Positions 1 to 64,000 of a stretch of DNA of 64,000 nt are shown here, piece by piece (within the stretch, counting starts at the first letter, position 1; the number at the start of each line of letters is the position of its first letter). The position numbers and the translations under genes are program-made. The notes under the pieces were generated by a model that saw only the letters and a program-made list of their open reading frames with translations, did not search any database and had not been told where the DNA came from. The stretch spans positions 17,295,648-17,359,647 of the forward strand of contig NC_092673.1 in assembly GCF_964355755.1 (NCBI RefSeq), written 5' to 3'. This DNA comes from Antedon mediterranea (lineage: Eukaryota > Animalia > Echinodermata).

Positions 1-744
1 AGTAATTTATTTATGATATATATATGTTACATTTAATTAATATTTATTTTTTCTACTAGAAACAAGTTAAATAGATATATTATTAAACTATCCTTCGTGA
101 AAACAAGTCAACAACAATCTATCTGCTATGCCAGGGCTAGGTAGTGCCATTGTTAACCCACTCACTATAGTTCATCCTCATTATCACTTTGGTAATAGTA
201 GTGTACAATGATTGACAGAGTATTGACATATTTCATTTTATTATCACTCTGTGTAAATATAACCTAAATGGTAATATTACAGAGAGTTATAAACTGCTGT
301 GTTCTATTTATTATCTTTGTTTAACATTAGAATACAATGTTAATATTAAATCTATGGTAAAGATTATCTGATAACAAATTGTATAACAGGAACTCAATAA
401 AACAAAACAAACTAATCATTAATAACAATTTCTACCCTGGTTTTCTGTATAAGTGTTATAATGAACTTGTTATCATATAAACTGTCTGACCAGAGCAATA
501 TGTAAAAAAATATATTTAGATTATAAAGATAATAAATGTTTGCTAAAGTCTTATGACTGAACCAGACCAGATCAAATGTGAGATAACAAATTACCTACAG
601 TCTTTAATATGACTATGTATAGTCCCCTGAACCAGACCAGATCAAATGTGAGATAAACAAATTACCTATCAGAGGTCCCTGTAGCCCAACAGAAGATTAA
701 CCAAAAATGAAATTTCAAATAAAACCAATTTTGACAAATATAGT

Positions 745-903
745 CAGGGCCGTACACAGGATTTTATTTGGGTGGATGCTGATTAATATATTTTGGACCA
801 TTTTCATAATATTGATTGAAGACGATAAGACCCTATAAAATGTGGACCTTTTGCAATTGGGGGGGGGGATGTCATCCCCCCCCCCCCCCTGCGTACGACC
901 CTG
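745..903. mobile_element. Small non-autonomous TIR element (MITE) with 5-bp TSD, hAT5-like
   Basis: Left end CAGGGCCGTACACAGG; right end reverse-complements to CAGGGTCGTACGCAGG; ATAGT on both sides (740-744, 904-908). Confidence 0.7.
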
Positions 904-972
904 ATAGTGACCCATGAAACCCAAAAAAGAGAGCACATCAACCAGATCTAACATGGGATACCACATAAGACT

Positions 973-3900
973 AATTCAATTCAATTCAATTCAATTCAAT
1001 TCAAAATTCTTTAATCATCCCACACGGGGCAATTCAAATAAAAAGGTCTGGATTAAAATGATCTTACAAAATATACAAAATATCACAATACACAGAACAA
1101 AAAAAAAAAAAAAAAGTCAAGTCAAGGTTCAAGAATTTAAGAGTCGAATAGCCACTGGCAAAAAAGAATTCCTTTTCCGGTTTGTTCTACATGCCGGGCA
1201 TCGAAAGCGACGCCCATGATTCATGAGCTCGAAATCACTGAACAAGGCATGGTTAATATTTTTTAGAATAGCTCTACTTTTTTCTAGAGTTTGCATGTCA
1301 CAGAAAGAAGATAAGCTACGAAGTTGACAACCTATTAATTTAGAACTTAAGTTAACAATTCTTTGTAGTGAGTTTTTCTCTTTGACCCTAAGACTAAAAA
1401 ACCAGCATATAAAGGAAAAAGTTAAAACGTTCTCAATAAAGGAATTATAAAAAACCCTAAGAATTACTTTATCGACATTAAAATGGTTCAGCTTCCTTAA
1501 CAGATAAAGTCTCTGGTGTCCTTTCTTTACTATTGCCTCTGTGTTTAATTCCCAGCCGAGATTGTCCTCAAATATAGTACCTAGGTATTTAAAGGAATGG
1601 ACAATATCGACTGGTTCGTCATTTATAATGGATACCCGGGGGTTGCGTCCTTTCTCCTTCCTAAAATCTACAATCATCTCCTTGGTTTTGGTCACATTGA
1701 GTTCCAAGTAGGAGTTTCCACAAAATTGGATAAAATCATCTAAAGCGGAACCATGGCCGTCCTGTGAATTTTGAAGGAGAGACAGCAAGACAGTGTCGTC
1801 AGCAAATTTAACAAGATGACTATTGTCCTGTTTGCTGCGACAGTCATCCGTGTATATAATATACAGGAGAGGAGAGAGGACGCAACCCTGGGGGGATCCA
1901 ATACTTGTCATACGTACATTCGATTGTCTTTGGTTAACTAAGACCCTCTGACATCTGTTCGTAAGAAAACTTATAATCCATAATACAAAATCACGTTGAA
2001 AACCAAAATTCGAAATTAATTTGTTTGCTAAAATATAAGGGTGCATGGTATTGAAGGCAGAAGAGAAGTTGGCGAATAACATTCTGGCGTGAGATCGAGG
2101 CAGTTCAAGGTGCTTGTACAATGTGTTTAATAAAAAAAGCTTGGCATCCTCAACACCTCTTCCAGACCTGTATGCAAACTGCAGTGGATCGAGTTTAGAC
2201 TCTACAACAGACGTGATGTAGGTTTTAACTATCTTTTTAAAGATTTTCATAACAAGAGATGTCAGCGCAATAGGGCGCAGATCATTCAGTTGTTTTATGA
2301 CAGTCTGTTTAGGAATAGGTTTTATAATCGATTCTTTCCAAAGATTAGGAACTACACACTGGTTTATAGAGGTCTGGAAGAGGTACCGAAGGACACCACT
2401 GAGCTGATCCGCACACGACTTTAATGTTCTGCCCTCAATACCATCGGGACCAGAACTCTTATTTACATTTATATTCCTGAGTAATGTTCTAACATGATCC
2501 TCAGAAATAATAATTTCATCTACATGCGGATCATTATTGCCAACAGTGTCGTCTTTTAAATTGTGTTTTTCAAACCTAGCAAAGAAGTCGTTTAATCTAT
2601 CTGGCAATGCCTGGTCATCAATACCCTCTACATTTATTTTATTTCTTTGTGTTTTATCAGCTGTGTTTATAGACGCCATATGTTTAATTCCTTGCCAAGC
2701 ACTACGAATACATCCACTACTAAACTTATTTTCAATTTTTCTCTTATACATGTCTTTAGCCTTACGGACAGCTACTTTAACTTCTTTATTTATTTGCTTA
2801 TTATCATGAGTGGTGCCTTGGTAAAAAATCCGTTTTTTCTTATTTAATATGTCTTTCAACTCTTTCGTAACCCACGGCTTATTATTTGCAAAAACGACAA
2901 CCTCTTTTTTCGGTATTACTGAATCAACACAATAATTTACATATGATGTTATAACATCCGCCATTTCGTTTAGATTTGGTGACGACTCATAAAATACTTG
3001 CCAATCAGTGCATTCAAAACACCCTCTTAAACGTTCGATACTGTCCAAAGTCCACAATTTAACAGTCTTGACTATTTTGTCCTTCCTCTGGATAACTGGG
3101 ACATATTTTGGAATCAGATTCACACAATTGTGGTCCGACGCACCAAGCGGTGGTAATGCCACGGACCTATATGCGCTTGGAACTGTACCGTAGCATAAAT
3201 CTATTGTTTTATCTTTACGAGTAGGGCAGGTTACATATTGGTGGTATATTCTGAGCACTTTACCAAGCTTGTGTTGGTTGAAATCGCCCAATATGAGCCT
3301 GGGTGCATCAGGTGACAATGTCTCCAACTTGTGCGTATTTTCAGACAAGATTTCAGCTGCTCGTGTAGAATTAGCCTTTGGGTGTATATACACAACTGTA
3401 ACAAATAACTGTGGAAATTCCCGCGGACAATAGAATGGTCTCAGTGAAATTGTCAACAATTCAATATCAGGTGTACATTGCTTATCGCGAACAATAGTTA
3501 TGTTGCACCATCGTTTGTTTACAAATAAGCATACACCACCGCCAATGTCTTTTCCGGATTGTTTTGTCCTATCTCCTCGAATTAGGGTGAATCCATCAAT
3601 TTTGACACTTTCATTAAGGACATTTTCGCTCAACCACGTTTCTGTAAAACATAATAGATTGGCTTCTCTAAAAACCCTATCATATCGAATATTTGTCCAA
3701 ACCTCATCCATTTTATTTTTTAATGACCGAACGTTTGCCAAAACAATTGTTGGCAAGGGTAAGCGATATTTATTTTTCCTTATCCTCTGTCTTTCTCCTC
3801 CTTTCTTACCCCTCTTTCTTCTTTTATGTCTGCTATTATTGTCGTAGTTGTTTCCTTTGCTAATTATATCTAGGCTTAGGCGTGTTACATCTTGTATTGT

Positions 3901-4165
3901 GTCGCTCTTCGATCTAAGGCTTAGCAGCGCTTCCCTGCTGTAGACCAGTCTACCGTGACCGATACCATCGACGCTAACACAAAAAACACAACATCGTATG
4001 AACAGTAAAAGTGACAAAACTCCACAAACCACGTAATTAGATCCACAATACATTCTTACAAGTGTCAATCAACAAGATTACTCCAAAAAAGTTACTAATT
4101 TAACAAAAATCGAATTTAGATCACAACAAGAATCCAGCCTTAGACATCGCCACTGAGCAGCGCCA
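973..4165 (-). mobile_element. Near full-length non-LTR retrotransposon, Rex1/Babar-like
   Basis: Single APE+RT ORF; (AATTC)n microsatellite 3' tail at 973-1004; N-terminal YSREALLSLR..RKRGKKGG..P.I.LANVRSL and C-terminal RTNR.RNSF.P.AIRLLN typical of Rex/Babar. 5' boundary approximate. Confidence 0.8.
1129..4068 (-). CDS. LINE endonuclease-reverse transcriptase, 979 aa (motif A Asp->Asn)
   Basis: APE motifs FTETWL, GGGVC, GDFN, SDH; RT motifs RPIALTS, QFAYR, GSPQG, FADD, YLG. Motif A reads LFANFSSAFN rather than D-FSSAF. Confidence 0.9.
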   Translation of the reverse strand: MTLVRMYCGSNYVVCGVLSLLLFIRCCVFCVSVDGIGHGRLVYSREALLSLRSKSDTIQDVTRLSLDIISKGNNYDNNSRHKRRKRGKKGGERQRIRKNKYRLPLPTIVLANVRSLKNKMDEVWTNIRYDRVFREANLLCFTETWLSENVLNESVKIDGFTLIRGDRTKQSGKDIGGGVCLFVNKRWCNITIVRDKQCTPDIELLTISLRPFYCPREFPQLFVTVVYIHPKANSTRAAEILSENTHKLETLSPDAPRLILGDFNQHKLGKVLRIYHQYVTCPTRKDKTIDLCYGTVPSAYRSVALPPLGASDHNCVNLIPKYVPVIQRKDKIVKTVKLWTLDSIERLRGCFECTDWQVFYESSPNLNEMADVITSYVNYCVDSVIPKKEVVVFANNKPWVTKELKDILNKKKRIFYQGTTHDNKQINKEVKVAVRKAKDMYKRKIENKFSSGCIRSAWQGIKHMASINTADKTQRNKINVEGIDDQALPDRLNDFFARFEKHNLKDDTVGNNDPHVDEIIISEDHVRTLLRNINVNKSSGPDGIEGRTLKSCADQLSGVLRYLFQTSINQCVVPNLWKESIIKPIPKQTVIKQLNDLRPIALTSLVMKIFKKIVKTYITSVVESKLDPLQFAYRSGRGVEDAKLFLLNTLYKHLELPRSHARMLFANFSSAFNTMHPYILANKLISNFGFQRDFVLWIISFLTNRCQRVLVNQRQSNVRMTSIGSPQGCVLSPLLYIIYTDDCRSKQDNSHLVKFADDTVLLSLLQNSQDGHGSALDDFIQFCGNSYLELNVTKTKEMIVDFRKEKGRNPRVSIINDEPVDIVHSFKYLGTIFEDNLGWELNTEAIVKKGHQRLYLLRKLNHFNVDKVILRVFYNSFIENVLTFSFICWFFSLRVKEKNSLQRIVNLSSKLIGCQLRSLSSFCDMQTLEKSRAILKNINHALFSDFELMNHGRRFRCPACRTNRKRNSFLPVAIRLLNS

Positions 4166-4440
4166 GGTATTCATTGTGAATACCTGTTTTAACACCCACT
4201 TAGCGTATGTGGACTTGTATCAGAATGGATGACACAATTGCAGTAAATGCATAACTAAACAATTAGTTAATGATATGACTAGAAACCTACTTAAACAAAT
4301 TAATTTCAAAAAAATAAAAGTTACAGTTATTTGGCAAATATAATTTGTTATAAACTAGAAATCTAGTTAGTCAACAGCAAAGTAAAAGATTAGGTCTCTT
4401 TAGAATACAGTGTGTGGTATTATGTTTGGACACTAAGAAA

Positions 4441-7400
4441 ACTAGAAAGACACTCCGAGAGTGCATACCTCCGCCTACTGTGAAATTCTCCTACATAAGA
4501 TTTCTCCGGTAAAAAAGAAATATATATATTATATTTGTGTGTGTCTAAATGCTGTTTGTGATTTAGGCTAATTTCACTACACTAGATGGCACGCTCGCTT
4601 CGCTCGCGTACCATCTAGGTCGTGCCCACAGATGGTTCTCGAATACACAGTATTTCCAGCGAGAAAAAAATGGAGATTTCAAGTGTACGTACCGCAGGAC
4701 TATAATACATTGTCGTTTACAGAAACGAATAAATATACACAATGATTTATGTAGTCAACCAAAATTAGCACCCTGGGAATTACTTCCGAGAGAGAGAGAG
4801 AAACAAAATGAGTCAAAATTTTTTATTTGGACTCATTTAAACAAACCCAATTTGTGTTTTGTATGTAACATTAAGGGTTGAGGGATGGGGGAAGAAGATA
4901 GGTACAAAGAGGAAACATTTTAAAATATATTCTTATCCACTCAGTAATGAAATATTGTTTTTAATGTGTTATAGGCCTATAAATAATATACCACTAAATA
5001 CAGTAAAACATTTACGATTTGATACGGTACTTTGTTAAAACTCTCACTGTCATAGTCGATTGAAATAGTAAAGTACATGTAACGATACACCACTACAACG
5101 TTTATATATTTTTAAATTATTAATTAATACAAACGTTGAGAAGCAACTGTCAGTAATAACGTTTATTTATTTGTATATTATATGTTTATAATCTAACAGT
5201 AGGGCCTACCCACACTCACAGTAATAAAGTTTATTTGTATATATTTTTATATTACATCTAAAGCTCGAGTCCCACGATCGGGTTTTTTCTTCCGTCTTCC
5301 AAAGGGACTTGTATTGATTGATAGGACGTCAGGAGAAGAGTGTTGCAATCCCACAGTCATTTCTTCACTTGGTCACTAATGACCTACTTTTTGAATAGAA
5401 TGTCATAAGCTTGCAATTTAGGGACAATCTTTGTATATTGTAGGTATTCAAGGATTGACCTTGTCAACCATTGTGTAAATACTTTCTCTGCTCTCTGCTT
5501 TGCTATTCTATTTATCATTTAGAATTCAATTGTGATATTGTATTCTTAATACAAATCAAAATGGATTTAGTGTTACTTTCGAAAGTTTTGATCATTTTGT
5601 ATATGGTAAGAGAACTAAATAAACGCAAGCAGAAGAAAAAACGATTGCAAAAGAAACGCAGTGTGTGGGTGAAAACATGGATACAGCGGCAAAAATCCCA
5701 TGGAGCATACCATGATTTAATAAAGGAACTGGAAGTAGAAGACATAGAAAAATATAATAATTTTATCTATAATTATATATAAATATATAATATATTATGA
5801 CTTTTAATAACACTTTATAATCTTTGTATTCCATTCAACTCCTAACTAAAGTTATTTCAGGTATCTATAATCAAAAGATATATAGTGAACTATATTATAT
5901 CTCTCTGCTACAATATTCAGATGTTGATCCCTACCAAGCCAAATTCCTGCCCATCTGATTGGCTATTGGTGTAAAAAACTGGTGTCAGTTTCGTTAATAA
6001 TAGGACATGCACTAAAACTTATAAGTCACTATTTTCTCTCTTTTATACACAAGGGAGCAGTTAAAATAATAGATTTGACCCTAAAGGTGACTGGAAACAG
6101 GCACTTTCCATCAATCAATACAGTGTCCCTTTGGAAGACTGAAGAAAAAACCCGATCGTGGGACTCGAGCTTTAACAGTACCAACACTCACAGTAAGAAA
6201 TTTGCGATTCAAATTGCCATCAAAAGTGGTTAATACCTTAACAGTATTGTACAGCATTGCAATACTATTTATGTTTATTCTCCAAGGGGGCCCATAAATC
6301 TAAATCTATACCTCTATGGTTAAACCAAATAATTTGGAATGTTTATTTGTATATTATATGTTTATAATCTAACAGTAGGGCCTACCCACACTCACAGTAA
6401 TAAAGTTTATTTGTATATATTTTTATATTACATCTAACAGTACCAACACTCACAGTAAGAAATTTGCGATTCAAATTGCGATCAAAAGTGGTTAATACCT
6501 TAACAGTATTGTACAGCATTGCAATACTATTTTTGTTTATTCTCCAAGGGGGCCCATAAATCTAAATCTATACCTCTATGGTTAAACCAAATAATTTGGA
6601 ATGTTCCATTCATCACAAATCAATACATTTGTAAAAACGTATATTAAATGTATCAAAATAGTATTTTTTAAAGAAAATCGGCCTGTCTTCAACATTATGA
6701 TGCTGTACTCGAACTGTTCAACCGGTTTTCAGCTATTAAAAACAATTATCGTAGGAGGAGATAGGAAAATGCGAAGCCTCCTCGCATTTTTGTGGCGGGT
6801 ATTTTTCAAGATGGACATCCATTAGACAGTGTATACCACGATCGGAAAACACCCCTATTTGGGGCAAATCGTTGAACCTAAATTCGTTTTAACCGTCAAT
6901 AACTAATTATCTAACTTAATTTAATTAGTAAACAGGGTTACATCAGGTGGTTAAAATCAGTACCGAAAGTACGAACCAACTTTATATACCATCGAGTAAA
7001 AATTCTAGAAGTAAGGCGCGATTTACCGAATTTTGCCCTTACGTAAATTTATATATAGAAGCATGTGTATGCGAGTTTGGTTTAATGGCTATGTAACAAG
7101 TCTTTCAATTAACAATAGCTTCAGTTGACTAACAATAGAACAGCAACGCGAAAATCAAACGAGTGAATTTGAAAAGAAATAGGTTTTTTAAACTACTCGC
7201 ATCAAAAAACGTTGTACAAAAATGAAGTTTTTTGGAAAAGTAGTTCTCGAGAAAATGCAATTTTAGTTTATTTGTTACTTTAAGACTGCTCGCCGGCTTT
7301 TGGAAAATTCTGTCCTATCTTTTAACACTAGCAGGTCTGAATAGTATACTAAAAAAGTGTTCCAGAATTGGGACCATGGTCCCAAATGGTCCCAACATTT

Positions 7401-7552
7401 AGTGGAATGGTCCTTGACCACATATCTATCCGTATATTCATTTTGGTAAAGATCTTGTAATTACTTTTTGAGTAATCCTGCTAACAAACAAACAAACAGA
7501 CAGACAAACAAACCCAGGCGATCGATTACATATACCTCCTTGGCGGAGGTAA
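4441..7552 (-). mobile_element. Helentron/HINE (DINE-1-like) non-autonomous element with nested insertions
   Basis: Subterminal inverted repeats TACCTCCGCC (4466-4475) and GGCGGAGGTA (7542-7551); local palindrome ACCTCCTTGGCGGAGGT; (AAAC/AGAC)n microsatellite at about 7483-7513; CACTCCGAGAGTG stem-loop next to a CTAG end at 4442. Confidence 0.6.
5261..6172 (+). mobile_element. PIF/Harbinger internal-deletion derivative
   Basis: About 48-bp TIRs (AAGCTCGAGTCCCACGATCGGGTTTTTTCTTC...); TA/TAA target; the empty site CATCTAACAG is visible in the neighbouring duplicate (about 6431); internal ORF 5471-5782 has the RSVWVKTWIQR..HGAYHDLIKEL..ED...Y.NF pattern of Harbinger transposase N-termini. Confidence 0.75.
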
Positions 7553-8199
7553 ACAAGTTTTTATGGAAAATCTTTATAGCCTAAATACTTTTGGGGAATT
7601 AGAAGGTGATCCATGCAAACTACACAAGTTTAGAAGAAAATAAAATGCAAAGGCTTTGCCACTATGGCTATGTCGAAAAACACCCTTATGACATTTTCTT
7701 TAAAGAAATTTAATTTCTTAATTGTAGAAACAAACCCATTTTGAGTAAGAAATAGAAAAATGTGAAACTAGAGAAATAAAAGAGGATAAATTATGTTTTT
7801 TAATAATTTTTCTGTATAAACATACCCAATGTTTGACAATTTTATAGCTAAAACAATTTTTGTCAGATATTTTTCTTATGAAAAAAAGTACTGTAATTGT
7901 TCAGTAAGAGTTGATCAGGAATTGTGTTTCATTTCGGAATCCTTTTAGCCATGTTTGTTTTTGTACTTGAGAAAAATGTTATGCAGATTGTCAACAAGCT
8001 TAAAACATTGAGAAAAACAAGGGGCCTGATTATTATTAATGACCGTTGTTTGCCTGTTGCCCCTAGATACAGCCAAACAAATCCTATCAAAATCATTATC
8101 GTCAGTTTAATATTAACTTTGTATTTAAACAAAAGATAAAGTAAAAATCATCTGATTGTTTGAAACATGTATAAAGGTTATACAAATGTTTGGTTATTG

Positions 8200-11100
8200 C
8201 TTTATGATCCATTTATTAATAGACTAAAATGCACTGCTTCCTCAGGGCTGTTAGTCAGGGTATTTGTGTGGGGTATTGTACTACCTTACTTTATGATCCA
8301 TTTATTAATAGACTAAAATGCACTGCTTCCCCAGGGCTGTTAGACAGGGTATTTGTGTGGGGTATTGTACTACCTTACTTTATGATCCATTTATTAATAG
8401 ACTAAAATGCACTGCTTCCTCAGGGCTGTTAGTCAGGGTATTTGTGTGGGGTATTGTACTACCTTACTTTATGATCCATTTATTAATAGACTAAAATGCA
8501 CTGCTTCCCCAGGGCTGTTAGTCAGGGTATTTGTGTGGGGTATTGTACTACCTTACTTTATGATCCATTTATTAATAGACTAAAATGCACTGCTTCCCCA
8601 GGGCTGTTAGTCAGGGTATTTGTGTGGGGTATTGTACTACCTTACTTTATGATCCATTTATTAATAGACTAAAATGCACTGCTTCCCCAGGGCTGTTAGT
8701 CAGGGTATTTGTGTGGGGTATTGTACTACATTACTTTATGATCCATTTATTAATAGACTAAAATGCACTGCTTCCCCAGGGCTGTTAGTCAGGGTATTTG
8801 TGTGGGGTATTGTACTACCTTACTTTATGATCCATTTATTAATAGACTAAAATGCACTGCTTCCCCAGGGCTGTTAGTCAGGGTATTTGTGTGGGGTATT
8901 GTACTACCTTACTTTATGATCCATTTATTAATAGACTAAAATGCACTGCTTCCCCAGGGCTGTTAGTCAGGGTACTTGTGTGGGGTATTGTACTACCTTA
9001 CTTTATGATCCATTTATTAATAGACTAAAATGCACTGCTTCCTCAGGGCTGTTAGTCAGGGTATTTGTGTGGGGTATTGTACTACCTTACTTTATGATCC
9101 ATTTATTAATAGACTAAAATGCACTGCTTCCCCAGGGCTGTTAGTCAGGGTATTTGTGTGGGGTATTGTACTACCTTACTTTATGATCCATTTATTAATA
9201 GACTAAAATGCACTGCTTCCCCATGGCTGTTAGTCAAGGGTACTTGTGTGGGGTATTGTACTACCTTACTTTATGATCCATTTATTAATAGACTAAAATG
9301 CACTGCTTCCCCAGGGCTGTTAGTCAGGGTACTTGTGTGGGGTATTGTACTACCTTACTTTATGATCCATTTATTAATAGACTAAAATGCACTGCTTCCC
9401 CAGGGCTGTTAGTCAGGGTATTTGTGTGGGGTATTGTACTACCTTACTTTATGATCCATTTATTAATAGACTAAAATGCACTGCTTCCCCAGGGCTGTTA
9501 GTCAGGGTATTTGTGTGGGGTATTGTACTACCTTACTTTATGATCCATTTATTAACAGACTAAAATGCACTGCTTCCCCAGGGCTGTTAGTCAGGGTATT
9601 TGTGTGGGGTATTGTACTACCTTACTTTATGATCCATTTATTAATAGACTAAAATGCACTGCTTCTCCAGGGCTGTTAGTCAGGGTATTTGTGTGGGGTA
9701 TTGTACTACCTTTACTTTATGATCCATTTATTAATAGACTAAAATGCACTGCTTCCCCAGGGCTGTTAGTCAGGGTATTTGTGTGGGGTATTGTACTACC
9801 TTACTTTATGATCCATTTATTAATAGACTAAAATGCACTGCTTCCCCCAGGGCTGTTAGTCAGGGTATTTGTGTGGGGTATTGTACTACCTTACTTTATG
9901 ATCCATTTATTAATAGACTAAAATGCACTGCTTCCCCAGGGCTGTTAGACACAGGGCATTTGTGTGGGGTATTGTACTACCTTACTTTATGATCCATTTA
10001 TTAATAGACTAAAATGCACTGCTTCCCAGCAGGGCTGTTAGTCAGGGTATTTGTGTGGGGTATTGTACTACCTTACTTTATGATCCATTTATTAATAGAC
10101 TAAAATGTACTGCTTCCCCAGGGCTGTTAGTCAGGGTATTTGTGTGGGGTATTGTACTACCTTACTTTATGATCCATTTATTAATAGACTAAAATGTACT
10201 GCTTCCCCAGGGCTGTTAGTCAGGGTATTTGTGTGGGGTATTGTACTACCTTACTTTATGATCCATTTATTAATAGACTAAAATGCACTGCTTCCCCAGG
10301 GCTGTTAGTCAAGGTATTTGTGTGGGGTATTGTACTACCTTACTTTATGATCCATTTATTAATAGACTAAAATGCACTGCTTCCCCAGGGTTGTTAGTCA
10401 GGGTATTTGTGTGGGGTATTGTACTACCTTACTTTATGATCCATTTATTAATAGACTAAAATGCACTGCTTCCCAGCAGGGCTGTTAGTCAGGGTATTTG
10501 TGTGGGGTATTGTACTACCTTACTTTATGATCCATTTATTAATAGACTAAAATGTACTGCTTCCCCAGGGCTGTTAGTCAGGGTATTTGTGTGGGGTATT
10601 GTACTACCTTACTTTATGATCCATTTATTAATAGACTAAAATGTACTGCTTCCCCAGGGCTGTTAGTCAGGGTATTTGTGTGGGGTATTGTACTACCTTA
10701 CTTTATGATCCATTTATTAATAGACTAAAATGCACTGCTTCCCCAGGGCTGTTAGTCAGGGTATTTGTGTGGGGTATTGTACTACTGTACCTTACTTTAT
10801 GGTCCATTTATTAATAGACTAAAATGAATTGCTTCCCAGCAAGGCTGTTAGTCAGGGTATTTGTGTGTGGTATTGTACTACCTTACTTTATGATCCATTT
10901 ATTAATAGACTAAAATGCACTGCTTCCCCAGGGCTGTTAGTCAGGGTATTTGTGTGGGGTATTGTACTACCTTACTTTATGATCCATTTATTAATAGACT
11001 AAAATGTACTGCTTCCCCAGGGCTGTTAGTCAGGGTATTTGTGTGGGGTATTGTACTACCTTACTTTATGATCCATTTATTAATAGACTAAAATGTACTG

Positions 11101-12120
11101 CTTCCCCAGGGCTGTTAGTCAGGGTATTTGTGTGGGGTATTGTACTACCTTACTTTATGATCCATTTATTAATAGACTAAAATGCACTGCTTCCACAAGG
11201 CTGTTAGACAGGGTATTTGTGTGGGGTATTGTACTACCTTACTTTATGATCCATTTATTAATAGATTAAAATGCACTGCTTCCCCAGGGCTGTTAGTCAG
11301 GGTATTTGTGTGGGGTATTGTACTACCTTACTTTATGATCCATTTATTAATAAACTAAAATGCACTGCTTTCCCAGGGCTGTTAGTCAGGGTATTTGTGT
11401 GGGGTATTGTACTACCTTACTTTATGATCCATTTATTAATAGACTAAAATGCACTGCTTCCCCAGGGCTGTTAGTCAGGGTATTTGTGTGGAGTATTGTA
11501 CTACCTTACTTTATGATCCATTTATTAATAGACTAAAATGCACTGCTTCCCCAGGGCTGTTAGTCAAGGGTATTTGTGTGGGGTATTGTACTACCTTACT
11601 TTATGATCCATTTATTAATAGACTAAAATGCACTGCTTCCCCAGGGCTGTTAGTCAGGGTATTTGTGTGGGGTATTGTACTACCTTACTTTATGATCCAT
11701 TTATTAATAGACTAAAATGCACTGCTTCCCCAGGGCTGTTAGTCAGGGTATTTGTGTGGGGTATTGTACTACCTTACTTTATGATACATTTATTAATAGA
11801 CTAAAATGCACTGCTTCCCCAGGGCTGTTAGTCAGGGTATTTGTGTGGGGTATTGTACTACCTTACTTTATGATCCATTTATTAATAGACTAAAATGCAC
11901 TGCTTCCCCAGGGCTGTTAGTCAAGGGTACTTGTGTGGGGTATTGTACTACCTTACTTTATGATCCATTTATTAATAGACTAAAATGCACTGCTTCCCCA
12001 TGGCTGTTAGTCAAGGGTACTTGTGTGGGGTATTGTACTACCTTACTTTATGATCCATTTATTAATAGACTAAAATGCACTGCTTCCCCAAGGCTGTTAG
12101 TCAGGGTATTTGTGTGGGGT
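8200..12120. repeat. 89-bp minisatellite, about 44 copies
   Basis: Unit CTTTATGATCCATTTATTAATAGACTAAAATGCACTGCTTCCCCAGGGCTGTTAGTCAGGGTATTTGTGTGGGGTATTGTACTACCTTA; near-identical copies, no unique spacers. Confidence 0.97.
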
Positions 12121-14149
12121 ATGCAGTAATACGATAGTTTAGTTTAGTTCTGTAGTTATAATGCTTTATATTTCACATGACAGAAGATTGTAAAAATCTG
12201 TTGAATCAGTAAGTTTGTCTAACCTGCATAACATAATACCACACTCTTTTTGGTAGAAATACACCAGGAGTAGATCCAGGATTTAGAGGGGACGGCTAAT
12301 AATAGACTGGGGAAAGAAGCCTAGAGAAAGAAGCCTAGGCCCCATGGTTCTAATCAAAATTTTAAAATGTCCTCTTTCGCCATGCTTTTATAAAGTCTCC
12401 CACCATTTAATTTTTATGATTTCGGACCTCCACATACTAAAATGGCAGTGCGAAATAACACTTTTGGTTTTTAATAATAAATGATATAATTATTAAATAA
12501 AGAATTGTTTATCTCATAATAAATATATTTAATTTAAAATAAAGTTCTGTTCTTATTATCCATAATTGTTATTTTAAAATATTTTGTATAAAGCTGGTAG
12601 ATTGCTCACAATAAAATACAGACAGTAGTTTTTGTTTCATTATGCAAAAATATGATTTTTTTTAAATTAATAATTTTTTTTAAATTAATAATTTATAATT
12701 AGGTGATACATTTAATATCTATAGCTTCTAGTGCATTCTTTATACAAATACCAATTTCTGATAAATAAAATGAATGTGATGTGAAGTAGGATTGGCTTTC
12801 CCATGGATATCTTTTTTCCTTCTTGATATACCTTAGTACCAATAATTAACCAGTATATAGGCCAATAAATAATATTATCAATAATATTATCACAACATAA
12901 AATGGCATAGTAGGCCTCTATTAACCAAACAGAGCCTCCTAATTAGCCTTAATATAAATTGTTTTTTATACCTAAACAATTCCTGGTAATCAAAATACAC
13001 ATTATTATCCTAAAGCACAAAATATTATTAACAAATATAGCCACGACACTTTATTAATTTTATTTAATCAGCAAAGCATCTATTATGAATTAAAAATACA
13101 CATAGTTATGTGATGTTTTGTTCCAAAATCAATAAATCTTATAGTGTACAGTACAAGCGCAAGCAAGTACTTCTGTACACTTTGCACATCAATAATTCAC
13201 CATCAAATATGCAATTACATTTTTAAAAATATAAGAAAACGTTTAAAGTATTTGTTGCTCCTAATCTATACTTTACATGGATTAATGGAGATAATTTTGA
13301 AAAAGTTTGAACTGTATATCACTTGACTTTGAAGTTTAACCCAATGTTGTGACTCTTTGTATATGGCACTAGCTCCGCTCATAATTCATTCGTTTGCATT
13401 GGTCGAATATGAATTATGATATCTTCCTAACACTATCTTTGTTTAAATGAAGTTTGCAAACGATAGATAGGTAAACAAGACTTATATTTTCTATTATAGG
13501 CTAGCATGCAAGATTGATTAGGAAGTCATGTGATGCACAGAAGCAGTGACAATTATAAACACCTTATAGTCAAGTAGCGTGTTTATGTAGAGCTTTTCAG
13601 TCGAACTGATTTACCAGTGGATGGAGGATTGTTTCCAGGGTAGGGTACCAACAATTGTGTTGTTCAGATTCAGTTGTATTGTAGTGTGAGTTTTTATATT
13701 ATTTTTACAGAATATTTAATTTGACTTTACAGAATTGTGCTTTGTTTTATGACAATTACAGGAATAGCAATACTTTGTTTGGAAATGTTGGTTTATGGCA
13801 ACCCAGTTGCATCCATTGAAAGTGTTTTCTGACTATTTTATTTTTACTGTACAGCAAAAATTGCAATACAATAAAATTACAGATTTTAATTCGAAATTCA
13901 GAGGCTTAAAAGCTAATCTTGGTGCACACACTACAAGGGTGATAACTATCTTTTGCTCAAATTCTGCCTATGTTATCACTTACCTTTCAGGCCTTTCGTT
14001 TAATAGCACATGAATTGTTCAATAAACTTGAGTTAAAAGGTAATTTCAAACCTACTAATGTCTGTTACAAAGGTCACAGAAGTTAGGCTGCTGAATATCT
14101 TTGAACAAAACATGTCTGACGTGAAAATAAAAAAAGGTATATTAGTCTG

Positions 14150-14520
14150 ATAGTACAGTGATACGCCCGTATTCTTTAAACCAGACTGTAGTCGTAGTTC
14201 GAACTTCGACTTCAAAAAGTCCTAGTACGAGCTACGGTCTCAAGCCCCCCTTGCCAGGGAGACTAGCTTTCCCACCAAATTTTTGTCGGGGAATATAATA
14301 TACACATTGTTCACGTTCACTTCGTAGCTTCAGCACCTAGAAAACCGCGACGTTCAATTGACCGTGAGTACGTCAGAGGACTATTATTATGCCCTATGCA
14401 TTCATTATTGCTAGCGATCTAACTACTAAACAATAGGAATGCACTTGTCTGGCCTTTGTACGAATCGTTCGCGTTACTTTGTGTACTGTGTATCGACGTA
14501 CGCTACAGCAAAAACAAGTT
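14150..14520 (+). promoter_or_regulatory. Candidate promoter and non-coding first exon of the ANK-DED-TM gene
   Basis: Local CpG enrichment in a CpG-poor background; TATA-like TATAATAT at about 14296; consensus donor ACC|GTGAGT at 14364; next good acceptor leads to the ATG exon at 17145. Confidence 0.45.
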
Positions 14521-15699
14521 ATGTTAATTATTCGTATGTTCACCAATTTTTTAATTTACAATTAACCCTCTGTACCGTGGGACACCTAAAATAAATATTT
14601 CATACATTACTAAACAAAAAACATGCTATTTTCGCTTAGCCAACAACATCTTATTATAGTTTAGTTATTAAGTTTTTAATGTCCTGTATGTCATGAACTT
14701 CTCACCATACTCAAAGTCCAGATGGTAAGCATACATACTTACGAGGTATACTGATTTTCGCGACTGAAAATGGTCTACGCTTGCGGACACACACCACCCA
14801 CCCACCCCAATTAACCACTTTTTTAAGCCTCTAGGCCCGATGTTTTCAAATTATAAGATGCAATTTTTGAAGACCTGCAGGTCTAGTTTACAAAATTTTC
14901 TTAGGTACTTATAAATTTCATTTCATATTTTGAAGCACAATAAGTGCATTTTCCAGGACCTATAACAGCTCTAATTTTCAAAAATGTCTTAGCTCAGTTC
15001 CTGCCTGTGGGTACGTTTTACATTTGTGTATATTTTCTATGCTACAATATACTCGATAAATATAGGCATATTTTGAACTTTAAAGGTCACTTCATTTTTA
15101 AAATTGAAATGGATTGCCACAGTCATCATTGCGCATCGGTTTTTTGCACGCAGTATTTTATTTATGCATTATGAAAAATGGAAAAAGTGGCTACCCTAAA
15201 TCTGATTAAAATTGCCTCAAATGACGCTAGAACGCGTTGCTTCCGTGGGCTTTGCCCTCTAGACTCCCTGGCGGCCCCCTTGCACCCAGCCTAGAGAGAG
15301 ATTAACAACATTTTTGACCAAATAACTGATATGTTTTTCTGATAGTGATACTCACAATTGCCTAGAGGGATGTTTTTGCTGTTTTTTTGGGGTTTAAAGT
15401 AAAGTGGGCCAAACTGAATGGCAGCCATTTGTTGTGTATTAATTAAAGAAAAGTCATAATTGCCGTTTGGGAAAATGAATCCACAAAACAATGTTTCCAG
15501 TTGTTGATCTGTCAATCAATTATTATGAACAAAATAATTTTTTAAATATTTAAAGATGAGACCATGGCCAGTTTAATATCAACTTGGTGATAAACTTAGA
15601 TTTTACAATCGTACAATGTACACAATAGGCTTTATTTGTTTAACAAGTATAACAGTTTAAAAATCTAAAGTATAATATGTTGTAATGCTAGCACAGGAG

Positions 15700-17070
15700 T
15701 CATCTTCATTCAGTAACGCCAACATACAGGTCATCTTCATGCAGTAACACCAGCATACAGGTCATCTTCATTCAGTAACACCAGCATACAGTTCATCTTC
15801 ATTCAGTAACACCATCATACAGGTCATCTTCATTCAGTAACACCAGCATACAGGTCATCTTTATTCAGTAACACTGGCATACAGGTCATCTTCATTCAGT
15901 AACACCAGCATACAGGTCATCTACATTCAGTAACACCAGCATACAGGTCATCTTCATTCAGTAACACCAGCATACAGGTCATCTCTTCATTCATTAACAC
16001 CAGCATACAGGTCATCTCTTCATTCAGTAACACCAGCATACAGGTCATCTTCATTCAGTAACACCAGCATACAGGTCATCTTCATTCAGTAACACTGGCA
16101 TACAGGTCATCTTCATTCAGTAACACCAGCATACAGGTCATCTTCATTCAGTAACACCAGCATACAGGTCATCTTCATTCAGTAACACCAGCGTACAGGT
16201 CATCTTCATTCAGTAACACCAGCATACAGGTCATCTTCATTTATTAACACCAGCATACAGGTCATCTTCATTCAGTAACACCGGCATACAGGTCATCCTT
16301 TATTCAGTAACACCAGCATACAAGTCATCTTCATTCAGTATACACCAGCAAACAGGTCATCTTCATTCAGTAACGCCAGCATACAGGTCATCTTCATGTA
16401 GTAACACCAGCAAACAGGTCTTCTTCATTCAGTAACGCCAGCATACAGGTCATCTTCATTCAGTAACACTGGCATACAGGTCATCTTCATTCAGTAACAC
16501 TGGCATACAGGTCATCTTCATTCAGTAACACCAGCATACAGGTTATCTACATTCAGTAACACCAGCATACAGGTCATCTTCATTCAGTAACACCAGCATA
16601 CAGGTCATCTTCATTCAGTAACACCAGCATACAGGTCATCTTCATTCATTTACACCAGCATACAGGTCATCTTCATTCAGTAACACCGGCATACAGGTCA
16701 TCTTCATTCAGTAACACCAGCATACAGGTCATCTTCATTCATTTACACCAGCATACAGGTCATCTTCATTCATTAACACCGGCATACAGGTCATCTTCAT
16801 TCAGTAACACCAGCATACAGATCATCTTCATTCAGTAACACCAGAATACAGGTCATCTTCATTCAGTAACACTGACATACAGGTCATCTTCATTCAGTAA
16901 CACCAGCATACAGATTATCTTCATTCAGTAACACCAGAATACAGGTCATCTTCATTCAGTAACACCAGAATACAGGTCATCTTCATTCAGTAATGCCAGC
17001 ATACAGATCATCTTCATTCAGTAACACCAGCATACAGATCATCTTCATTCAGTAATGCCAGCATACAGAT
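15700..17070. repeat. 31-bp minisatellite, about 44 copies
   Basis: Unit TCATCTTCATTCAGTAACACCAGCATACAGG. Confidence 0.96.
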
Positions 17071-17223
17071 GCAATTTAATTGTCGTAGCCTTTAATGCAA
17101 AGGTTTCTGTCTGATTAATTATGTTTTACCTTTCATATTTTCAGAACAGAATGTGTAGGCTTACTTTTACACTAGAAGCTATCAGTATTAATAATTGTTA
17201 AATGAACACACTTTATTTTTGAA

Positions 17224-17231
17224 ATGGAAAG
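17224..17231 (+). CDS. First coding exon portion (exon 17145-17231): ATG GAA AG|
   Basis: Acceptor TTTTCAG ending 17144; gaaATGG context; donor GTACGT at 17232; phase 2 matches the next exon. Confidence 0.65.
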
Positions 17232-20200
17232 GTACGTTTGTTTTTTATTTCAAATCCAACAAAAATAACTGTAACGGTTAAAAACAAATTAAAATGTTTG
17301 AATAGTTAGCAATACTTTAAAACTTTCTTAAAAGATTATGAAATCATAAATATTACAATTAAAGGGCTCATTCTCATCAAATATAATGATTATTTCCATC
17401 AATCATCATTTTCATAATATAATGTAATAATTCATTATTTCTTACATTTTAACAGGAACAAATTAGAAGAAGCTTTGTTGTACACGTGTGATTTGCAAAC
17501 AATTAAACACATTTGTAAGACGCAACCAGATCTTGTGAAATCTATCAATGAGGTATTTAAAACAAGATGTACATTATTTTTATAATATTATCAAATAAGA
17601 AATTTAATTAAAGTTTAAAATTATAGAGATTGTAATTTTCTTTATTATTTATTATAACATTTTTTTATATAATGAATTACAATTATTTTGCAATATCACA
17701 CTAATGATGTTGGTAAGACCTGCATGCACTGATTAACCACATTAGGCTAAAAATAATAATATAAATACACACTGATGATGGGGATAACCTGCATGTACTG
17801 ATTAACCACATTAGGCTAAAAATAATAATATAAATACACACTGATGATGGAGGTATAACCTGCATGTACTGATTAACAACATTATGCTAAAAATAATAAT
17901 ATAAATACACACTGATGATAGGGGTATAACCTGCATGCACTGATTAACCACATTAGGCTAAAAATAATAATATAAATACACACTGATGATGGAGGTATAA
18001 CCTGCATGTACTGATTAACCACTTTAGGCTAAAAATAATAATATAAATACACACTGATGATGGGGGTATAACATGCATGTACTGATTAACAACATTAGGC
18101 TAAAAATAATAATATAAATACACACTGATGATGGGGGTATAACCTGCATGCACTGATTAACAACATTAGGCTAAAAATAATAATATAAATACACACTGAT
18201 GATGGGGGTATAACCTGCATGTACTGATTAACCACATTAGGCTAAAAATAATAATATAAATACACACTGATGATGGGGGTATAACCTGCATGCACTGATT
18301 AACCACATTAGGCTAAAAATAATAATATAAATACACACTGATAATGGGGGTATAACCTGCATGTACTGATTAACCACATTAGGCTAAAAATTATAATATA
18401 AATACACACTGATGGGTATGGCAAGCCTCAGCTGTCTGCAGTATTCGAAATATTATATTATTATATCATTTTCACGCTACATCACAAGAGAGGACTCAAT
18501 CAGATATAAAGCAAGCAGCAATTTTAGGACTGAGAGACTGACGTTTTGCTAAAATGCATACTCGACTATAGTTTATAGGTCCCAGCTGCTGGACCCAAAA
18601 AACGTCTGGGAAAAGTGTCTATGAGGGCTCACGGTTGAACGATTTTGGATTCTTGCCCTTTGATTGGTTGACTTCAAGGCAAATGGTTTAACCTAAATTT
18701 GTTATCGTATCTAGCTTAACTTAATTATGATATTAATTTCATTGGGTGTTAAAAATCAGTACCAAAAGTATGTACCAACTTTCTCTTCCATTGAGTATAA
18801 ATTCTAGAAGTTGCACTTAATTTACTGAAATTTCTCATTACTTATATGTAAATTCATTAAACTGCTTATTGGCCTCATATTGTTAACATCTAAACATTTG
18901 TTTGTACAATTTTATGAAATATGTATTTTATTAATGTTCAAATTTTGTGATTGATATTGTACAGTAAGTAGATTTTAATGATTACTTACATTAAGTAATA
19001 GGCTAACAATCACTAGATCTGATCCATGGTAATATATTATATTTTGTTTTCATTTTATCAATAATGATAATTAGGATTTTATCACATTATTTAGCAGTAA
19101 TTGTTGTTGTTTGTATTTACAAAAAAAACCAATTTTACATAATGTCTGTTGTCAGTATTTATAAACTTCATTATGATTCCTTTCCAGAATGGGAACACGC
19201 CATTACATTCATATCTGGGGAGTGTATATACACCTACCTTAGAAATAGTGACATGTCTCATTCAGCATGGGACACCAGTAGCATTGCAAAATAAGGTAAT
19301 GTACAGGGATTTGCTAGTGTAATAGGCTAATATTCTAAAGATATGCTGTGGTAGACCATTCTATTTTGTTATACTCATTTATCAATAATGATAATTAGGA
19401 TTTTATCACATTATTTAGCAGTAATTGTTGTTGTTTGTATTAACAAAAAAACCCAATTTCACATAATGTCTGTTGTCAGTATTTATAAAACTTCATTATG
19501 ATTCCTTTCCAGGATGGTGAGACTCCATTACATTCATATCTGGGGAGTCTAAGCCTATATCCACTTCCCTTAGAAATAGTGACGTGTCTCATTCAGCATG
19601 GGGCACCATTAGCATTGCAAAATAAGGTAATGTACAGGGATTTGCTAGTGTAATAGGCTAACATTCTATAGATCTACTGAAGTAAACCATTCAATGAGAG
19701 AAAAAAGTAAGCACATTAACAAAAATCAAATTTGATTAAAACAAACCAAATAAAAAAATAACTAAATAGTTATATATGATTTATGATAACTGATTTAAAG
19801 TGTACAGCTACCTATCATATAACATAAATCTTTAATTTTCTTAATGAACAATTTTTTTTATATATTCAGTTATTAATAAACAATTATTGACAATGGTCTA
19901 ATTAATTGTAAATATGAAATAAAATGCGACAACTACTAAACAACTAAAAATGTTTATGTTAAAAAAATTAATAGAATCTGATTTTAATAAAAAATAATTA
20001 TTAATTAATAACCTACTCCCTCCCTTACCTTACAAAAAATGCTTCTGTCAGTCTATCCAGCTAATTATAAACATGGCCTTAAACTGCATCTGGAGATCTT
20101 TTTCCAACCTAGGATATTTTTGTGCAAACATTTTGCCACAAAAGGAAGAGAAATGTAAATAATATTTAGCCTTTAGTTAGTGGTTTCCAAAATTTAAAAT

Positions 20201-23200
20201 GTTTGAGCAATGCAATTTAAAAAAGAAAGCTAATATGAAATTATTCTGTTCAAACTGAATGCTTTAAGAACAGTTCCGTCTCTTATCTTATGACTTTTCG
20301 GGGAAAAATGACATTATTAAAGTTGCTATATAAAATTTGATACTAGTAAGTGTCAATAGATGGTTCTTAAATACATGACCTTTGATAAATAACTGAAAAT
20401 TGCACTGTACACAAGGCAAATAAATACAGATATGATGGAATTTATGTAGTCAAATATAATTTTCATCCTGAGAATTACCTTAATTTTGTTTATTGCATGG
20501 CATTGTTCACCAAATTCCTGTCTTGGTACAATTGATGATGGGATGGTATAAGGCTTCATGATATGATATGATCTTCATCGAGGCAAATGATAAATTTGTT
20601 TTGATCGTCAATATAGTACACTGGTTTTCATTAGGTGTTAAAAATTAGTACCGAAAGTATGTACCAACTTTCTCTACCATTGGGTTAAAATTCTAGAAGT
20701 TGAACTTAATTTACAGAAATTTCCCATTACGTAAATTTATATATAAATTCATTAAACTGCTTTGTGGCCTCATATTTTTAATATCTAAACATTTGTTTGT
20801 ACAATTTTATGAAATATTTATTTTATAACGTTCAAATTTTGTGATTGATATTGTACAGTAAGTAGATTTTAATGATTACTTACATTAAGTAATAGGCTAA
20901 CAATCACTAGATCTGATCCATGGTAATATATTATATTTTGTTTTCATTTATCAATAATGATAATTAGGATTTTATCACATTATTTAGCAGTAATTGTTGT
21001 TGTTTATATTAACAAAAAACCCAATTTTACATAATGTCTGTTGTCAGTATTTATAAACTTCATTATGATTCCTTTCCAGGATGGTGAGACTCCATTACAT
21101 TCATATCTGAGGAATGTATATAGAATACATAGCTTAGAAATAGTGACTTGTCTCATTCAGCATGGGACACCAGTAGCATTGCAAAATAAGGTAATGTACA
21201 GGAATTTGCTAGTGTAATAATAAGCTAACATTATATAGATATGCTGAAGTAAACCATTCTATGAGAGAAAAAAGTAAGCACATTAACAAAAATCAAATTT
21301 GATTAAAACAAACCAAATAAAAAAATAACTAAATAGTTATATATGATTTATGATAACTGATTTAAAGTGTACAGTTACCTATCATATAACATAAATCTTT
21401 AATTTTCTTAATGAACAAAAAAATCTATTTTTTTTTATATATTCAGTTATTAAATAACAATTATTGTCAACGGTCTAATTAATTGTAAATATGACGTAAA
21501 TACTAAACAAATAAAAATATTTATGTTAAAAAAATTAATAGAATCTGATTTTAATAAAAAATAATTATTAATTAATAACCTACTCCCTCCCTTACCTTAC
21601 AAAAAATGCTTCAGTCAGTGTATCCAGCTAATTATAAACATGGCCTTAAACTACATCTGGAGATCTTTTTCCAACCTAGGATCTTTTTATGCAAATATTT
21701 TGCCACAAAAGGAAGAGAAATGTAAATAATGTTTAGCCTTTTAGTTAGTGGTTTCCAAAATTTAAAATGTTTGAGCAATGCAATTTAAAAAAGAAAGCTA
21801 ATATGAAATTATTCTTTTCAAACTGAATGCTTTAAGAACAGTTCCGTCTCTTATCTTGTGACTTGTTGGGGAAAAATGACATTATTAAAGTTGCTATATA
21901 AAATGTGATACTAGTAGTGCCAATAGATGCTCCTTAAATACATGACCTTTGGTAAATAACTGAAAATTGTTTAAGTACAAAGCAAATAAATACATATATG
22001 TTGGAATTTATGTTGTCAAATATAATTGTCATCCTGAGAATTAACTTAATTTTGTTCATTACATGTTATTGTTCACCAAATTCCTGTCTTGGTACATTTT
22101 ATTATGAGATGGTATCAGACTTCATGATATGATTTTCATTAAGGCAAATGGTTTAAACTAAACTTGTTATCGTTAATATCGAACTTAGCCTAATTATGAT
22201 ATTGATTTCATTGGGTGTTAAAAATCAGTACCGAAAGTATTTACCAACTTTCTCTACCATTGAGTATAAATTCTAGAAGTTGCACTTAATTTACTGAAAT
22301 TTCCCATTACCTAAATTTATATGTAAATTCATTAAACTGCTTATTGGTCTCATATTGTTAACATCTAAACATGTATTTGTACAATTTTATGAAATATGTA
22401 TTTTATTAATGTTCAAATTTTGTGATTGATATTGTACAGTAAGTCGATTTTAATGATTACTTACATTAAGTAATAGGCTAACAATCACTAGATCTGATCC
22501 ATGGTAATATATTATATTTTGTTTTCATTTTATCAATAATGATAATTAGGATTTTATCACATTATTTTGCAGTAATTGTTGTTGTTTGTATTTACAAAAA
22601 AAAAACAATTTCACATAATGTCTGTTGTCAGTATTTATAAACTTCATTATGATTCCTTTCCAGTCTGGTGACACTCTATTACATTCATATCTGGGGAGTG
22701 GATATAAACCTACCTTAGAAATAGTGACGTGTCTCATTCAGCATGGGGTACCATTAGCATTGGAAAATAAGGTAAATGTACAGGAATTTGCTAGTGTAAT
22801 AGGCTAACATTATATAGATATGCTGAAGTAAACCATTCAATGAGAGAAAAAAGTAAGCACATTAACAAAAATCAAATTTGATTAAAACAAACCAAATAAA
22901 AATAGTTATATATGATTTATGATAACTGATTTAAAGTGTACAGTTACCTATCATATAACATAAATCTTTAATAATAATAAATGAAAACTTATATAGCGCC
23001 GGTATCCTCCACCCATGTGGCGCTCATGGCGCTTTGTGCATTAACAACGTGCGAGAACATCAGCGAATAGCGACGTCTTTAGGTTGGTCTTGAAACTGTT
23101 TAGACTAGTTGAGCATTTAACTGTTGCTGGTAAGCTGTTCCATACACTTGCGGCCGCAACGAAAAAAGATCTCTGACCCCACTGATTTTTCGCTCTACGC

Positions 23201-26200
23201 TCTTGAAGAAGGTTTTGTGACAATGATCGTAGGCCTCTGCGGGATGATTCGTAACGATCCACAAGGTCAGATAAATAAGCAGGAGCACTGTCATTTAGGA
23301 TCTTGAATACAAACAACGCAAGTTTGTACTTAATACGTTGTTGAACAGGCAACCAATGCAAATCCATCAGGACAGGAGTTATGTGAGCGTTTGATTTTGT
23401 ATAAGTTACAATTCTAGCTGCCATATTTTGCAAGCGCTGCAAACGTTGTATTTGAGATTTTGGTATGCCAAACAACAAGGCATTACCAATGTCAATTTTA
23501 GAAGTGACAAATGAGTGTACAATCAATTCAGCTGTTTTCTTGTTAAGATTACCGCGAATACGACCAAGGTTCCTAATCGATATGCATGCTGCTTTGGATA
23601 CAGTTGTTATTTGTGCTTCCATAGTGAGATTACTATCCAGCATGATTCCCAGATTCCGGACCACCGATGAGGGAGCGATGTTAGAGTTTCCGATTCTGAA
23701 ATGTGTGATGTTGATTTTGGAGATGTTACCTTTAGACCCGACGATAATAAACTCTGTCTTTCCATCATTCAACTTTAGGTAATTTGTTGTCATCCAATTG
23801 CGAACATCTTCTATACAGGCTTCCATCTTACTGATTGCTGCAGCAACATCCCTTTCCACTGGATTTACTGACACATAAATCTGTGTATCATCTGCATAGA
23901 AATGGAAATGTAGACTGTGTTTGCGAATAATGTCACCAAGGGGAAGCGTATAAATGGAAAACTGGCCAGGACCAATTACTGACCCCTGTGGTACACCATA
24001 TTCCAGGCAAGCTTCATCTGAGAATGCATCATTGATACAGACTAGCTGACGTCTTCCTGTAAGATATGACTGGAACCAGTTAAGAGCAACACCATTTATG
24101 CCAATGCGATTTCTCAGACGGGTTATCAGTCTTCGGTGATCAACTGTATCAAACGCTGCTGACAAATCCAACAACACCAATAGCGTTATTTTCCCATCAT
24201 TCATTCCTTGTAACAAATCATTCTGTACCTTTAAAAGGGAACTCTCCGTGCTATGACATGCACGATATGCCGACTGGTAATTCTCATTTAAATTATGCTT
24301 TTGAAGATATGGAGTAATGCGTGATGTCACTACACGCTCCAGAGTCTTTCCAAGAAAAGAAAGATTCGACACCGGGCGGTAATTTTTCAGCGTGTTATGA
24401 TCCAAGTTTTGCTTTTTTATTAAAGGACGAACGTGAGCAATTTTCAGTTCATCTGGCACTATGCCGGTATTAAGAGAATGGTTAATGATTTCCGTTATTA
24501 TTGGAACGACTGCGTCTATACACTTCTTCAGTATAGAAGTAGGAACTGGATCTAACCTGCATGATTTTGTTGGTGATTTCATCAGAATGTTGCGGATCTC
24601 ATCTTGAGATGCTGGTGTAAATGTTGTGAGATGCTGATGAACAGCTGTCACAGGCTCATTAAATGACATGTCATCAATCTTGAAGTCGTCTCTGATGAAA
24701 AACTGACAGAACCTGTTCGCAAGATCTAAGTCAGAAAGACTATCTGAGAGAGGTGATACCTGGCGATGATGAAGGAGTTGGTTAACAATTTTAAAAAGTC
24801 CTTTCTGATCTGCTGCATGTTCTTCACACAAGCCAATGTAGTAGTTGGCCTTTGCCTTTCTTACCATGGAATTTACATTCCTCTTCTGTGCAATGTAAGC
24901 TTGACGATCTATTTCCAGATGAGAGATTCTCCATTTCTTTTCAAGCTTACGCTTTGTTCTTTTCTCAGCATAGATGTCACTGTTATACCAACTAGTGTTT
25001 GGTCGGACCTTTACTGTTCTCTTTTTCGGTGGTGCGTGTTTGTCAAGAAGTTCACTCAAAGTGGTGACATATAGTCGTACTTTACTTGATAAATCAAGAT
25101 TTGAGAGCGAAGTTCCGAGATCAGACTGTGTGATATCTTTACATAATGTCTCAAAATTTATAGCATTCCAATGACGAGTTTCGATGGATTTAGTGATTAC
25201 GGGTGGCTTCTTGATAAGGAGATTACATGTGATTGCATAGTGATCTGATATACCATCAATGACATTAAGGTTTGAGAAAACAGGAGGATCAGATGAACGA
25301 GTGATCAGCAAGTCTAATGTATGACCATGTCGGTGTGTAGGTGTAGACACATGCTGTTGAAGACTGCTTGCTGCAAGTAGATTCCGAAAATGAATTGCAT
25401 CTGCATCATTTGGCATATCCACATGGATGTTAAAGTCTCCAACGAATAGTATGGGAGCCGGCTTCAATACATAGTGATCAACCAAAGTTGAGAATTCTTC
25501 AGTGAAAACATTTAGACTGCAACCCGTTGATTTGCTTTGAGGACGATATACTGCTACGAGGAAAACTGAGGATGCATTGCTGACTATTTCCACATTTAGC
25601 AGTTCAAATGATTTTGGTAATAATCCCGTGTCATAACATTTAACCGCTATGCTTTCCTTGTAAAGAAGTGCAACTCCACCACCTCTTTTAGTACTAGCAC
25701 GGGGAGCATGTTTGAGAGAGTATCCGTTGGGTGTAATATTTCCTATAACTGATGTGTCTTCTGGTTTAAGCCACGTTTCCGAAAGGGCAACAACATCCAG
25801 ATTATGTTCGATAACGAAATCCACAAATTCTGTTGTTTTGTTCCGAACGGATCTTGTATTAATACAGCAAAATGTAATATTGTTTTTAGATAAGAGAGAG
25901 TTTGATGATAAGTCCGGAAATGATAGATTGTTTTTAGTGTGTTTGTTTGTTTGTTTGTCACGCCCAGCTCTTGTACCACGCCTGGTTTTTCTTTTTGGCC
26001 TCCTTGGTAATAGGTGGATACTACAGCTACTGGAGTTCAACTTAAAAGATTGTATAATTAAGCAAGATTCTTCAGGAAGTTCACAACTGTTATTGTTGTT
26101 GGTTACACAGCCCTGTAAACCATGAAGAAACTCAGAGCTATAGCTAATTAGCATGACAACAGCAGATCTTCAAGCATGAGGTGTACAAGGTCATTTACAT

Positions 26201-29200
26201 AACAATATGCACAGTCAGATTGAAAGTACAGGGCTAGCTTCCCACTGATGCTAGTAGACCATTGTTCTTGGGCAGTGATGAGTTTGAATTAAAACAATAA
26301 AGGCACAAGCAGGGCCTAGCTGAACTTCAGGAAACAACAAGAAAAACAACTGCGATTTACTCCAAGATACGATTATTTCCACATAAGAAATTTGTGAATA
26401 TATGGTGCTCAATTTGCTATTCCAGCATCCAGTAAAACTTATTTGATGAAAAAAACCATCTGCAAACAGATACGAAGTTGTTATGCACAGAGCAATATAG
26501 AGCCGCCACATGGGCGCTGCAACACTCCTCCTCTTATTTAAGTTTCTTAATGAACAAAAAAATCTATATTTTTTTATATATTCAGTTATTAAATAACAAT
26601 TATTGACAATGGTCTAATTAATTGTAAATATGAAATAAAATGCGACAACTACTAAAGAACTAAAAATGTTTATGTTAAAAAATTAATAGAATCTGATTTT
26701 AATAAAAAATGATTATTAATTAATAATGTGCTCCTTCCCTTATCTTACAAAAAAAATGCTTCTGTCAGTCTATCCAGCTAATTATGAACATGGCCTTAAA
26801 GAAATCCTTTTCCAACCTAGGATCTTTTTGTGCAAACATTTTGCCACAAAATGAAGAGAAATGTAAACAATGGTTTGTTAGTTTTCAAAATCTAAATTGT
26901 TTAAGTAATGCAATTTAAAAAAGAAAGGTAATATGAAATTATTCTTTTCAAACTGAATGCTTTTAAGAAAAGTTCCGTCTCTTATCTTATGACTTTTTTG
27001 GAAAAATGATTAAAATTAAAATATAATATACTAGTAAGTGCTCACAGATGCTTCTCGAATTCATGAACTTTGGTAAATAACGGAAAATTGCACTGTACAC
27101 AAAGCAATACAGATATGATGGAATTTATGTAGTCAAATATAATTGTCATCCTGAGAATTACCTTAATTTTGTTTATTGCATGGTATTGTTCACCAAATTC
27201 CTGTCTTGGTACATTTGATGATGGGATGGTATCAGACTTCATGATATGATATGATCTTCATCGAGGCAAATGATAAATTTGTTTTGATCGTCAATATAGT
27301 ACACTGGTTTTCATTTGGTGTTAAAAATTAGTACCGAAAGTATGTACCAACTTTCTCTACCATTGGGTTAAAATTCTAGAAGTTGAACTTAATTTACAGA
27401 AATTTCCCATTACGTAAATTTATATATAAATTCATTAAACTGCTTTGTGGCCTCATATTTTTAATATCTGAACATTTGTTTGTACAATTTTATGAAATAT
27501 TTATTTTATAACGTTCAAATTTTGTGATTGATATTGTACAGTAAGTAGATTTTAATGATTATTTACATTAAGTAATAGGCTAACAATCACTACCTGTAGA
27601 TCTGATCCATGGTAATTATATTTCGTTTTCATTTATTAATAATGATAATTAGGATTTTATCACATTATTTAGCAGTAATTGTTGTTGTTTATATTAACAA
27701 AAAACCCAATTTCACATAATGTCTGTTTTCAGTATTTATAAACATCATGATTATGATTCCTTTCCAGAATGATGACACTCTATTACATTCATATCTGAGT
27801 AGTGTATATCCACCTACCTTAGAAATAGTGACGTGTCTCATTCAGCATGGGACACAAGTAGCGTTGCAAAATAAGGTAAATGTACAGGGATTTGCTAGTG
27901 TAATAGGCTAACATTATATAGATATGCTGAAGTAAACCATTCAATGAGAGAAAAAAGTAACCACATTAACAAAAATCAAATTTGATTAAAACAAACCAAA
28001 TAAAAAAATAACTAAATAGTTATATATGATTTATGATAACTGATTTAAAGTGTACAAATCTTTAAGTTTCTTAATGAACAAAAAAATCTATTTTTGTTTA
28101 TATATTCAGTTATTAAATAACAATTATTGACAATGGTCTAATTAATTGTAAATATGAAATAAAATGGGACAACTACTAAACAACTAAAAATGTTTAGGTT
28201 AAAAAAATTAATAGAATCTGATTTTAATAAAAAAATAATTATTAATTAAAAACCTGCTCCCTCCCTTACCTTACAAAAAATGCTTCTGTCAGTCTATCCA
28301 GCTAATTATAAACATGGCATTAAACTACATCTGGAGATCCGTTTCCAACCTAGGATCTTTTTGTGCAAACATTTTGCCACAAAATGAAGAGAAATGTAAA
28401 CAATGTTTTGTTAGTTTTCAAAATCTAAATTGTGTGAGTAATGCAATTTAAAAAAGAAAGGTAATATGAAATTATTCTTTTCGAACTGAATGCTTTTAAG
28501 AAAAGTTCCGTCTCTTATCTTATGACTTTTTTTGAAAAATGAATTCTCGTTAAAATATAATATACTAGTAAGTGCTCACAGATGCTTTTTGAATACATAA
28601 ACTTTGGTAAATAACTGAAAATTATACTGTACACAAGGCAAATAAATACAGATATGATGGAGATCTGATCCATGGTAATATATTATATTTTGTTTTCATT
28701 TATCAATAATGATAATTAGGATTTTATCACATTATTTAGCAGTAATTGTTGTTGTTTGTATTAACAAAAAAACCCAATTTCACATATGTCTGTTGTCAGT
28801 TTATAAACTTCATGATTATGATTCCTTTTCAGGATGGTGACACCAGATCTGATCTATGTTAAGATATTCTATTTTGTTCTCATTTATCAATAGTTAACAA
28901 TTAGGATTATTTACCACATTATTTAGCAGCAAAAAACAATTTCACATAATGTTTGTTGTCATTATTTATAAACTCCATTATGATTCCTTTCCAGTATGGT
29001 GACACTCCATTACATCCATATCTGAGGAGTGGATATACTGCACCTACCTTAGAAATAGTGACGTGTCTCATTCAGCATGGGGCACCAGTAGCATTGAAAA
29101 ATAAGGTAAAGGGATTTGCTAGTGTAATAAGCTAACATTATATAGATCTGCTGAAGTAAACCATTTAATGAGAGAAAAAAGTAAGCACATTAACAAAAAT

Positions 29201-32200
29201 CAAATTTGATTAAAACAAACCAAATAAAAAAATAACTAAATAGTTATATATGATTTATGATAACTGATTTAAAGTCTACAGTTACCTATCATATAACATA
29301 AATCTTTAATTTTCTTAATGAACAAAAATATCTGTTTTTTTTATATATTCAGTTATTAATTAACAATTATTGACAATGGTCTAATTAATTGTAAATATGA
29401 AATAAAATGCGACAACTACTAAACAACTAAAAAATGTTTATGTTAAAAAAATTAATAAAATCTGATTTTAATAAAAAATGATTATTAATTAAAAACCTGC
29501 TCCCTCCCTTACCTTACAAAAAATCAGTCTATCCAGCTAATTATGAACATGGCCTTAAAGAAATCCTTTTCCAGCCTAGGATCTTTTTGTGCAAACATTT
29601 GCCACAAAATGAAGAGAAATGTACACAATGTTTTGTTAGTTTTCAAAATCTAAATTGTTTGAGTAATGCAATTTAAAAAAGAAAGGTAATATGAAATTAT
29701 TCTTTTCAAACTGAATGCTTTTAAGAAAAGTTCCGTCTTTTATCTTATGACTTGTTTGAAAAAATTAATTCTTGTTAAAATATAATATACTAGTAAGTGC
29801 TCACAGATGTTTCTCGAATGCAGGCCCGTATCCAGGGGGGTGCGTTGGGTGCAGACGCACCCCCCCCCCCCAAGTCCCAAAAGGTCCACTATTTCCTCGG
29901 TTGGTATTTTTTCTTGTCTTGTTTAACTAAAGACAATATCATTATATATATACAAAATTTACATTATCAATTTTATACAAACAAAAATATGTTAATATAA
30001 AATGAAAAAATACGGTAATTAAATTACGGAATCTGAAATGACTACAAACTTGATGTAAAACATGCGCAGTCGATCATGTGACGACAAGCAATAGCTTAGC
30101 GCTTCATGTACGCGGCGGTACGCGGTAAAGTGTTTGCTGGAAATAAATACAGACAACCGGCGGTAAAGATAGGTAGCTGCTGCCAAGCTCATATCTTATA
30201 ACACTACGCGCCCAGTAAATCATCCATGGACGCCATTCGGGCGGACAGGTTATTTAAATTGTGATTTAAATGTAAATGGTTTAAATTTTGCGGTCCGCCT
30301 CGAAGTATCTGTGGTTAACCATCTTGATGAATGATTCATGGAAAAGGGAAGAAATTATGTACACAAAGTAAAATAAAAGTTTCTTTGGGATCTGGACACT
30401 TTCCGATTAATTCTGTGTGTTTACATTGATATGTTTGGTTAGACAACTTCGTTCTTTAACCGAAACATCGTGGATATTGCCTTGACAACGAATTTATTCC
30501 GGTTCAAATTTGTCCGCCGGAATGGCGTCCATGGATTACAAAGGTCTCACCCAGTTACCTATCTTGTGCCGCGTAGCGGCGCTATAGTATCTTTGGTGTC
30601 TGGAAATACAGACACTATCGAATACGGCGCCTAAACATGGGAAGGAAGGCCAACTCAGACAGCGGCGTACGACGCTGTCTGAGTTGTCCTTTAAACATCA
30701 TGAAAGCGTTAAGTTCTGGTGTCCATCGTTCAGCTAGCCCAAGCCACAACAAAGAGTCTTAAATCAGTCTTTAGAACGTCAAATAACGCAAATTTTACCG
30801 GGGCCTTCGGCCCCTGGACCCTGCCCGGCGGCCCCCTGGCCCCCAGCCATTGTTACTCGCTTCGCTTGCACCGCCCCCCCCCCCACCATTATAAATGCTG
30901 CATACGGGCCTGGAATACATGAACTTTGGTAAATAACTGAAAATTGCATTGTACACAAGGCAAACATATACAGATATGATGGAATTTATGTATTCAAATA
31001 TAATTGTCATCCTGAGAATTACCTTAATTTTGTTTATTGCGTGGTATTGTTCACCAAATTCCTGTCTTGGTATATTTGATGATGGGATTGTATTAGGCTT
31101 CATGATATGATTTTCATTGAGGCAATATGGTTTAAACTAAATTTGTTATCGTTAATATCTAAATTAGCTTAATTATGACATTGGTTTCATTGGGTGTTAA
31201 AAATCAGTACTGAAAGTATGTACCAACTTTCTCTACCATTGAGTATAAATTCTAGAAGTTGCACTTAATTTACTGATATTTCCCATTACCTAAATTTATA
31301 TGTAAATTCATTTAACTGCTTATTGGCCTCATATTGTTAACATCTAAACATTTGTTTGTACAATTTTATAAAATATGTATTAAATTATTAATGTTCAAAT
31401 TTTGTGATTGATATTGTACAGTAAGTAGATTTTAATGATTACTTACATTAAGTAATAGGCTAACAATCACTAGATCTGATCCATGGTAATATATTATATT
31501 TTGTTTTCATTTATCAATAATGATAATTAGGATTTTATCACATTATTTAGCAGTAATTGTTGTTGTTTATATTAACAAAAAACCCAATTTTACATAATGT
31601 CTGTTGTCAGTATTTATAAACTTCATTATGATTCCTTTCCAGGATGGTGAGACTCCATTACATTCATATCTGAGGAATGTATATAGAATACATAGCTTAG
31701 AAATAGTGACTTGTCTCATTCAGCATGGGACACCAGTAGCATTGCAAAATAAGGTAATGTACAGGAATTTGCTAGTGTAATAATAAGCTAACATTATATA
31801 GATATGCTGAAGTAAACCATTCTATGAGAGAAAAAAGTAAGCACATTAACAAAAATCAAATTTGATTAAAACAAACCAAATAAAAAAATAACTAAATAGT
31901 TATATATGATTTATGATAACTGATTTAAAGTGTACAGTTACCTATCATATAACATAAATCTTTAATTTTCTTAATGAACAATCAATTTTTTTAGTATATT
32001 CAGTTATTAATTAACAATTATTGACAACGGTCTAATTAATTGTAAATATGAAATAAAATGCGACAACTACTAAACAACTAAAAATATTTATGTTAAAAAA
32101 ATTAATAGAATCTGATTTTAATAAAAAAAACGATTATTAATTAATAATGTGCTCCTTCCCTTATCTTACAAAAAAAATGCTTCTGTCAGTCTATCCAGCT

Positions 32201-35200
32201 AATTATGAAAATGGCCTTAAAGAAATCCTTTTCCAACCTAGGATCTTTTTGTGCAAACATTTTGCCACAAAAGGAAGAGAAATGTAAACAATGTTTTGTT
32301 AGTTTTCAAAATCTAAATTGTTTGAGTAATGCAATTTAAAAAAGAAAGGTAATATGAAATTATTCTTTTCAAACTGAATGCTTTTAAGAAAAGTTCCGTC
32401 TCTTATCTTATGGCGTTGCCATTTACCTACACCAGAGATTTAAATATATTCTTCGCCCTGATTTATCATTTATCATTACTAATGGTTCGGAATCTCTTTT
32501 CATTGAAATCGATGCACAACCCAAAAACATAATCCTTGGAGTAGTATATCGTTTGCCTGAATTATCCATTAACACATTTAATAAAGATATCTCTAATTTA
32601 ATTGACACCATTAATAATGAGAAAAAAACAGCATATATTTCAGGAGACTTTAATATTAACTTGTTAAATTCCAAAAAACATAAAGGTACTTCTGATTTTG
32701 TTAATACTTTATTTCAATCAAATTATTATCCTCTTATTACTAGGCCAACTAGAATTACGCGTAATTCTGCAACTTTAATCGACAATATTTTTTGTAATAA
32801 TCTATATGATAACATTTCTTCCGGAATTCTATATTCGGACATCTCGGATCACTTTCCTGTTTTCTTGTTAGTACATAAATCAGAACCTCTCCAACACCTG
32901 AAACCTAAATCAAAATATATATACATAAAAAAAGTCAATGATATTTCAATTTCTGCCTTAAGTAATGATTTGTCAAATGTTGACTGGACTAGTATTTATA
33001 ACTCCAATGAACCCAATGAGGCATACGCTTTATTCAACGACATATTTAGTACATTATATAATAACAACATTAAAACCACTCGTTCCAGACGCAATATTCG
33101 GAAAGAAAAAAAACCTTGGATAACTAAATGCTTAATTAAATCTATCGACAAAAAACACAAATTATATAAAACATTTCTTATATCTAAAAAGCAAAAGGAC
33201 AAAGATAAATATGTTAAATATCGAAATGTACTTACCAGAATCCTTCGTACTGCCCAAAAGAATTACTTCAGTGACAAATTTGAATTCCATAAAAATAACA
33301 TCCAAAAAACCTGGCAAACAATAAATGGAGTCCTTGGCAAGAAATCTCGTAAACCGTTTCCTTCTCACTTTATTAACAATGACATTGAATTAAATAATCC
33401 TCAACAAATTGCAACTGAATTCAATAATTATTTTACTAGTATAGGGCCAAATTTAGTTAATAAAATACATGTGTCGGATAATGATAATTATACTTCTACC
33501 CTACCTCGTCCATGTGTGCACTCTCTCTTTCTTAGTCCTGTAACCGAACATGAAGTTGTCAGTATAATACTTTCCCTCAAAGATAATAAATCTCCTGGGT
33601 TTGATGGGTTTTCCAATAAAATTATTAAACGTGTTTCTAATTTTATATGCAAACCCTTAACTCACATTTTTAATACTTCTTTTCAAACCGGTATTTTTCC
33701 TGATTCTTTTAAAATAGCTAAAGTCATCCCTATCTACAAGAAAGAAGATCCTCATCATTTCAATAACTACAGACCAATCTCCCTACTTCCTTGTTTCTCA
33801 AAATTAATTGAAAAAATAATGCATAATCGAATTTCTTCCTTTTTAACTAAACATAACATTTTATTTAAAGGCCAATATGGTTTCAGGAAAAAGTATTCAA
33901 CAGATCTTGCTTTATTAGATATTTTTGACAAAATTACAATTGCCCTGAGTAAAAATGAGTTTTCTGTTGGCATTTTCCTTGATTTATCTAAGGCCTTCGA
34001 TACTATTAACCACGATATTTTAATTCATAAACTTTCAAATTACGGTATCAGAGGCCTTCCTTTAAAACTAATTAAAAGCTACCTTTCCAATCGTGTTCAG
34101 TTTACTTCCTTAAATAATTTTAACTCTTCCTATTCCCGTTTAACCTGTGGTGTTCCCCAAGGATCGATTCTTGGACCACTCTTATTCCTGATTTTTGTTA
34201 ACGATATACCAAACAGCTCTAAATTACTAAATTTTATCTTATTTGCTGACGACACAAATATTTTTTTCTCTCATCCTAAATTAAATACCTTGTTTAAAAT
34301 TGTCAATGATGAGTTACTTAAAGTTTCAAATTGGCTCAAACACAATAAATTAACTCTTAATACATTCAAAACGAACTATATAATATTTTCTAAACGTAAA
34401 ATTTCAAATTCTTTAAATGAACAAATATACATTGATAATAAAATGATCAAACGAGTTAATGAAACCCAATTTTTAGGAGTAACCATAGATGCCTCTCTGA
34501 CTTGGAAACTACATATAAATAAAATCAGTAATCTAGTTTCTAGAAATGTTGGAATATTGAACAAATTAAAACATATCTTCCCTCAAAAAACCTTATTAAC
34601 CCTTTATAATACTTTAGTTTTGCCTTACCTTTCTTATGCCAATTTATGTTGGGCAATTACTCTAGATAAATTTAATACGTTATGCCCCTGGACAAGTCTA
34701 GAGAAAACTCAAATTGACCGCCTTTTTAAACTACAAAAACGTGCACTTCGGATTTGCGCGGGAGAATCATTTAGAGCCCATACAAAATTACTTTTTAAAA
34801 GATTTAACGTTTTAAACATTTATGATTTAAATAAATTACAAGTTGCCTCATTTATGTACCGTTTATCTAACAATTTACTGCCTTCACATTTTAATGCTTT
34901 ATTTACAAGAATTGACGAACGCCATTCCTATAAAACCCGATCCTCTGTTAACAATTATATCCTTGATAATTTAAATGTTAAGGCTCGACGATTTTCTATG
35001 TATTATTTTGGTCCCAAACTTTGGACTTCACTCTCAAATGAACTTAAACAGAAATCTTCCTTTTCTAGTTTTAAATCTAATTTCAAACACAAAATGGTGT
35101 CAGAATATGCTACATAAATTTTCGCCGATCTTTTATCCTTATTTATTTGGTGGTGATACATGGCATTAAATCCTTCACCCTGGTATTCAATAATCTCCGC

Positions 35201-38200
35201 TACATTGTATCGTTATACTTGTTATTATACCATATTTAATTATATTTCATATTGTACTCTAATTGTTATCATTATCCCTTTTATCATATATTATATAATT
35301 GCCTGGTTTATCTTAACTTCTATAATTTAAATTTTTTTTATTTCTTTATTTTATGTACTTTCACTATTATATATTTATATTTTAGTCTACTCTGTAGCAA
35401 TGTTAGTATACTTAGGCATACGGGAGTCACGACTTAAAGTTCAGTGAACTTACTGTGACTTCCATCCACCCACATTTAATATATGTTATGTTATGTAAAT
35501 GTAAATGATATATATATATATATATATATAAGTGAGTGGAAAAAATAAATAAACGAAACGAAACGAAACTTTTTTGGAAAAATGATTTCTCGCTAAAATA
35601 TAATATACTAGTAAGTGCTCACAGATGCTTCTTGAATACAAGAACTTTGGTAAATAACTGAAAATTGCACTGTACACAAAGCAATACAGATATGATGGAA
35701 TTTATGTAGTCAAATATAATTGTCATCCTGAGAATTACCTTAATTTTGTTTATTGCATGGTATTGTTCACCAAATTCCTGTCTTGGTACATTTGATGATG
35801 GGATGGTATCAGGCTTCATGATATGATATGATTTTCATTAAGGCAAATGGTTTAAACTAAATTTGTTATCGTTAATATCTAAATTAGCTTAATTATGATA
35901 TTGGTTTCATTGGGTGTTAAAAATCAGTACTGAAAGTATGTACCAACTTTCTCTACCATTGAGTATAAATTCTAGAAGTTGCACTTAATTTACTGAAATT
36001 TCCCATTACCTAAATTTATATGTAAATTCATTATACTGCTTATTGGCCTCATATTGTTAACATCTAAACATTTGTTTGTACAATTTTATGAAATATGTAT
36101 TTTATTAATGTTTACATTTTGTGATTGATATTGTACAGTAAGTAGATTTTAATGATTACTTACATTAAGTAATAGGTTAACAATTACTAGATCTGATCCA
36201 TGGTAATATATTATATTTGTTCTCATTTATCAATAGTTAACAATTAGGATTATTTACCACATTATTTACAGCAGCAAAAAACAAACAATTCACATAATGT
36301 CTGTTGTCAGTATTTATAAACTTCATTATGATTCCTTTTCAGTCTGGTGACACTCCATTACATTCATATCTGAGGAGTGGATACGCTACCTTATCAATAG
36401 TGACGTGTCTCATTCAGCATGGGTCACAAGTAGCATTGCAAAAAAAGGTAAATGTACAGGGATTTGCTAGTGTAATAGGCTAACATTCTTTAGATCTGCT
36501 GAAGTAAACAATTCAATGAGAGAAAAAAGTAAGCACATTAACAAAAATCAAATTTGATGTAAACAAACCAAATAAAAAAATAACTAAATAGTTTATATGA
36601 TTTATGATAACAAACAAATTTAAAGTATACAGTTACCTATCACATAACATACATCTTTACTTTTTATATGTTCAGGTGAATCAGTATAATTTTGTTTACA
36701 TATTTTTGACCGTAAAACAAATATAAATTGCTCCTATGTAGCTGTAAAGATAGCAACGATTGACAATGGTCTAATTAATTGTAAATATGAAATAAAATGG
36801 AACAACTACATTGACTAATAATAAAACAACAAATAAAAAAATGTATGTTAAAAAAATTAATAGAATCTAATTTTAATAAAAATAATTATTAATGAATAAC
36901 CTGCTCCCTCCCTTAATTTACCTTACAAAAAAATGCTTCTGTACATCTACCCAGCTAATTATGAATATGGCCTTAATTAAAGAGATCCTTTTCCAACCTA
37001 GGATCTTTTTTTTCAATTATTCTTTTCAAACAGTCCCGTATCTTTTGTGGAAAAATGATTCTATAAAGTTGCTAGTTAAAATTGAATATACTAGTATTAA
37101 GTGCCCACAAATGGTTCTCGAATATATAAACTTTGAGAAATAACTAAAAATTGTCCAAGTCACACTGTACACAAAGCAAATGAATACAGATATGTTGGAA
37201 TTTATGTAGTCAAATATAATTGTCATCCTGAGAATTACCTTAATTTTGTTTATTACATGGTATTGTTCACCAAATTCCTGTCTTGGTACATTTGATGATG
37301 GGATGGTATCAGGCTTCATGATATGATATGGTTCTCAAAACTACTAATAACTAAACCTATTTTTTTAATAGGATGGAAATACACCTGTCTCTCTTTTAGA
37401 AAGTAACAGGCTGATAAGTGACCAAAGAAAAACTGAAATTTTAAACTTCTTAGAAGGTAAGTGAAGTTTTAATTATTCAAATTCTAGGATCAACTAGTTT
37501 CATTGCAAACGATAAAAATTTTACTTCTCGTCCCAAGTGAAGAAGAATGTCCAGATAAAAAAAATTAACATTTATGATATATCATTCACAGGTTTATTAT
37601 AGATTATATAATTCAGTGGGATAGTAGTATACATGGAAGTTGTGATATGTTGCAAGATGTAAAAACCTAATTTTTTATGATTTGAAAATTGCAAATAAAT
37701 TCGAAAAAATATTTTGCCATTAATACGATAAAAATAACACAAAAACGCAAACTTTAAAATTCCTTAGAAATAAAAATATTAAATAAATCATTTTTCAAAT
37801 CAAATCAATCTCTTTATTCAATACATCAAAACAGTACACATAACAAAAATAAAGAGATTTTAATGATGATGATGATTTTAAGATGAAAGGGACCTTCAAT
37901 AAACCCCAAGGGGCTTTTGATAGGAGGCTTTACTTTAAACTAGTTACAATAACCTGACGGGGGACATGCATTGTTAATGAATATTTGAACTTTATTAATT
38001 GCACATAAATGTAAATGTAGATTTTTTTTTCTTTTTAATGTAATCTATTTTATATATAATGCTATGTACAATTGGTATTCGCATTCAAGGCAAACAATTT
38101 ACGATAGGAGGAGATAAATATTGAATATAAAAATCTAATTTTCTTGTTAAATCCCTGTTTTTGCTTCCACAATGGATGAATTTCCTTCACACATTTTAAA

Positions 38201-41200
38201 GCCAGCTTAAGAATACTATTTCTCTGTATGTAAAATTAAACATCATGCATAATGTATTTTACCTTCGCTCCTACAATTGTATTATCTTATACCAGGAGCG
38301 GATCTAGTCATTTTTATTTGAACTTTATTAATTGCATATAAATGTAAAATGTAGATTTTTTTTTTAGATTGTCGATATGGGAGATAACATCTAAAGCGTT
38401 TTGGTCGGTCGATTCAATTGTCATATAATTATCTAAATATATGTTGATATAAAGTTTGCGGTACACCATGTATATAAGTTTTGAAAAGAACTGTTGAGTT
38501 TCTCGACGTTTCAATCAATATTCTTTGATCGTCGTCAGGAGAGAGAATGCAGAAAGTCCATGAAACTTGGAATATAAGTGGAATATGGTATCTAAATATA
38601 TTTGGTTTTAAAGCCTGTTTTCTTGTCGATGTAACGTTACAGCGAGTTTCGTTGATTTGCGTTGAGTTTTCAAATTGTTAAAGTTGAAAAAAATAATAAC
38701 GATGATCGATCCGGATAGGTAATATTTACACATTTTTACATAATCGCGTTCATAGTTTCTTGGATCTCGTGAGCGTTGAAGTGACACGCGGATGTGAAGT
38801 TTTGCAGAACCAAGACCGTCCACAGCAGTGGGGGCGCCAGGATTTCCCCGACGGGGGGGCCAAATTCCCCGACGGGGGGGCCGAATCCCCCCACGGGGGG
38901 CCGTACGCGCGAAAGCGGGGGTGGGTTTGGGAGGGGGTATGCCCCCTCCCGAGCCTCAAAAAATTTTGAAAAAATAGATGCTTACACACTGTTTAATAGG
39001 CTAGAGCAACTGTTTCCATTACATTTAATAACAATGTCACATAATAATGTAAATTTAAATAAATCTTTCCTAAATACTCTAATACGGATCTTTTTCGACG
39101 AACTAATAATAAACTTTGATCCGAAAATGCCTCGATAGTGCATGTGTTTAGTGTACGACTGTGCTTTGGTGGTCTGTTAACCTCAGATATACCCTATAGC
39201 CGGGTGAATAACTCAATGTAATTTAGTACCGTATACAATGATGATTGCCGTAATCGCCGTGTCTATAACACAAATCAATAAAATGCCGTTTTTTCGGCCG
39301 TGTACATAGAACAAGACATTTCATGTTTATGTTATGCCTTTGAAATAATAATAAAAGAACATCATGTTTATCGTTTTTTTTATCGTTTATACTGTATACC
39401 ATTATATAAAAAACCTTCATACGCGAGAAAAAAGTTCACGATATTACACTCTACTCTGTACAGGGGTGTAAATATACAGGTCCACGCTAACGCTTGCACA
39501 CGGACCAGGGCGGAAAATGGTGTATTTTTTGGAGAGTGATGACGTCAGCATTCACACGAGGAGCGAGCTAAGAAAACGTGATGCTGGTAGTGGGAGTGCA
39601 TGTGTTTTGAAAATAACTCAGTTGTGGGTATTTTCCGAAGATTTTAAATTGCGTTTTCTTTTTAGACTCTTGAATTAATAAATAGTTATTTCACTATGTA
39701 GGCCTATTTACACAACTATAGCTCTAGCCTACTCTTCTTAAAAAGAGTCAAGTGCGTCGAATCCGCGTCTAGCGACGGTCACGGGTTTGGTGCATCTTTT
39801 TTTTCCCTTTAGAATTAAGGGAGGTGGCTAGCCACCCTATTCACCCACCTACCCTAGATCGAGATTTATGCGCGAAAAGAAACGTGACCAGACCCTGTTT
39901 TATGGTTCGGGCCAACCAACCGACAGCGGACATATACGCGGTACACCAAGGGTTATTGGTAAATTGAAACAATTCGTAAACTGAACCGTGAGAACATAAC
40001 TCGTACCTTTATCCCTGTATGAACGTACGTCGATGCGTAGTTGCAAATGAATTTGATTTTCGCCTGGAATCTGAAAAATACACATTTTGGTCCCTGGATG
40101 TATGTCGACGCGTATACCGCAGTGAGCCATGAAAGATTCGTACAAAGAGACACCGCCAGACAAATGCGTACCACATCATACCGTTTACTTCGCTGTCAGT
40201 ATATCGTACGTACGTCAAAAATGGAATGCCGCAGTTACTTAAAATATATAGTAGTACACTTAATATGGTTTTATTTTTTACCAGAAAAGAAATGATCATA
40301 TTTTTCTCCCCGACAAATATGACCAATACTCCCCGACGGGGGGGCCAGCTTTCCCCGACGGGGGGGCCCTGGCCCCCCCGGCCCCCCCGCTGGCGCCACC
40401 ACTGGTCCACAGCAGCCGTGGTCGAGTGAAAATTGAAAAAGTTACAGGTTTTGATGCTTCAATCCAGCCTAGGACACTTATTAATCTAGGCTTTACACTA
40501 AAGACACATTAAATTAAATTGTTTTTATATTTTAATTCACAAACTGTGATGACATAATTTGTGAATTATTTGATTGGTCAGTTGAAGTTGAATTCAGGTC
40601 AATGATTAAAGATTTTAACGTTTTTACCTCATCTTCCTGTAAAATTGTTGTATGTAAATGGGTGGCGTGTCAATGACATTTAAAAGAATATAAAAACCCC
40701 CACACCCCCCCCCCCCCCCCCATTTTTCCCTGTATACAACTCCCAAGCAAATTGTACAATGCAAAGCAATACATAATATTTGAGCAGTTAAATTATTGAA
40801 AAATACACACAGAATAATAGAATATTATACAGATATTGCCTGCTTAGAGGTTAAATATAAGATTTGACATCCCCGAGGGAATGTTCGAGGGAATATATAT
40901 TTCCCGAAGCGCTGGTTCTCAAGAACATAATATCATTCCCAAGGGGTTGTCAAATCATATATTTTACCGGTATAAAAGGCGATATCTGTTATATTACATA
41001 GCCAACAACAAGTTGAATATCTACTGCTGGGTCGGCGTTAGCTAGGCCTCCTTTGTAATAAGCCTGACTAGTTAGGTTTTGCATTCACCTTACCTTGCAA
41101 AGAATAATATACAGATAATTACTAATTAATGATTCCTTGGCAATAAAATATTCACTTAGGCCTATGTCGTTTAAATTAACAGAAGAATTTTCATCAATAA

Positions 41201-44200
41201 GCCTACATTAATGATAATAATATTATTATCAGGTAGGCCGCAAAAATAATAATTCGTCTTCTTCGAGGAGCCGAATCACCGGATGTTCAGCGCGCCGTTG
41301 TATTGTGATGATGGACAAATCATCGAGAGTTCAAGTCTCAGTAGATGACTTTTGTTTATTTATCGCCAAACGCGAGTGTTGCCACACGAAAATTACACAG
41401 TCAATATCATCGTACTCAAGAATTTGCTGGATTTTATATGTTTAATGACAGGGACACGATAACTACGCGAAAATTACTCAGTCAATATCATCATACTCGA
41501 GGATATATACAATTTATGATCCTCGCAGCGGTAGTCATGTGATGCAGTTTCAACCAATCACGTGAACGTATTTACATAGGCTAATTAATTTCTTCAAGCA
41601 AGTTGCGTAGCGCTGCGGGTAAAACGTTGTCTCGTGATGATGTGGGCTAATCTTCGCGAGTTCAAGTCTTAGTAGATGACACTAAAGTTACACCGTCAAT
41701 ATCATCATACTTGAGAATTTTATTTATTTTTTTTTTATTTTATTCAGTTGACAACCAACAGCAATGAAACCGCCACTAACAGGTTGAATCTAAACATGAT
41801 AAACTATAATAATACTCAAATAAGCAACAATAACATAAACAAAGATTGGAACATTATAGAGATTGATTTTTAATTAACCTGCAAACAAAAATGTAACTTA
41901 CTACGCCAATAAGGTTGATGTTTATATGCCACAACTCTACAGATCACACATAGACCGATGTAATGCGAATAATGTATTTTAATAACAGTCAATAACTCAA
42001 TACAACAACATGGAAATCAAAGCAACAACGAATGAACAACGCCAGCCCATGAGGGCGCACTGGCGCTATCAATCAAAACTCCTAAATCCCTTTGAAAATT
42101 AACATGGATTTTATATGTTTAATGACAGGGACACGATAATTACTCGAAAATTACTCCGTCAGTATCATTGTACTCGAGGATATATACGATTTACGATCCT
42201 CGCAGCGGTAGTCATGTGATGCAGTTTCAACCAATCACATTCACGTATTTACATAGGCTATATAATATAAATAAATATTTAACTATGGCTTGGTGGTACT
42301 GTTAGTAGGACTAACTAAAAAGGGAACCATACCTAAATGTGAAAGTTGACAAACTTTTATAGGCTAAAACCAATCATATAACACTTAAGTCCAATTATGC
42401 GCAATTGCAGTTGAGTTTTACAAGTAGTGTTAAATGCAATTTAACTTCAGTGGAAATAGAATGTACTGCACTTAAGTCAAATGTATTGCACTTAAGTCAA
42501 ATGTATTATACTTAGTTGAATACAATTGTACTTCAATGCAATGTATTGTATCAAGGTAAATTCAAGGTATTTGTCTTAAGTTTAACTTGGAGGTAACTGA
42601 TAAAATTGCTTGCCATAGCAGTGATGCTTCATCTTTGGTTCGCAGATTGTTATTCTTATACTGAATTCTATGTGTATAATGTTAATATATGTTGTGAATT
42701 TTCAATTATGTATACAGTTCAAATATGAGTGGGATATTCTTGTTTTTGTATACTGGTCCCCCTTCCACAATACTTGACCCCTCTCAAATTTAGCATTAGA
42801 TGCGCCCCTGCTTCAATAGGATCAAATCCCCCTTGTCGTTCCCCCTCCCCAATGATCGGTGTCATGAATATTTAAAGTGTTGCCAAGCTGACGTGACTTT
42901 TTATATAGTTCTTTTATTTTAAAAATTATATGTAATTGTTTTGTTTTTGGTGGTTTTTCAGATTTACCAATTTTTGATTGAGTGAACCCCACCCTGTCTA
43001 ACTCCATTAGATACTGTAAATGGAATATATATGTTGTACAGGAGAGGGGACATAACCCCACCCTGTCTAACTCCATTATATACTGTAAATGGAATATATA
43101 TGTTGTACAGGAGAGGGGACATAACCCCACCCTGTCTAACTCCATTAGATACTGTAAATGGAATATATATATTGTACAGGAGAGGGGACATAACCCCACC
43201 CTGTCTAACTCCATTGGATACTGTAAATGGAATATATATGTTGTACAGGAGAGGGGACATAACCCCACCCTGTCTAACTCTATTGGATACTGTGGATTGG
43301 AAACAGAGTTACCCCAATGTATCACAAAATGTTGTTTCTCATACCAACATTTGAGCAATTTAACAATACAAAGATTCATACCATTGTTAATGAGCTTACT
43401 ATGAAGAGTCCACATTGATTGACTTGATCAAAAGCCTTACTGGCATCTAGAGAGCAGGCAAAAACTGGGCTACCATTTCTATTGTAGTAGTCAATGACAT
43501 GTTTTAATACAAAGATACAAGACATTCATTTCTGTGAAAACGAGAAATTGTCATTATATCTATAAACACATTATATTAAAAAATGTTGAAGAGCCAATTG
43601 GAATTGAATCCAAATGGGAAAAGGAGTTTGACAACAAACTTAATTGGAAAAACCTTTTCTCAAATTTACACGCCTGTACAAATGACACTAAGCTAAAAAA
43701 TGTTCAATTTAAATTTATTCATCGTATAATTTATACAAATACAATGCTCTTTAAGATGTCAAAGGTCGATTCACCAATGTGTAGTTTTTGCAAGGAAAAG
43801 CAGGAAACACTGCTACATATGTTCTTTGAATGTGATCTGGTAAAGAAAATTTGGGAAAATGTAAAACAATATATGTATCGAAATATCAACAATAACTTAA
43901 TTATCACCAAAGAAAGTATATGTTTTGGTTTTGGAAAAACACACAGTGATGCAAACATTTTAATTTTAATTACAAAGTGGTACATATTTAGTTGCAAAAT
44001 CAAAAAACAATTACTTAATTATAATCATTTATTTCACATTTACCAAAAATACAAGGCAACCATATTATTAGCAAAATGATTATTATTAAGTGTATTTTTG
44101 CGATACATTATTTTTTTTTCTTTAATTTCATTACTCTCTTATTTTTGAGAGAGTATTATATCATTTTAATAGTTACGTTGCCTTTATATATTAATTTTGT

Positions 44201-47200
44201 ATTATGTATGTGATGAAATGAAATAAAAAAATTTAAAAAAAATAAAAAAAAAAGTATTTAAAATGCAACAATAAGTCTAAATTTAGAATGATGATTGTAA
44301 TAAATCAAATTTTGTATTAAAAAAAACGGTAATCAGACATTAACCATCCATGACAATAACTAGCTAACCGTACCATTGTTAGAGTATGGGTTGGAAACAA
44401 TGTAGGTGTTGGCTTGTTTTTTATCTAGCACTACAATACACTTTGGTTACATTGCTGTAGTAGTTCCTAAAACACCTTAATTCTTCTGCATATCAAACGG
44501 AATATTCTTATTTCGAATATCGGTTGGGTGGTTTTTTTTTTCTCATTCTCAAAGATTTCCTCATCTTAATTTGTTTATTGTTTTATTATTAAAATTCCAG
44601 GATAAAATCACTGGTCAAGTTTTTCTATACATATCTGGTTTCTTTTTTTATTGAAATAATTATTGTATGTTTTATTTGTTATAGGTGATGTTGAGACATC
44701 AAGGTATCATCTAGGTAGGTTATAAAGTTAATTATGGTAACTTGACCAGAGGAATGGCATGAGCCAATACTAGATGCAGGGGCTGCCATAATGGTCAGCC
44801 CCTGTGTTGATTTAAAATGCCTGATGGAACCCCTTCATATATACAGCACTGATATTCCTAGATGGTCTCCCATCCAAGCTCCAACCAGGTCCAACATTGC
44901 TTAACTTTGGTGATCAGACAAGAAAACCAGTGTTTCAACGTGACAAGGCCATATTATATGTAGTGAACAAACAGACTACAATTTTTAGAATTTAATTAAT
45001 ACAATAAAGGTTTATGGTAATTTCCTCAAAGTTGCAGGCATCTATAACTACACTTTGCCAGCACGCCTATGAGACAAGGACTTTTAAACCATGATACTTT
45101 ATAGCAAATATATTTACTTTAATTTTTAGCAAATTTGTTTCATCCCATGCCGGTACAGGTGTTCCTTCCAGTACAGCTGTGTCTTCTGGTGCAGGTGTGT
45201 CATCTGCTGCAGGTGTGTCTTCTGGTGCAGGTGTGTCTTCTGGTGCAGGTGTGTCTTCTAGTACAGGTGTGTCTTCTGGTGCAGGTGTTTCTTCTGGTGC
45301 AGGTGTGTCTTCTGGTGCAGGTGTGTCTTCTAGTACAGGTGTGTCTTCTGGTGCTGGTGTGTCTTCTAGTACAGGTGTGTCTTCTGGTGCAGGTGTTTCT
45401 TCTAGTGCAGGTGTGTCTTCTAGTGCAGGTGTGTCTTCTAGTGCAGGTGTGTCTTCTGGTGAAGGTGTGTCTTCTAGTACAGGTGTGTCTTCTGGTGCAG
45501 GTGTGTCTTCTAGTGCAGGTGTGTCGTCTGGTGCAGGTGTTCTTTCCAGTACAGGTGTTTCTTCTGGTGCAGGTGTATCAAACCAAGGCATTAGGCAAGG
45601 TAATAACACTCTTTAGTTACAGTACTACTTACATTTATAAAAATATATGTAATAAATTTATGCTTATTTTAAAAATAGGCAGACACACTGCAACATTTTC
45701 ACCGGAATATGTGACCTACTATTCCCATGAACGAAGACTGGAATTGTGTTATATTGATCAATCTATCTGACTGACTGTAAATTGAACCCAAGACATGACT
45801 TCGAGTTTTAGTTGATAGAAGATTGGAGTATTGTTTTTTTTATCATTATCAGTGCTGTCATAGTTTTGCACAATGTATCCCTAGAAATCACATGGTTTAA
45901 TAAGATATATATAATATATAATTATTAATAACATTAAAATGGTTAAACATACTTGTTGATGGTATTAATTTCTTGACTCAATTATTAGTGATATGTTGAG
46001 TTAAAAGTTATGGTTACTCAATAATAATATAATTGTTTGTTGCAGAAACAAGAAATCCATTGGAAGACAACTTCAACAAGTTAAATTACATGAAAAATAA
46101 TTTTAATCGTTAATTACAAGAACAAGATCAGTATTAATTTAACAGTGAAGTACTTTTGATTAGCAACAAACAAAATCTTCAAAATATATTTAGGAACCAT
46201 ATCGGCACGGTAACTTTCATATTTTCTAGGCCTCCAACAAAATATGATCGCGACGAACCACATACTTCATAGCGTGACAAGAAAGTGCTAGGCCCTCTAA
46301 ACATTCAATCACGTGGTGAATTTCCGCATCTCCCATTGTCGCTATGGTGTGACGTAGTTCAAGTCGGACTTGCGCGAGGAAAATAATGTAATTTGTATAC
46401 GGCTGTAAATAAAGATGATTTTCATTATTATAACATATACCAATGTATATTTAGTTAAGCTAATATAAAAATAGATATTTCATTCTTCAATATCTGGCCA
46501 ATATAACAACTCAATGACTGTTAAATTTTTTATAAACGTTTAAATACCATTTAGTCGGTGATTTAGCCTGCCCCCTTGAGGACTAAAAAAATTGATCAAA
46601 ATCCGTCTCGATTTAGTCGAGGTTGGCCGATTTAGTTGAAGTTCGGTTTATGAATTAAAATGACGTCATTTTTAAAGTTTTAGCTCAAACTAGAATACGG
46701 GCGTAAGTTTGTTGGAATTCAGTATAACTAAATTCTTCTTCATATTATGGTTCTACATACGATACAACACACACTGACGTGAAATTATTTTACTAATATT
46801 CCAACAAATATTACATCTTCACAGATGAGCAAGATGATACAGAGACCACTACACAAGAAAATGAACAAGGTACAGTATGATTCATTTTACTAACAACATT
46901 GAATTGAGCCAGAATTAATTAAGTTAACCTGTTGAAAATGGAAACATAACCACCACCAACCTATCAGTAACATGTCAACAAAAACAACAAAGTTTTCTGT
47001 ATTTTTGTTAAACAAAAGTAACAAAGCAATTAACATCAGATTCACAGAGTACTGTTAATGAGGAATCTCAATCACAAATGAAGAAAGGGATGATTGAGGA
47101 ACAGGAAACAAAACTTGAAGAAGAGAGTGGTGAGTTAAGGATCATAAATGAATTTACTTTTTATTTTATTTCACCACCACACAAGTCAAGTCAGTTACAA

Positions 47201-50200
47201 AGTTGAACAATAGAAAATGATGAATAGACATTTATTTAAACATATAAAACTTAATCAAAATGTCCTATGTCTTAAGCTGACATTTAATATGCTGTTCACT
47301 GTATACTAACAATAACTGTCTTTTCGGGATGTTTTTATTGACCAGAAGTGACAAAGCAATCAGATTCATCAGATACTCTTAGTGATGAATTTCAAACACA
47401 AGTAGTGGAACAGGAAATTGAACCTGAACCAAAAAGTGGTGAGTCTCATATTAGTTGTGTTATTATATGGTTAAAATAACTTAAAATGTGATGTTATAGT
47501 ATTGATTTCAGCTAAACATTTATTCAAAAAAGAACGACTTTAAACAGAAATAGAAAAATATGCTAAATTAATACATTTAAACGATTGATAAGGTAAATAA
47601 CTTATTTAACTTATTTAACTAATCTTTAAAACAACATGTCTTTTATTATTAGTCAAGAATAAAAGATGATACACTAAACAATATCTGCATAAATGATATT
47701 TATATATAAGTTGCTGTGACACTTACAGGCCACCGTACTTTGATCACACAAACAAAACATATTCATTAAGGTCAGCAATGTATTATCAGGGAAGAGTTAA
47801 ATTACAATTTAACTCTATTGTAATTTAACTCTTCCCTGGTATTATCAACAAACTTAAAAATAAGAGATAGTTCTCAATCCAATGTAAATAGAACAGTCTA
47901 TATTTCATCAAAGAACATATTGTTAATCCTATTTTGATATGCTTACTCTATAAATTGAACAACAGATTATTGGCGAATTTCTTTTGCTGTTGGTTGGGTT
48001 TGGAAATTAAAAAAAAAAAAATGTGATTGGGCAAAGCTCTCTGTGAAGCTGTCAACATCTTTGAAAAATAGGTTTCGGGGCTCAACTAAGTATTTGCTGT
48101 CCCCTCTATCTGGGAAAATTGGCCGTTGGTAGAGAACAAATTTGAAATTTGCTTTGTTACTTATAAAGTCGCAAATTAGCATGCAACATACAAATACATT
48201 GCAAAATTATAACAAATTGATATTAATTAATGATCAAATTAGGGTGTGTTACATTGTATAGGTCCATGGTACAGGGCTCAGGTGACAGGCCTTTACTTTA
48301 CTTGCCAACTAATGTTTTTTTTTTCGTGTATCAATTTTCTAGTTTTTTATTGTAATATGGTAACCTAATGCTATTTTTGTGTAATATATTTATAGACCAT
48401 AAATCAATTTAAACAAATGAGGTTCTGCACAGTAAATGAAGATGATAATGGATGAAAATGTATTAGAAATTTATGTTATTGTGTTTGATTGTGTTGAGTA
48501 ATGAATAATCAAATCCTTGTGATATTTAATTCTTAATACTGATACTCATTTCAGATCTGCAGTCGCCAGAAAATGACAGGTAAGGAGTATAATGAGTGGC
48601 ACATTTATCACAGTATCTATACTGATTATTTATAATCACCAATGGTTAGACCAGCACCCTGCTAGTTAATTGTATGCCCTGAGATGATAGTCTGGAAGGG
48701 ATATTATTGCTATCACTTGTGTGTCTATCAGTTCAGTTGTATATATTAATAACATAACCTGTTATTACAACCATAAAGTTTAACCATAAAAATAGTGTTG
48801 AAACAATTTTACACAAAATCAAGAATAACAAACATCAAAAGAACTTTTAAACCCAACCACCAAATAATAATAATGAAACAATCCTGGTTTCATATAGAAT
48901 TACATTCTGCATAAACTTAACGGAGGATGACGGACCTTTTGTCCTACCAATATTTTCAATTTCAGTAAAATATATGCCACACTTCCGTTTTGGCCGACAG
49001 ACTCCCATATTTATACTTGTCTCCTTATGCTCCTGGTTTTATATTCTCCCGTATTACAAAGATAACTGAACTTAATGTGTTGCTTTCTGCAATAAAATAT
49101 AAAAAAAAAGCTCAAAACACATACAAATTTATGATATTTAAGTCATAATTTATTGATCCCCTTATTGAAGGGGATTCTTTTCGCATAGCCATCATGGTAC
49201 CAATTGCTCCTTGCATTTCAGTAAAAGGAGTGGGGAGGGTTTGCTAGACCATAAAACCCTCCTTCTTACGAGTCTGTTATCATTATTATAGGGAGTGGGG
49301 AGGGTTTCTGCTTACGAGTCTGTTATTTTGCTAGAACCATAAAACCCTCCTGCTTACGAGTCTGTTATCCTTATTATAGGGAGTGGGGAGGTGTTGCTAG
49401 ACCATAAAACCCTCCTGCTTATGAGTCTGTTATCCTTATTATAGGGAGTGGGGAGGGGTTGCTAGAACCATAAAACCCTCCTGCTTACGAGTCTGTTATC
49501 CTTATTATAGGGAGTGGGGAGGGTTTGCTAGACCATAAAACCCTCCTGCTTACGAGTCTGTTATCTTTATTATAGGGAGTGGGGAGGGGTTGCTAGACCA
49601 TAAAACCCTCCTGCTTACGAGTCTGTTATCCTTATTATAGGGAGTGGGGAGGGTTTGCTAGACCATAAAACCCTCCTGCTTATGAGTCTGTTATCCTTAT
49701 TATAGGGAGTGGGGAGGGGTTGCTAGAACCATAAAACCCTCCTGCTTACGAGTCTGTTATCCTTATTATAGGGAGTGGGGAGGGTTTGCTAGACCATAAA
49801 ACCCTCCTGCTTACGAGTCTGTTATCCTTATTATAGGGAGTGGGGAGGGGTTGCTAGAACCATAAAACCCTCCTGCTTACGAGTCTGTTATCCTTATTAT
49901 AGGGAGTGGGGAGGTGTTGCTAGAACCATAAAACCCTCCTGCTTACGAGTCTGTTATCTTTATTATAGGGAGTGGGGAGGAGTTGCTAGAACCATAAAAC
50001 CCTCCTGCTTATGAGTCTGTTATCTTTATTATAGGGAGTGGGGAGGAGTTGCTAGAACCATAAAACCCTCCTGCTTATGAGTCTGTTATCTTTATTATAG
50101 GGAGTGGGGAGGAGTTGCTAGAACCATAAAACCCTCCTTCTTACGAGTCTGTTATCCTTATTATAGGGAGTGGGGAGGAGTTGCTAGAACCATAAAACCC

Positions 50201-53200
50201 TCCTGCTTACGAGTCTGTTATCCTTATTATAGGGAGTGGGGAGGAGTTGCTAGAACCATAAAACCCTCCTGCTTACGAGTCTGTTATCCTTATTATAGGG
50301 AGTGGGGAGGAGTTGCTAGAACCATAAAACCCTCCTGCTTATGAGTCTGTTATCTTTATTATAGGGAGTGGGGAGGAGTTGCTAGAACCATAAAACCCTC
50401 CTTCTTACGAGTCTGTTATCCTTATTATAGGGAGTGGGGAGGAGTTGCTAGACCATAAAACCCTCCTGCTTACGAGTCTGTTATCCTTATTATAGGGAGT
50501 GGGGAGGGGTTGCTAGACCATAAAACCCTCCTGCTTACGAGTCTGTTATCCTTATTATAGGGAGTGGGGAGGGGTTGCTAGACCATAAAACCCTCCTGCT
50601 TACGAGTCTGTTATCCTTATTATAGGGAGTGTGGAGGAGTTGCTAGAACCATAAAACCCTCCTGCTTACGAGTCTGTTATCCTTATTATAGGGAGTGGGG
50701 AGGGGTTGCTAGACCATAAAACCCTCCTGCTTACGAGTCTGTTATCCTTATTATAGGGAGTGGGGAGGGGTTGCTAGAACCATAAAACCCTCCTGCTTAC
50801 GAGTCTGTTATCCTTATTATAGGGAGTGGGGAGGGGTTGCTAGAACCATAAAACCCTCCTGCTTACGAGTCTGTTATCCTTATTATAGGGAGTGGGGAGG
50901 GTTTGCTAGACCATAAAACCCTCCTGCTTACGAGTCTGTTATCCTTATTATAGGGAGTGGGGAGGGTTTGCTAGACCATAAAACCCTCCTGCTTACGAGT
51001 CTGTTATCTTTATTATAGGGAGTGGGGAGGGGTTGCTAGAACCATAAAACCCTCCTGCTTACGAGTCTGTTATCCTTATTATAGGGAGTTGGGAGGGGTT
51101 GCTATAACCATAAAACCCTCCTGCTTACGAGTCTGTTATCCTTATTATAGGGAGTGTGGAGGGGTTGCTAGACCATAAAACCCTCCTGCTTACGAGTCTG
51201 TTATCCTTATTATAGGGAGTGGGGAGGAGTTGCTAGAACCATAAAACCCTCCTGCTTACGAGTCTGTTATCCTTATTATAGGGAGTGTGGAGGGGTTGCT
51301 AGAACCATAAAACCCTCCTGCTTACGAGTCTGTTATCCTTATTATAGGGAGTGTGGAGGGGTTGCTAGACCATAAAACCCTCCTGCTTACGAGTCTGTTA
51401 TCCTTATTATAGGGAGTGGGGAGGAGTTGCTAGAACCATAAAACCCTCCTGCTTACGAGTCTGTTATCCTTATTATAGGGAGTGGGGAGGGTTTGCTAGA
51501 ACCATAAAACCCTCCTGCTTACGAGTCTGTTATCATTATTATAGGGAGTGGGGAGGGTTTGCTAGAACCATAAAACCCTCCTGCTTACGAGTCTGTTATC
51601 CTTATTATAGGGAGTGGGGAGGGGTTGCTAGACCATAAAACCCTCCTGCTTACGAGTCTGTTATCCTTATTATAGGGAGTGTGGAGGGGTTGCTAGACCA
51701 TAAAACCCTCCTTCTTACGAGTCTGTTATCCTTATTATAGGGAGTGTGGAGGGGTTGCTAGACCATAAAACCCTCCTGCTTACGAGTCTGTTATCCTTAT
51801 TATAGGGAGTGGGGAGGGGTTGCTAGAACCATAAAACCCTCTTGCTTACGAGTCTGTTATCCTTATTATAGGGAGTGTGGAGGGGTTGCTAGACCATAAA
51901 ACCCTCCTGCTTACGAGTCTGTTATCCTTATTATAGGGAGTGGGGAGGGTTTGCTAGAACCATAAAACCCTCCTGCTTACGAGTCTGTTATCATTATTAT
52001 AGGGAGTGGGGAGGGTTTGCTAGAACCATAAAACCCTCCTGCTTACGAGTCTGTTATCCTTATTATAGGGAGTGGGGAGGGGTTGCTAGACCATAAAACC
52101 CTCCTGCTTACGAGTCTGTTATCCTTATTACAGGGAGTGTGGAGGGGTTGCTAGAACCATAAAACCCTCCTGCTTACGAGTCTGTTATCCTTATTATAGG
52201 GAGTGTGGAGGTGTTGCTAGACCATAAAACCCTCCTTCTTACGAGTCTGTTATCCTTATTATAGGGAGTGTGGAGGGGTTGCTAGACCATAAAACCCTCC
52301 TGCTTACGAGTCTGTTATCCTTATTATAGGGAGTGTGGAGGGGTTGCTAGACCATAAAACCCTCCTGCTTACGAGTCTGTTATCCTTATTATAGGGAGTG
52401 TGGAGGTGTTGCTAGACCATAAAACCCTCCTTCTTACGAGTCTGTTATCCTTATTATAGGGAGTGTGGAGGGGTTGCTAGACCATAAAACCCTTCTGCTT
52501 ACGAGTCTGTTATCCTTATTATAGGGAGTGGGGAGGGGTTGCTAGAACCATAAAACCCTCCTGCTTACGAGTCTGTTATCATTATTATAGGGAGTGGGGA
52601 GGGGTTGCTAGACCATAAAACCCTCCTGCTTACGAGTCTGTTATCCTTATTATAGGGAGTGGGGAGGTGTTGCTAGAACCATAAAACCCTCCTGCTTACG
52701 AGTCTGTTATCCTTATTATAGGGAGTGGGGAGGGTTTGCTAGAACCATACTTACTTACGAGTCTGTTATCCTTATTATAGGAAGTGGGGAGGGGTTGCTA
52801 GAACCATACTTACTTACGAGTCTGTTATCCTTATTATAGGAAGTGGGGAGGGGTTGCTAGAACCATACTTACTTACGAGTCTGTTATCCTTATTATAGGG
52901 AATGGGGAGGGTTTGCTAAAACTATAAAACCCTCCTGCTTATGAGTCTGTTATCTTTATTATAGTTTTACTAATGTGTACACATACATTTTTATTTTTAG
53001 CCAGAAAGAAAGCATACAGACATTTGTCAAAGGTAATTTTCTTAATCTTATGTTGGTGAGTTAAGGATCATAAATGAATTTACTTTTTATTTTATTTCAC
53101 CACCACACAAGTCAAGTCAGTTACAACGTTGAACAATAGAAAATGATCAATAGACATTTATTTAAACATATATAACTCAATCAAAATATCTTATGTCTTA

Positions 53201-56200
53201 AGCTGCTATTAGCTTTGATATCTTAATTCCTCTTACCAGTAGTAGTACTATCAGAATCATTATTGATAATCTATACATTGTTACAACATGCTGCTACTAG
53301 CTGTGATATCTTCATTCCTCTTACCAGTAGTAGTACTATCAGAATCATTATTGATAATCTATACATTGTTACAACATGCTGTTATTAGCTGTGATATCTT
53401 CATTCCTCTTACCAGTAGTAGTACTATCAGAATCATTATTGATAATCTATACATTGTTACAACATGCTGCTATTAACTGTGATATCTTTATTCCTCTTAC
53501 CATTAGTAGTACTATCAGAATCATTATTGATAATCTATACATTGTTACAACATGCTGCTATTTAGCTGTGATATCTTCATTCCTCTTACCAGTAGTAGTA
53601 CTATCAGAATCATTATTGATAATCTATACATTGTTACAACATGCTGCTATTAACTGTGATATCTTTATTCCTCTTACCATTAGTAGTACTATCAGAATCA
53701 TTATTGATAATCTATACATTGTTACAACATGCTGCTATTAACTGTGATATCTTTATTCCTCTTAGCAGTAGTAGTACTAGCAAAATCATTATTGATAAAC
53801 TATACATTGTTACAACATGCTGCTATTAGCTGTGATATCTTCATTCCTCTTACCAGTAGTAGTACTATCAGAATCATTATTGATTATCTATACATTGTTA
53901 CAACATGCTGCTATTAGCTGTGATATCTTCATTCCTCTTACCAGTAGTAGTACTATCAGAATCATTATTGATTATCTATACATTGTTACAACATGCTGCT
54001 ATTAGCTGTGATATCTTCATTCCTCTTACCAGTAGTAGTACTATCAGAATCATTATTGATAATCTATACATTGTTACAACATGCTGCTATTAGCTGTGAT
54101 ATCTTCATTCCTCTTACCAGTAGTAGTACTATCAGAATCATTATTGATAATCTATACATTTTTACAACATGCTGTTATTAGCTGTGATATCTTCATTCCT
54201 CTTCCAGTAGTAGTACTAGCAGAATCATTATTGATAATCTATACATTGTTACAACATGCTGCTATTTGTTACAACATGCTGCTATTAGCTGTGATATCTT
54301 CAATCCTCTAAACCAGTAGTAGTACTATCAGAATCATTATTGATAATCTATACATTGTTACAACAAGCGGCTATTAGCTGTGATATCTTCAATCCTCTTA
54401 CCAGTAGTAGTACTAGCAGAACCATTGATAATAGCTGTGACATCTTGTAAAGTGGATAAATATTTTTTATTTTATTTGCAGACGAAAGTTTGCCAAAAGA
54501 AAGGAGAGGAAGAAAAACGGATCAAGGTAATTGATTGAAATATGTTGGTAAATAAGTAGAGAGAGAGAGAAAATAAAAACAAATTTAATATTTACAACAT
54601 CTCAAACTGGTTTTGATTAGAATTGGGGGAAACATCTCTTGGTATCTTTATTTCATTTTAATCCTTAACCATAAAACATACAAAACAAATAAAAATCCAT
54701 AGCAGCCAAAAAAGCTGAATTAGGGATTTGTTACAAAGGCCAAATTTTTACAAATTATAAATTTCACATATTTTTTTTCAAATAAATATTATAAATATTA
54801 AACAATTTAAAAATTACACATAAAAGCAAGCAAAAGGCACAAAGAAGCGTTTTGCTAAGAAAAAAAACATGTAAAGTCATTGTTATTTAAGAATTAAGCA
54901 GACAAGTTAGATATAGAAGAAGCGGTCATTTATTATATCTGGATAATGAGACACCAAATTGTCCATATAATGCATTTTATCATATTTTAACTTTTAATCG
55001 CTTTTTAAAGATTTTGTGCAATAATGTGTGTGTTCTATATTTTAATTTTTTGTTTTTTATCGTACTAATATTTGCCAATCTTTAAGAAGAATTTCTATTG
55101 TTATTTTATTATGATAATGGACAAATAAAGCTTTTCAACATTTCATTAATTTTTCATTTGCAGGAAATACAATGGCAGATTCTGAAACTTTGAACAGTTT
55201 CCGAGACCTAAAAGGTGGTCTCAGTGGGTACTTTGATGGTGAAAGATACCATTGGCTGAGGTTCCTACTATTTGATCAATTGGATGTCGGGGACCTTACA
55301 AATAAAGATTTCAATGGACATGACTTACTCAATACACTTGAAGACAAAGGTTTCATCTCAACAACCAATGTTAACTTGCTGTTAGAGATTACAAATACAT
55401 CTGAAATCCAACAGGCCAAAGATCTTGTATCAAAGTATATGACAGACAACAACATTCAGAATAGACATACTGGTAAAGCTAAGTTGTCACCTTACAGAAA
55501 GCGACTGTTCAAGGCCCTGAGACAAGTTGACTCAGATGCATTACGTAATGTTACTGCTTACTATAAATTGACAAAATATAACTTCTCCAATGTATGGGAT
55601 GCAGTTCTCTATCTGGAGAATGATAAACAATTAGTAGATGATTTTGACAAAATACAGAGGTTTGCAGAACGTCTTGGTGGAATAGCAAGGAACATACTAC
55701 TTGGTAATGGTATTTAATATTCTTACAAAACTATTCCAAAGTTAATTGTAATGTAACTCATGTAATTCATATCTTTCATTTGTTTTAAAATTTTACATGA
55801 TTTAATTTCAATCATTGTTTATATACTATACAAGTTGATAACGTATTGATTATTTTATTTATTAACTGATTATGTAGTCAGTCAATAGTGGGAAGAAAGA
55901 GACTGAATATGACAAGATAGTGATAATAAAGACATTGCAATACTAATATAGGATAATGTCATAAACACAAAAATATGTTGATGAAGAATTTGGAATTTTG
56001 TAATTTGGAAAACTGATTATAGATATAGAAAATGTAACTCAAAATTGTGTTTGAAAATTGTAAATACTGGACTAACTAACAACAACAACAACCCCCCCCC
56101 CCCCCCGCCCCACTTTTGGCTGGCTGACCCCTCCCCTGGGGGTAATCTATAAGAAATTTAGAAAAATGAAGCTGCTAGGTCTCCGGAAATTGCACTTATA

Positions 56201-59200
56201 CATTGATATGATACAAAATTACCATGGTTGGGGTTGTTGGGGGTGAGCTAAGAAAATTTTGAAAATTAGAGCTGTTAGGTCCCCGGAAACTCTATGGTTG
56301 GGTCTGAGCTAAGACAATTTTGAAAACTAGAGCTGCAGCTCTACAAAAATTACACTCATACATTGAAAATGGTGGAGGGAAAATTTGAAAATGTGAAAAA
56401 TTCATATTATTAAATTATCTGTTTTAAAAACAAATTCACTGAAATAAATGTAAATGTTTGTGTATATTAAATGATAAATAAGTTATTGCCATCGGTCACA
56501 ATTTAAATTCCCATGTTATTAAAATAATACTAATGACAATGGCAGTAAAATAAGAAATAATTGATTATACTTACTTGGATAAAACATGCAAAATTGTATT
56601 ATTTCACAAGATTCCAAAAAAAACCCTACTTTTTTTCACAGATGTGCAAGATGGTTCAGTGACCTCTGCATTACCACAGTCTGATATCCAAGGCAGTCAA
56701 CAAGGTATGATCCACTGGTTAATTCCAGAGGTTAATCATCTAAGTGGTTACATTTTGAAATAAAACTTAAAAGACATATAATATAACTGTAGCACATTTT
56801 GAGTTATTCAAACTGTATACATTTTAGATGAAAATGTATAGTTATGTTACTCTCCAAAATGAACATAAAATGTATAGTTATGTTACTCTCCAAAATGAAC
56901 ATAAAATGATGAACATAAACAGTCATTTATTTGTGTGTCACTCGTACAAAATAAAAAGCTTTGTCATTAATTTGTAATGTATAACTAACTGTCTTTTTTG
57001 TATTTTTGTTGAACAGAATTAACAAAGCTATTAGCATCAGATTCACCAGTTACTGTTAATGAGAAATTAAAAACACAAATGAAGAAAGTGATGATTGAGG
57101 AACAGGAAAGAAAACTTGAAGCAGAGAGCGGTGAGTTAAGGATCATAAATTAATTTACTTTTTATTTTATTTCGTCACCACTTAACAGTGACACAAGTCA
57201 AGTCAATTACAAAGTTCAACAATAGAAAATGATGAACATATTTAAACATAATTATATAAACAAAATCCAAAGCAATCTTAAGCTGGCCTTCAATATACTG
57301 TTTAACGTATACTAACAATAAATGTCTTTTCTGGATGTTTTTATTGACCAGAAGTGACAAAGCAATTTCCATCGGATTCATCAGATACTCTTAGTGATGA
57401 ATTTCAAACACAAGTAGTGGAACAGGAAACTAAACCTGAACCAGAGAGTGGTGAGTCTCATAAAATATTAGTTGTATTATTATGGTTAAACTAACTTTAA
57501 ATGTGATGTTATAGAATGGATTTTAGCTACATTTTTTTTTTATTTCAACATTTATAAAAAAAAGAATGTCTTTAAACAGAATTAGAAAAAAATGCTAAAT
57601 TCATACATTTAAACGGTTGATAAGGTAAATGACTTATTTAACTAATCTTTAAAACAACATGTCTTTTATTATTTAGTCAAGAATAAAAGCTGATACACTG
57701 AACAATATCTGCATAAATACTGTCATGATATTTATATATAAGTTGCTGTGACACTTACAGGCCACCGTACTTTGATCACACAAACAAAACATATTCATTA
57801 TGGTCGGCAATGTATTATCAGGGAAGAGTTAAATTACAATTTAACTCAATTGTAATTTAACTCTTCCCTGGTATTATCAACAAACTTAAAAATAAGAGAT
57901 AGTCCTCTATCCATTGTAAATAGAACAGTTTATATTTCATCAAAGAACGTATTGTTAATCAATCATATTTTGATATGCTTGCTCTATAAAATTCAACATA
58001 TCTGCATAAATACTGTCATATTTATATATAAGTTGCTGTGACACTTACAGGCCACCGTACTTTGATCACACAAACAAAACATATTCATTTAATGGTCAGC
58101 AATGTATTATCAACAAACTTAAAAATACGAGATAGTTCTCTATCCATTGTAAATAGAACATCAAAGAACATATTGTTATCTTAATCTATAAATTCAACAA
58201 CAGATTAATTATGATTGGTCAAAGCTCTCTGTGAAGCTGTCAACATCTTGAAATTAGCATGCAACATACAAATACATTGCAAAATAATAACAAATTGATA
58301 TTAATAATCAAATTAGGGTGTGGTACATTGTGTAGGTCTATGGTACAGGGCTCAGGTGGCAGGTTTTTACTTTACTTGCCAACTAATGTTTATTTTTTTC
58401 TTGTATCAATTTTCTAGTTTTTTATTGTAATATGGTCCCCTAATGCTATTTTTTTGTAATATATTTATAGACCATAAATCAATTTTTAAAAATGAGGTTC
58501 TGCACATTGAATTTATGGTTTTCAGGCCCGTAGCCAGGGGGGTTTTTTGGGTTTGGGCGAACCCCCCCTTTTGCGCGAACCCCCCTTTTACCAGCGAACC
58601 CCCCCTTGAAAAACAAAGGCCCCACTTCCAAAATCGTGCAATTAATTATCAATTATATCAGATTTTTTAGTCATTTTACTTCTATTGACTATGTTTAAAT
58701 CGATCGAATATACAGATTGTCCGATGTCAAAGTCGCTGCTGAGCGTGAGATCGAGAGAGATGATGATTATAAATATGACAGAAAAATGGACTGACCAATC
58801 GCGTGCTTCGGCCGGGCTTTTCGGAACGCACAAGATCACGTTCAGTTCAGTTCAATCTTTTTGGGGATTTTTATTTTTTTCCTGGAAATATTTTTCATTA
58901 AACCAAAGAATTTCACTGTGTAAACTTGAATAAAAATGGTGCTGAGTTAAATTGGTACGTGTACGTAGGCCTACCGTATATTTCGGTGTATAAGACGCAC
59001 TTTTGACACGCAAATTTGACCTCTAAATGTTACCCTAATTAATTTAATTACCTACTAATATTTAAATTAATTAAAAATAGTGTACTACTCTGCAATGTAG
59101 GCCTAGCTAGTTACTCACTCCTGTCTAACCACAGTGTGATAACAAGTTTATTGAATTTTTAGTTAAGGTAAATTGTCATCCTCAACTGTATTAATTAATA

Positions 59201-61605
59201 ATATTACAGTACGCATTAGATATTCTACCCAGGCCTAGTAATACTCTCTGAACTCGCGGGTGTGTATTCTAGCAGCATGCAGCATCACAGCGCAACACAT
59301 TTATGGAAGAGTCCATTAATTACGGTGGTGTCACATTTTAATTACACAATACCGGTAACTATTTCCCTTGATCACGGTGGTTTATTTTTATTACATCTCT
59401 ATGTCAACAATCACATAATTTTATAATCATGTAGGCAATAGTTCGTATGTCAAGCGATATCTAAAAGAGTGTGTTGTTATTGTGTTAAGTAGCTTCCCCT
59501 AATCTCATAGTGTATATGGCCAACAGTGCTGGCCACCAGGCAAGGAGCACATGGTTAGTGCTCTCCTCTCCTCATATTGCTGTAATGCATGCATGGAAAT
59601 AGGAAAGATTTTCATATAGGCCTACCCAACATGATATTCCTGGTTCATTATCAGCCCAAAAAACTGAACATCATTTGGATTGATTTTATAATGGTCATAC
59701 ACACAATAAGAAGGTATATATTTAAATAATATGAAATTAAAGTTACTTAAATAGACATAGGCTAGCCCTACTCACACAGTGCATCGTAACTGAAACAATA
59801 TGGGGATTTCCCTTTTCATTGAACGTTCAGTTGAAGTAGAGACTGATTACAATGTAATAAAGGCAATCAAACAAAATTATATCATTTGATTATAATAAAT
59901 ATGTCTCAAATATCGTTGTTTTATTATTAAAATACCATTGAAATAAGTGCGTCTTATGCATCGACTACATAAAAAATACTAATATTTCAGTCTCCGTTTT
60001 ATGGGTGCGTCTTATACACAGGTGCGACTTGTACACCGAAATATACGGTACTATTTGTTTTTTATGTTTATAGGATAAGAAATTATTTAAGGGCCTAATA
60101 TAATATACTTTTTTGCAACAATAAAGCTGTATTTCATGATCAGTACTACTAACTTCCATAATACTGTACTATATAATTTCTCTGCATAACTCAGATTTTA
60201 GTAGGTAAAAAATGTCTCTGTAAGCTTATTAAAACAACCGAAATTTCTCTGAGAGCCAAAGCTTCCAGGGGCCTTCGCCCCCTGGACCCCGACCGGGGGC
60301 CCTTGGCGGCCCCCTGGCCCCCAGCCTACAGTTGCTCGCTGCGCTCGCAAAATACTTGGTGTCAAGAAAACCCCCCTCTGATGCATTCTGGCTACGGGCC
60401 TGGTTTTGTGATTGATTGTGTTGAGTAATGAATAATCAAATGCTTGTGATATTTAATTCTTAATACTGATACTCATTTCAGATCTGCAGTCGCCAGAAAA
60501 TGACAGGTAAGTAGTACTGTATAATGAGTGTATCACAGTATCTATACTGTTTATTTATACTCTCCAATACCATAGAGTTAGACCAACTAACTAGTTATTA
60601 ATTGTATGCCCTGAGATGATAGTCTGGAAGGGATATTATTACTATCACTTGTGTGTCTATCAGTTTATTTGTATATATTAATAACATACCATGTTAATAC
60701 AACCAAAGTTCAACCATAAAAATAGTGTTGAAACAATCCTGGTTTTATATAGAATTACATTCTGCATAAACTTAACGGTGGATGACGGCCCTTTTGTCCT
60801 ACCAATATTTTCAATTTCAGTAAGATACATTGCTCCTGGTTTTATATTCTCCCGTATAATACAAAGATAACTAAACTTTGATGTATATGTGTTGCTTTCT
60901 GCACTAAAATATATTTAAAAAAAGCTCAAAACACATACAAATTTATGATATTTAAGTCATAATTTATTGATCCCCTTATTGAAGGGGATTCTTTTCATAT
61001 AGCCATCATGGTACCAATTGCTCCTTGCATTTCCTGATTTTGATAATAATACTGTAAAAAAAGGGTGGGGGGGGGGGAACCCTCCTGCTTACGAGTCTGT
61101 TATCTTTAATATAGGGAGTGGGGAGGGGTTGCTAGAACCATACTTACTTACGAGTCTGTTATCTTTATTATAGTTTTACTAATGTGTACTTATACATTTT
61201 TATTTCTAGCCTGAAAGAAAGCATACAGACATTTGTCAAAGGTAATTTCCTTAGTCTTATGTTGAAACCGAATAAAATAAAATCAAGTCATGAGTCTTAA
61301 AAAATTGAAATGAGGCAAATCAAAGAAATGTATTTTTTTTCACTTTTAAAACTATAAACAAAATAATTATCAATAACAAAAATAATTAAGTTCCAACAAA
61401 TATAAAAGTTGTAATTGTAGATTTTAATTTTGAAATGTAATAAACACAAATAAAATATAATGAAAGAACTGTAAAATCTTGAAAGCTCACAACAAATTTA
61501 AGGTGTTTAAATCAATTTTTTTTTTCACTTTTTCTTTCAGAGAACTGTGGCTTGATAATTTGTTGTATTGTAGTTGTGATATTGGCATATATTTGGGCTT
61601 TATGA
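17224..61605 (+). CDS. Multi-exon gene (about 26 coding exons, about 950 aa): variable ankyrin repeats - low-complexity linkers - tandem DED-like domains - C-terminal TM anchor
   Basis: Manual splice model; every exon has GT-AG boundaries and matching phases from ATG 17224 to TGA 61603-61605; AATAAA at 61785. That the ANK and DED halves share one transcript is inferred from phase compatibility only. Confidence 0.72.
17456..17552 (+). CDS. Ankyrin N-cap exon (RNKLEEALLYTCDLQTIKHICKTQPDLVKSINE)
   Basis: TTTTAACAG| acceptor, GAG|GTATTT donor; ends in phase 0 into the ANK exons; degenerate ankyrin helix pattern. Confidence 0.75.
17697..18415. repeat. 71-bp intronic minisatellite, about 10 copies
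   Basis: Unit CACACTGATGATGGGGGTATAACCTGCATGTACTGATTAACCACATTAGGCTAAAAATAATAATATAAATA. Confidence 0.95.
19188..19295 (+). CDS. ANK exon A1: NGNTPLHSYLGSVYTPTLEIVTCLIQHGTPVALQNK
   Basis: TTTCCAG| ... AAG|GTAATG; 108 nt, phase 0-0; G-x-TPLH...LEIV..L...G ankyrin consensus. Confidence 0.88.
19513..19626 (+). CDS. ANK exon A2: DGETPLHSYLGSLSLYPLPLEIVTCLIQHGAPLALQNK
   Basis: 114 nt, phase 0-0, canonical splice sites. Confidence 0.88.
21080..21190 (+). CDS. ANK exon A3: DGETPLHSYLRNVYRIHSLEIVTCLIQHGTPVALQNK
   Basis: 111 nt, phase 0-0, canonical splice sites. Confidence 0.88.
22664..22771 (+). CDS. ANK exon A4: SGDTLLHSYLGSGYKPTLEIVTCLIQHGVPLALENK
   Basis: 108 nt, phase 0-0; partly visible in ORF 22625-22807. 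Confidence 0.88.
22971..26535 (-). mobile_element. Near full-length L2-clade LINE inserted antisense in an ANK intron
   Basis: Interrupts the array unit at AAATCTTTA|AGTTTCTTAATG; (TAT)n tail and AAGCGCC...GGCGCTATATAA 3' stem-loop on the minus strand. Confidence 0.88.
23041..26154 (-). CDS. L2-type endonuclease-reverse transcriptase, 1037 aa, uninterrupted
   Basis: SETWL, GGGV, GDFN, SDH; YRPVSNL, DLSAAFD, GVPQGS, YADD; C-terminal HITPVL..LHWLPV..RI.YK typical of L2. Confidence 0.92.
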   Translation of the reverse strand: MLISYSSEFLHGLQGCVTNNNNSCELPEESCLIIQSFKLNSSSCSIHLLPRRPKRKTRRGTRAGRDKQTNKHTKNNLSFPDLSSNSLLSKNNITFCCINTRSVRNKTTEFVDFVIEHNLDVVALSETWLKPEDTSVIGNITPNGYSLKHAPRASTKRGGGVALLYKESIAVKCYDTGLLPKSFELLNVEIVSNASSVFLVAVYRPQSKSTGCSLNVFTEEFSTLVDHYVLKPAPILFVGDFNIHVDMPNDADAIHFRNLLAASSLQQHVSTPTHRHGHTLDLLITRSSDPPVFSNLNVIDGISDHYAITCNLLIKKPPVITKSIETRHWNAINFETLCKDITQSDLGTSLSNLDLSSKVRLYVTTLSELLDKHAPPKKRTVKVRPNTSWYNSDIYAEKRTKRKLEKKWRISHLEIDRQAYIAQKRNVNSMVRKAKANYYIGLCEEHAADQKGLFKIVNQLLHHRQVSPLSDSLSDLDLANRFCQFFIRDDFKIDDMSFNEPVTAVHQHLTTFTPASQDEIRNILMKSPTKSCRLDPVPTSILKKCIDAVVPIITEIINHSLNTGIVPDELKIAHVRPLIKKQNLDHNTLKNYRPVSNLSFLGKTLERVVTSRITPYLQKHNLNENYQSAYRACHSTESSLLKVQNDLLQGMNDGKITLLVLLDLSAAFDTVDHRRLITRLRNRIGINGVALNWFQSYLTGRRQLVCINDAFSDEACLEYGVPQGSVIGPGQFSIYTLPLGDIIRKHSLHFHFYADDTQIYVSVNPVERDVAAAISKMEACIEDVRNWMTTNYLKLNDGKTEFIIVGSKGNISKINITHFRIGNSNIAPSSVVRNLGIMLDSNLTMEAQITTVSKAACISIRNLGRIRGNLNKKTAELIVHSFVTSKIDIGNALLFGIPKSQIQRLQRLQNMAARIVTYTKSNAHITPVLMDLHWLPVQQRIKYKLALFVFKILNDSAPAYLSDLVDRYESSRRGLRSLSQNLLQERRAKNQWGQRSFFVAAASVWNSLPATVKCSTSLNSFKTNLKTSLFADVLARC
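27768..27875 (+). CDS. ANK exon A5: NDDTLLHSYLSSVYPPTLEIVTCLIQHGTQVALQNK
   Basis: 108 nt, phase 0-0, canonical splice sites. Confidence 0.86.
28833..28843 (+). pseudogene. Truncated ANK exon remnant (DGDT only)
   Basis: Intact acceptor TTTTCAG|GATGGTGACAC, then an abrupt jump to intronic AGATCTGATC; the rest of the exon and its donor are deleted. Confidence 0.8.
28995..29105 (+). CDS. ANK exon A6: YGDTPLHPYLRSGYTAPTLEIVTCLIQHGAPVALKNK
   Basis: 111 nt, phase 0-0; partly visible in ORF 28953-29135. Confidence 0.88.
29821..30912. mobile_element. Non-autonomous TIR element, hAT5-like, with a nested inverted-repeat element at 30222-30536
   Basis: TIR CAGGCCCGTATCCAG / CTGCATACGGGCCTG (14/15); flanks GAATG/GAATA; sibling array units show the empty site. 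Inner IR ATCCATGGACGCCATTC(G/C)GGCGGACA. Confidence 0.8.
31643..31753 (+). CDS. ANK exon A7 (nucleotide-identical to A3)
   Basis: 111 nt, phase 0-0; same sequence as 21080-21190. Confidence 0.88.
32412..35569 (+). mobile_element. 5'-truncated CR1-group LINE in sense orientation within an ANK intron
   Basis: Frame open from 32412 (GVAIYL..., mid-APE) to stop 35117; GDFN, SDHFP, DLSKAFD, GVPQGS, FADD; 3' AATAAA + (GAAAC)n tail; interrupts the unit at CTTATG|ACTTTTTTGG. Confidence 0.9.
36343..36447 (+). CDS. ANK exon A8: SGDTPLHSYLRSGYATLSIVTCLIQHGSQVALQKK
   Basis: 105 nt, phase 0-0, canonical splice sites. Confidence 0.87.
37372..37456 (+). CDS. Ankyrin C-cap exon (DGNTPVSLLESNRLISDQRKTEILNFLE)
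   Basis: TTTTAATAG| acceptor, G|GTAAGT donor; phase 0-1; GNTP...EIL.FL capping-repeat pattern. Confidence 0.85.
38501..38542 (-). ncRNA. Candidate minimal type-I hammerhead ribozyme (Penelope-like)
   Basis: Minus strand: tctc-CTGACGA-c-gatcaa(agaata)ttgatt-GAAA-CG-TC-gaga, with stem I, stem II and a palindromic ACGT in place of stem III. Confidence 0.45.
38826..40404. mobile_element. Non-autonomous hAT element
   Basis: TIR CAGTGG(G/T)GGCGCCAG; perfect 8-bp TSD GTCCACAG (38818-38825, 40405-40412); subterminal CCCCGACGGGGGG repeats at both ends. Confidence 0.88.
42985..43530 (-). pseudogene. Degraded LINE RT fragment with a 69-bp tandem repeat of motif B (about 4.4 copies, 42985-43292)
   Basis: Minus-strand translation gives ACSLDASKAFD and repeated NGVRQGGVMSPLLYNIYI. 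Confidence 0.8.
43530..44253 (+). mobile_element. 3' fragment of an L1/Tx1-clade LINE (zf-RVT region + poly-A tail)
   Basis: ORF 43534-44079 with FKFIHRI..TN..L...C.FC....ET..H.FFEC......W; AATAAA and A-rich tail at 44222-44253. Confidence 0.82.
44685..44703 (+). CDS. 19-nt micro-exon (GDVETS)
   Basis: TTATAG| acceptor, AAG|GTATCA donor; phase 1-2 is what is needed to enter the Gly/Ser frame of the next exon. Confidence 0.55.
44842..44950 (-). pseudogene. 5S rRNA-derived sequence (pseudogene or SINE3 head; body may extend to about 44725)
   Basis: Reverse complement GGCC..CACGTTGAAACACTGGTTTTCTTGTCTGATCACCAAAGTTAAGCAA...CTTGGATGGGAGACC...GGAATATCAGTGCTGTA follows the 5S rRNA consensus, with CpG-type transitions. 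Confidence 0.8.
45130..45599 (+). CDS. Gly/Ser-rich linker exon with an 18-bp coding repeat, (G/S-A/T-G-V-S-S) about 23 times
   Basis: TTTTTAG| acceptor, CAAG|GTAATA donor; 470 nt = phase 2-1; no frameshifting indels in the repeat. Confidence 0.75.
46825..46869 (+). CDS. Acidic linker exon (DEQDDTETTTQENEQ)
   Basis: TTCACAG| acceptor, CAAG|GTACAG donor; 45 nt, phase 1-1. Confidence 0.7.
47019..47129 (+). CDS. Linker exon (VTKQLTSDSQSTVNEESQSQMKKGMIEEQETKLEEES); acceptor uncertain
   Basis: Paralog of 57017-57130; the homologous CAG acceptor is CAA here; in-frame AGs lie at 47017-18 and 47038-39; donor G|GTGAGT intact. Confidence 0.5.
47346..47438 (+). CDS. Linker exon (EVTKQSDSSDTLSDEFQTQVVEQEIEPEPKS)
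   Basis: ACCAG| acceptor, G|GTGAGT donor; 93 nt, phase 1-1. Confidence 0.75.
47787..47838. mobile_element. 52-bp palindromic mini-MITE (second copy 57819-57870)
   Basis: CAGGGAAGAGTTAAATTACAAT...ATTGTAATTTAACTCTTCCCTG flanked by GTATTAT repeats; empty site at about 58104. Confidence 0.7.
48555..48579 (+). CDS. Micro-exon (DLQSPEND)
   Basis: TTTCAG| acceptor, CAG|GTAAG donor; 25 nt, phase 1-2; identical paralog at 60482. Confidence 0.75.
49228..52963. repeat. 65-66-bp intronic minisatellite, about 57 copies
   Basis: Unit GGGAGTGGGGAGGG(G/T)TTGCTAGA(A)CCATAAAACCCTCCTGCTTACGAGTCTGTTATCCTTATTATA. Confidence 0.97.
53001..53032 (+). CDS. Micro-exon (SQKESIQTFVK)
   Basis: TTTTTAG| acceptor, AAG|GTAATT donor; 32 nt, phase 2-1; paralog at 61210. 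Confidence 0.72.
53200..54440. repeat. 88-bp intronic minisatellite, about 14 copies
   Basis: Repeated ...GCTGTGATATCTTCATTCCTCTTACCAGTAGTAGTACTATCAGAATCATTATTGATAATCTATACATTGTTACAACAT...; the ORF track recurs every 88 nt. Confidence 0.95.
54482..54526 (+). CDS. Basic linker exon (DESLPKERRGRKTDQ)
   Basis: TTTGCAG| acceptor, CAAG|GTAATT donor; 45 nt, phase 1-1. Confidence 0.72.
55164..55703 (+). CDS. Exon encoding tandem death-effector-like domains
   Basis: TTTGCAG| acceptor; donor at 55704 or 55710, both phase 1. DED1-like FRDL...LS..F..E....LRFLL.D.L....DLL..LE..G.IS..N..LL.E; DED2-like SPYRK.LF.....D.D.L......D....LE....L. Recognised by eye, no HMM run. Confidence 0.75.
56642..56704 (+). 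CDS. Linker exon (DVQDGSVTSALPQSDIQGSQQ)
   Basis: TTTTCACAG| acceptor, CAAG|GTATGA donor; 63 nt, phase 1-1. Confidence 0.75.
57017..57130 (+). CDS. Linker exon (ELTKLLASDSPVTVNEKLKTQMKKVMIEEQERKLEAES)
   Basis: GAACAG| acceptor, G|GTGAGT donor; 114 nt, phase 1-1. Confidence 0.75.
57352..57450 (+). CDS. Linker exon (EVTKQFPSDSSDTLSDEFQTQVVEQETKPEPES)
   Basis: 99 nt, phase 1-1; differs from the 47346 paralog by an in-frame 6-nt indel. Confidence 0.78.
58523..60402. mobile_element. Non-autonomous TIR element with 5-bp TSD, hAT5-like
   Basis: Perfect 15-bp TIR CAGGCCCGTAGCCAG; TSD GTTTT; absent from duplication copy 1. Confidence 0.85.
58974..60048. mobile_element. Nested Tc1/mariner-superfamily (Tc2/pogo-like) non-autonomous element
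   Basis: TA-flanked TIRs CCGTATATTTCGGTGTA(T/C)AAG(A/T)CGCAC; extra GTGCGTCTTAT subterminal repeats at the right end. Confidence 0.8.
60482..60506 (+). CDS. Micro-exon (DLQSPEND), copy 2
   Basis: TTTCAG| acceptor, CAG|GTAAGT donor; phase 1-2. Confidence 0.75.
61210..61241 (+). CDS. Micro-exon (SLKESIQTFVK), copy 2
   Basis: TTTCTAG| acceptor, AAG|GTAATT donor; phase 2-1. Confidence 0.72.
61541..61605 (+). CDS. Terminal exon: ENCGLIICCIVVVILAYIWAL-stop (tail-anchor TM helix)
   Basis: Long polypyrimidine acceptor TTTTTCTTTCAG|; phase 1 gives a hydrophobic run of about 18 aa, then TGA. Confidence 0.7.
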
Positions 61606-61784
61606 TGTTTATAGAGGATATATTGTTATGCAGATAAAAATGTCTATTTTTTCAATGATGGGATTCTATCTTAGTACCACAAATAGTATAGACTGTTTCA
61701 CTGCACACCAGGCCATATGAATACCTGAAGAAATCTGAGTTATGTTGTAAACCACTTTGATACAGATAGATTATTACATACCAC

Positions 61785-61790
61785 AATAAA
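61785..61790 (+). terminator. Candidate polyadenylation signal AATAAA
   Basis: About 180 nt downstream of the predicted stop codon. Confidence 0.4.
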
Positions 61791-61825
61791 CCATACTTTT
61801 TAATATGCCATCTTTAAAAATTAAA

Positions 61826-62849
61826 CAAGTGAGATCTTCTTAGTAGAATACTCGCAGCTTTAATATATCAACATTATTAAAGAAAATAGGTTAACATTAT
61901 TTCTTATCAAATTTAGTTTTAAAACCTTTTCAGTACAATTCCGATCAATTTGATACCTCATAACTCCTGGAGGCCAGTATCTCTCTATACTTACCAACCT
62001 CCATCCCTCTTCAATCAAATCCTTCCCAGTATAAATTTCAATTCAACAACTTCATAGTGAGAGACCAAGCCAGCGATATATAGCTATGATGGGCCTATGG
62101 TTTAAGTACTTTGTAAACTGTGTAAATGAATAGGTGTAATATTGGCTAATGATTAAAATATCTAATTTTTAATTACCTCTGCCCCAGCCTTTATCCTCTC
62201 CCCGTCCCAGCCACAATCAACAAACCTTAACGCCTCCCCAGGACAGTTAAAATGTAGTAACTGTTCCCAGTACAATTCCAATCATGTACCTTATTAACGC
62301 CAGTATCTCCGCCCTTCCCCTCCCAACACAACCCGTAATGGGGTGATGTGTTTCCAGTACAATTATGTTGAGCCATCGTTTTCAAATGTAGTTTAAAACA
62401 TTCCCAGGATAGGCCTACACTCCAAACTCCCAACCGCTTCCCAAGGATAATTAAAATACTTTAAAAAGTTTCTACTACAATTCATTGCGGTAATTTTGAT
62501 ACCCCATATCTATGGTTACGAGCAGAAACAAACATCAAAATTGCGGAAAAGTGGGGCATTTTCACCATATTTTGGCCCCTAACTTGGATCCAAAATGGCA
62601 GATAATGTTCAAATATAGTTTAAATTGAGGTCATTTTGTCGAACAAACATTATAAGTGGAGAAAAGTGAGGGATTTTGATCTTATTTTGGCCTCTAACTT
62701 GGATTCGAGATGGCGATTCAAGATGTTCAAAAATAGTTTAGATCCTTCCCAGTACAATTGCAGTCATTTTGATACCCCGCTATGAATGAAAAAATATTTG
62801 TATAATGAAACAGACAAACAAACATACAAACTCTCACTTATAATATAGA
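61826..62849 (-). mobile_element. Possible non-autonomous Helitron-like element
   Basis: Minus strand begins A|TCTATATTATAAG followed by (GTTT/GTCT)n, and ends with an imperfect hairpin + CTTG|T; internal CCCAGTACAATT repeats. Confidence 0.4.
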
Positions 62850-63617
62850 TTTGTAGTTAATTTTAAATCATTATAAATAAATACTTGTATAATTGTCATT
62901 AATTGTATATTGTAATAATATATTTGTAAAGAATTTTAATACATCTTAAATTATAAATATAAATATTTAATATTTATCTGTGTAAATTATTATTTTTTAC
63001 ATTGTCATGTTGAGGACCCCTTCTGAAACAACTATCAAGCTTAAAGAGGGTGGGGGGGTGTGAGATTACACTTATCAATTCTAACAATTGATAAAATGCT
63101 TTTTAAATTTTGAATTTAATTTAGCAATTATTTCATTCAGCCATTACGATAAATACACCCGTCCATACAGTGATGAAATATCGGTATCATTAAGCAGTAG
63201 GACAATCTCGCCGAAAACGAGGCAGTTGAAATCTATGGATCATATAAGATTCAGTTTAATGTAGGTTTGTGTTTGCTGATACAGACCAATTGCTCAATTT
63301 CAAAATTTAATGGAAAGTAGATGACAAACAGACAGACATACATACTATTTTGTTATGTTTACAGTTTAGATACCTCAAGTTGTACACAATTAGCACACAT
63401 ATTTAAATTTTGTTTTCTTCAAGTATTGAAACACTGTACTGTATTTAGTTAAATTCCTCTACAATCTTATTGTGTTTTCATTAGTGTATATTGCAGCTAT
63501 GTTGATAAGAATGTGTTAAATGAAAACATTTGGTCAAATATGTATTTGATATGTTTTTGTTGATAAGAATAGTACTGATAATGTTGGAAGAATTTCATCT
63601 GGTTGTGGAATAGGTAT

Positions 63618-63767
63618 TACATAAAATTTCTTTTTGAACAACCAAAAATAGTATAAGCGAACTTACAGTACGTTTCGAAACCTATCAGGAAAATGAAGGA
63701 TAGGTTTCGAAACGTACTGTAAGTACGCTTATACTATTTTTGGTTGTTCAAAAAGAAATTTTATGTA
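63618..63767. repeat. Near-perfect palindrome (arms about 69 bp, 12-nt spacer)
   Basis: TACATAAAATTTC...CGAAACCTATC / GATAGGTTTCG...GAAATTTTATGTA. Confidence 0.9.
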
Positions 63768-64000
63768 GTACTGATAATGTTGAAATTGTTTGTGTTGTCA
63801 ACAATGATAATAACAGTGTAATTTTAATCAAATCATGTAATAATTAGACACATGACATTCTAAGTGTATTGTGACCAAGACAATCATATTTTCCACTCAA
63901 CAACACAATTTATTGTGGATAATTTAACCCACAAGTTGTAGTTGTTTACAGGTACAATTGATAATGATAACTATTAATGATACAAATTTATCGATCTGTG

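Follow-up and report, generated by a model that had tools for sequence, protein, structure and literature searches.

Gene Model and Splice Sites

The window analyzed here (the whole stretch of 64,000 nucleotides of the crinoid Antedon mediterranea, with positions counted from its first letter) contains a chain of 26 exons leading from an ATG at 17224 to a TGA at 61605 (Table 1). Rebuilt from the window sequence, the chain comprises 2826 nt coding for 941 aa without internal stops, and all 25 introns are GT-AG, in agreement with the preliminary description, made from the letters alone, of about 26 such exons in one frame. None of the 25 donors falls below the 93rd percentile of the GT sites of the window, the one of the ankyrin C-cap (exon 11) reaching the 100th, and 18 of the 25 acceptors lie above the 85th percentile. 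The weak acceptors are those of exons 13, 15 (23rd percentile), 16, 17, 18, 23, and 24, of which the last two are used in a RefSeq model. Both splice sites of exon 19 are above the 99th percentile.

Table 1. Exons of the gene model and associated features, with positions in the window
Feature	Position	Strand	Remarks
Exon 1, coding part (ATG)	17224–17231	+	Acceptor at 17145; start shared with paralogs P0088, P0091, P0094
Exon 2, ankyrin N-cap	17456–17552	+	70–85% identity to paralog N-termini
Exon 3, ANK1	19188–19295	+	Pfam Ank scan
Exon 4, ANK2	19513–19626	+	Pfam Ank scan
Exon 5, ANK3	21080–21190	+	Identical to ANK7
Exon 6, ANK4	22664–22771	+	
Exon 7, ANK5	27768–27875	+	
Truncated ANK unit, outside the model	28794–28843 (copy at 28833)	+	Acceptor and a few bases only
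Exon 8, ANK6	28995–29105	+	Pfam Ank scan
Exon 9, ANK7	31643–31753	+	Identical to ANK3
Exon 10, ANK8	36343–36447	+	
Exon 11, ankyrin C-cap	37372–37456	+	82% identity to P0089 residues 76–103; phase-1 donor, leading to the Roc region in paralogs
Exon 12, 30-nt linker (weak support)	44685–44714	+	Splice scores; resembles, by eye only, a post-COR linker motif of six paralogs
Exon 13, Gly/Ser-rich 18-nt repeat (weak support)	45159–45599	+	
Exon 14, diverged copy of exon 21	46825–46869	+	
Exon 15, copy of exon 22	47019–47129	+	Homologous acceptor AG missing; in-frame AG 3 nt further on
Exon 16, copy of exon 23	47346–47438	+	
Exon 17, identical to exon 24	48555–48579	+	
Exon 18, copy of exon 25	53001–53032	+	
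Rearrangement point, copy of the start of intron 15	53054–53205	+	96% identity to 47128–47279; at this point the downstream block continues to its terminal exon
Exon 19, linker	54482–54526	+	Between COR and DED exon in Roc-COR paralogs
Exon 20, tandem DED	55164–55703	+	Contains the Met where RefSeq begins its 309-aa protein
Exon 21, linker	56642–56704	+	Identical in P0016 and P0002
Exon 22, acidic linker	57017–57130	+	RefSeq protein match
Exon 23, acidic linker	57352–57450	+	RefSeq protein match
Exon 24, micro-exon	60482–60506	+	RefSeq protein match
Exon 25, micro-exon	61210–61241	+	RefSeq protein match
Exon 26, terminal hydrophobic helix and stop	61541–61605	+	AATAAA at 61785

The RefSeq protein XP_071949161.1 (309 aa, uncharacterized, A. 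mediterranea) matches residues 633–941 of the model letter for letter, so the junctions of exons 20–26 agree with an independent annotation. RefSeq gives this half, from the death-effector domains (DED) to the tail, as a separate protein starting at a Met inside exon 20, without extending it to the in-frame Mets of exon 15. For the ankyrin half, no identical record was found among 15 proteins drawn from 7,910 candidates. Hence, the gene, first presented as hidden, deserves the term for its ankyrin half, whereas the other half was already in RefSeq.

The exon chain is more than a product of chance, because exons 20–26 reproduce the RefSeq protein exactly and paralogous proteins span the junctions between exons 1 and 2, between ankyrin and C-cap exons, and between exons 19 and 20. 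As evidence for a single transcript, the conservation of the frame is weak, since the modules share splice phase 1 (exons 12–16 and 19–23 are all phase 1-1) and unrelated modules would also chain. No significant homolog was found for exon 12 or exon 13. A candidate exon with a good acceptor at 46046–46079 (+) was left out because splicing it in shifts the frame, and a stretch bounded by AG and GT at 13991–14039 (+), noticed by eye, may be a 5′ untranslated exon.

The Ankyrin Array

The array contains eight full ankyrin exons of 105–114 nt in phase 0 and one truncated copy. Pfam Ank matches occur in all three of the exons scanned (one above the curated cut-off), and paralog P0087, used as a proxy for the array of the window, is predicted to fold as a capped ankyrin stack (TM ~0.8 to DARPins). 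The repeat motif is thus present by Pfam and the capped stack by proxy, in agreement with the ankyrin repeats of the preliminary description. Each repeat corresponds to one phase-0 exon within a duplicated unit of ~0.3–2 kb, i.e., one same-phase exon per repeat, tandemly duplicated, as is typical of brown-algal ROCO genes. The duplicated units differ by 5–20% and carry different insertions, which argues against a simple duplication in the assembly.

All eight exons are open, have lengths that are multiples of three, and share 18 invariant columns, with the changes sitting at hairpin positions and in a variable-length loop between helices. Over the seven distinct copies, and uncorrected for gene conversion between units, pN is 0.136 against a pS of 0.080 (0.31 against 0.14 in the loop), but this excess is not significant (26 versus 7 distinct variants, Fisher p = 1.0; against introns, p = 0.39), and significant positive selection on the ankyrin exons is not supported. 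Exon divergence in the array (0.124) is not lower than intron divergence (0.075–0.099). At the six positions that we take to be those randomized in DARPin libraries, four are variable, versus 3 of the 28 others (p = 0.01, with a threshold set post hoc). As far as sequences can tell, this variation fits a variable, likely binding face on a conserved scaffold, which falls short of proof of selection. Further downstream, 6 of the 12 variants in exon 13 are synonymous (p = 0.18), and a coding bias in this exon is rejected.

LINE-type ORFs occupy two introns of the array (23041–26169, −, 1042 aa; 32388–35117, +, 909 aa) and the region 1129–4068 (−, 979 aa), all three encoding reverse transcriptase, and a LINE fragment lies at 43498–44079 (+). 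Minisatellites are found at 8200–12122, 15699–17068, 17692–18414, 49328–52964, and 53202–54426, with units of 89, 31, 71, 66, and 88 bp, respectively; the one with 66-bp units has a short counterpart at ~61060–61170 in the duplicated block described below. In intron 23, a stretch of 1.9 kb (~58507–60405) that is missing from the upstream duplicate and shows very high read depth is likely a non-autonomous transposon.

The Predicted Tandem DED Exon

The fold predicted for exon 20, using 31 sequences, consists of two packed DEDs (pLDDT 95.6). The best Foldseek matches are the tandem DEDs of caspase-8, over the full length of the exon (TM ~0.7). In a wide structure search, caspase-8 (Z 14.9, rmsd 2.8, 157 aligned residues) ranks ahead of vFLIP, FADD, PEA-15, pyrin, and CARD domains; structures of cFLIP and vFLIP match at Z 11–12.6, and DED matches at Z 12–14.9 contrast with CARD matches at Z ≤ 7.7. 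In sequence, Pfam identifies only the first DED, below its cut-off, and the match to the caspase-8/cFLIP/vFLIP type is weak (E = 0.0046). The ESM Atlas returned DED clusters (0.92), the first of which may be the one of the protein itself. The two death-fold-like domains initially suspected at these positions can therefore be specified as a tandem DED at the level of the predicted fold.

The C-terminal 309 aa contain no Pfam family at 1e-4, caspase and pseudo-caspase domains included, and the remainder of the 941-aa model is made of ankyrin repeats and low-complexity linker. A complex prediction of the DED exon with the prodomain of a crinoid caspase (P0074) scored 0.00, which speaks neither for nor against binding.

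The Tail and the Duplicated Five-Exon Block

The last 19 residues form the most hydrophobic 19-residue window of the protein (2.89) and its sole strongly hydrophobic stretch. Because the best N-terminal window reaches only 0.17, no signal peptide is apparent, so the earlier proposal of a terminal hydrophobic helix without signal peptide stands. Hydropathy predicts a tail-anchored protein, which would face the cytosol. The helix ends the protein and is followed by no basic residues, a lack that may point away from mitochondria. A search with the tail found one relative, P0002, among 286 candidates.

Exons 14–18 are a duplicate of exons 21–25, located upstream of the RefSeq start, and keep the frame. 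Exons 14–16 are 18, 3, and 6 nt shorter than exons 21–23, respectively; of the 18 intron gaps in the block, by comparison, only 4 are multiples of three. Since the 3-nt difference depends on the acceptor chosen, only two of the frame-keeping events are independent (~0.05, by our own arithmetic). The upstream block has no terminal exon of its own, the copy of intron 15 starting 21 bases after exon 18, and no second copy of the terminal region is present in the window.

Probable Origin within a Roco Cluster

Roco proteins are defined, in the available text of PMC11378527, by the Roc-COR tandem domain. Searching with the DED exon identified 13 close relatives among 624 candidates, all from A. mediterranea and all on the same 36.19-Mb contig, 8 of which carry Roc and/or COR. 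The paralog P0002 has Roc-COR in front and exons 19–23 in common with the window. A profile built from seven ankyrin exons of the window matched 15 proteins (of the same 7,910 candidates), and Roc is present in three of the six that are from Antedon. P0094 begins like exons 1–2, the same C-cap leads into Roc in P0089, and identity between the ankyrin exons of the window and those of a Roc-bearing paralog reaches 90%. A quick tree of 92 DED modules from 73 proteins (excluding modules shorter than 130 aa, three weak long matches, and isoforms) places the module of the window as sister to that of P0002 (support 86), within a clade of 11 modules (support 95), 8 of them labeled Roc-COR, 2 of these by similarity and not by Pfam.

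No remnant of Roc-COR was found in the window, either by tblastn with 12 paralog cores (best E = 0.21) or with a Roc-COR profile against 3,438 pieces of the window (best E = 2.5); in a control, 16 of 16 pieces of 30 aa were recovered. The product lacks the defining tandem domain and is not a Roco protein, and the homology of its flanking modules to Roco members points to descent, not membership. Because both halves resemble Roco paralogs and no Roc-COR remnant is detectable, the locus is likely a derivative of the Roco cluster without the Roc-COR GTPase, judging from these sequence comparisons, and an unrelated new family is rejected. The preliminary description recognized no named family in this architecture and overlooked the likely Roco-cluster origin of both halves. 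Housekeeping proteins of the ankyrin-death type, such as ankyrin, ANKDD1, p105, and DAPK1, are absent from the 15 ankyrin and 13 DED matches, and this identity is rejected.

Among provisional annotation models, the one of P0094 apparently joins ankyrins and terminal hydrophobic helices to two Roc-COR units, and the one of P0015 has four tandem-DED modules followed by Roc. A metagenome scan gave one weak locus among 178 stretches.

Comparison with Known Systems

The closest counterparts are ankyrin-Roc-COR proteins of Antedon (XP_071947615.1, XP_071948802.1, and XP_071948758.1) and of amphioxus. Common features are the N-cap, ankyrin, and C-cap exons, the linker exons, the tandem-DED exon, and, for the Antedon paralogs, the contig, and some paralogs have C-terminal hydrophobic helices. 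The window gene differs by the absence of Roc and COR, by its eight repeats, and by another terminal exon. With caspase-8, cFLIP, and vFLIP it shares the predicted tandem-DED fold over the whole of exon 20, but identity is 14–20%, there is no caspase domain, the DEDs are internal, and there is a membrane tail. MAVS combines a death-fold domain, a long low-complexity linker, and a C-terminal anchor. The window gene resembles it in having a death fold, a low-complexity linker, and, by hydropathy, a single C-terminal helix without signal peptide; it differs by DEDs in place of a CARD, by the lack of basic residues after the helix, and by a repeat domain of its own, and the likeness does not establish homology.

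Brown-algal ROCO genes provide a more distant parallel. In the accessible parts of PMC11378527 and PMC4104024, they are described as clustered genes with one LRR per exon and as candidate immune receptors. The window gene shares with them the clustering, the single repeat per same-phase exon, exon duplication, and stray repeat exons, as well as a transmembrane-like C-terminus, found in some of the algal proteins, and the proposed role as a variable immune receptor (PMC11378527, PMC4104024, same parts). It differs in that it belongs to an animal, has ankyrin instead of LRR repeats in phase 0 instead of 2, carries a tandem DED and no GTPase, and shows no significant excess of pN over pS.

In oysters and cnidarians, expanded DED proteins combine DEDs with variable ankyrin, NTPase, PARP, or transmembrane parts, as stated in the sections of PMC8195603 consulted. 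The window gene is unlike these forms, in which TRADD-N is present and, in the oyster, the N-terminal part is extracellular; no protein ordered as ankyrin, tandem DED, and tail anchor appears in those sections. Trichoplax has an ROCO expansion with death folds, Aplysia has TIR proteins with ROCO domains, and flatworms have caspases with an ankyrin prodomain (partial texts among PMC11378527, PMC4104024, PMC9334734, PMC8195603, PMC11463336, PMC9611651, and PMC8229355). A literature search, covering mostly papers outside subscription journals, found no description of the crinoid cluster, of a mobile tandem-DED exon in crinoids, or of this domain order, though architecture supplements such as that of PMC8195603 could contain one.

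A Possible Single Transcript, Its Putative Function, and Alternatives

On balance, we lean toward exons 1–26 being one transcript. It is rather unlikely that the locus instead comprises two adjoining units, i.e., an ankyrin-only gene or fragment (exons 1–11) and a 309-aa tail-anchored tandem-DED adaptor starting in exon 20. Such a division would agree with the separate annotation of XP_071949161.1, with the Met lying early in exon 20, and with the N-terminal position of 52 of the 92 related modules, which indicates that the DED exon often starts a gene. It would also agree with the stop found, with an AATAAA nearby, two codons beyond the C-cap donor when reading through into intron 11, with the ankyrin-only annotation of paralogs P0087, P0088, and P0091, with the 7.2 kb of transposon-rich DNA after exon 11, and with the poor support for exons 12 and 13. 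Yet, the RefSeq models of this cluster look fragmentary, several beginning or ending inside Roc or COR, frame and splice sites are preserved through exons 14–19 ahead of the RefSeq start, and the donor of the C-cap reaches the 100th percentile. In favor of one gene, the duplicated block of exons 14–18 also ends without a terminal exon, and exon 19, the linker between COR and DED in paralogs, has very strong splice sites. As a point against the single-gene reading, no ankyrin family occurs in the best five families listed per protein among the DED-exon relatives scanned. Over 54430–61760, no splice joint was seen among the 15 listed of 73 joints from four of five sequencing runs, none of the five being listed as RNA; in run X1, presumably RNA, 3 of 30 bins lack cover, all of them intronic, but contigs also span intron-like sequence, and these data weigh on neither side.

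DEDs recruit other DEDs, which is established death-fold biology (PMC8195603, in part). Tentatively, the locus may be a single spliced Roco-derived gene that dispenses with the GTPase and combines a ligand-binding ankyrin stack, a tail anchor, and a tandem DED recruiting DED-bearing immune proteins. In such a protein, the variable ankyrin stack would bind the ligand, binding would cluster the protein on the membrane in place of GTPase-driven dimerization, and the clustered tandem DED could nucleate an assembly with one of the crinoid proteins of caspase, TIR, or NLR type carrying the same module. The relatives of the DED module offer such candidates. There are 72 matches, 69 of them scanned together and 2 more separately; considering the best five families per protein, the 69 include NACHT (8), Roc or COR (4), kinase (3), ZU5 (3), and NHL (2) domains, and one each of caspase, TIR, PARP14-type, and VLIG-type GTPase. 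In crinoids the module is thus widely shared, which supplies candidate partners among NLRs and kinases as well as a caspase, XP_071950579.1, and a TIR protein, XP_071950587.1. Among 30 DED-module proteins whose species was looked up, 27 are from Antedon and 3 from Anneissia. The innate-immune or cell-death role put forward from the letters alone fits the company kept by the DED module, though the description missed the likely origin from a Roco cluster and the absence of the GTPase. It is unlikely that the locus belongs to an exon-shuffled ankyrin receptor repertoire of crinoids, an animal equivalent of the brown-algal LRR-ROCO system, in which a variable, alternatively spliced sensor is joined directly to a membrane-anchored tandem DED, bypasses the GTPase, and enters a genome-wide network of NLR, kinase, TIR, and caspase proteins built on a mobile DED exon.

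A single gene might also act as a brake, competing with full Roco paralogs for ligand and capping or sequestering DED assemblies at a membrane, as cFLIP and viral FLIPs do. We find this improbable. No catalytic domain was seen, the cFLIP and vFLIP structures do match, the ankyrin exons come close to those of a Roc-bearing paralog, and inhibitory pairing of paralogs is general in apoptosis (PMC8195603, available part); however, eight repeats, versus two to three of this type in the Antedon paralogs examined, suggest a specificity of its own, and the fold matches to caspase-8 score above those to FLIPs, though fold does not show function. We give equally little credence to a young rearrangement product of an unstable tandem cluster, unexpressed or decaying, with part of the array possibly an assembly error, where the frame would be intact because the duplications are recent. 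The identity of ANK3 and ANK7, the exon divergence not lower than that of introns, the two long LINE frames within the array, the truncated ankyrin copy, and the altered acceptor of exon 15 are all compatible with such decay. But 26 exons carry no stop or frameshift, length differences among the ankyrin exons are all multiples of three, as opposed to 4 of the 18 intron gaps in the duplicated block, the core columns of the repeats do not vary, and the distance between units is hard to reconcile with simple assembly duplication.

If exons 1–26 are one transcript, the gene provides a natural deletion test of Roc-COR in repeat-sensor Roco proteins, with sensor, death-fold output, and anchor retained and the GTPase switch lost. 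With two separate halves, the locus would be no more than a common piece of an immune cluster that evolves fast. For crinoid immunity, the locus points to a cluster of ankyrin-exon receptors and to a tandem-DED exon that is mobile. Among the relatives P0015–P0084, the tandem-DED module is also fused to TRIM-like NHL, ZU5-UPA, and ubiquitin domains, which is perhaps a larger story.

What the first reader, a model, noticed from the sequence alone, without database searches (positions are those of the whole stretch)
19188..36447. Natural DARPin-like library: ANK exons vary mainly at the binding face
Seen: the framework (LH.YL, L.IVTCLIQHG, AL..K) and the introns are nearly invariant, while the hairpin residues (NGN/DGE/SGD/NDD/YGD) and the segment after helix 1 (GSVYTPT, GSLSLYPLP, RNVYRIHS, GSGYKPT, SSVYPPT, RSGYTAPT, RSGYAT) differ strongly. 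All indels are in frame (105/108/111/114 nt) and I see only a handful of synonymous differences. Established: the beta-turn and helix-1 positions are the ankyrin binding surface randomised in DARPins. Inference: diversifying selection on ligand specificity, as in variable immune or allorecognition receptors.
Basis: partly seen in the sequence, partly recalled or inferred. Interest (0 to 1): 0.9.

Follow-up and report, generated by a model that had tools for sequence, protein, structure and literature searches.

The report
Feather-star ankyrin exons with hypervariable loop
A gene whose closest relatives are feather-star (crinoid) proteins carries eight near-identical one-exon ankyrin repeats whose protein-changing differences pile up at the groove positions and in an extra, length-variable loop, a pattern that likely marks an intracellular immune sensor diversified by selection and exon copying, as already described for repeat-based receptors of brown algae and fungi.

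Summary
The array is real: eight phase-0 ankyrin exons (105-114 nt; seven distinct, two identical) between cap exons, in an open 25-exon model that runs on to a DED-like exon. All close relatives are Antedon mediterranea proteins, most of the long ones ANK-Roc-COR(-DED) Roco proteins; no Roc-COR lies in the window. Introns are not invariant (3-13% diverged), which gives a neutral yardstick. Against it, six pre-defined groove positions show dN/dS about 5 (p 0.0005-0.0024, three trees). The segment between helix 1 and helix 2 has 11 replacement changes to 1 silent and all four indels, each in frame. That segment is an insertion absent from DARPins, so the analogy is partial. A 589-bp identical tract centred on two non-adjacent exons indicates gene conversion. 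One probable RNA run shows ANK-to-ANK splice joints, arguing against strict Dscam-like choice. Whole-exon dN/dS is not significantly above 1, only 6 silent changes calibrate the tests, and no ligand or immune role is shown. Best reading: a cytoplasmic, likely immune, repeat-shuffling receptor, the animal ankyrin counterpart of brown-algal ROCO and fungal high-conservation NLR repeats; not found described for crinoids.

The parts
17224..17231 (+). First coding exon piece (Met-Glu-Arg start); no signal peptide follows
   Evidence: ATG at 17224 and GT donor read; relatives P0018, P0166, P0249 start with the same three residues. One search used coordinates one base off; phase is unaffected.
17456..17552 (+). 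N-terminal capping repeat exon
   Evidence: tblastn 77-85% identity to the N-caps of P0018, P0166, P0249
19188..19295 (+). ANK exon A1, 108 nt, phase 0-0
   Evidence: Pfam Ank E 7e-4
19513..19626 (+). ANK exon A2, 114 nt (loop +6 nt, looks like a two-codon micro-duplication)
21080..21190 (+). ANK exon A3, 111 nt; identical to A7
20830..21418 (+). 589-bp tract identical to 31393-31981, centred on the exon, with flanks 4-11% diverged: inferred gene-conversion tract
22664..22771 (+). ANK exon A4, 108 nt
   Evidence: weak, E 0.027
27768..27875 (+). ANK exon A5, 108 nt
   Evidence: no Pfam hit on its own; aligns with the others
28833..28844 (+). Truncated ANK exon remnant: intact acceptor and four codons, then intron sequence and a stop after nine codons
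28995..29105 (+). ANK exon A6, 111 nt
   Evidence: E 6.9e-5, above the Pfam cut-off
31643..31753 (+). ANK exon A7, 111 nt; identical to A3
36343..36447 (+). ANK exon A8, 105 nt; first 27 residues identical to the last repeat of A. mediterranea XP_071948802.1 (P0019), an ANK-Roc protein
37372..37456 (+). C-terminal capping repeat exon
   Evidence: 82% to P0019
44685..54526 (+). Nine linker exons (Ser/Gly-rich repeat exon 45130-45599, acidic exons), predicted from splice sites and frame
   Evidence: exons at 47346 and 54482 match P0002
55164..55709 (+). Exon encoding a 181-residue all-helical region, likely a tandem death-effector-domain-like module
   Evidence: Pfam DED E 0.0013, below cut-off; 11 of 13 family members hit DED, best 1.1e-8; 91% to P0002; fold test inconclusive
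56642..61241 (+). Second copy of the linker exons; the gene likely continues past the window end

Best explanation
This is the N-terminal ankyrin array of a gene from a crinoid-type ankyrin/Roco/DED family, built one repeat per symmetric exon, whose groove residues and inserted loop have diversified faster than neutral DNA, and which likely works as an intracellular innate-immune sensor. Shown: eight in-frame repeat exons between cap exons; excess replacement changes at groove positions and in the loop; in-frame-only indels; a non-adjacent identical exon tract; relatives that join the same repeat to Roc-COR and DED-like domains. Inferred: unequal crossing-over adds or removes 1.5-kb exon-intron units without changing frame; gene conversion copies exon-centred tracts between units and keeps the scaffold uniform; selection favours new residues and loop lengths, so each allele or paralogue presents a different continuous binding surface along the solenoid. 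Predicted and untested: binding of a pathogen-derived or perturbed-self ligand in the cytosol drives clustering (through a Roc-COR switch in family members that have one) and DED-type recruitment of a caspase or adaptor, giving cell death or inflammatory signalling.
For: Gene model of 25 exons without a stop, downstream exons matching an annotated A. mediterranea protein at 79-95%. 13 of 13 hits of the DED-like exon are A. mediterranea proteins, 9 annotated with Roc and/or COR. The closest ANK relatives are A. mediterranea too: P0015 (8 ANK-Roc-COR-DED), P0211, P0249, P0312, P0019, P0031 carry Roc or Roc-COR. Fixed-site codon model, six groove codons: omega 5.5 (star tree, p 0.0005), 4.7 (exon tree, p 0.0024), 5.3 (intron tree, p 0.0008); published ANK-N5C position set omega 6.0, p 0.0002. 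10 of 21 replacements fall on those 6 of 31 codons, exact p 0.007. Loop: 11 replacements, 1 silent, p 0.0004 against the long-intron rate; 4 of 4 indels in frame against 16 of 58 in introns, p 0.006. Across 33 distinct family repeats, positions 14, 13, 10 and 3 have the highest entropy and 32 different position-13-to-loop strings occur. 100 of 231 informative site pairs are incompatible and exon and intron trees differ; 589-bp identical tract. In two samples 22 of the 40 listed variant rows and 11 of the 12 listed gap rows fall in or at the edge of the loop of A6. Model of relative P0016: pLDDT 93.9, ankyrin fold, variable segment is coil between helix 1 and helix 2.
Against: Whole-exon dN/dS is 1.3-2.1 and not significantly above 1 (p 0.10-0.43). 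Only 5-6 silent changes calibrate the codon model, and recombination violates its tree assumption. The non-groove class has omega 1.1-1.4, and positions 28-30, which are not groove positions, also vary (p 0.035 against introns). The loop was aligned by hand and picked after seeing the data. No Roc or COR exon is in the window, unlike most long relatives where Roc follows the C-cap directly. The DED call is below Pfam's cut-off. No expression of this very gene, no ligand, no immune induction and no population sample were seen.
Confidence: 0.62

Rival explanations
1. Relaxed constraint plus a local mutation hotspot: a young tandem array in which the buried core is conserved, the surface drifts, and the loop is a slippage or conversion hotspot, with no selection for diversity and no special receptor role.
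For: Whole-exon omega not significantly above 1; non-groove omega about 1; outer-linker positions vary as well; few silent sites.
Against: Groove and loop replacement rates are 0.65 and 1.0 per site against 0.20-0.28 in introns and 0.23 at silent sites; the one silent change in the loop gives 0.25 per site, so the substitution rate there is not raised; the same positions are the most variable in distant paralogues.
Confidence: 0.17
2. Cassette splicing is the main source of diversity: each transcript includes one or a subset of the symmetric exons (Dscam-like or brown-algal-like), so one gene yields many binding domains.
For: All eight exons are phase 0-0 with near-identical splice flanks; brown algal ROCO repeat exons are alternatively spliced (PMC11378527, section 11); annotated isoforms P0031 and P0165 of a relative differ by one repeat.
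Against: Run X1 holds contigs joining an ANK exon end to an ANK exon start (joint 29105 to 28996, depth 22, and matching loose ends on both sides of the exon), not listed for the three DNA runs: strict one-of-eight choice is unlikely for the family. Variable skipping is not excluded and could add to the best explanation.
Confidence: 0.1
3. The gene is selected for diversity for a non-immune reason (conspecific allorecognition, gamete or symbiont recognition, or evasion of a pathogen inhibitor that binds the repeats).
For: The selection tests say nothing about the ligand; fungal NLRs with such repeats act in allorecognition (PMC4986451, PMC13449251 abstracts).
Against: No signal peptide, so a cell-surface allorecognition role is unlikely for the repeats; death-fold and Roco partners fit conflict or immune systems (PMC8195603 passage on AP-GTPase proteins).
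Confidence: 0.08
4. Assembly artefact or decaying pseudogene.
For: Two exons identical; two LINEs and a MITE-like element inside the array; a broken exon remnant; no Roc-COR in the window.
Against: No stop or frameshift in 25 exons; flanks of the identical tract are 4-11% diverged; non-adjacent identical or near-identical repeats recur in P0016 and P0015 from another assembly; helix 2 is depleted of replacements (2 seen, 5-7 expected; p 0.02-0.11).
Confidence: 0.03

Closest known systems
Brown algal ROCO genes with exon-shuffled LRRs (Zambounis et al. 2012, PMC3341825; Teng et al. 2024, PMC11378527)
   Same: N-terminal repeat array, one repeat per exon of constant phase, recombination among repeat exons, inactivated repeat remnants in introns, diversifying selection on the concave face, Roco family context, proposed immune receptors.
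   Different: Ankyrin rather than LRR; exon length varies in frame (105-114 nt) whereas algal exons are a fixed 72 nt; phase 0 rather than 2; no repeat exon on the opposite strand here; DED-like effector; an animal; Roc-COR not seen in this window.
Fungal NLRs with high-internal-conservation ANK repeats (Dyrka et al. 2014, PMC4986451; Ament-Velasquez and Saupe 2026, PMC13449251)
   Same: Highly similar ankyrin repeats, concerted evolution and repeat exchange, positive selection on inner helices and the hairpin, association with transposons.
   Different: There the repeats are C-terminal to a NACHT/NB-ARC ATPase; here N-terminal, intron-separated, linked to Roc-COR in relatives, and the strongest variation is a length-variable insertion between the helices. 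Amino-acid identity among the window's repeats (mean column identity 79%) is below their 85% threshold.
DARPins and ANK-N5C designed libraries (PMC4308713, PMC9611651, PMC8229355)
   Same: N-cap, internal repeats, C-cap; variation at hairpin and helix-1 positions on a fixed scaffold; fold match TM 0.78.
   Different: Repeats are 35-38 residues (up to 40 in a relative) because of an insertion between helix 1 and helix 2; position 2 is fixed by the splice donor; Gly, Pro and Cys occur; natural, germ-line encoded.
Metazoan Roco proteins DAPK1, LRRK1/2, MFHAS1 (names from PMC11378527; ankyrin repeats of DAPK1 and LRRK recalled)
   Same: Repeat domain, Roc-COR and a death-fold or effector module in relatives of this gene.
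   Different: Single-copy, conserved genes with kinase domains in most; the crinoid family is expanded on at least four contigs, kinase-free in the members seen, and modular (ANK-Roc-COR-DED, ANK-Roc-COR-Roc-COR-TM, DED-Roc).

Membership tests
Ankyrin repeat | TPLH motif, helix-turn-helix, hairpin; Pfam Ank match; ankyrin fold | tested here: met
   6 of 7 distinct exons hit Pfam Ank at E <= 0.027, one above cut-off; relative P0016 folds as ankyrin, TM 0.78 to DARPins
Roco family | Roc GTPase followed by COR in the same protein | tested here: inconclusive
   No Roc/COR match in the 64-kb window; the gene appears to run past the window end and no genome is held. Closest relatives have Roc-COR; P0013 has DED-like region before Roc.
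Death effector domain proteins | Six-helix death fold, Pfam DED above cut-off | tested here: inconclusive
   E 0.0013, 19.4 bits against cut-off 35.9; 11 of 13 members hit DED; model pLDDT 52, fold searches without a significant match
Exon-shuffled repeat receptors (brown algal ROCO type) | One repeat per exon, constant phase | tested here: met
Exon-shuffled repeat receptors (brown algal ROCO type) | Recombination or conversion among repeat exons; remnants in introns | tested here: met
   589-bp tract, incompatible sites, remnant at 28833
Exon-shuffled repeat receptors (brown algal ROCO type) | Diversifying selection on the concave face | tested here: met
   small sample, own implementation of a fixed-site model, not PAML
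Exon-shuffled repeat receptors (brown algal ROCO type) | Intact repeat exons on the non-coding strand | tested here: not met
   Motif scan of both strands found none on the minus strand
Fungal-type HIC NLR | NACHT or NB-ARC ATPase with C-terminal repeats | tested here: not met
   Repeats are N-terminal; relatives carry Roc-COR, no NACHT/NB-ARC hit
Dscam-like mutually exclusive exon cluster | Only one exon of the cluster per transcript | tested here: inconclusive
   ANK-to-ANK joints in run X1 come from family members, not provably this gene; they argue against the feature
Innate immune receptor | Binds a non-self ligand and signals; expressed in immune cells | not testable with these tools
   No run on record as RNA; no functional data

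The most novel reading that the evidence does not exclude
Feather stars have an ankyrin-based variable receptor system: dozens of ANK-Roco-DED genes draw on a shared pool of repeat exons, each with a CDR3-like loop of variable length grafted at the helix 1-helix 2 turn, and exon-targeted gene conversion (possibly also in somatic cells or by variable splicing) assembles individual- or cell-specific binding surfaces, a natural loop-extended DARPin repertoire in a deuterostome.
Probability: 0.1. Interest if true: 0.9.

Novelty: new variant of a known kind. Interest (0 to 1): 0.58.

Why it matters
It would add a third, independent origin (after brown algae and fungi) of the recipe 'near-identical repeats plus shuffling plus selection on the groove' and place it in an animal with ankyrin repeats on a Roco/DED chassis, suggesting an immune role for invertebrate Roco expansions. 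The length-variable loop between the two helices is a diversification site that designed ankyrin libraries, as described in the papers read here, do not use, so the family is a natural test of whether that site extends the binding surface. The units are short, so alleles can be amplified and counted directly.

Tried and rejected
No whole genome held, so copy number and the gene's 3' end were not examined. No RNA holder on record among 5 listed runs; laying four runs on 17440-37439 at 90% likeness listed no exon-exon joint among the 15 of 57 joints shown; this is not evidence on expression. Structure of the DED-like exon was low confidence (pLDDT 52); Foldseek gave no match at E <= 0.001 (caspase-8/cFLIP DED assemblies only at E 3-4), the wide search none above Z 5.4, sequence search of solved structures only chance hits. 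The protein atlas did not answer. The first repeat extraction missed P0016, P0018, P0019, P0023, P0031 and P0312 through a too strict pattern and was replaced (41 repeats, none dropped). Whole-exon dN/dS tests were not significant. Depth was not used for copy number or expression. Literature searches for a description of this family in crinoids or echinoderms found none; the library lacks most subscription papers and supplements were not read, so absence is weak. Searches (plant ankyrin resistance genes; LoopDARPin) were seen as listings only, apart from passages of PMC9611651. Earlier findings of this scan: none for this genome or sequence.
Full report
Observation. A motif scan of both strands found eight complete exons on the plus strand, each between an AG acceptor and a GT donor, 105 to 114 nt long, all multiples of three and free of stops, plus one acceptor at 28833 followed by four codons and then intron sequence. 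Six of the seven distinct exons match Pfam Ank on their own, weakly, as expected for single repeats. Exons A3 and A7 are identical.

Gene context. The array sits between an N-cap exon (17456-17552) and a C-cap exon (37372-37456). A 25-exon model from the start codon at 17224 to 61241 has 928 codons and no stop (the first exon was entered one base off there, with no effect on phase). After the repeats come a Ser/Gly-rich exon, acidic linker exons, a 546-nt exon at 55164-55709 and a second copy of the linker exons, so the gene likely continues past the window. The start has no hydrophobic leader, so the repeats are predicted to be cytosolic. All 13 hits of the 546-nt exon among 724 candidates are Antedon mediterranea proteins (55-91% identity), 9 of them annotated with Roc and/or COR; P0002 matches five of the window's downstream exons at 79-95%, which supports the model. 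A profile of the repeats returned 442 proteins at E <= 0.001; of the top nine, five are A. mediterranea, and further family members came. The long ones are ANK-Roc-COR-DED (P0015, P0211), ANK-Roc-COR-Roc-COR with a hydrophobic tail (P0249), ANK-Roc-COR (P0312) or ANK-Roc fragments (P0019, P0031). Antedon is a crinoid. No Roc or COR sequence is in the window. The 546-nt exon is DED-like by Pfam only below cut-off (11 of 13 members), and the structural test failed for lack of a good model.

Neutral yardstick. With three transposon insertions set aside, the units are about 1.45 kb. Intron pairs differ by 3.3-13.4% (36 pairs; 4.1-9.6% among the six long ones). Minimum changes per site among seven copies are 0.284 in long introns, 0.204 in near flanks and 0.233 at silent exon sites. 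So the introns are not invariant, and silent exon change runs at intron speed.

Selection. Aligned to solved DARPins, the repeat has a three-residue insertion between helix 1 and helix 2; a model of the close relative P0016 (pLDDT 93.9) shows the variable segment as coil between those helices and matches DARPins at TM 0.78. Two position sets were fixed from outside the data: the classical DARPin set 2, 3, 5, 13, 14, 33 (recalled; PMC9611651 passages confirm six positions but give them in a figure) and the ANK-N5C set 2, 3, 5, 10, 13, 33 (PMC4308713, passage; same numbering assumed). In the 31 gap-free codons of the 7 distinct exons (A7 dropped as a duplicate) there are 21 replacements and 5 silent changes; 10 replacements fall in either six-codon set (0.65-0.68 per site; p 0.011-0.014 against long introns, 0.001-0.002 against flanks; exact enrichment p 0.007). 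A fixed-site codon model of my own gave omega 5.5, 4.7 and 5.3 for the classical set on a star tree, the exon tree and the upstream-intron tree (p 0.0005, 0.0024, 0.0008), and 1.1-1.4 for the other 25 codons. The five alignable loop codons add 11 replacements and 1 silent change (p 0.0004 against long introns), and all four exon indels lie in the loop and keep frame, against 16 of 58 intron gaps. Against this: the whole exon is not significantly above 1 (omega 1.26-2.1; p 0.43, 0.10, 0.17), positions 28-30 off the groove vary too (p 0.035), the loop alignment is manual and post hoc, and six silent changes are a thin calibration; PMC3341825 (section 25) lists the same limits for exon-wise tests. 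Across 33 distinct family repeats the highest entropies among positions 3-26 are at 14 (2.97 bits), 13 (2.64), 10 (2.22) and 3 (1.83), loop length runs from 3 to 9 residues against 2 in the standard repeat, and 32 different loop strings occur.

Shuffling. A3 and A7 share 589 identical bases centred on the exon (250 upstream, 228 downstream) while their flanks differ by 4-11 per 100 bases: a recent conversion tract is the simplest reading. 100 of 231 pairs of informative sites are incompatible with one tree, and exon and upstream-intron trees differ. Non-adjacent identical or near-identical repeats also occur in P0016 and P0015, and the first 27 residues of A8 are identical to the last repeat of the ANK-Roc protein P0019.

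Reads. Five runs hold parts of the region, none on record as RNA. Laid on exon A6 at 80% likeness, two samples show many more variants than the window has: 22 of the 40 listed substitution rows (63 in all) lie at 29025-29041, 11 of 12 listed gap rows (38 in all) at 29026-29043, and the first base of position 10 has three alternative letters. Rows near indels can be alignment artefacts. Run X1, guessed to be RNA, has a joint from exon end to exon start (depth 22) and loose ends equal to a preceding and a following ANK exon; the three DNA runs, all one sample, list no such joint, though 69 loose-end rows were not shown. These are family members, not provably this gene, and an intron-less paralogue is not excluded. 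They favour tandem splicing over strict mutual exclusion.

Mechanism. Shown: modular exons, excess replacement on the groove side, frame-preserving loop indels, exon exchange. Inferred: crossing-over and conversion renew the array while selection keeps the core and favours new surface. Predicted: cytosolic ligand sensing coupled to DED-type signalling, with a Roc-COR switch in members that have it. That the loop adjoins the groove follows from its position directly after positions 13-14 (general ankyrin geometry, recalled); it was not measured.

Comparison. Brown algal ROCO genes show one LRR per exon, shuffling, intronic remnants and selection on the concave face (PMC3341825: abstract, sections 15 and 25; PMC11378527: abstract, section 11 and part 1 of section 13). 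Fungal NLRs show conserved ANK repeats with selection on inner helices and hairpin (PMC4986451: passages and section 17; PMC13449251: abstract and section 12, which notes such repeats in other lineages including animals). PMC8195603 (passages) describes Roc-COR proteins with fast-evolving N-terminal repeats and variable effectors as conflict systems; PMC9334734 (passages) reports ROCO domains in Aplysia TIR proteins; PMC8229355 (passages) places DARPin binding on the concave surface. Searches found no description of a crinoid ANK-Roco family; supplements were not read. The principle is therefore known; the ankyrin/Roco/DED combination in an animal, with a length-variable inter-helix loop, appears to be a new variant.

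Verdict. Observation partly confirmed, interpretation partly supported. Diversifying selection on the groove side: about 0.8. Intracellular immune-type sensor: 0.62. Interest 0.58.

Noticed in passing
window 22973-26536 (-), ORF 23044-26169: LINE-type retrotransposon with an uninterrupted 1042-codon endonuclease/reverse-transcriptase frame, inserted in the A4-A5 intron.
   Followed up: partly
window 32413-35567 (+), ORF 32388-35114: A second, different LINE with a 909-codon reverse-transcriptase frame and a short-repeat tail, in the A7-A8 intron.
   Followed up: partly
window 1132-4068 (-): Third LINE with a 979-codon open frame upstream of the gene; a reverse-transcriptase zinc-finger fragment lies at 43501-44076.
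   Followed up: partly
window 29823-30909 and about 58524-60402: Non-coding elements with terminal inverted repeats (MITE-like), one in the A6-A7 intron, a related one in a downstream intron.
   Followed up: no
window 46993-53055 versus 56994-61264: The linker exons with their introns are duplicated at about 85-90% identity on either side of the DED-like exon, suggesting the effector module is also a tandem unit.
   Followed up: partly
window 45130-45599: Exon made of 23.6 copies of an 18-bp unit encoding a Ser/Gly/Ala/Val spacer; relatives have unrelated repeat spacers (Pro/Glu/Lys-rich in P0015, P0211; Thr/Pro-rich in P0312), so spacer length and sequence turn over fast.
   Followed up: no
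window 8200-12122, 15699-17068, 17692-18414, 49328-52964, 53202-54426: Large minisatellite arrays (units of 89, 31, 71, 66 and 88 bp) around and inside the gene.
   Followed up: no
window 17456-17552: The N-cap exon also varies among relatives just after its first helix (LYTC here; LRN, WWS, HRN in P0016, P0018, P0166), the position equivalent to the repeat loop.
   Followed up: no
proteins P0002-P0014, P0016, P0018, P0019, P0023, P0166, P0249: At least 19 family proteins or fragments map to one 36.2-Mb A. mediterranea contig, others to contigs of 22.3, 28.6 and 39.0 Mb: a clustered, expanded Roco family with shuffled module order.
   Followed up: partly

Follow-up and report, generated by a model that had tools for sequence, protein, structure and literature searches.

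Here, we present an analysis of an array of eight ankyrin-repeat (ANK) exons in the feather star Antedon mediterranea, located in a 64-kb stretch of contig NC_092673.1 (the window). In its DNA, the array bears the marks of recent copying and mixing. Our data argue that it is probably the variable binding head of an ANK/DED ROCO-related protein, that unequal crossing-over and gene conversion are likely the main sources of its variants, and that the main transcript likely contains all eight repeats, with an occasional skip of a single exon. The diversity of the array is likely mostly genomic.

RESULTS

The eight ANK exons are encoded on the forward strand, each with GT-AG borders, phase 0/0, a length of 105 to 114 nt and one ankyrin repeat: A1 (19188-19295; 108 nt, 36 aa), A2 (19513-19626; 114 nt, 38 aa), A3 (21080-21190; 111 nt, 37 aa), A4 (22664-22771; 108 nt, 36 aa), A5 (27768-27875; 108 nt, 36 aa), A6 (28995-29105; 111 nt, 37 aa), A7 (31643-31753; 111 nt) and A8 (36343-36447; 105 nt, 35 aa). 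A3 and A7 are identical at 111/111 nt. A single N-cap exon (17456-17552, forward strand, phase 2/0) and a single C-cap exon (37372-37456, forward strand, phase 0/1) flank the array, and the interval 17553-37371, to which a first-pass annotation had assigned it, is thus the intron span between the caps. The nine introns between the two caps all have GT-AG borders and range from 217 to 4996 nt; the ANK acceptors are near-identical (ATTATGATTCCTTTC/TCAG), and the donors read AAG/GTAATG, GTAAAT or GTAAAG. Upstream, a likely first coding exon (17145-17231, forward strand; GT-AG, open frame), in which 8 nt from the ATG at 17224 are coding and the exit phase is 2, gives the same N-terminus as in P0015, P0019 and P0022. 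The intron after the N-cap contains a 71-bp minisatellite of ∼10 copies (17692-18414; self-BLAST).

The first-pass annotation had described eight symmetric phase-0 exons with almost identical splice sites between single caps, and A3 as equal to A7; our analysis agrees on each point. It had also stated that any subset of the exons splices in frame, giving 256 subsets but fewer distinct products, and we computed 248 distinct proteins. Because a single exon-plus-intron unit was duplicated in tandem, its copies have a common phase and splice sites and can be joined in any subset, so that this property does not speak for alternative splicing. Symmetric exons, of phase 1/1, are also found among the downstream exons of the gene model (8 of 14).

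The Pfam Ank profile (PF00023) matched six of the seven distinct exons scanned over nearly its whole length, with E values from 7e-5 to 0.03, and the curated cut-off was passed by A6 only. A5 alone had no Pfam match; its identity to A2 is 67 to 78%, in line with the other exons. In a profile scan of both caps, neither matched Pfam Ank. The N-cap is 66 to 85% identical to the N-termini of four A. mediterranea proteins, and the C-cap is 82% identical to that of P0016. For the paralog P0022, whose caps are 82% and 43% identical to those of the window, the predicted fold of N-cap, two repeats and C-cap reached a pLDDT of 92.7 and superposed over its full length on N2C-sized DARPins (TM 0.77 to 0.84). 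This modeled head supports the labels N-cap and C-cap.

The tandem exon-plus-intron units are ∼1.55 kb long. With insertions removed, five of the seven intervals measure 1540 to 1584 nt, while two are deleted to 325 nt (A1 to A2, the unit being internally deleted) and 1227 nt. The units are 85 to 90% identical to the A3 unit, and the nearest neighbor of each switches along its length, indicating mosaic ancestry. A 589-bp tract on the forward strand (20830-21418) is identical to 31393-31981, and the two copies are centered on A3 and A7; the outer flanks beyond the tract differ at 18/371 and 26/362 positions. Judged from the sequence, the tract is likely the product of a recent gene conversion. 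Three transposon insertions are present in the array, all with approximate ends: a LINE retrotransposon on the reverse strand in the A4-A5 intron (22973-26536), with an endonuclease and RT frame open from 23044 to 26169; a 1.09-kb non-coding insertion in the A6-A7 intron (29823-30909), which is likely a non-autonomous transposon; and a LINE retrotransposon on the forward strand in the A7-A8 intron (32413-35567), with an RT frame at 32388-35114. The 1.09-kb insertion had high depth in DNA sequencing runs, contig depth not being taken as a measure of copy number or expression. The array also contains a broken ninth ANK exon (28833-28844, forward strand), which consists of an orphan acceptor and 12 nt of exon with no donor; if the acceptor at 28833 were used as an alternative for A6, a stop would follow at codon 10. 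This orphan acceptor had been overlooked in the first-pass annotation.

Variation among the repeats clusters at the end of helix 1 and in the loop. The loop is 6 to 9 codons long, all indels are in frame, none of the eight exons has a stop, and the 24 distinct repeats of the window and its relatives have 22 distinct loops. Two loop variants that the window lacks were found in sequencing run X1, which is probably RNA, and one of these also in the DNA run X2. Among the runs that matched the DED-like exon described below, none is labeled as RNA. Of the six positions equivalent to DARPin binding positions, five are varied, compared with 8 of the remaining 25 (p 0.034, one-sided Fisher test), using DARPin position numbers that we take to be correct. 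With the indel-bearing loop codons excluded from every codon test, omega was about 1.9 (LRT p 0.13) and the distinct variants comprised 27.5 nonsynonymous versus 5.5 synonymous changes (p 0.27); positive selection on the repeats is thus suggested by these values and not significant. Pairwise distance, with pairs that are not independent, was 0.101 in exons versus 0.041 and 0.035 in adjacent flanks, and distal introns (0.057 to 0.089) came near the exon value. A7 was dropped from the flank and codon comparisons, and A1 also for the downstream flanks. Polymorphic columns amounted to 19/93 in exons versus 28/193 in flanks (p 0.23, not significant), and the idea that the exons clearly diverge faster than the introns fails this test.

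Downstream of the C-cap, we identified eight putative linker exons on the forward strand (44685-54526), which have GT-AG borders and one open frame (44685-44703, 45130-45599, 46825-46869, 47019-47129, 47346-47438, 48555-48579, 53001-53032 and 54482-54526). The second carries an 18-nt coding repeat for Ser/Gly/Ala/Val. They are followed by a DED-like exon (55164-55703, forward strand; 540 nt, phase 1/1) that likely encodes tandem death effector domains: It is 91% identical to P0001, shows similarity to the DED region in P0042 (E 2.5e-4) and matches Pfam DED with an E value of 0.0011, which is below the cut-off, while its single-sequence fold (pLDDT 37) was uninformative. Five further linker exons on the forward strand with GT-AG borders and an open frame (56642-56704, 57017-57130, 57352-57450, 60482-60506 and 61210-61241) are mostly a duplicate of 46825-53032. 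The resulting model has 25 exons and 926 open codons, of which residues 621 to 926 match P0001 at 87%; we infer the join from the C-cap to the linker and DED exons. Because there is no stop by 61241, the gene likely extends past the window. By tblastn, the 64-kb window has no match to the ROC-COR of the relatives, the frame being still open at 61241.

A. mediterranea proteins that contain ROC-COR have counterparts of the caps, repeats, linkers and DED exon, and P0042 and P0183 are annotated as ANK-ROC-COR-DED. Relatives in A. mediterranea that share the caps and/or the repeat type lie on at least five contigs (22 to 41 Mb) and carry 2 to 11 motif-matched repeats. The closest 3' end is that of P0016, which has an A6-like repeat, an A8-like repeat (its last, near-identical to A8) and the C-cap. 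These similarities indicate that the gene belongs to an expanded crinoid family of ANK-(ROC-COR)-tandem-DED, ROCO-related proteins. In the open-access literature, with few subscription journals covered, we found no paper on an ANK-ROCO-DED family or on the skipping of one-repeat ankyrin exons. The first-pass annotation lacked both this family and the stronger signal, namely that the cassettes have been shuffled and converted in the DNA.

DISCUSSION

We suggest that the identical flanks of the units would promote mispairing, by which whole cassettes may be gained, lost or overwritten with the frame intact. With a fixed framework, any repeat could stack on any other between the caps, as in a DARPin library. 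DEDs recruit caspase-8/FADD-type partners. The window gene is a probable immune sensor; its ligand would probably be microbial and, once bound, would bring the DEDs together, so that such a partner is recruited. Equal splice sites would let nearest-neighbor pairing dominate.

It is possible, and in our opinion unlikely, that combinatorial skipping is a main source of diversity, with many of the 248 combinations made at useful levels, stochastically or upon challenge, on top of genomic shuffling. Two RefSeq isoforms of an A. mediterranea paralog (XP_071957837.1 and XP_071957838.1) differ by one 36-aa repeat at a cassette boundary; however, this is the only paralog with such a pair, 9 of the 10 clusters checked were single-member, and isoforms of gene models can stem from the alleles of the donors or from mis-mapped reads. 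No YTRAY branch motif lies within 60 nt of any of the eight ANK acceptors and none of the eight donors has a G at +5, while the C-cap has both; however, of the other 17 real exons in the gene model, 7 have no +5G either. Run X1 contains five types of spliced repeat-to-repeat junctions, in which five different exon starts follow a single type of exon 3' end. Four of these starts are absent from the window and explicable by alleles or paralogs. The fifth junction leads into A8 and matches A7-A8 exactly; A1 in its final 42 nt and A3 in the final 60 nt tested are identical to A7, so that this junction is inseparable from A1-A8 and A3-A8. For the window gene, these junctions are compatible with skipping, alleles or paralogs alike. 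Read contigs were compared for 18420-30900 and 22400-37600, both of which exclude the N-cap. For 18420-30900, which is rich in transposon matches, 15 of 49 joints from four runs were listed and included no exon-exon splice; for 22400-37600, 15 of 17 joints from run X1 were listed and included none into the C-cap, which is not evidence of absence. As for precedents, the accessible parts of the respective papers describe skipping for brown-algal ROCO LRR exons (PMC11378527) and for human NLRP3 (PMC6642158); however, the equally modular NLRP3 has just two major isoforms (PMC6642158). Accordingly, of the earlier suggestion that exon skipping is possible, what stands is that it would be in frame and has a parallel in the isoforms of a paralog, whereas run X1 is ambiguous for this gene.

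A second alternative, which we consider quite unlikely, is that the gene arose in a cluster prone to recombination and is young, under loose constraint or in decay, i.e., an ANK head that has lost ROC-COR, drifts and has no role as a receptor. Its closest relatives P0016 and P0022 run from the C-cap into ROC, which the window lacks, omega is indistinguishable from 1, and the array carries the three insertions and the broken exon. Many annotated relatives are fragments. However, all eight exons keep the frame, splice sites and framework residues, with 18 alignment columns invariant, the chain of 25 exons is open, spliced ANK junctions are present in run X1, and a long ANK array with a C-cap is also found in P0192, for which Pfam gave no ROC match.

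That the A7 part of the array is an assembly artifact, e.g., a duplicated or haplotype-mixed unit, is highly improbable. A3 and A7 are identical, P0016 has no A7-like repeat ahead of its A8-like repeat, and no read contig in the two stretches compared spans the array; however, the identity is confined to the 589 bp, the flanks beyond it differ by 5 to 7% and resemble other units, and different insertions lie on each side of A7.

Finally, the Dscam-like diversity named as possible in the first-pass annotation, taken here as Dscam1-type mutual exclusion with one cassette per transcript between the caps, has near-identical cassettes, matching splice sites, constant flanking exons and one of 12 docking comparisons (reached by 3 of 100 shuffles) in its favor but is almost certainly wrong and already largely refuted by the repeat-to-repeat junctions of run X1, as the related annotated proteins hold several repeats in tandem, the shortest intron (217 nt) and the in-frame joining of any exon pair leave no steric exclusion or frame penalty for double inclusion, and, as had been noted earlier, there are no recognizable docking/selector elements, with no exon-tied inverted repeat among the 25 longest of 443, the other 11 docking comparisons reached by at least 7 of 100 shuffles and all four flank-to-flank tests at chance. 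The scoring used simple stems without cross-species conservation, and short docking elements could therefore be missed.

Diversified invertebrate immune receptors are mostly built from LRR, Ig or lectin domains; for crinoids, the gene and its relatives suggest a repertoire based on ankyrin repeats. In arthropod Dscam1, one exon is picked per cluster via RNA pairing. The feather-star array has in common with Dscam1 the tandem-duplicated similar exons between constant exons; unlike in Dscam1, its repeats are joined to one another by splicing, and the searches described above gave no docking element. With four uncharacterized ANK-ROC-COR-DED proteins of A. mediterranea (XP_071964198.1, XP_071947615.1, XP_071948802.1 and XP_071948758.1), the gene shares the N-cap, repeat type, C-cap, linkers and DED exon, while repeat numbers and loops differ and these proteins carry the ROC-COR that the window lacks.

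Brown-algal ROCO proteins, as described in the accessible parts of two reports (PMC3341825, PMC11378527), have N-terminal LRRs encoded one per exon of 72 nt in phase 2. To the extent covered there, both systems have symmetric exons that each encode one repeat in the N-terminal part of a ROCO family protein, traces of intragenic recombination, broken exon remnants, repeat numbers that vary among paralogs, varied residues on the likely binding face and annotated skip isoforms in some members. In the feather star, however, the repeat is an ankyrin repeat of 105 to 114 nt in phase 0 with a length-variable loop, the host is an animal, whole 1.55-kb units are duplicated, a likely DED is present, ROC-COR is absent from the window and selection is not significant. 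Intact repeat exons on the opposite strand of introns, a trait of the algal genes, had no ANK counterpart on the minus strand of the window by tblastn with 10 relatives. In NLRP3, exon 5 can be skipped and, as in vertebrate NLRs generally, the LRR exons are modular (PMC6642158, accessible part); fixed-border modular repeat exons that permit in-frame skipping and a death-fold domain, a likely one in the feather star, are common to both, whereas the NLRP3 exons are old and hold two LRRs each, and the feather-star exons encode single ankyrin repeats, which are 86 to 100% identical and still recombining, with no NACHT. As in DARPin libraries, in the available portions of PMC8683736, PMC8229355 and PMC6590788, self-compatible repeats with a variable surface lie between an N-cap and a C-cap, although the feather-star array is natural and its repeats, of 35 to 38 aa, have an extra variable inter-helix loop.

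We speculate, with considerable doubt, that the crinoid ANK-ROCO-DED family is a natural DARPin library, the cassettes of which undergo both reshuffling in the genome and combinatorial skipping in the transcript. If so, each animal, perhaps each cell, would couple a large set of binding surfaces to a death-fold output, and a deuterostome would have converged on the receptor diversification of the brown-algal ROCO-LRR proteins with another repeat. Given the small size of the array, a single cap-to-cap amplicon and a phased genome would make the shares of DNA shuffling and splicing measurable. Altogether, the feather-star array is an animal, ankyrin-based counterpart of the shuffling of LRR exons in brown-algal ROCO genes, and the occurrence of the two types of arrays on the same GTPase family suggests convergence.

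Results

The eight ankyrin-repeat (ANK) exons A1-A8 (19188-36447) are 105-114 nt long, contain whole codons, and lie between single N-cap (17456-17552) and C-cap (37372-37456) exons. Their acceptors are almost identical, their donors read AAG/GTAA, and all nine introns from N-cap to C-cap have GT-AG borders. This anatomy agrees with the first-pass annotation, which had also expected fewer than 256 distinct products from the 256 possible exon subsets; because A3 and A7 are identical in sequence, we obtained 248 different proteins. That annotation overlooked a further acceptor, the ninth, at 28833; only 12 nt of exon follow it, without a donor, and its use for A6 would lead to a stop. Pfam Ank was matched by six of the seven distinct ANK exons, and Pfam matched neither cap exon. 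In a paralog that shares these caps, the head has a high-confidence predicted fold; in this predicted structure, it superposes over its length on designed ankyrin-repeat proteins (DARPins) with two internal repeats.

An open chain of 25 GT-AG exons extends from the ATG at 17224 to 61241 (926 codons) and comprises the N-cap, eight repeats, C-cap (probably joined to the linker exons), low-complexity linkers, a 540-nt exon that weakly matches the death effector domain (DED), and the linker exons once more. The duplicated block of four linker exons flanks the DED exon (46993-53055 and 56994-61264; ~85% identical over the first kilobase). For one exon of the first copy, the original acceptor is apparently gone and an AG 3 nt downstream (47019) used instead. 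Like the array, the C-terminal half is assembled by module duplication. The exon at 45130-45599 (470 nt) is mostly an 18-nt coding repeat (~20 units matched) encoding a Ser/Gly/Ala/Val linker; in the related proteins P0042, P0183, P0018, and P0192, a similar location holds a low-complexity repeat, different in each.

Searching with the DED exon, we found 13 proteins, all from Antedon mediterranea and on one 36.2-Mb contig (top match, 91% identical); Roc or COR domains are listed for nine. A repeat-profile search retrieved A. mediterranea proteins that share both caps and the repeat type with this gene. P0042 has the architecture ANK x8-ROC-COR-linker-DED, and P0016, with the closest C-cap (82%), continues into ROC. 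P0022 (XP_071947615.1) is annotated as ANK x2-ROC-COR-ROC-COR, either because it is a genuine double ROCO or because its gene model is fused. Related ROC-COR proteins are present in the crinoid Anneissia japonica. None was found within the 64-kb window, and the ROC-COR of this gene is either lost or located beyond the window's end. Ankyrin and Roc are also listed together in dozens of ENA proteins of 1100-2900 aa, including P0187 and P0195-P0197, which represent another large ANK-Roc expansion.

Without three insertions (two LINEs and a 1.09-kb element), the array consists of tandem units of ~1.55 kb, each an exon plus intron; identity to the A3 unit is 85-90%, and deletions have shortened two units. 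The common phase and splice sites of the ANK exons are therefore inherited; only symmetric exons survive such tandem duplication in frame. Symmetric exons also occur downstream (8/14). The closest relative of each unit shifts along the unit's length, and a 589-bp tract around A3 and A7 matches exactly while the outer flanks differ by 5-7%; judged from sequence, this is the pattern that unequal crossing-over and gene conversion would leave. Motif-matched repeats number 2 to 11 in 12 of the 16 relatives counted and 0 or 1 in the remaining four, and in P0016 no A7-like repeat separates the A6-like from the A8-like one. Two loop variants absent from the window are present in run X1 (presumed RNA), one of them also in DNA run X2.

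Alignment of the repeats leaves 18 columns invariant. Differences fall at residues 1 and 3, at the helix-1 end, and in the loop after it, which spans 6-9 codons and has only in-frame indels. Among 24 distinct repeats from the window and its relatives, 22 different loops occur. In the paralog model, the variable region comprises the helix-1 end and the inter-helix loop. Using what we take to be the DARPin position numbers, the positions equivalent to randomised sites are variable in five of six cases vs 8 of 25 others (p 0.034). Randomisation of six surface positions is described in the DARPin accounts consulted (PMC8683736, PMC8229355, PMC6590788). Tests for positive selection lend it little formal support: pooled pN/pS is 2.0 (non-independent pairs), the variant count test gives p 0.27, and omega is ~1.9 (LRT p 0.13). 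Pairwise distance is higher in exons (0.101) than in adjacent flanks (0.041 and 0.035), with little excess over distal intron; by polymorphic columns, the excess over adjacent flanks is not significant (p 0.23).

Three LINE frames (1132-4068 and 23044-26169, minus strand; 32388-35114, plus strand) encode endonuclease and RT domains over 909-1042 codons without stops and probably inserted recently; the 3' fragment of a LINE is located at 43498-44076. Six mutually unrelated minisatellites occur in and around this one gene, with periods of ~89 bp (8197-12122), ~31 bp (15677-17068), ~71 bp (17692-18414), ~69 bp (42985-43293), 65-66 bp (49227-52964), and ~88 bp (53200-54432). A ~190-bp element in the ANK units (e.g., 22143-22325, 31117-31304, and 35842-36024) is 72-80% identical to an upstream copy (6859-7057); it was already part of the ancestral unit and multiplied along with that unit, and because its bins show raised read depth, it is likely an old transposon. 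A short plus-strand frame (5459-5779), within the region of a 65-bp inverted repeat (5259-5322/6110-6174), presumably resembles the N-terminus of a Harbinger-type transposase.

Discussion

We consider it probable that the array encodes the variable head of a sensor or adaptor acting inside the cell. The repertoire of this protein would be produced chiefly in the genome, with the full eight-repeat array as the main transcript and occasional skipping.

Substantial combinatorial skipping is doubtful. Skipping as such has some support: a paralog has two RefSeq isoforms, one of them longer by precisely one 36-aa repeat, with the difference at a cassette border, although isoform models of this kind can mirror donor alleles. 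Moreover, all eight cassettes lack the +5G donor and a nearby YTRAY, both present at the C-cap; however, +5G is also absent from 7 of 17 other exons. In X1, five repeat-to-repeat junction types start from an A7-type end. In one of them, the A7-A8 intron is excised precisely (GT..AG; short side, 21 nt), which demonstrates splicing of such cassettes at the predicted sites; this junction is indistinguishable from an A1-A8 or A3-A8 skip because the ends are identical over at least 42 nt. In the remaining four, the exon starts joined to this end are absent from the window, and alleles or paralogs therefore fit as well as skipping. Among the X1 joints listed, from a stretch beginning 3' of the N-cap, none involves the C-cap. 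At 37421, in the C-cap exon, one X1 contig has a one-base deletion (depth 48 of 162), which may represent a paralog or allele that is either frameshifted or compensated.

That the locus is a drifting fragment is unlikely, and an assembly artefact is very unlikely. The first-pass annotation raised Dscam-like isoform diversity, but mutual exclusion of the Dscam type is hardly tenable: 11 of 12 docking comparisons (the other reached 3/100 shuffles) and all four flank-to-flank tests were at chance, in line with that annotation's failure to identify docking or selector elements; the longest inverted repeats were weak AT-rich matches or inside a transposon, none exon-linked; and the shortest intron is 217 nt.

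The brown-algal ROCO family offers the closest parallel: according to the portions consulted, arrays recombine, a single 72-nt exon encodes each LRR, and the isoforms of some genes differ in LRR content (PMC3341825, PMC11378527). The NLRP3 account consulted indicates that modular repeat exons can yield just two main isoforms (PMC6642158). ANK-ROCO proteins are recorded in oomycetes and a green alga in the part of PMC11378527 consulted. Search listings of open-access literature yielded no paper on the crinoid family, nor any on receptors of this sort with shuffled ankyrin exons. Domain content and the brown-algal ROCO and NLRP3 precedents lead us to infer a possible immune role with DED signaling. 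The crinoid gene, a putative ROCO with its ROC-COR absent from the window, probably operates like the brown-algal ROCO genes.
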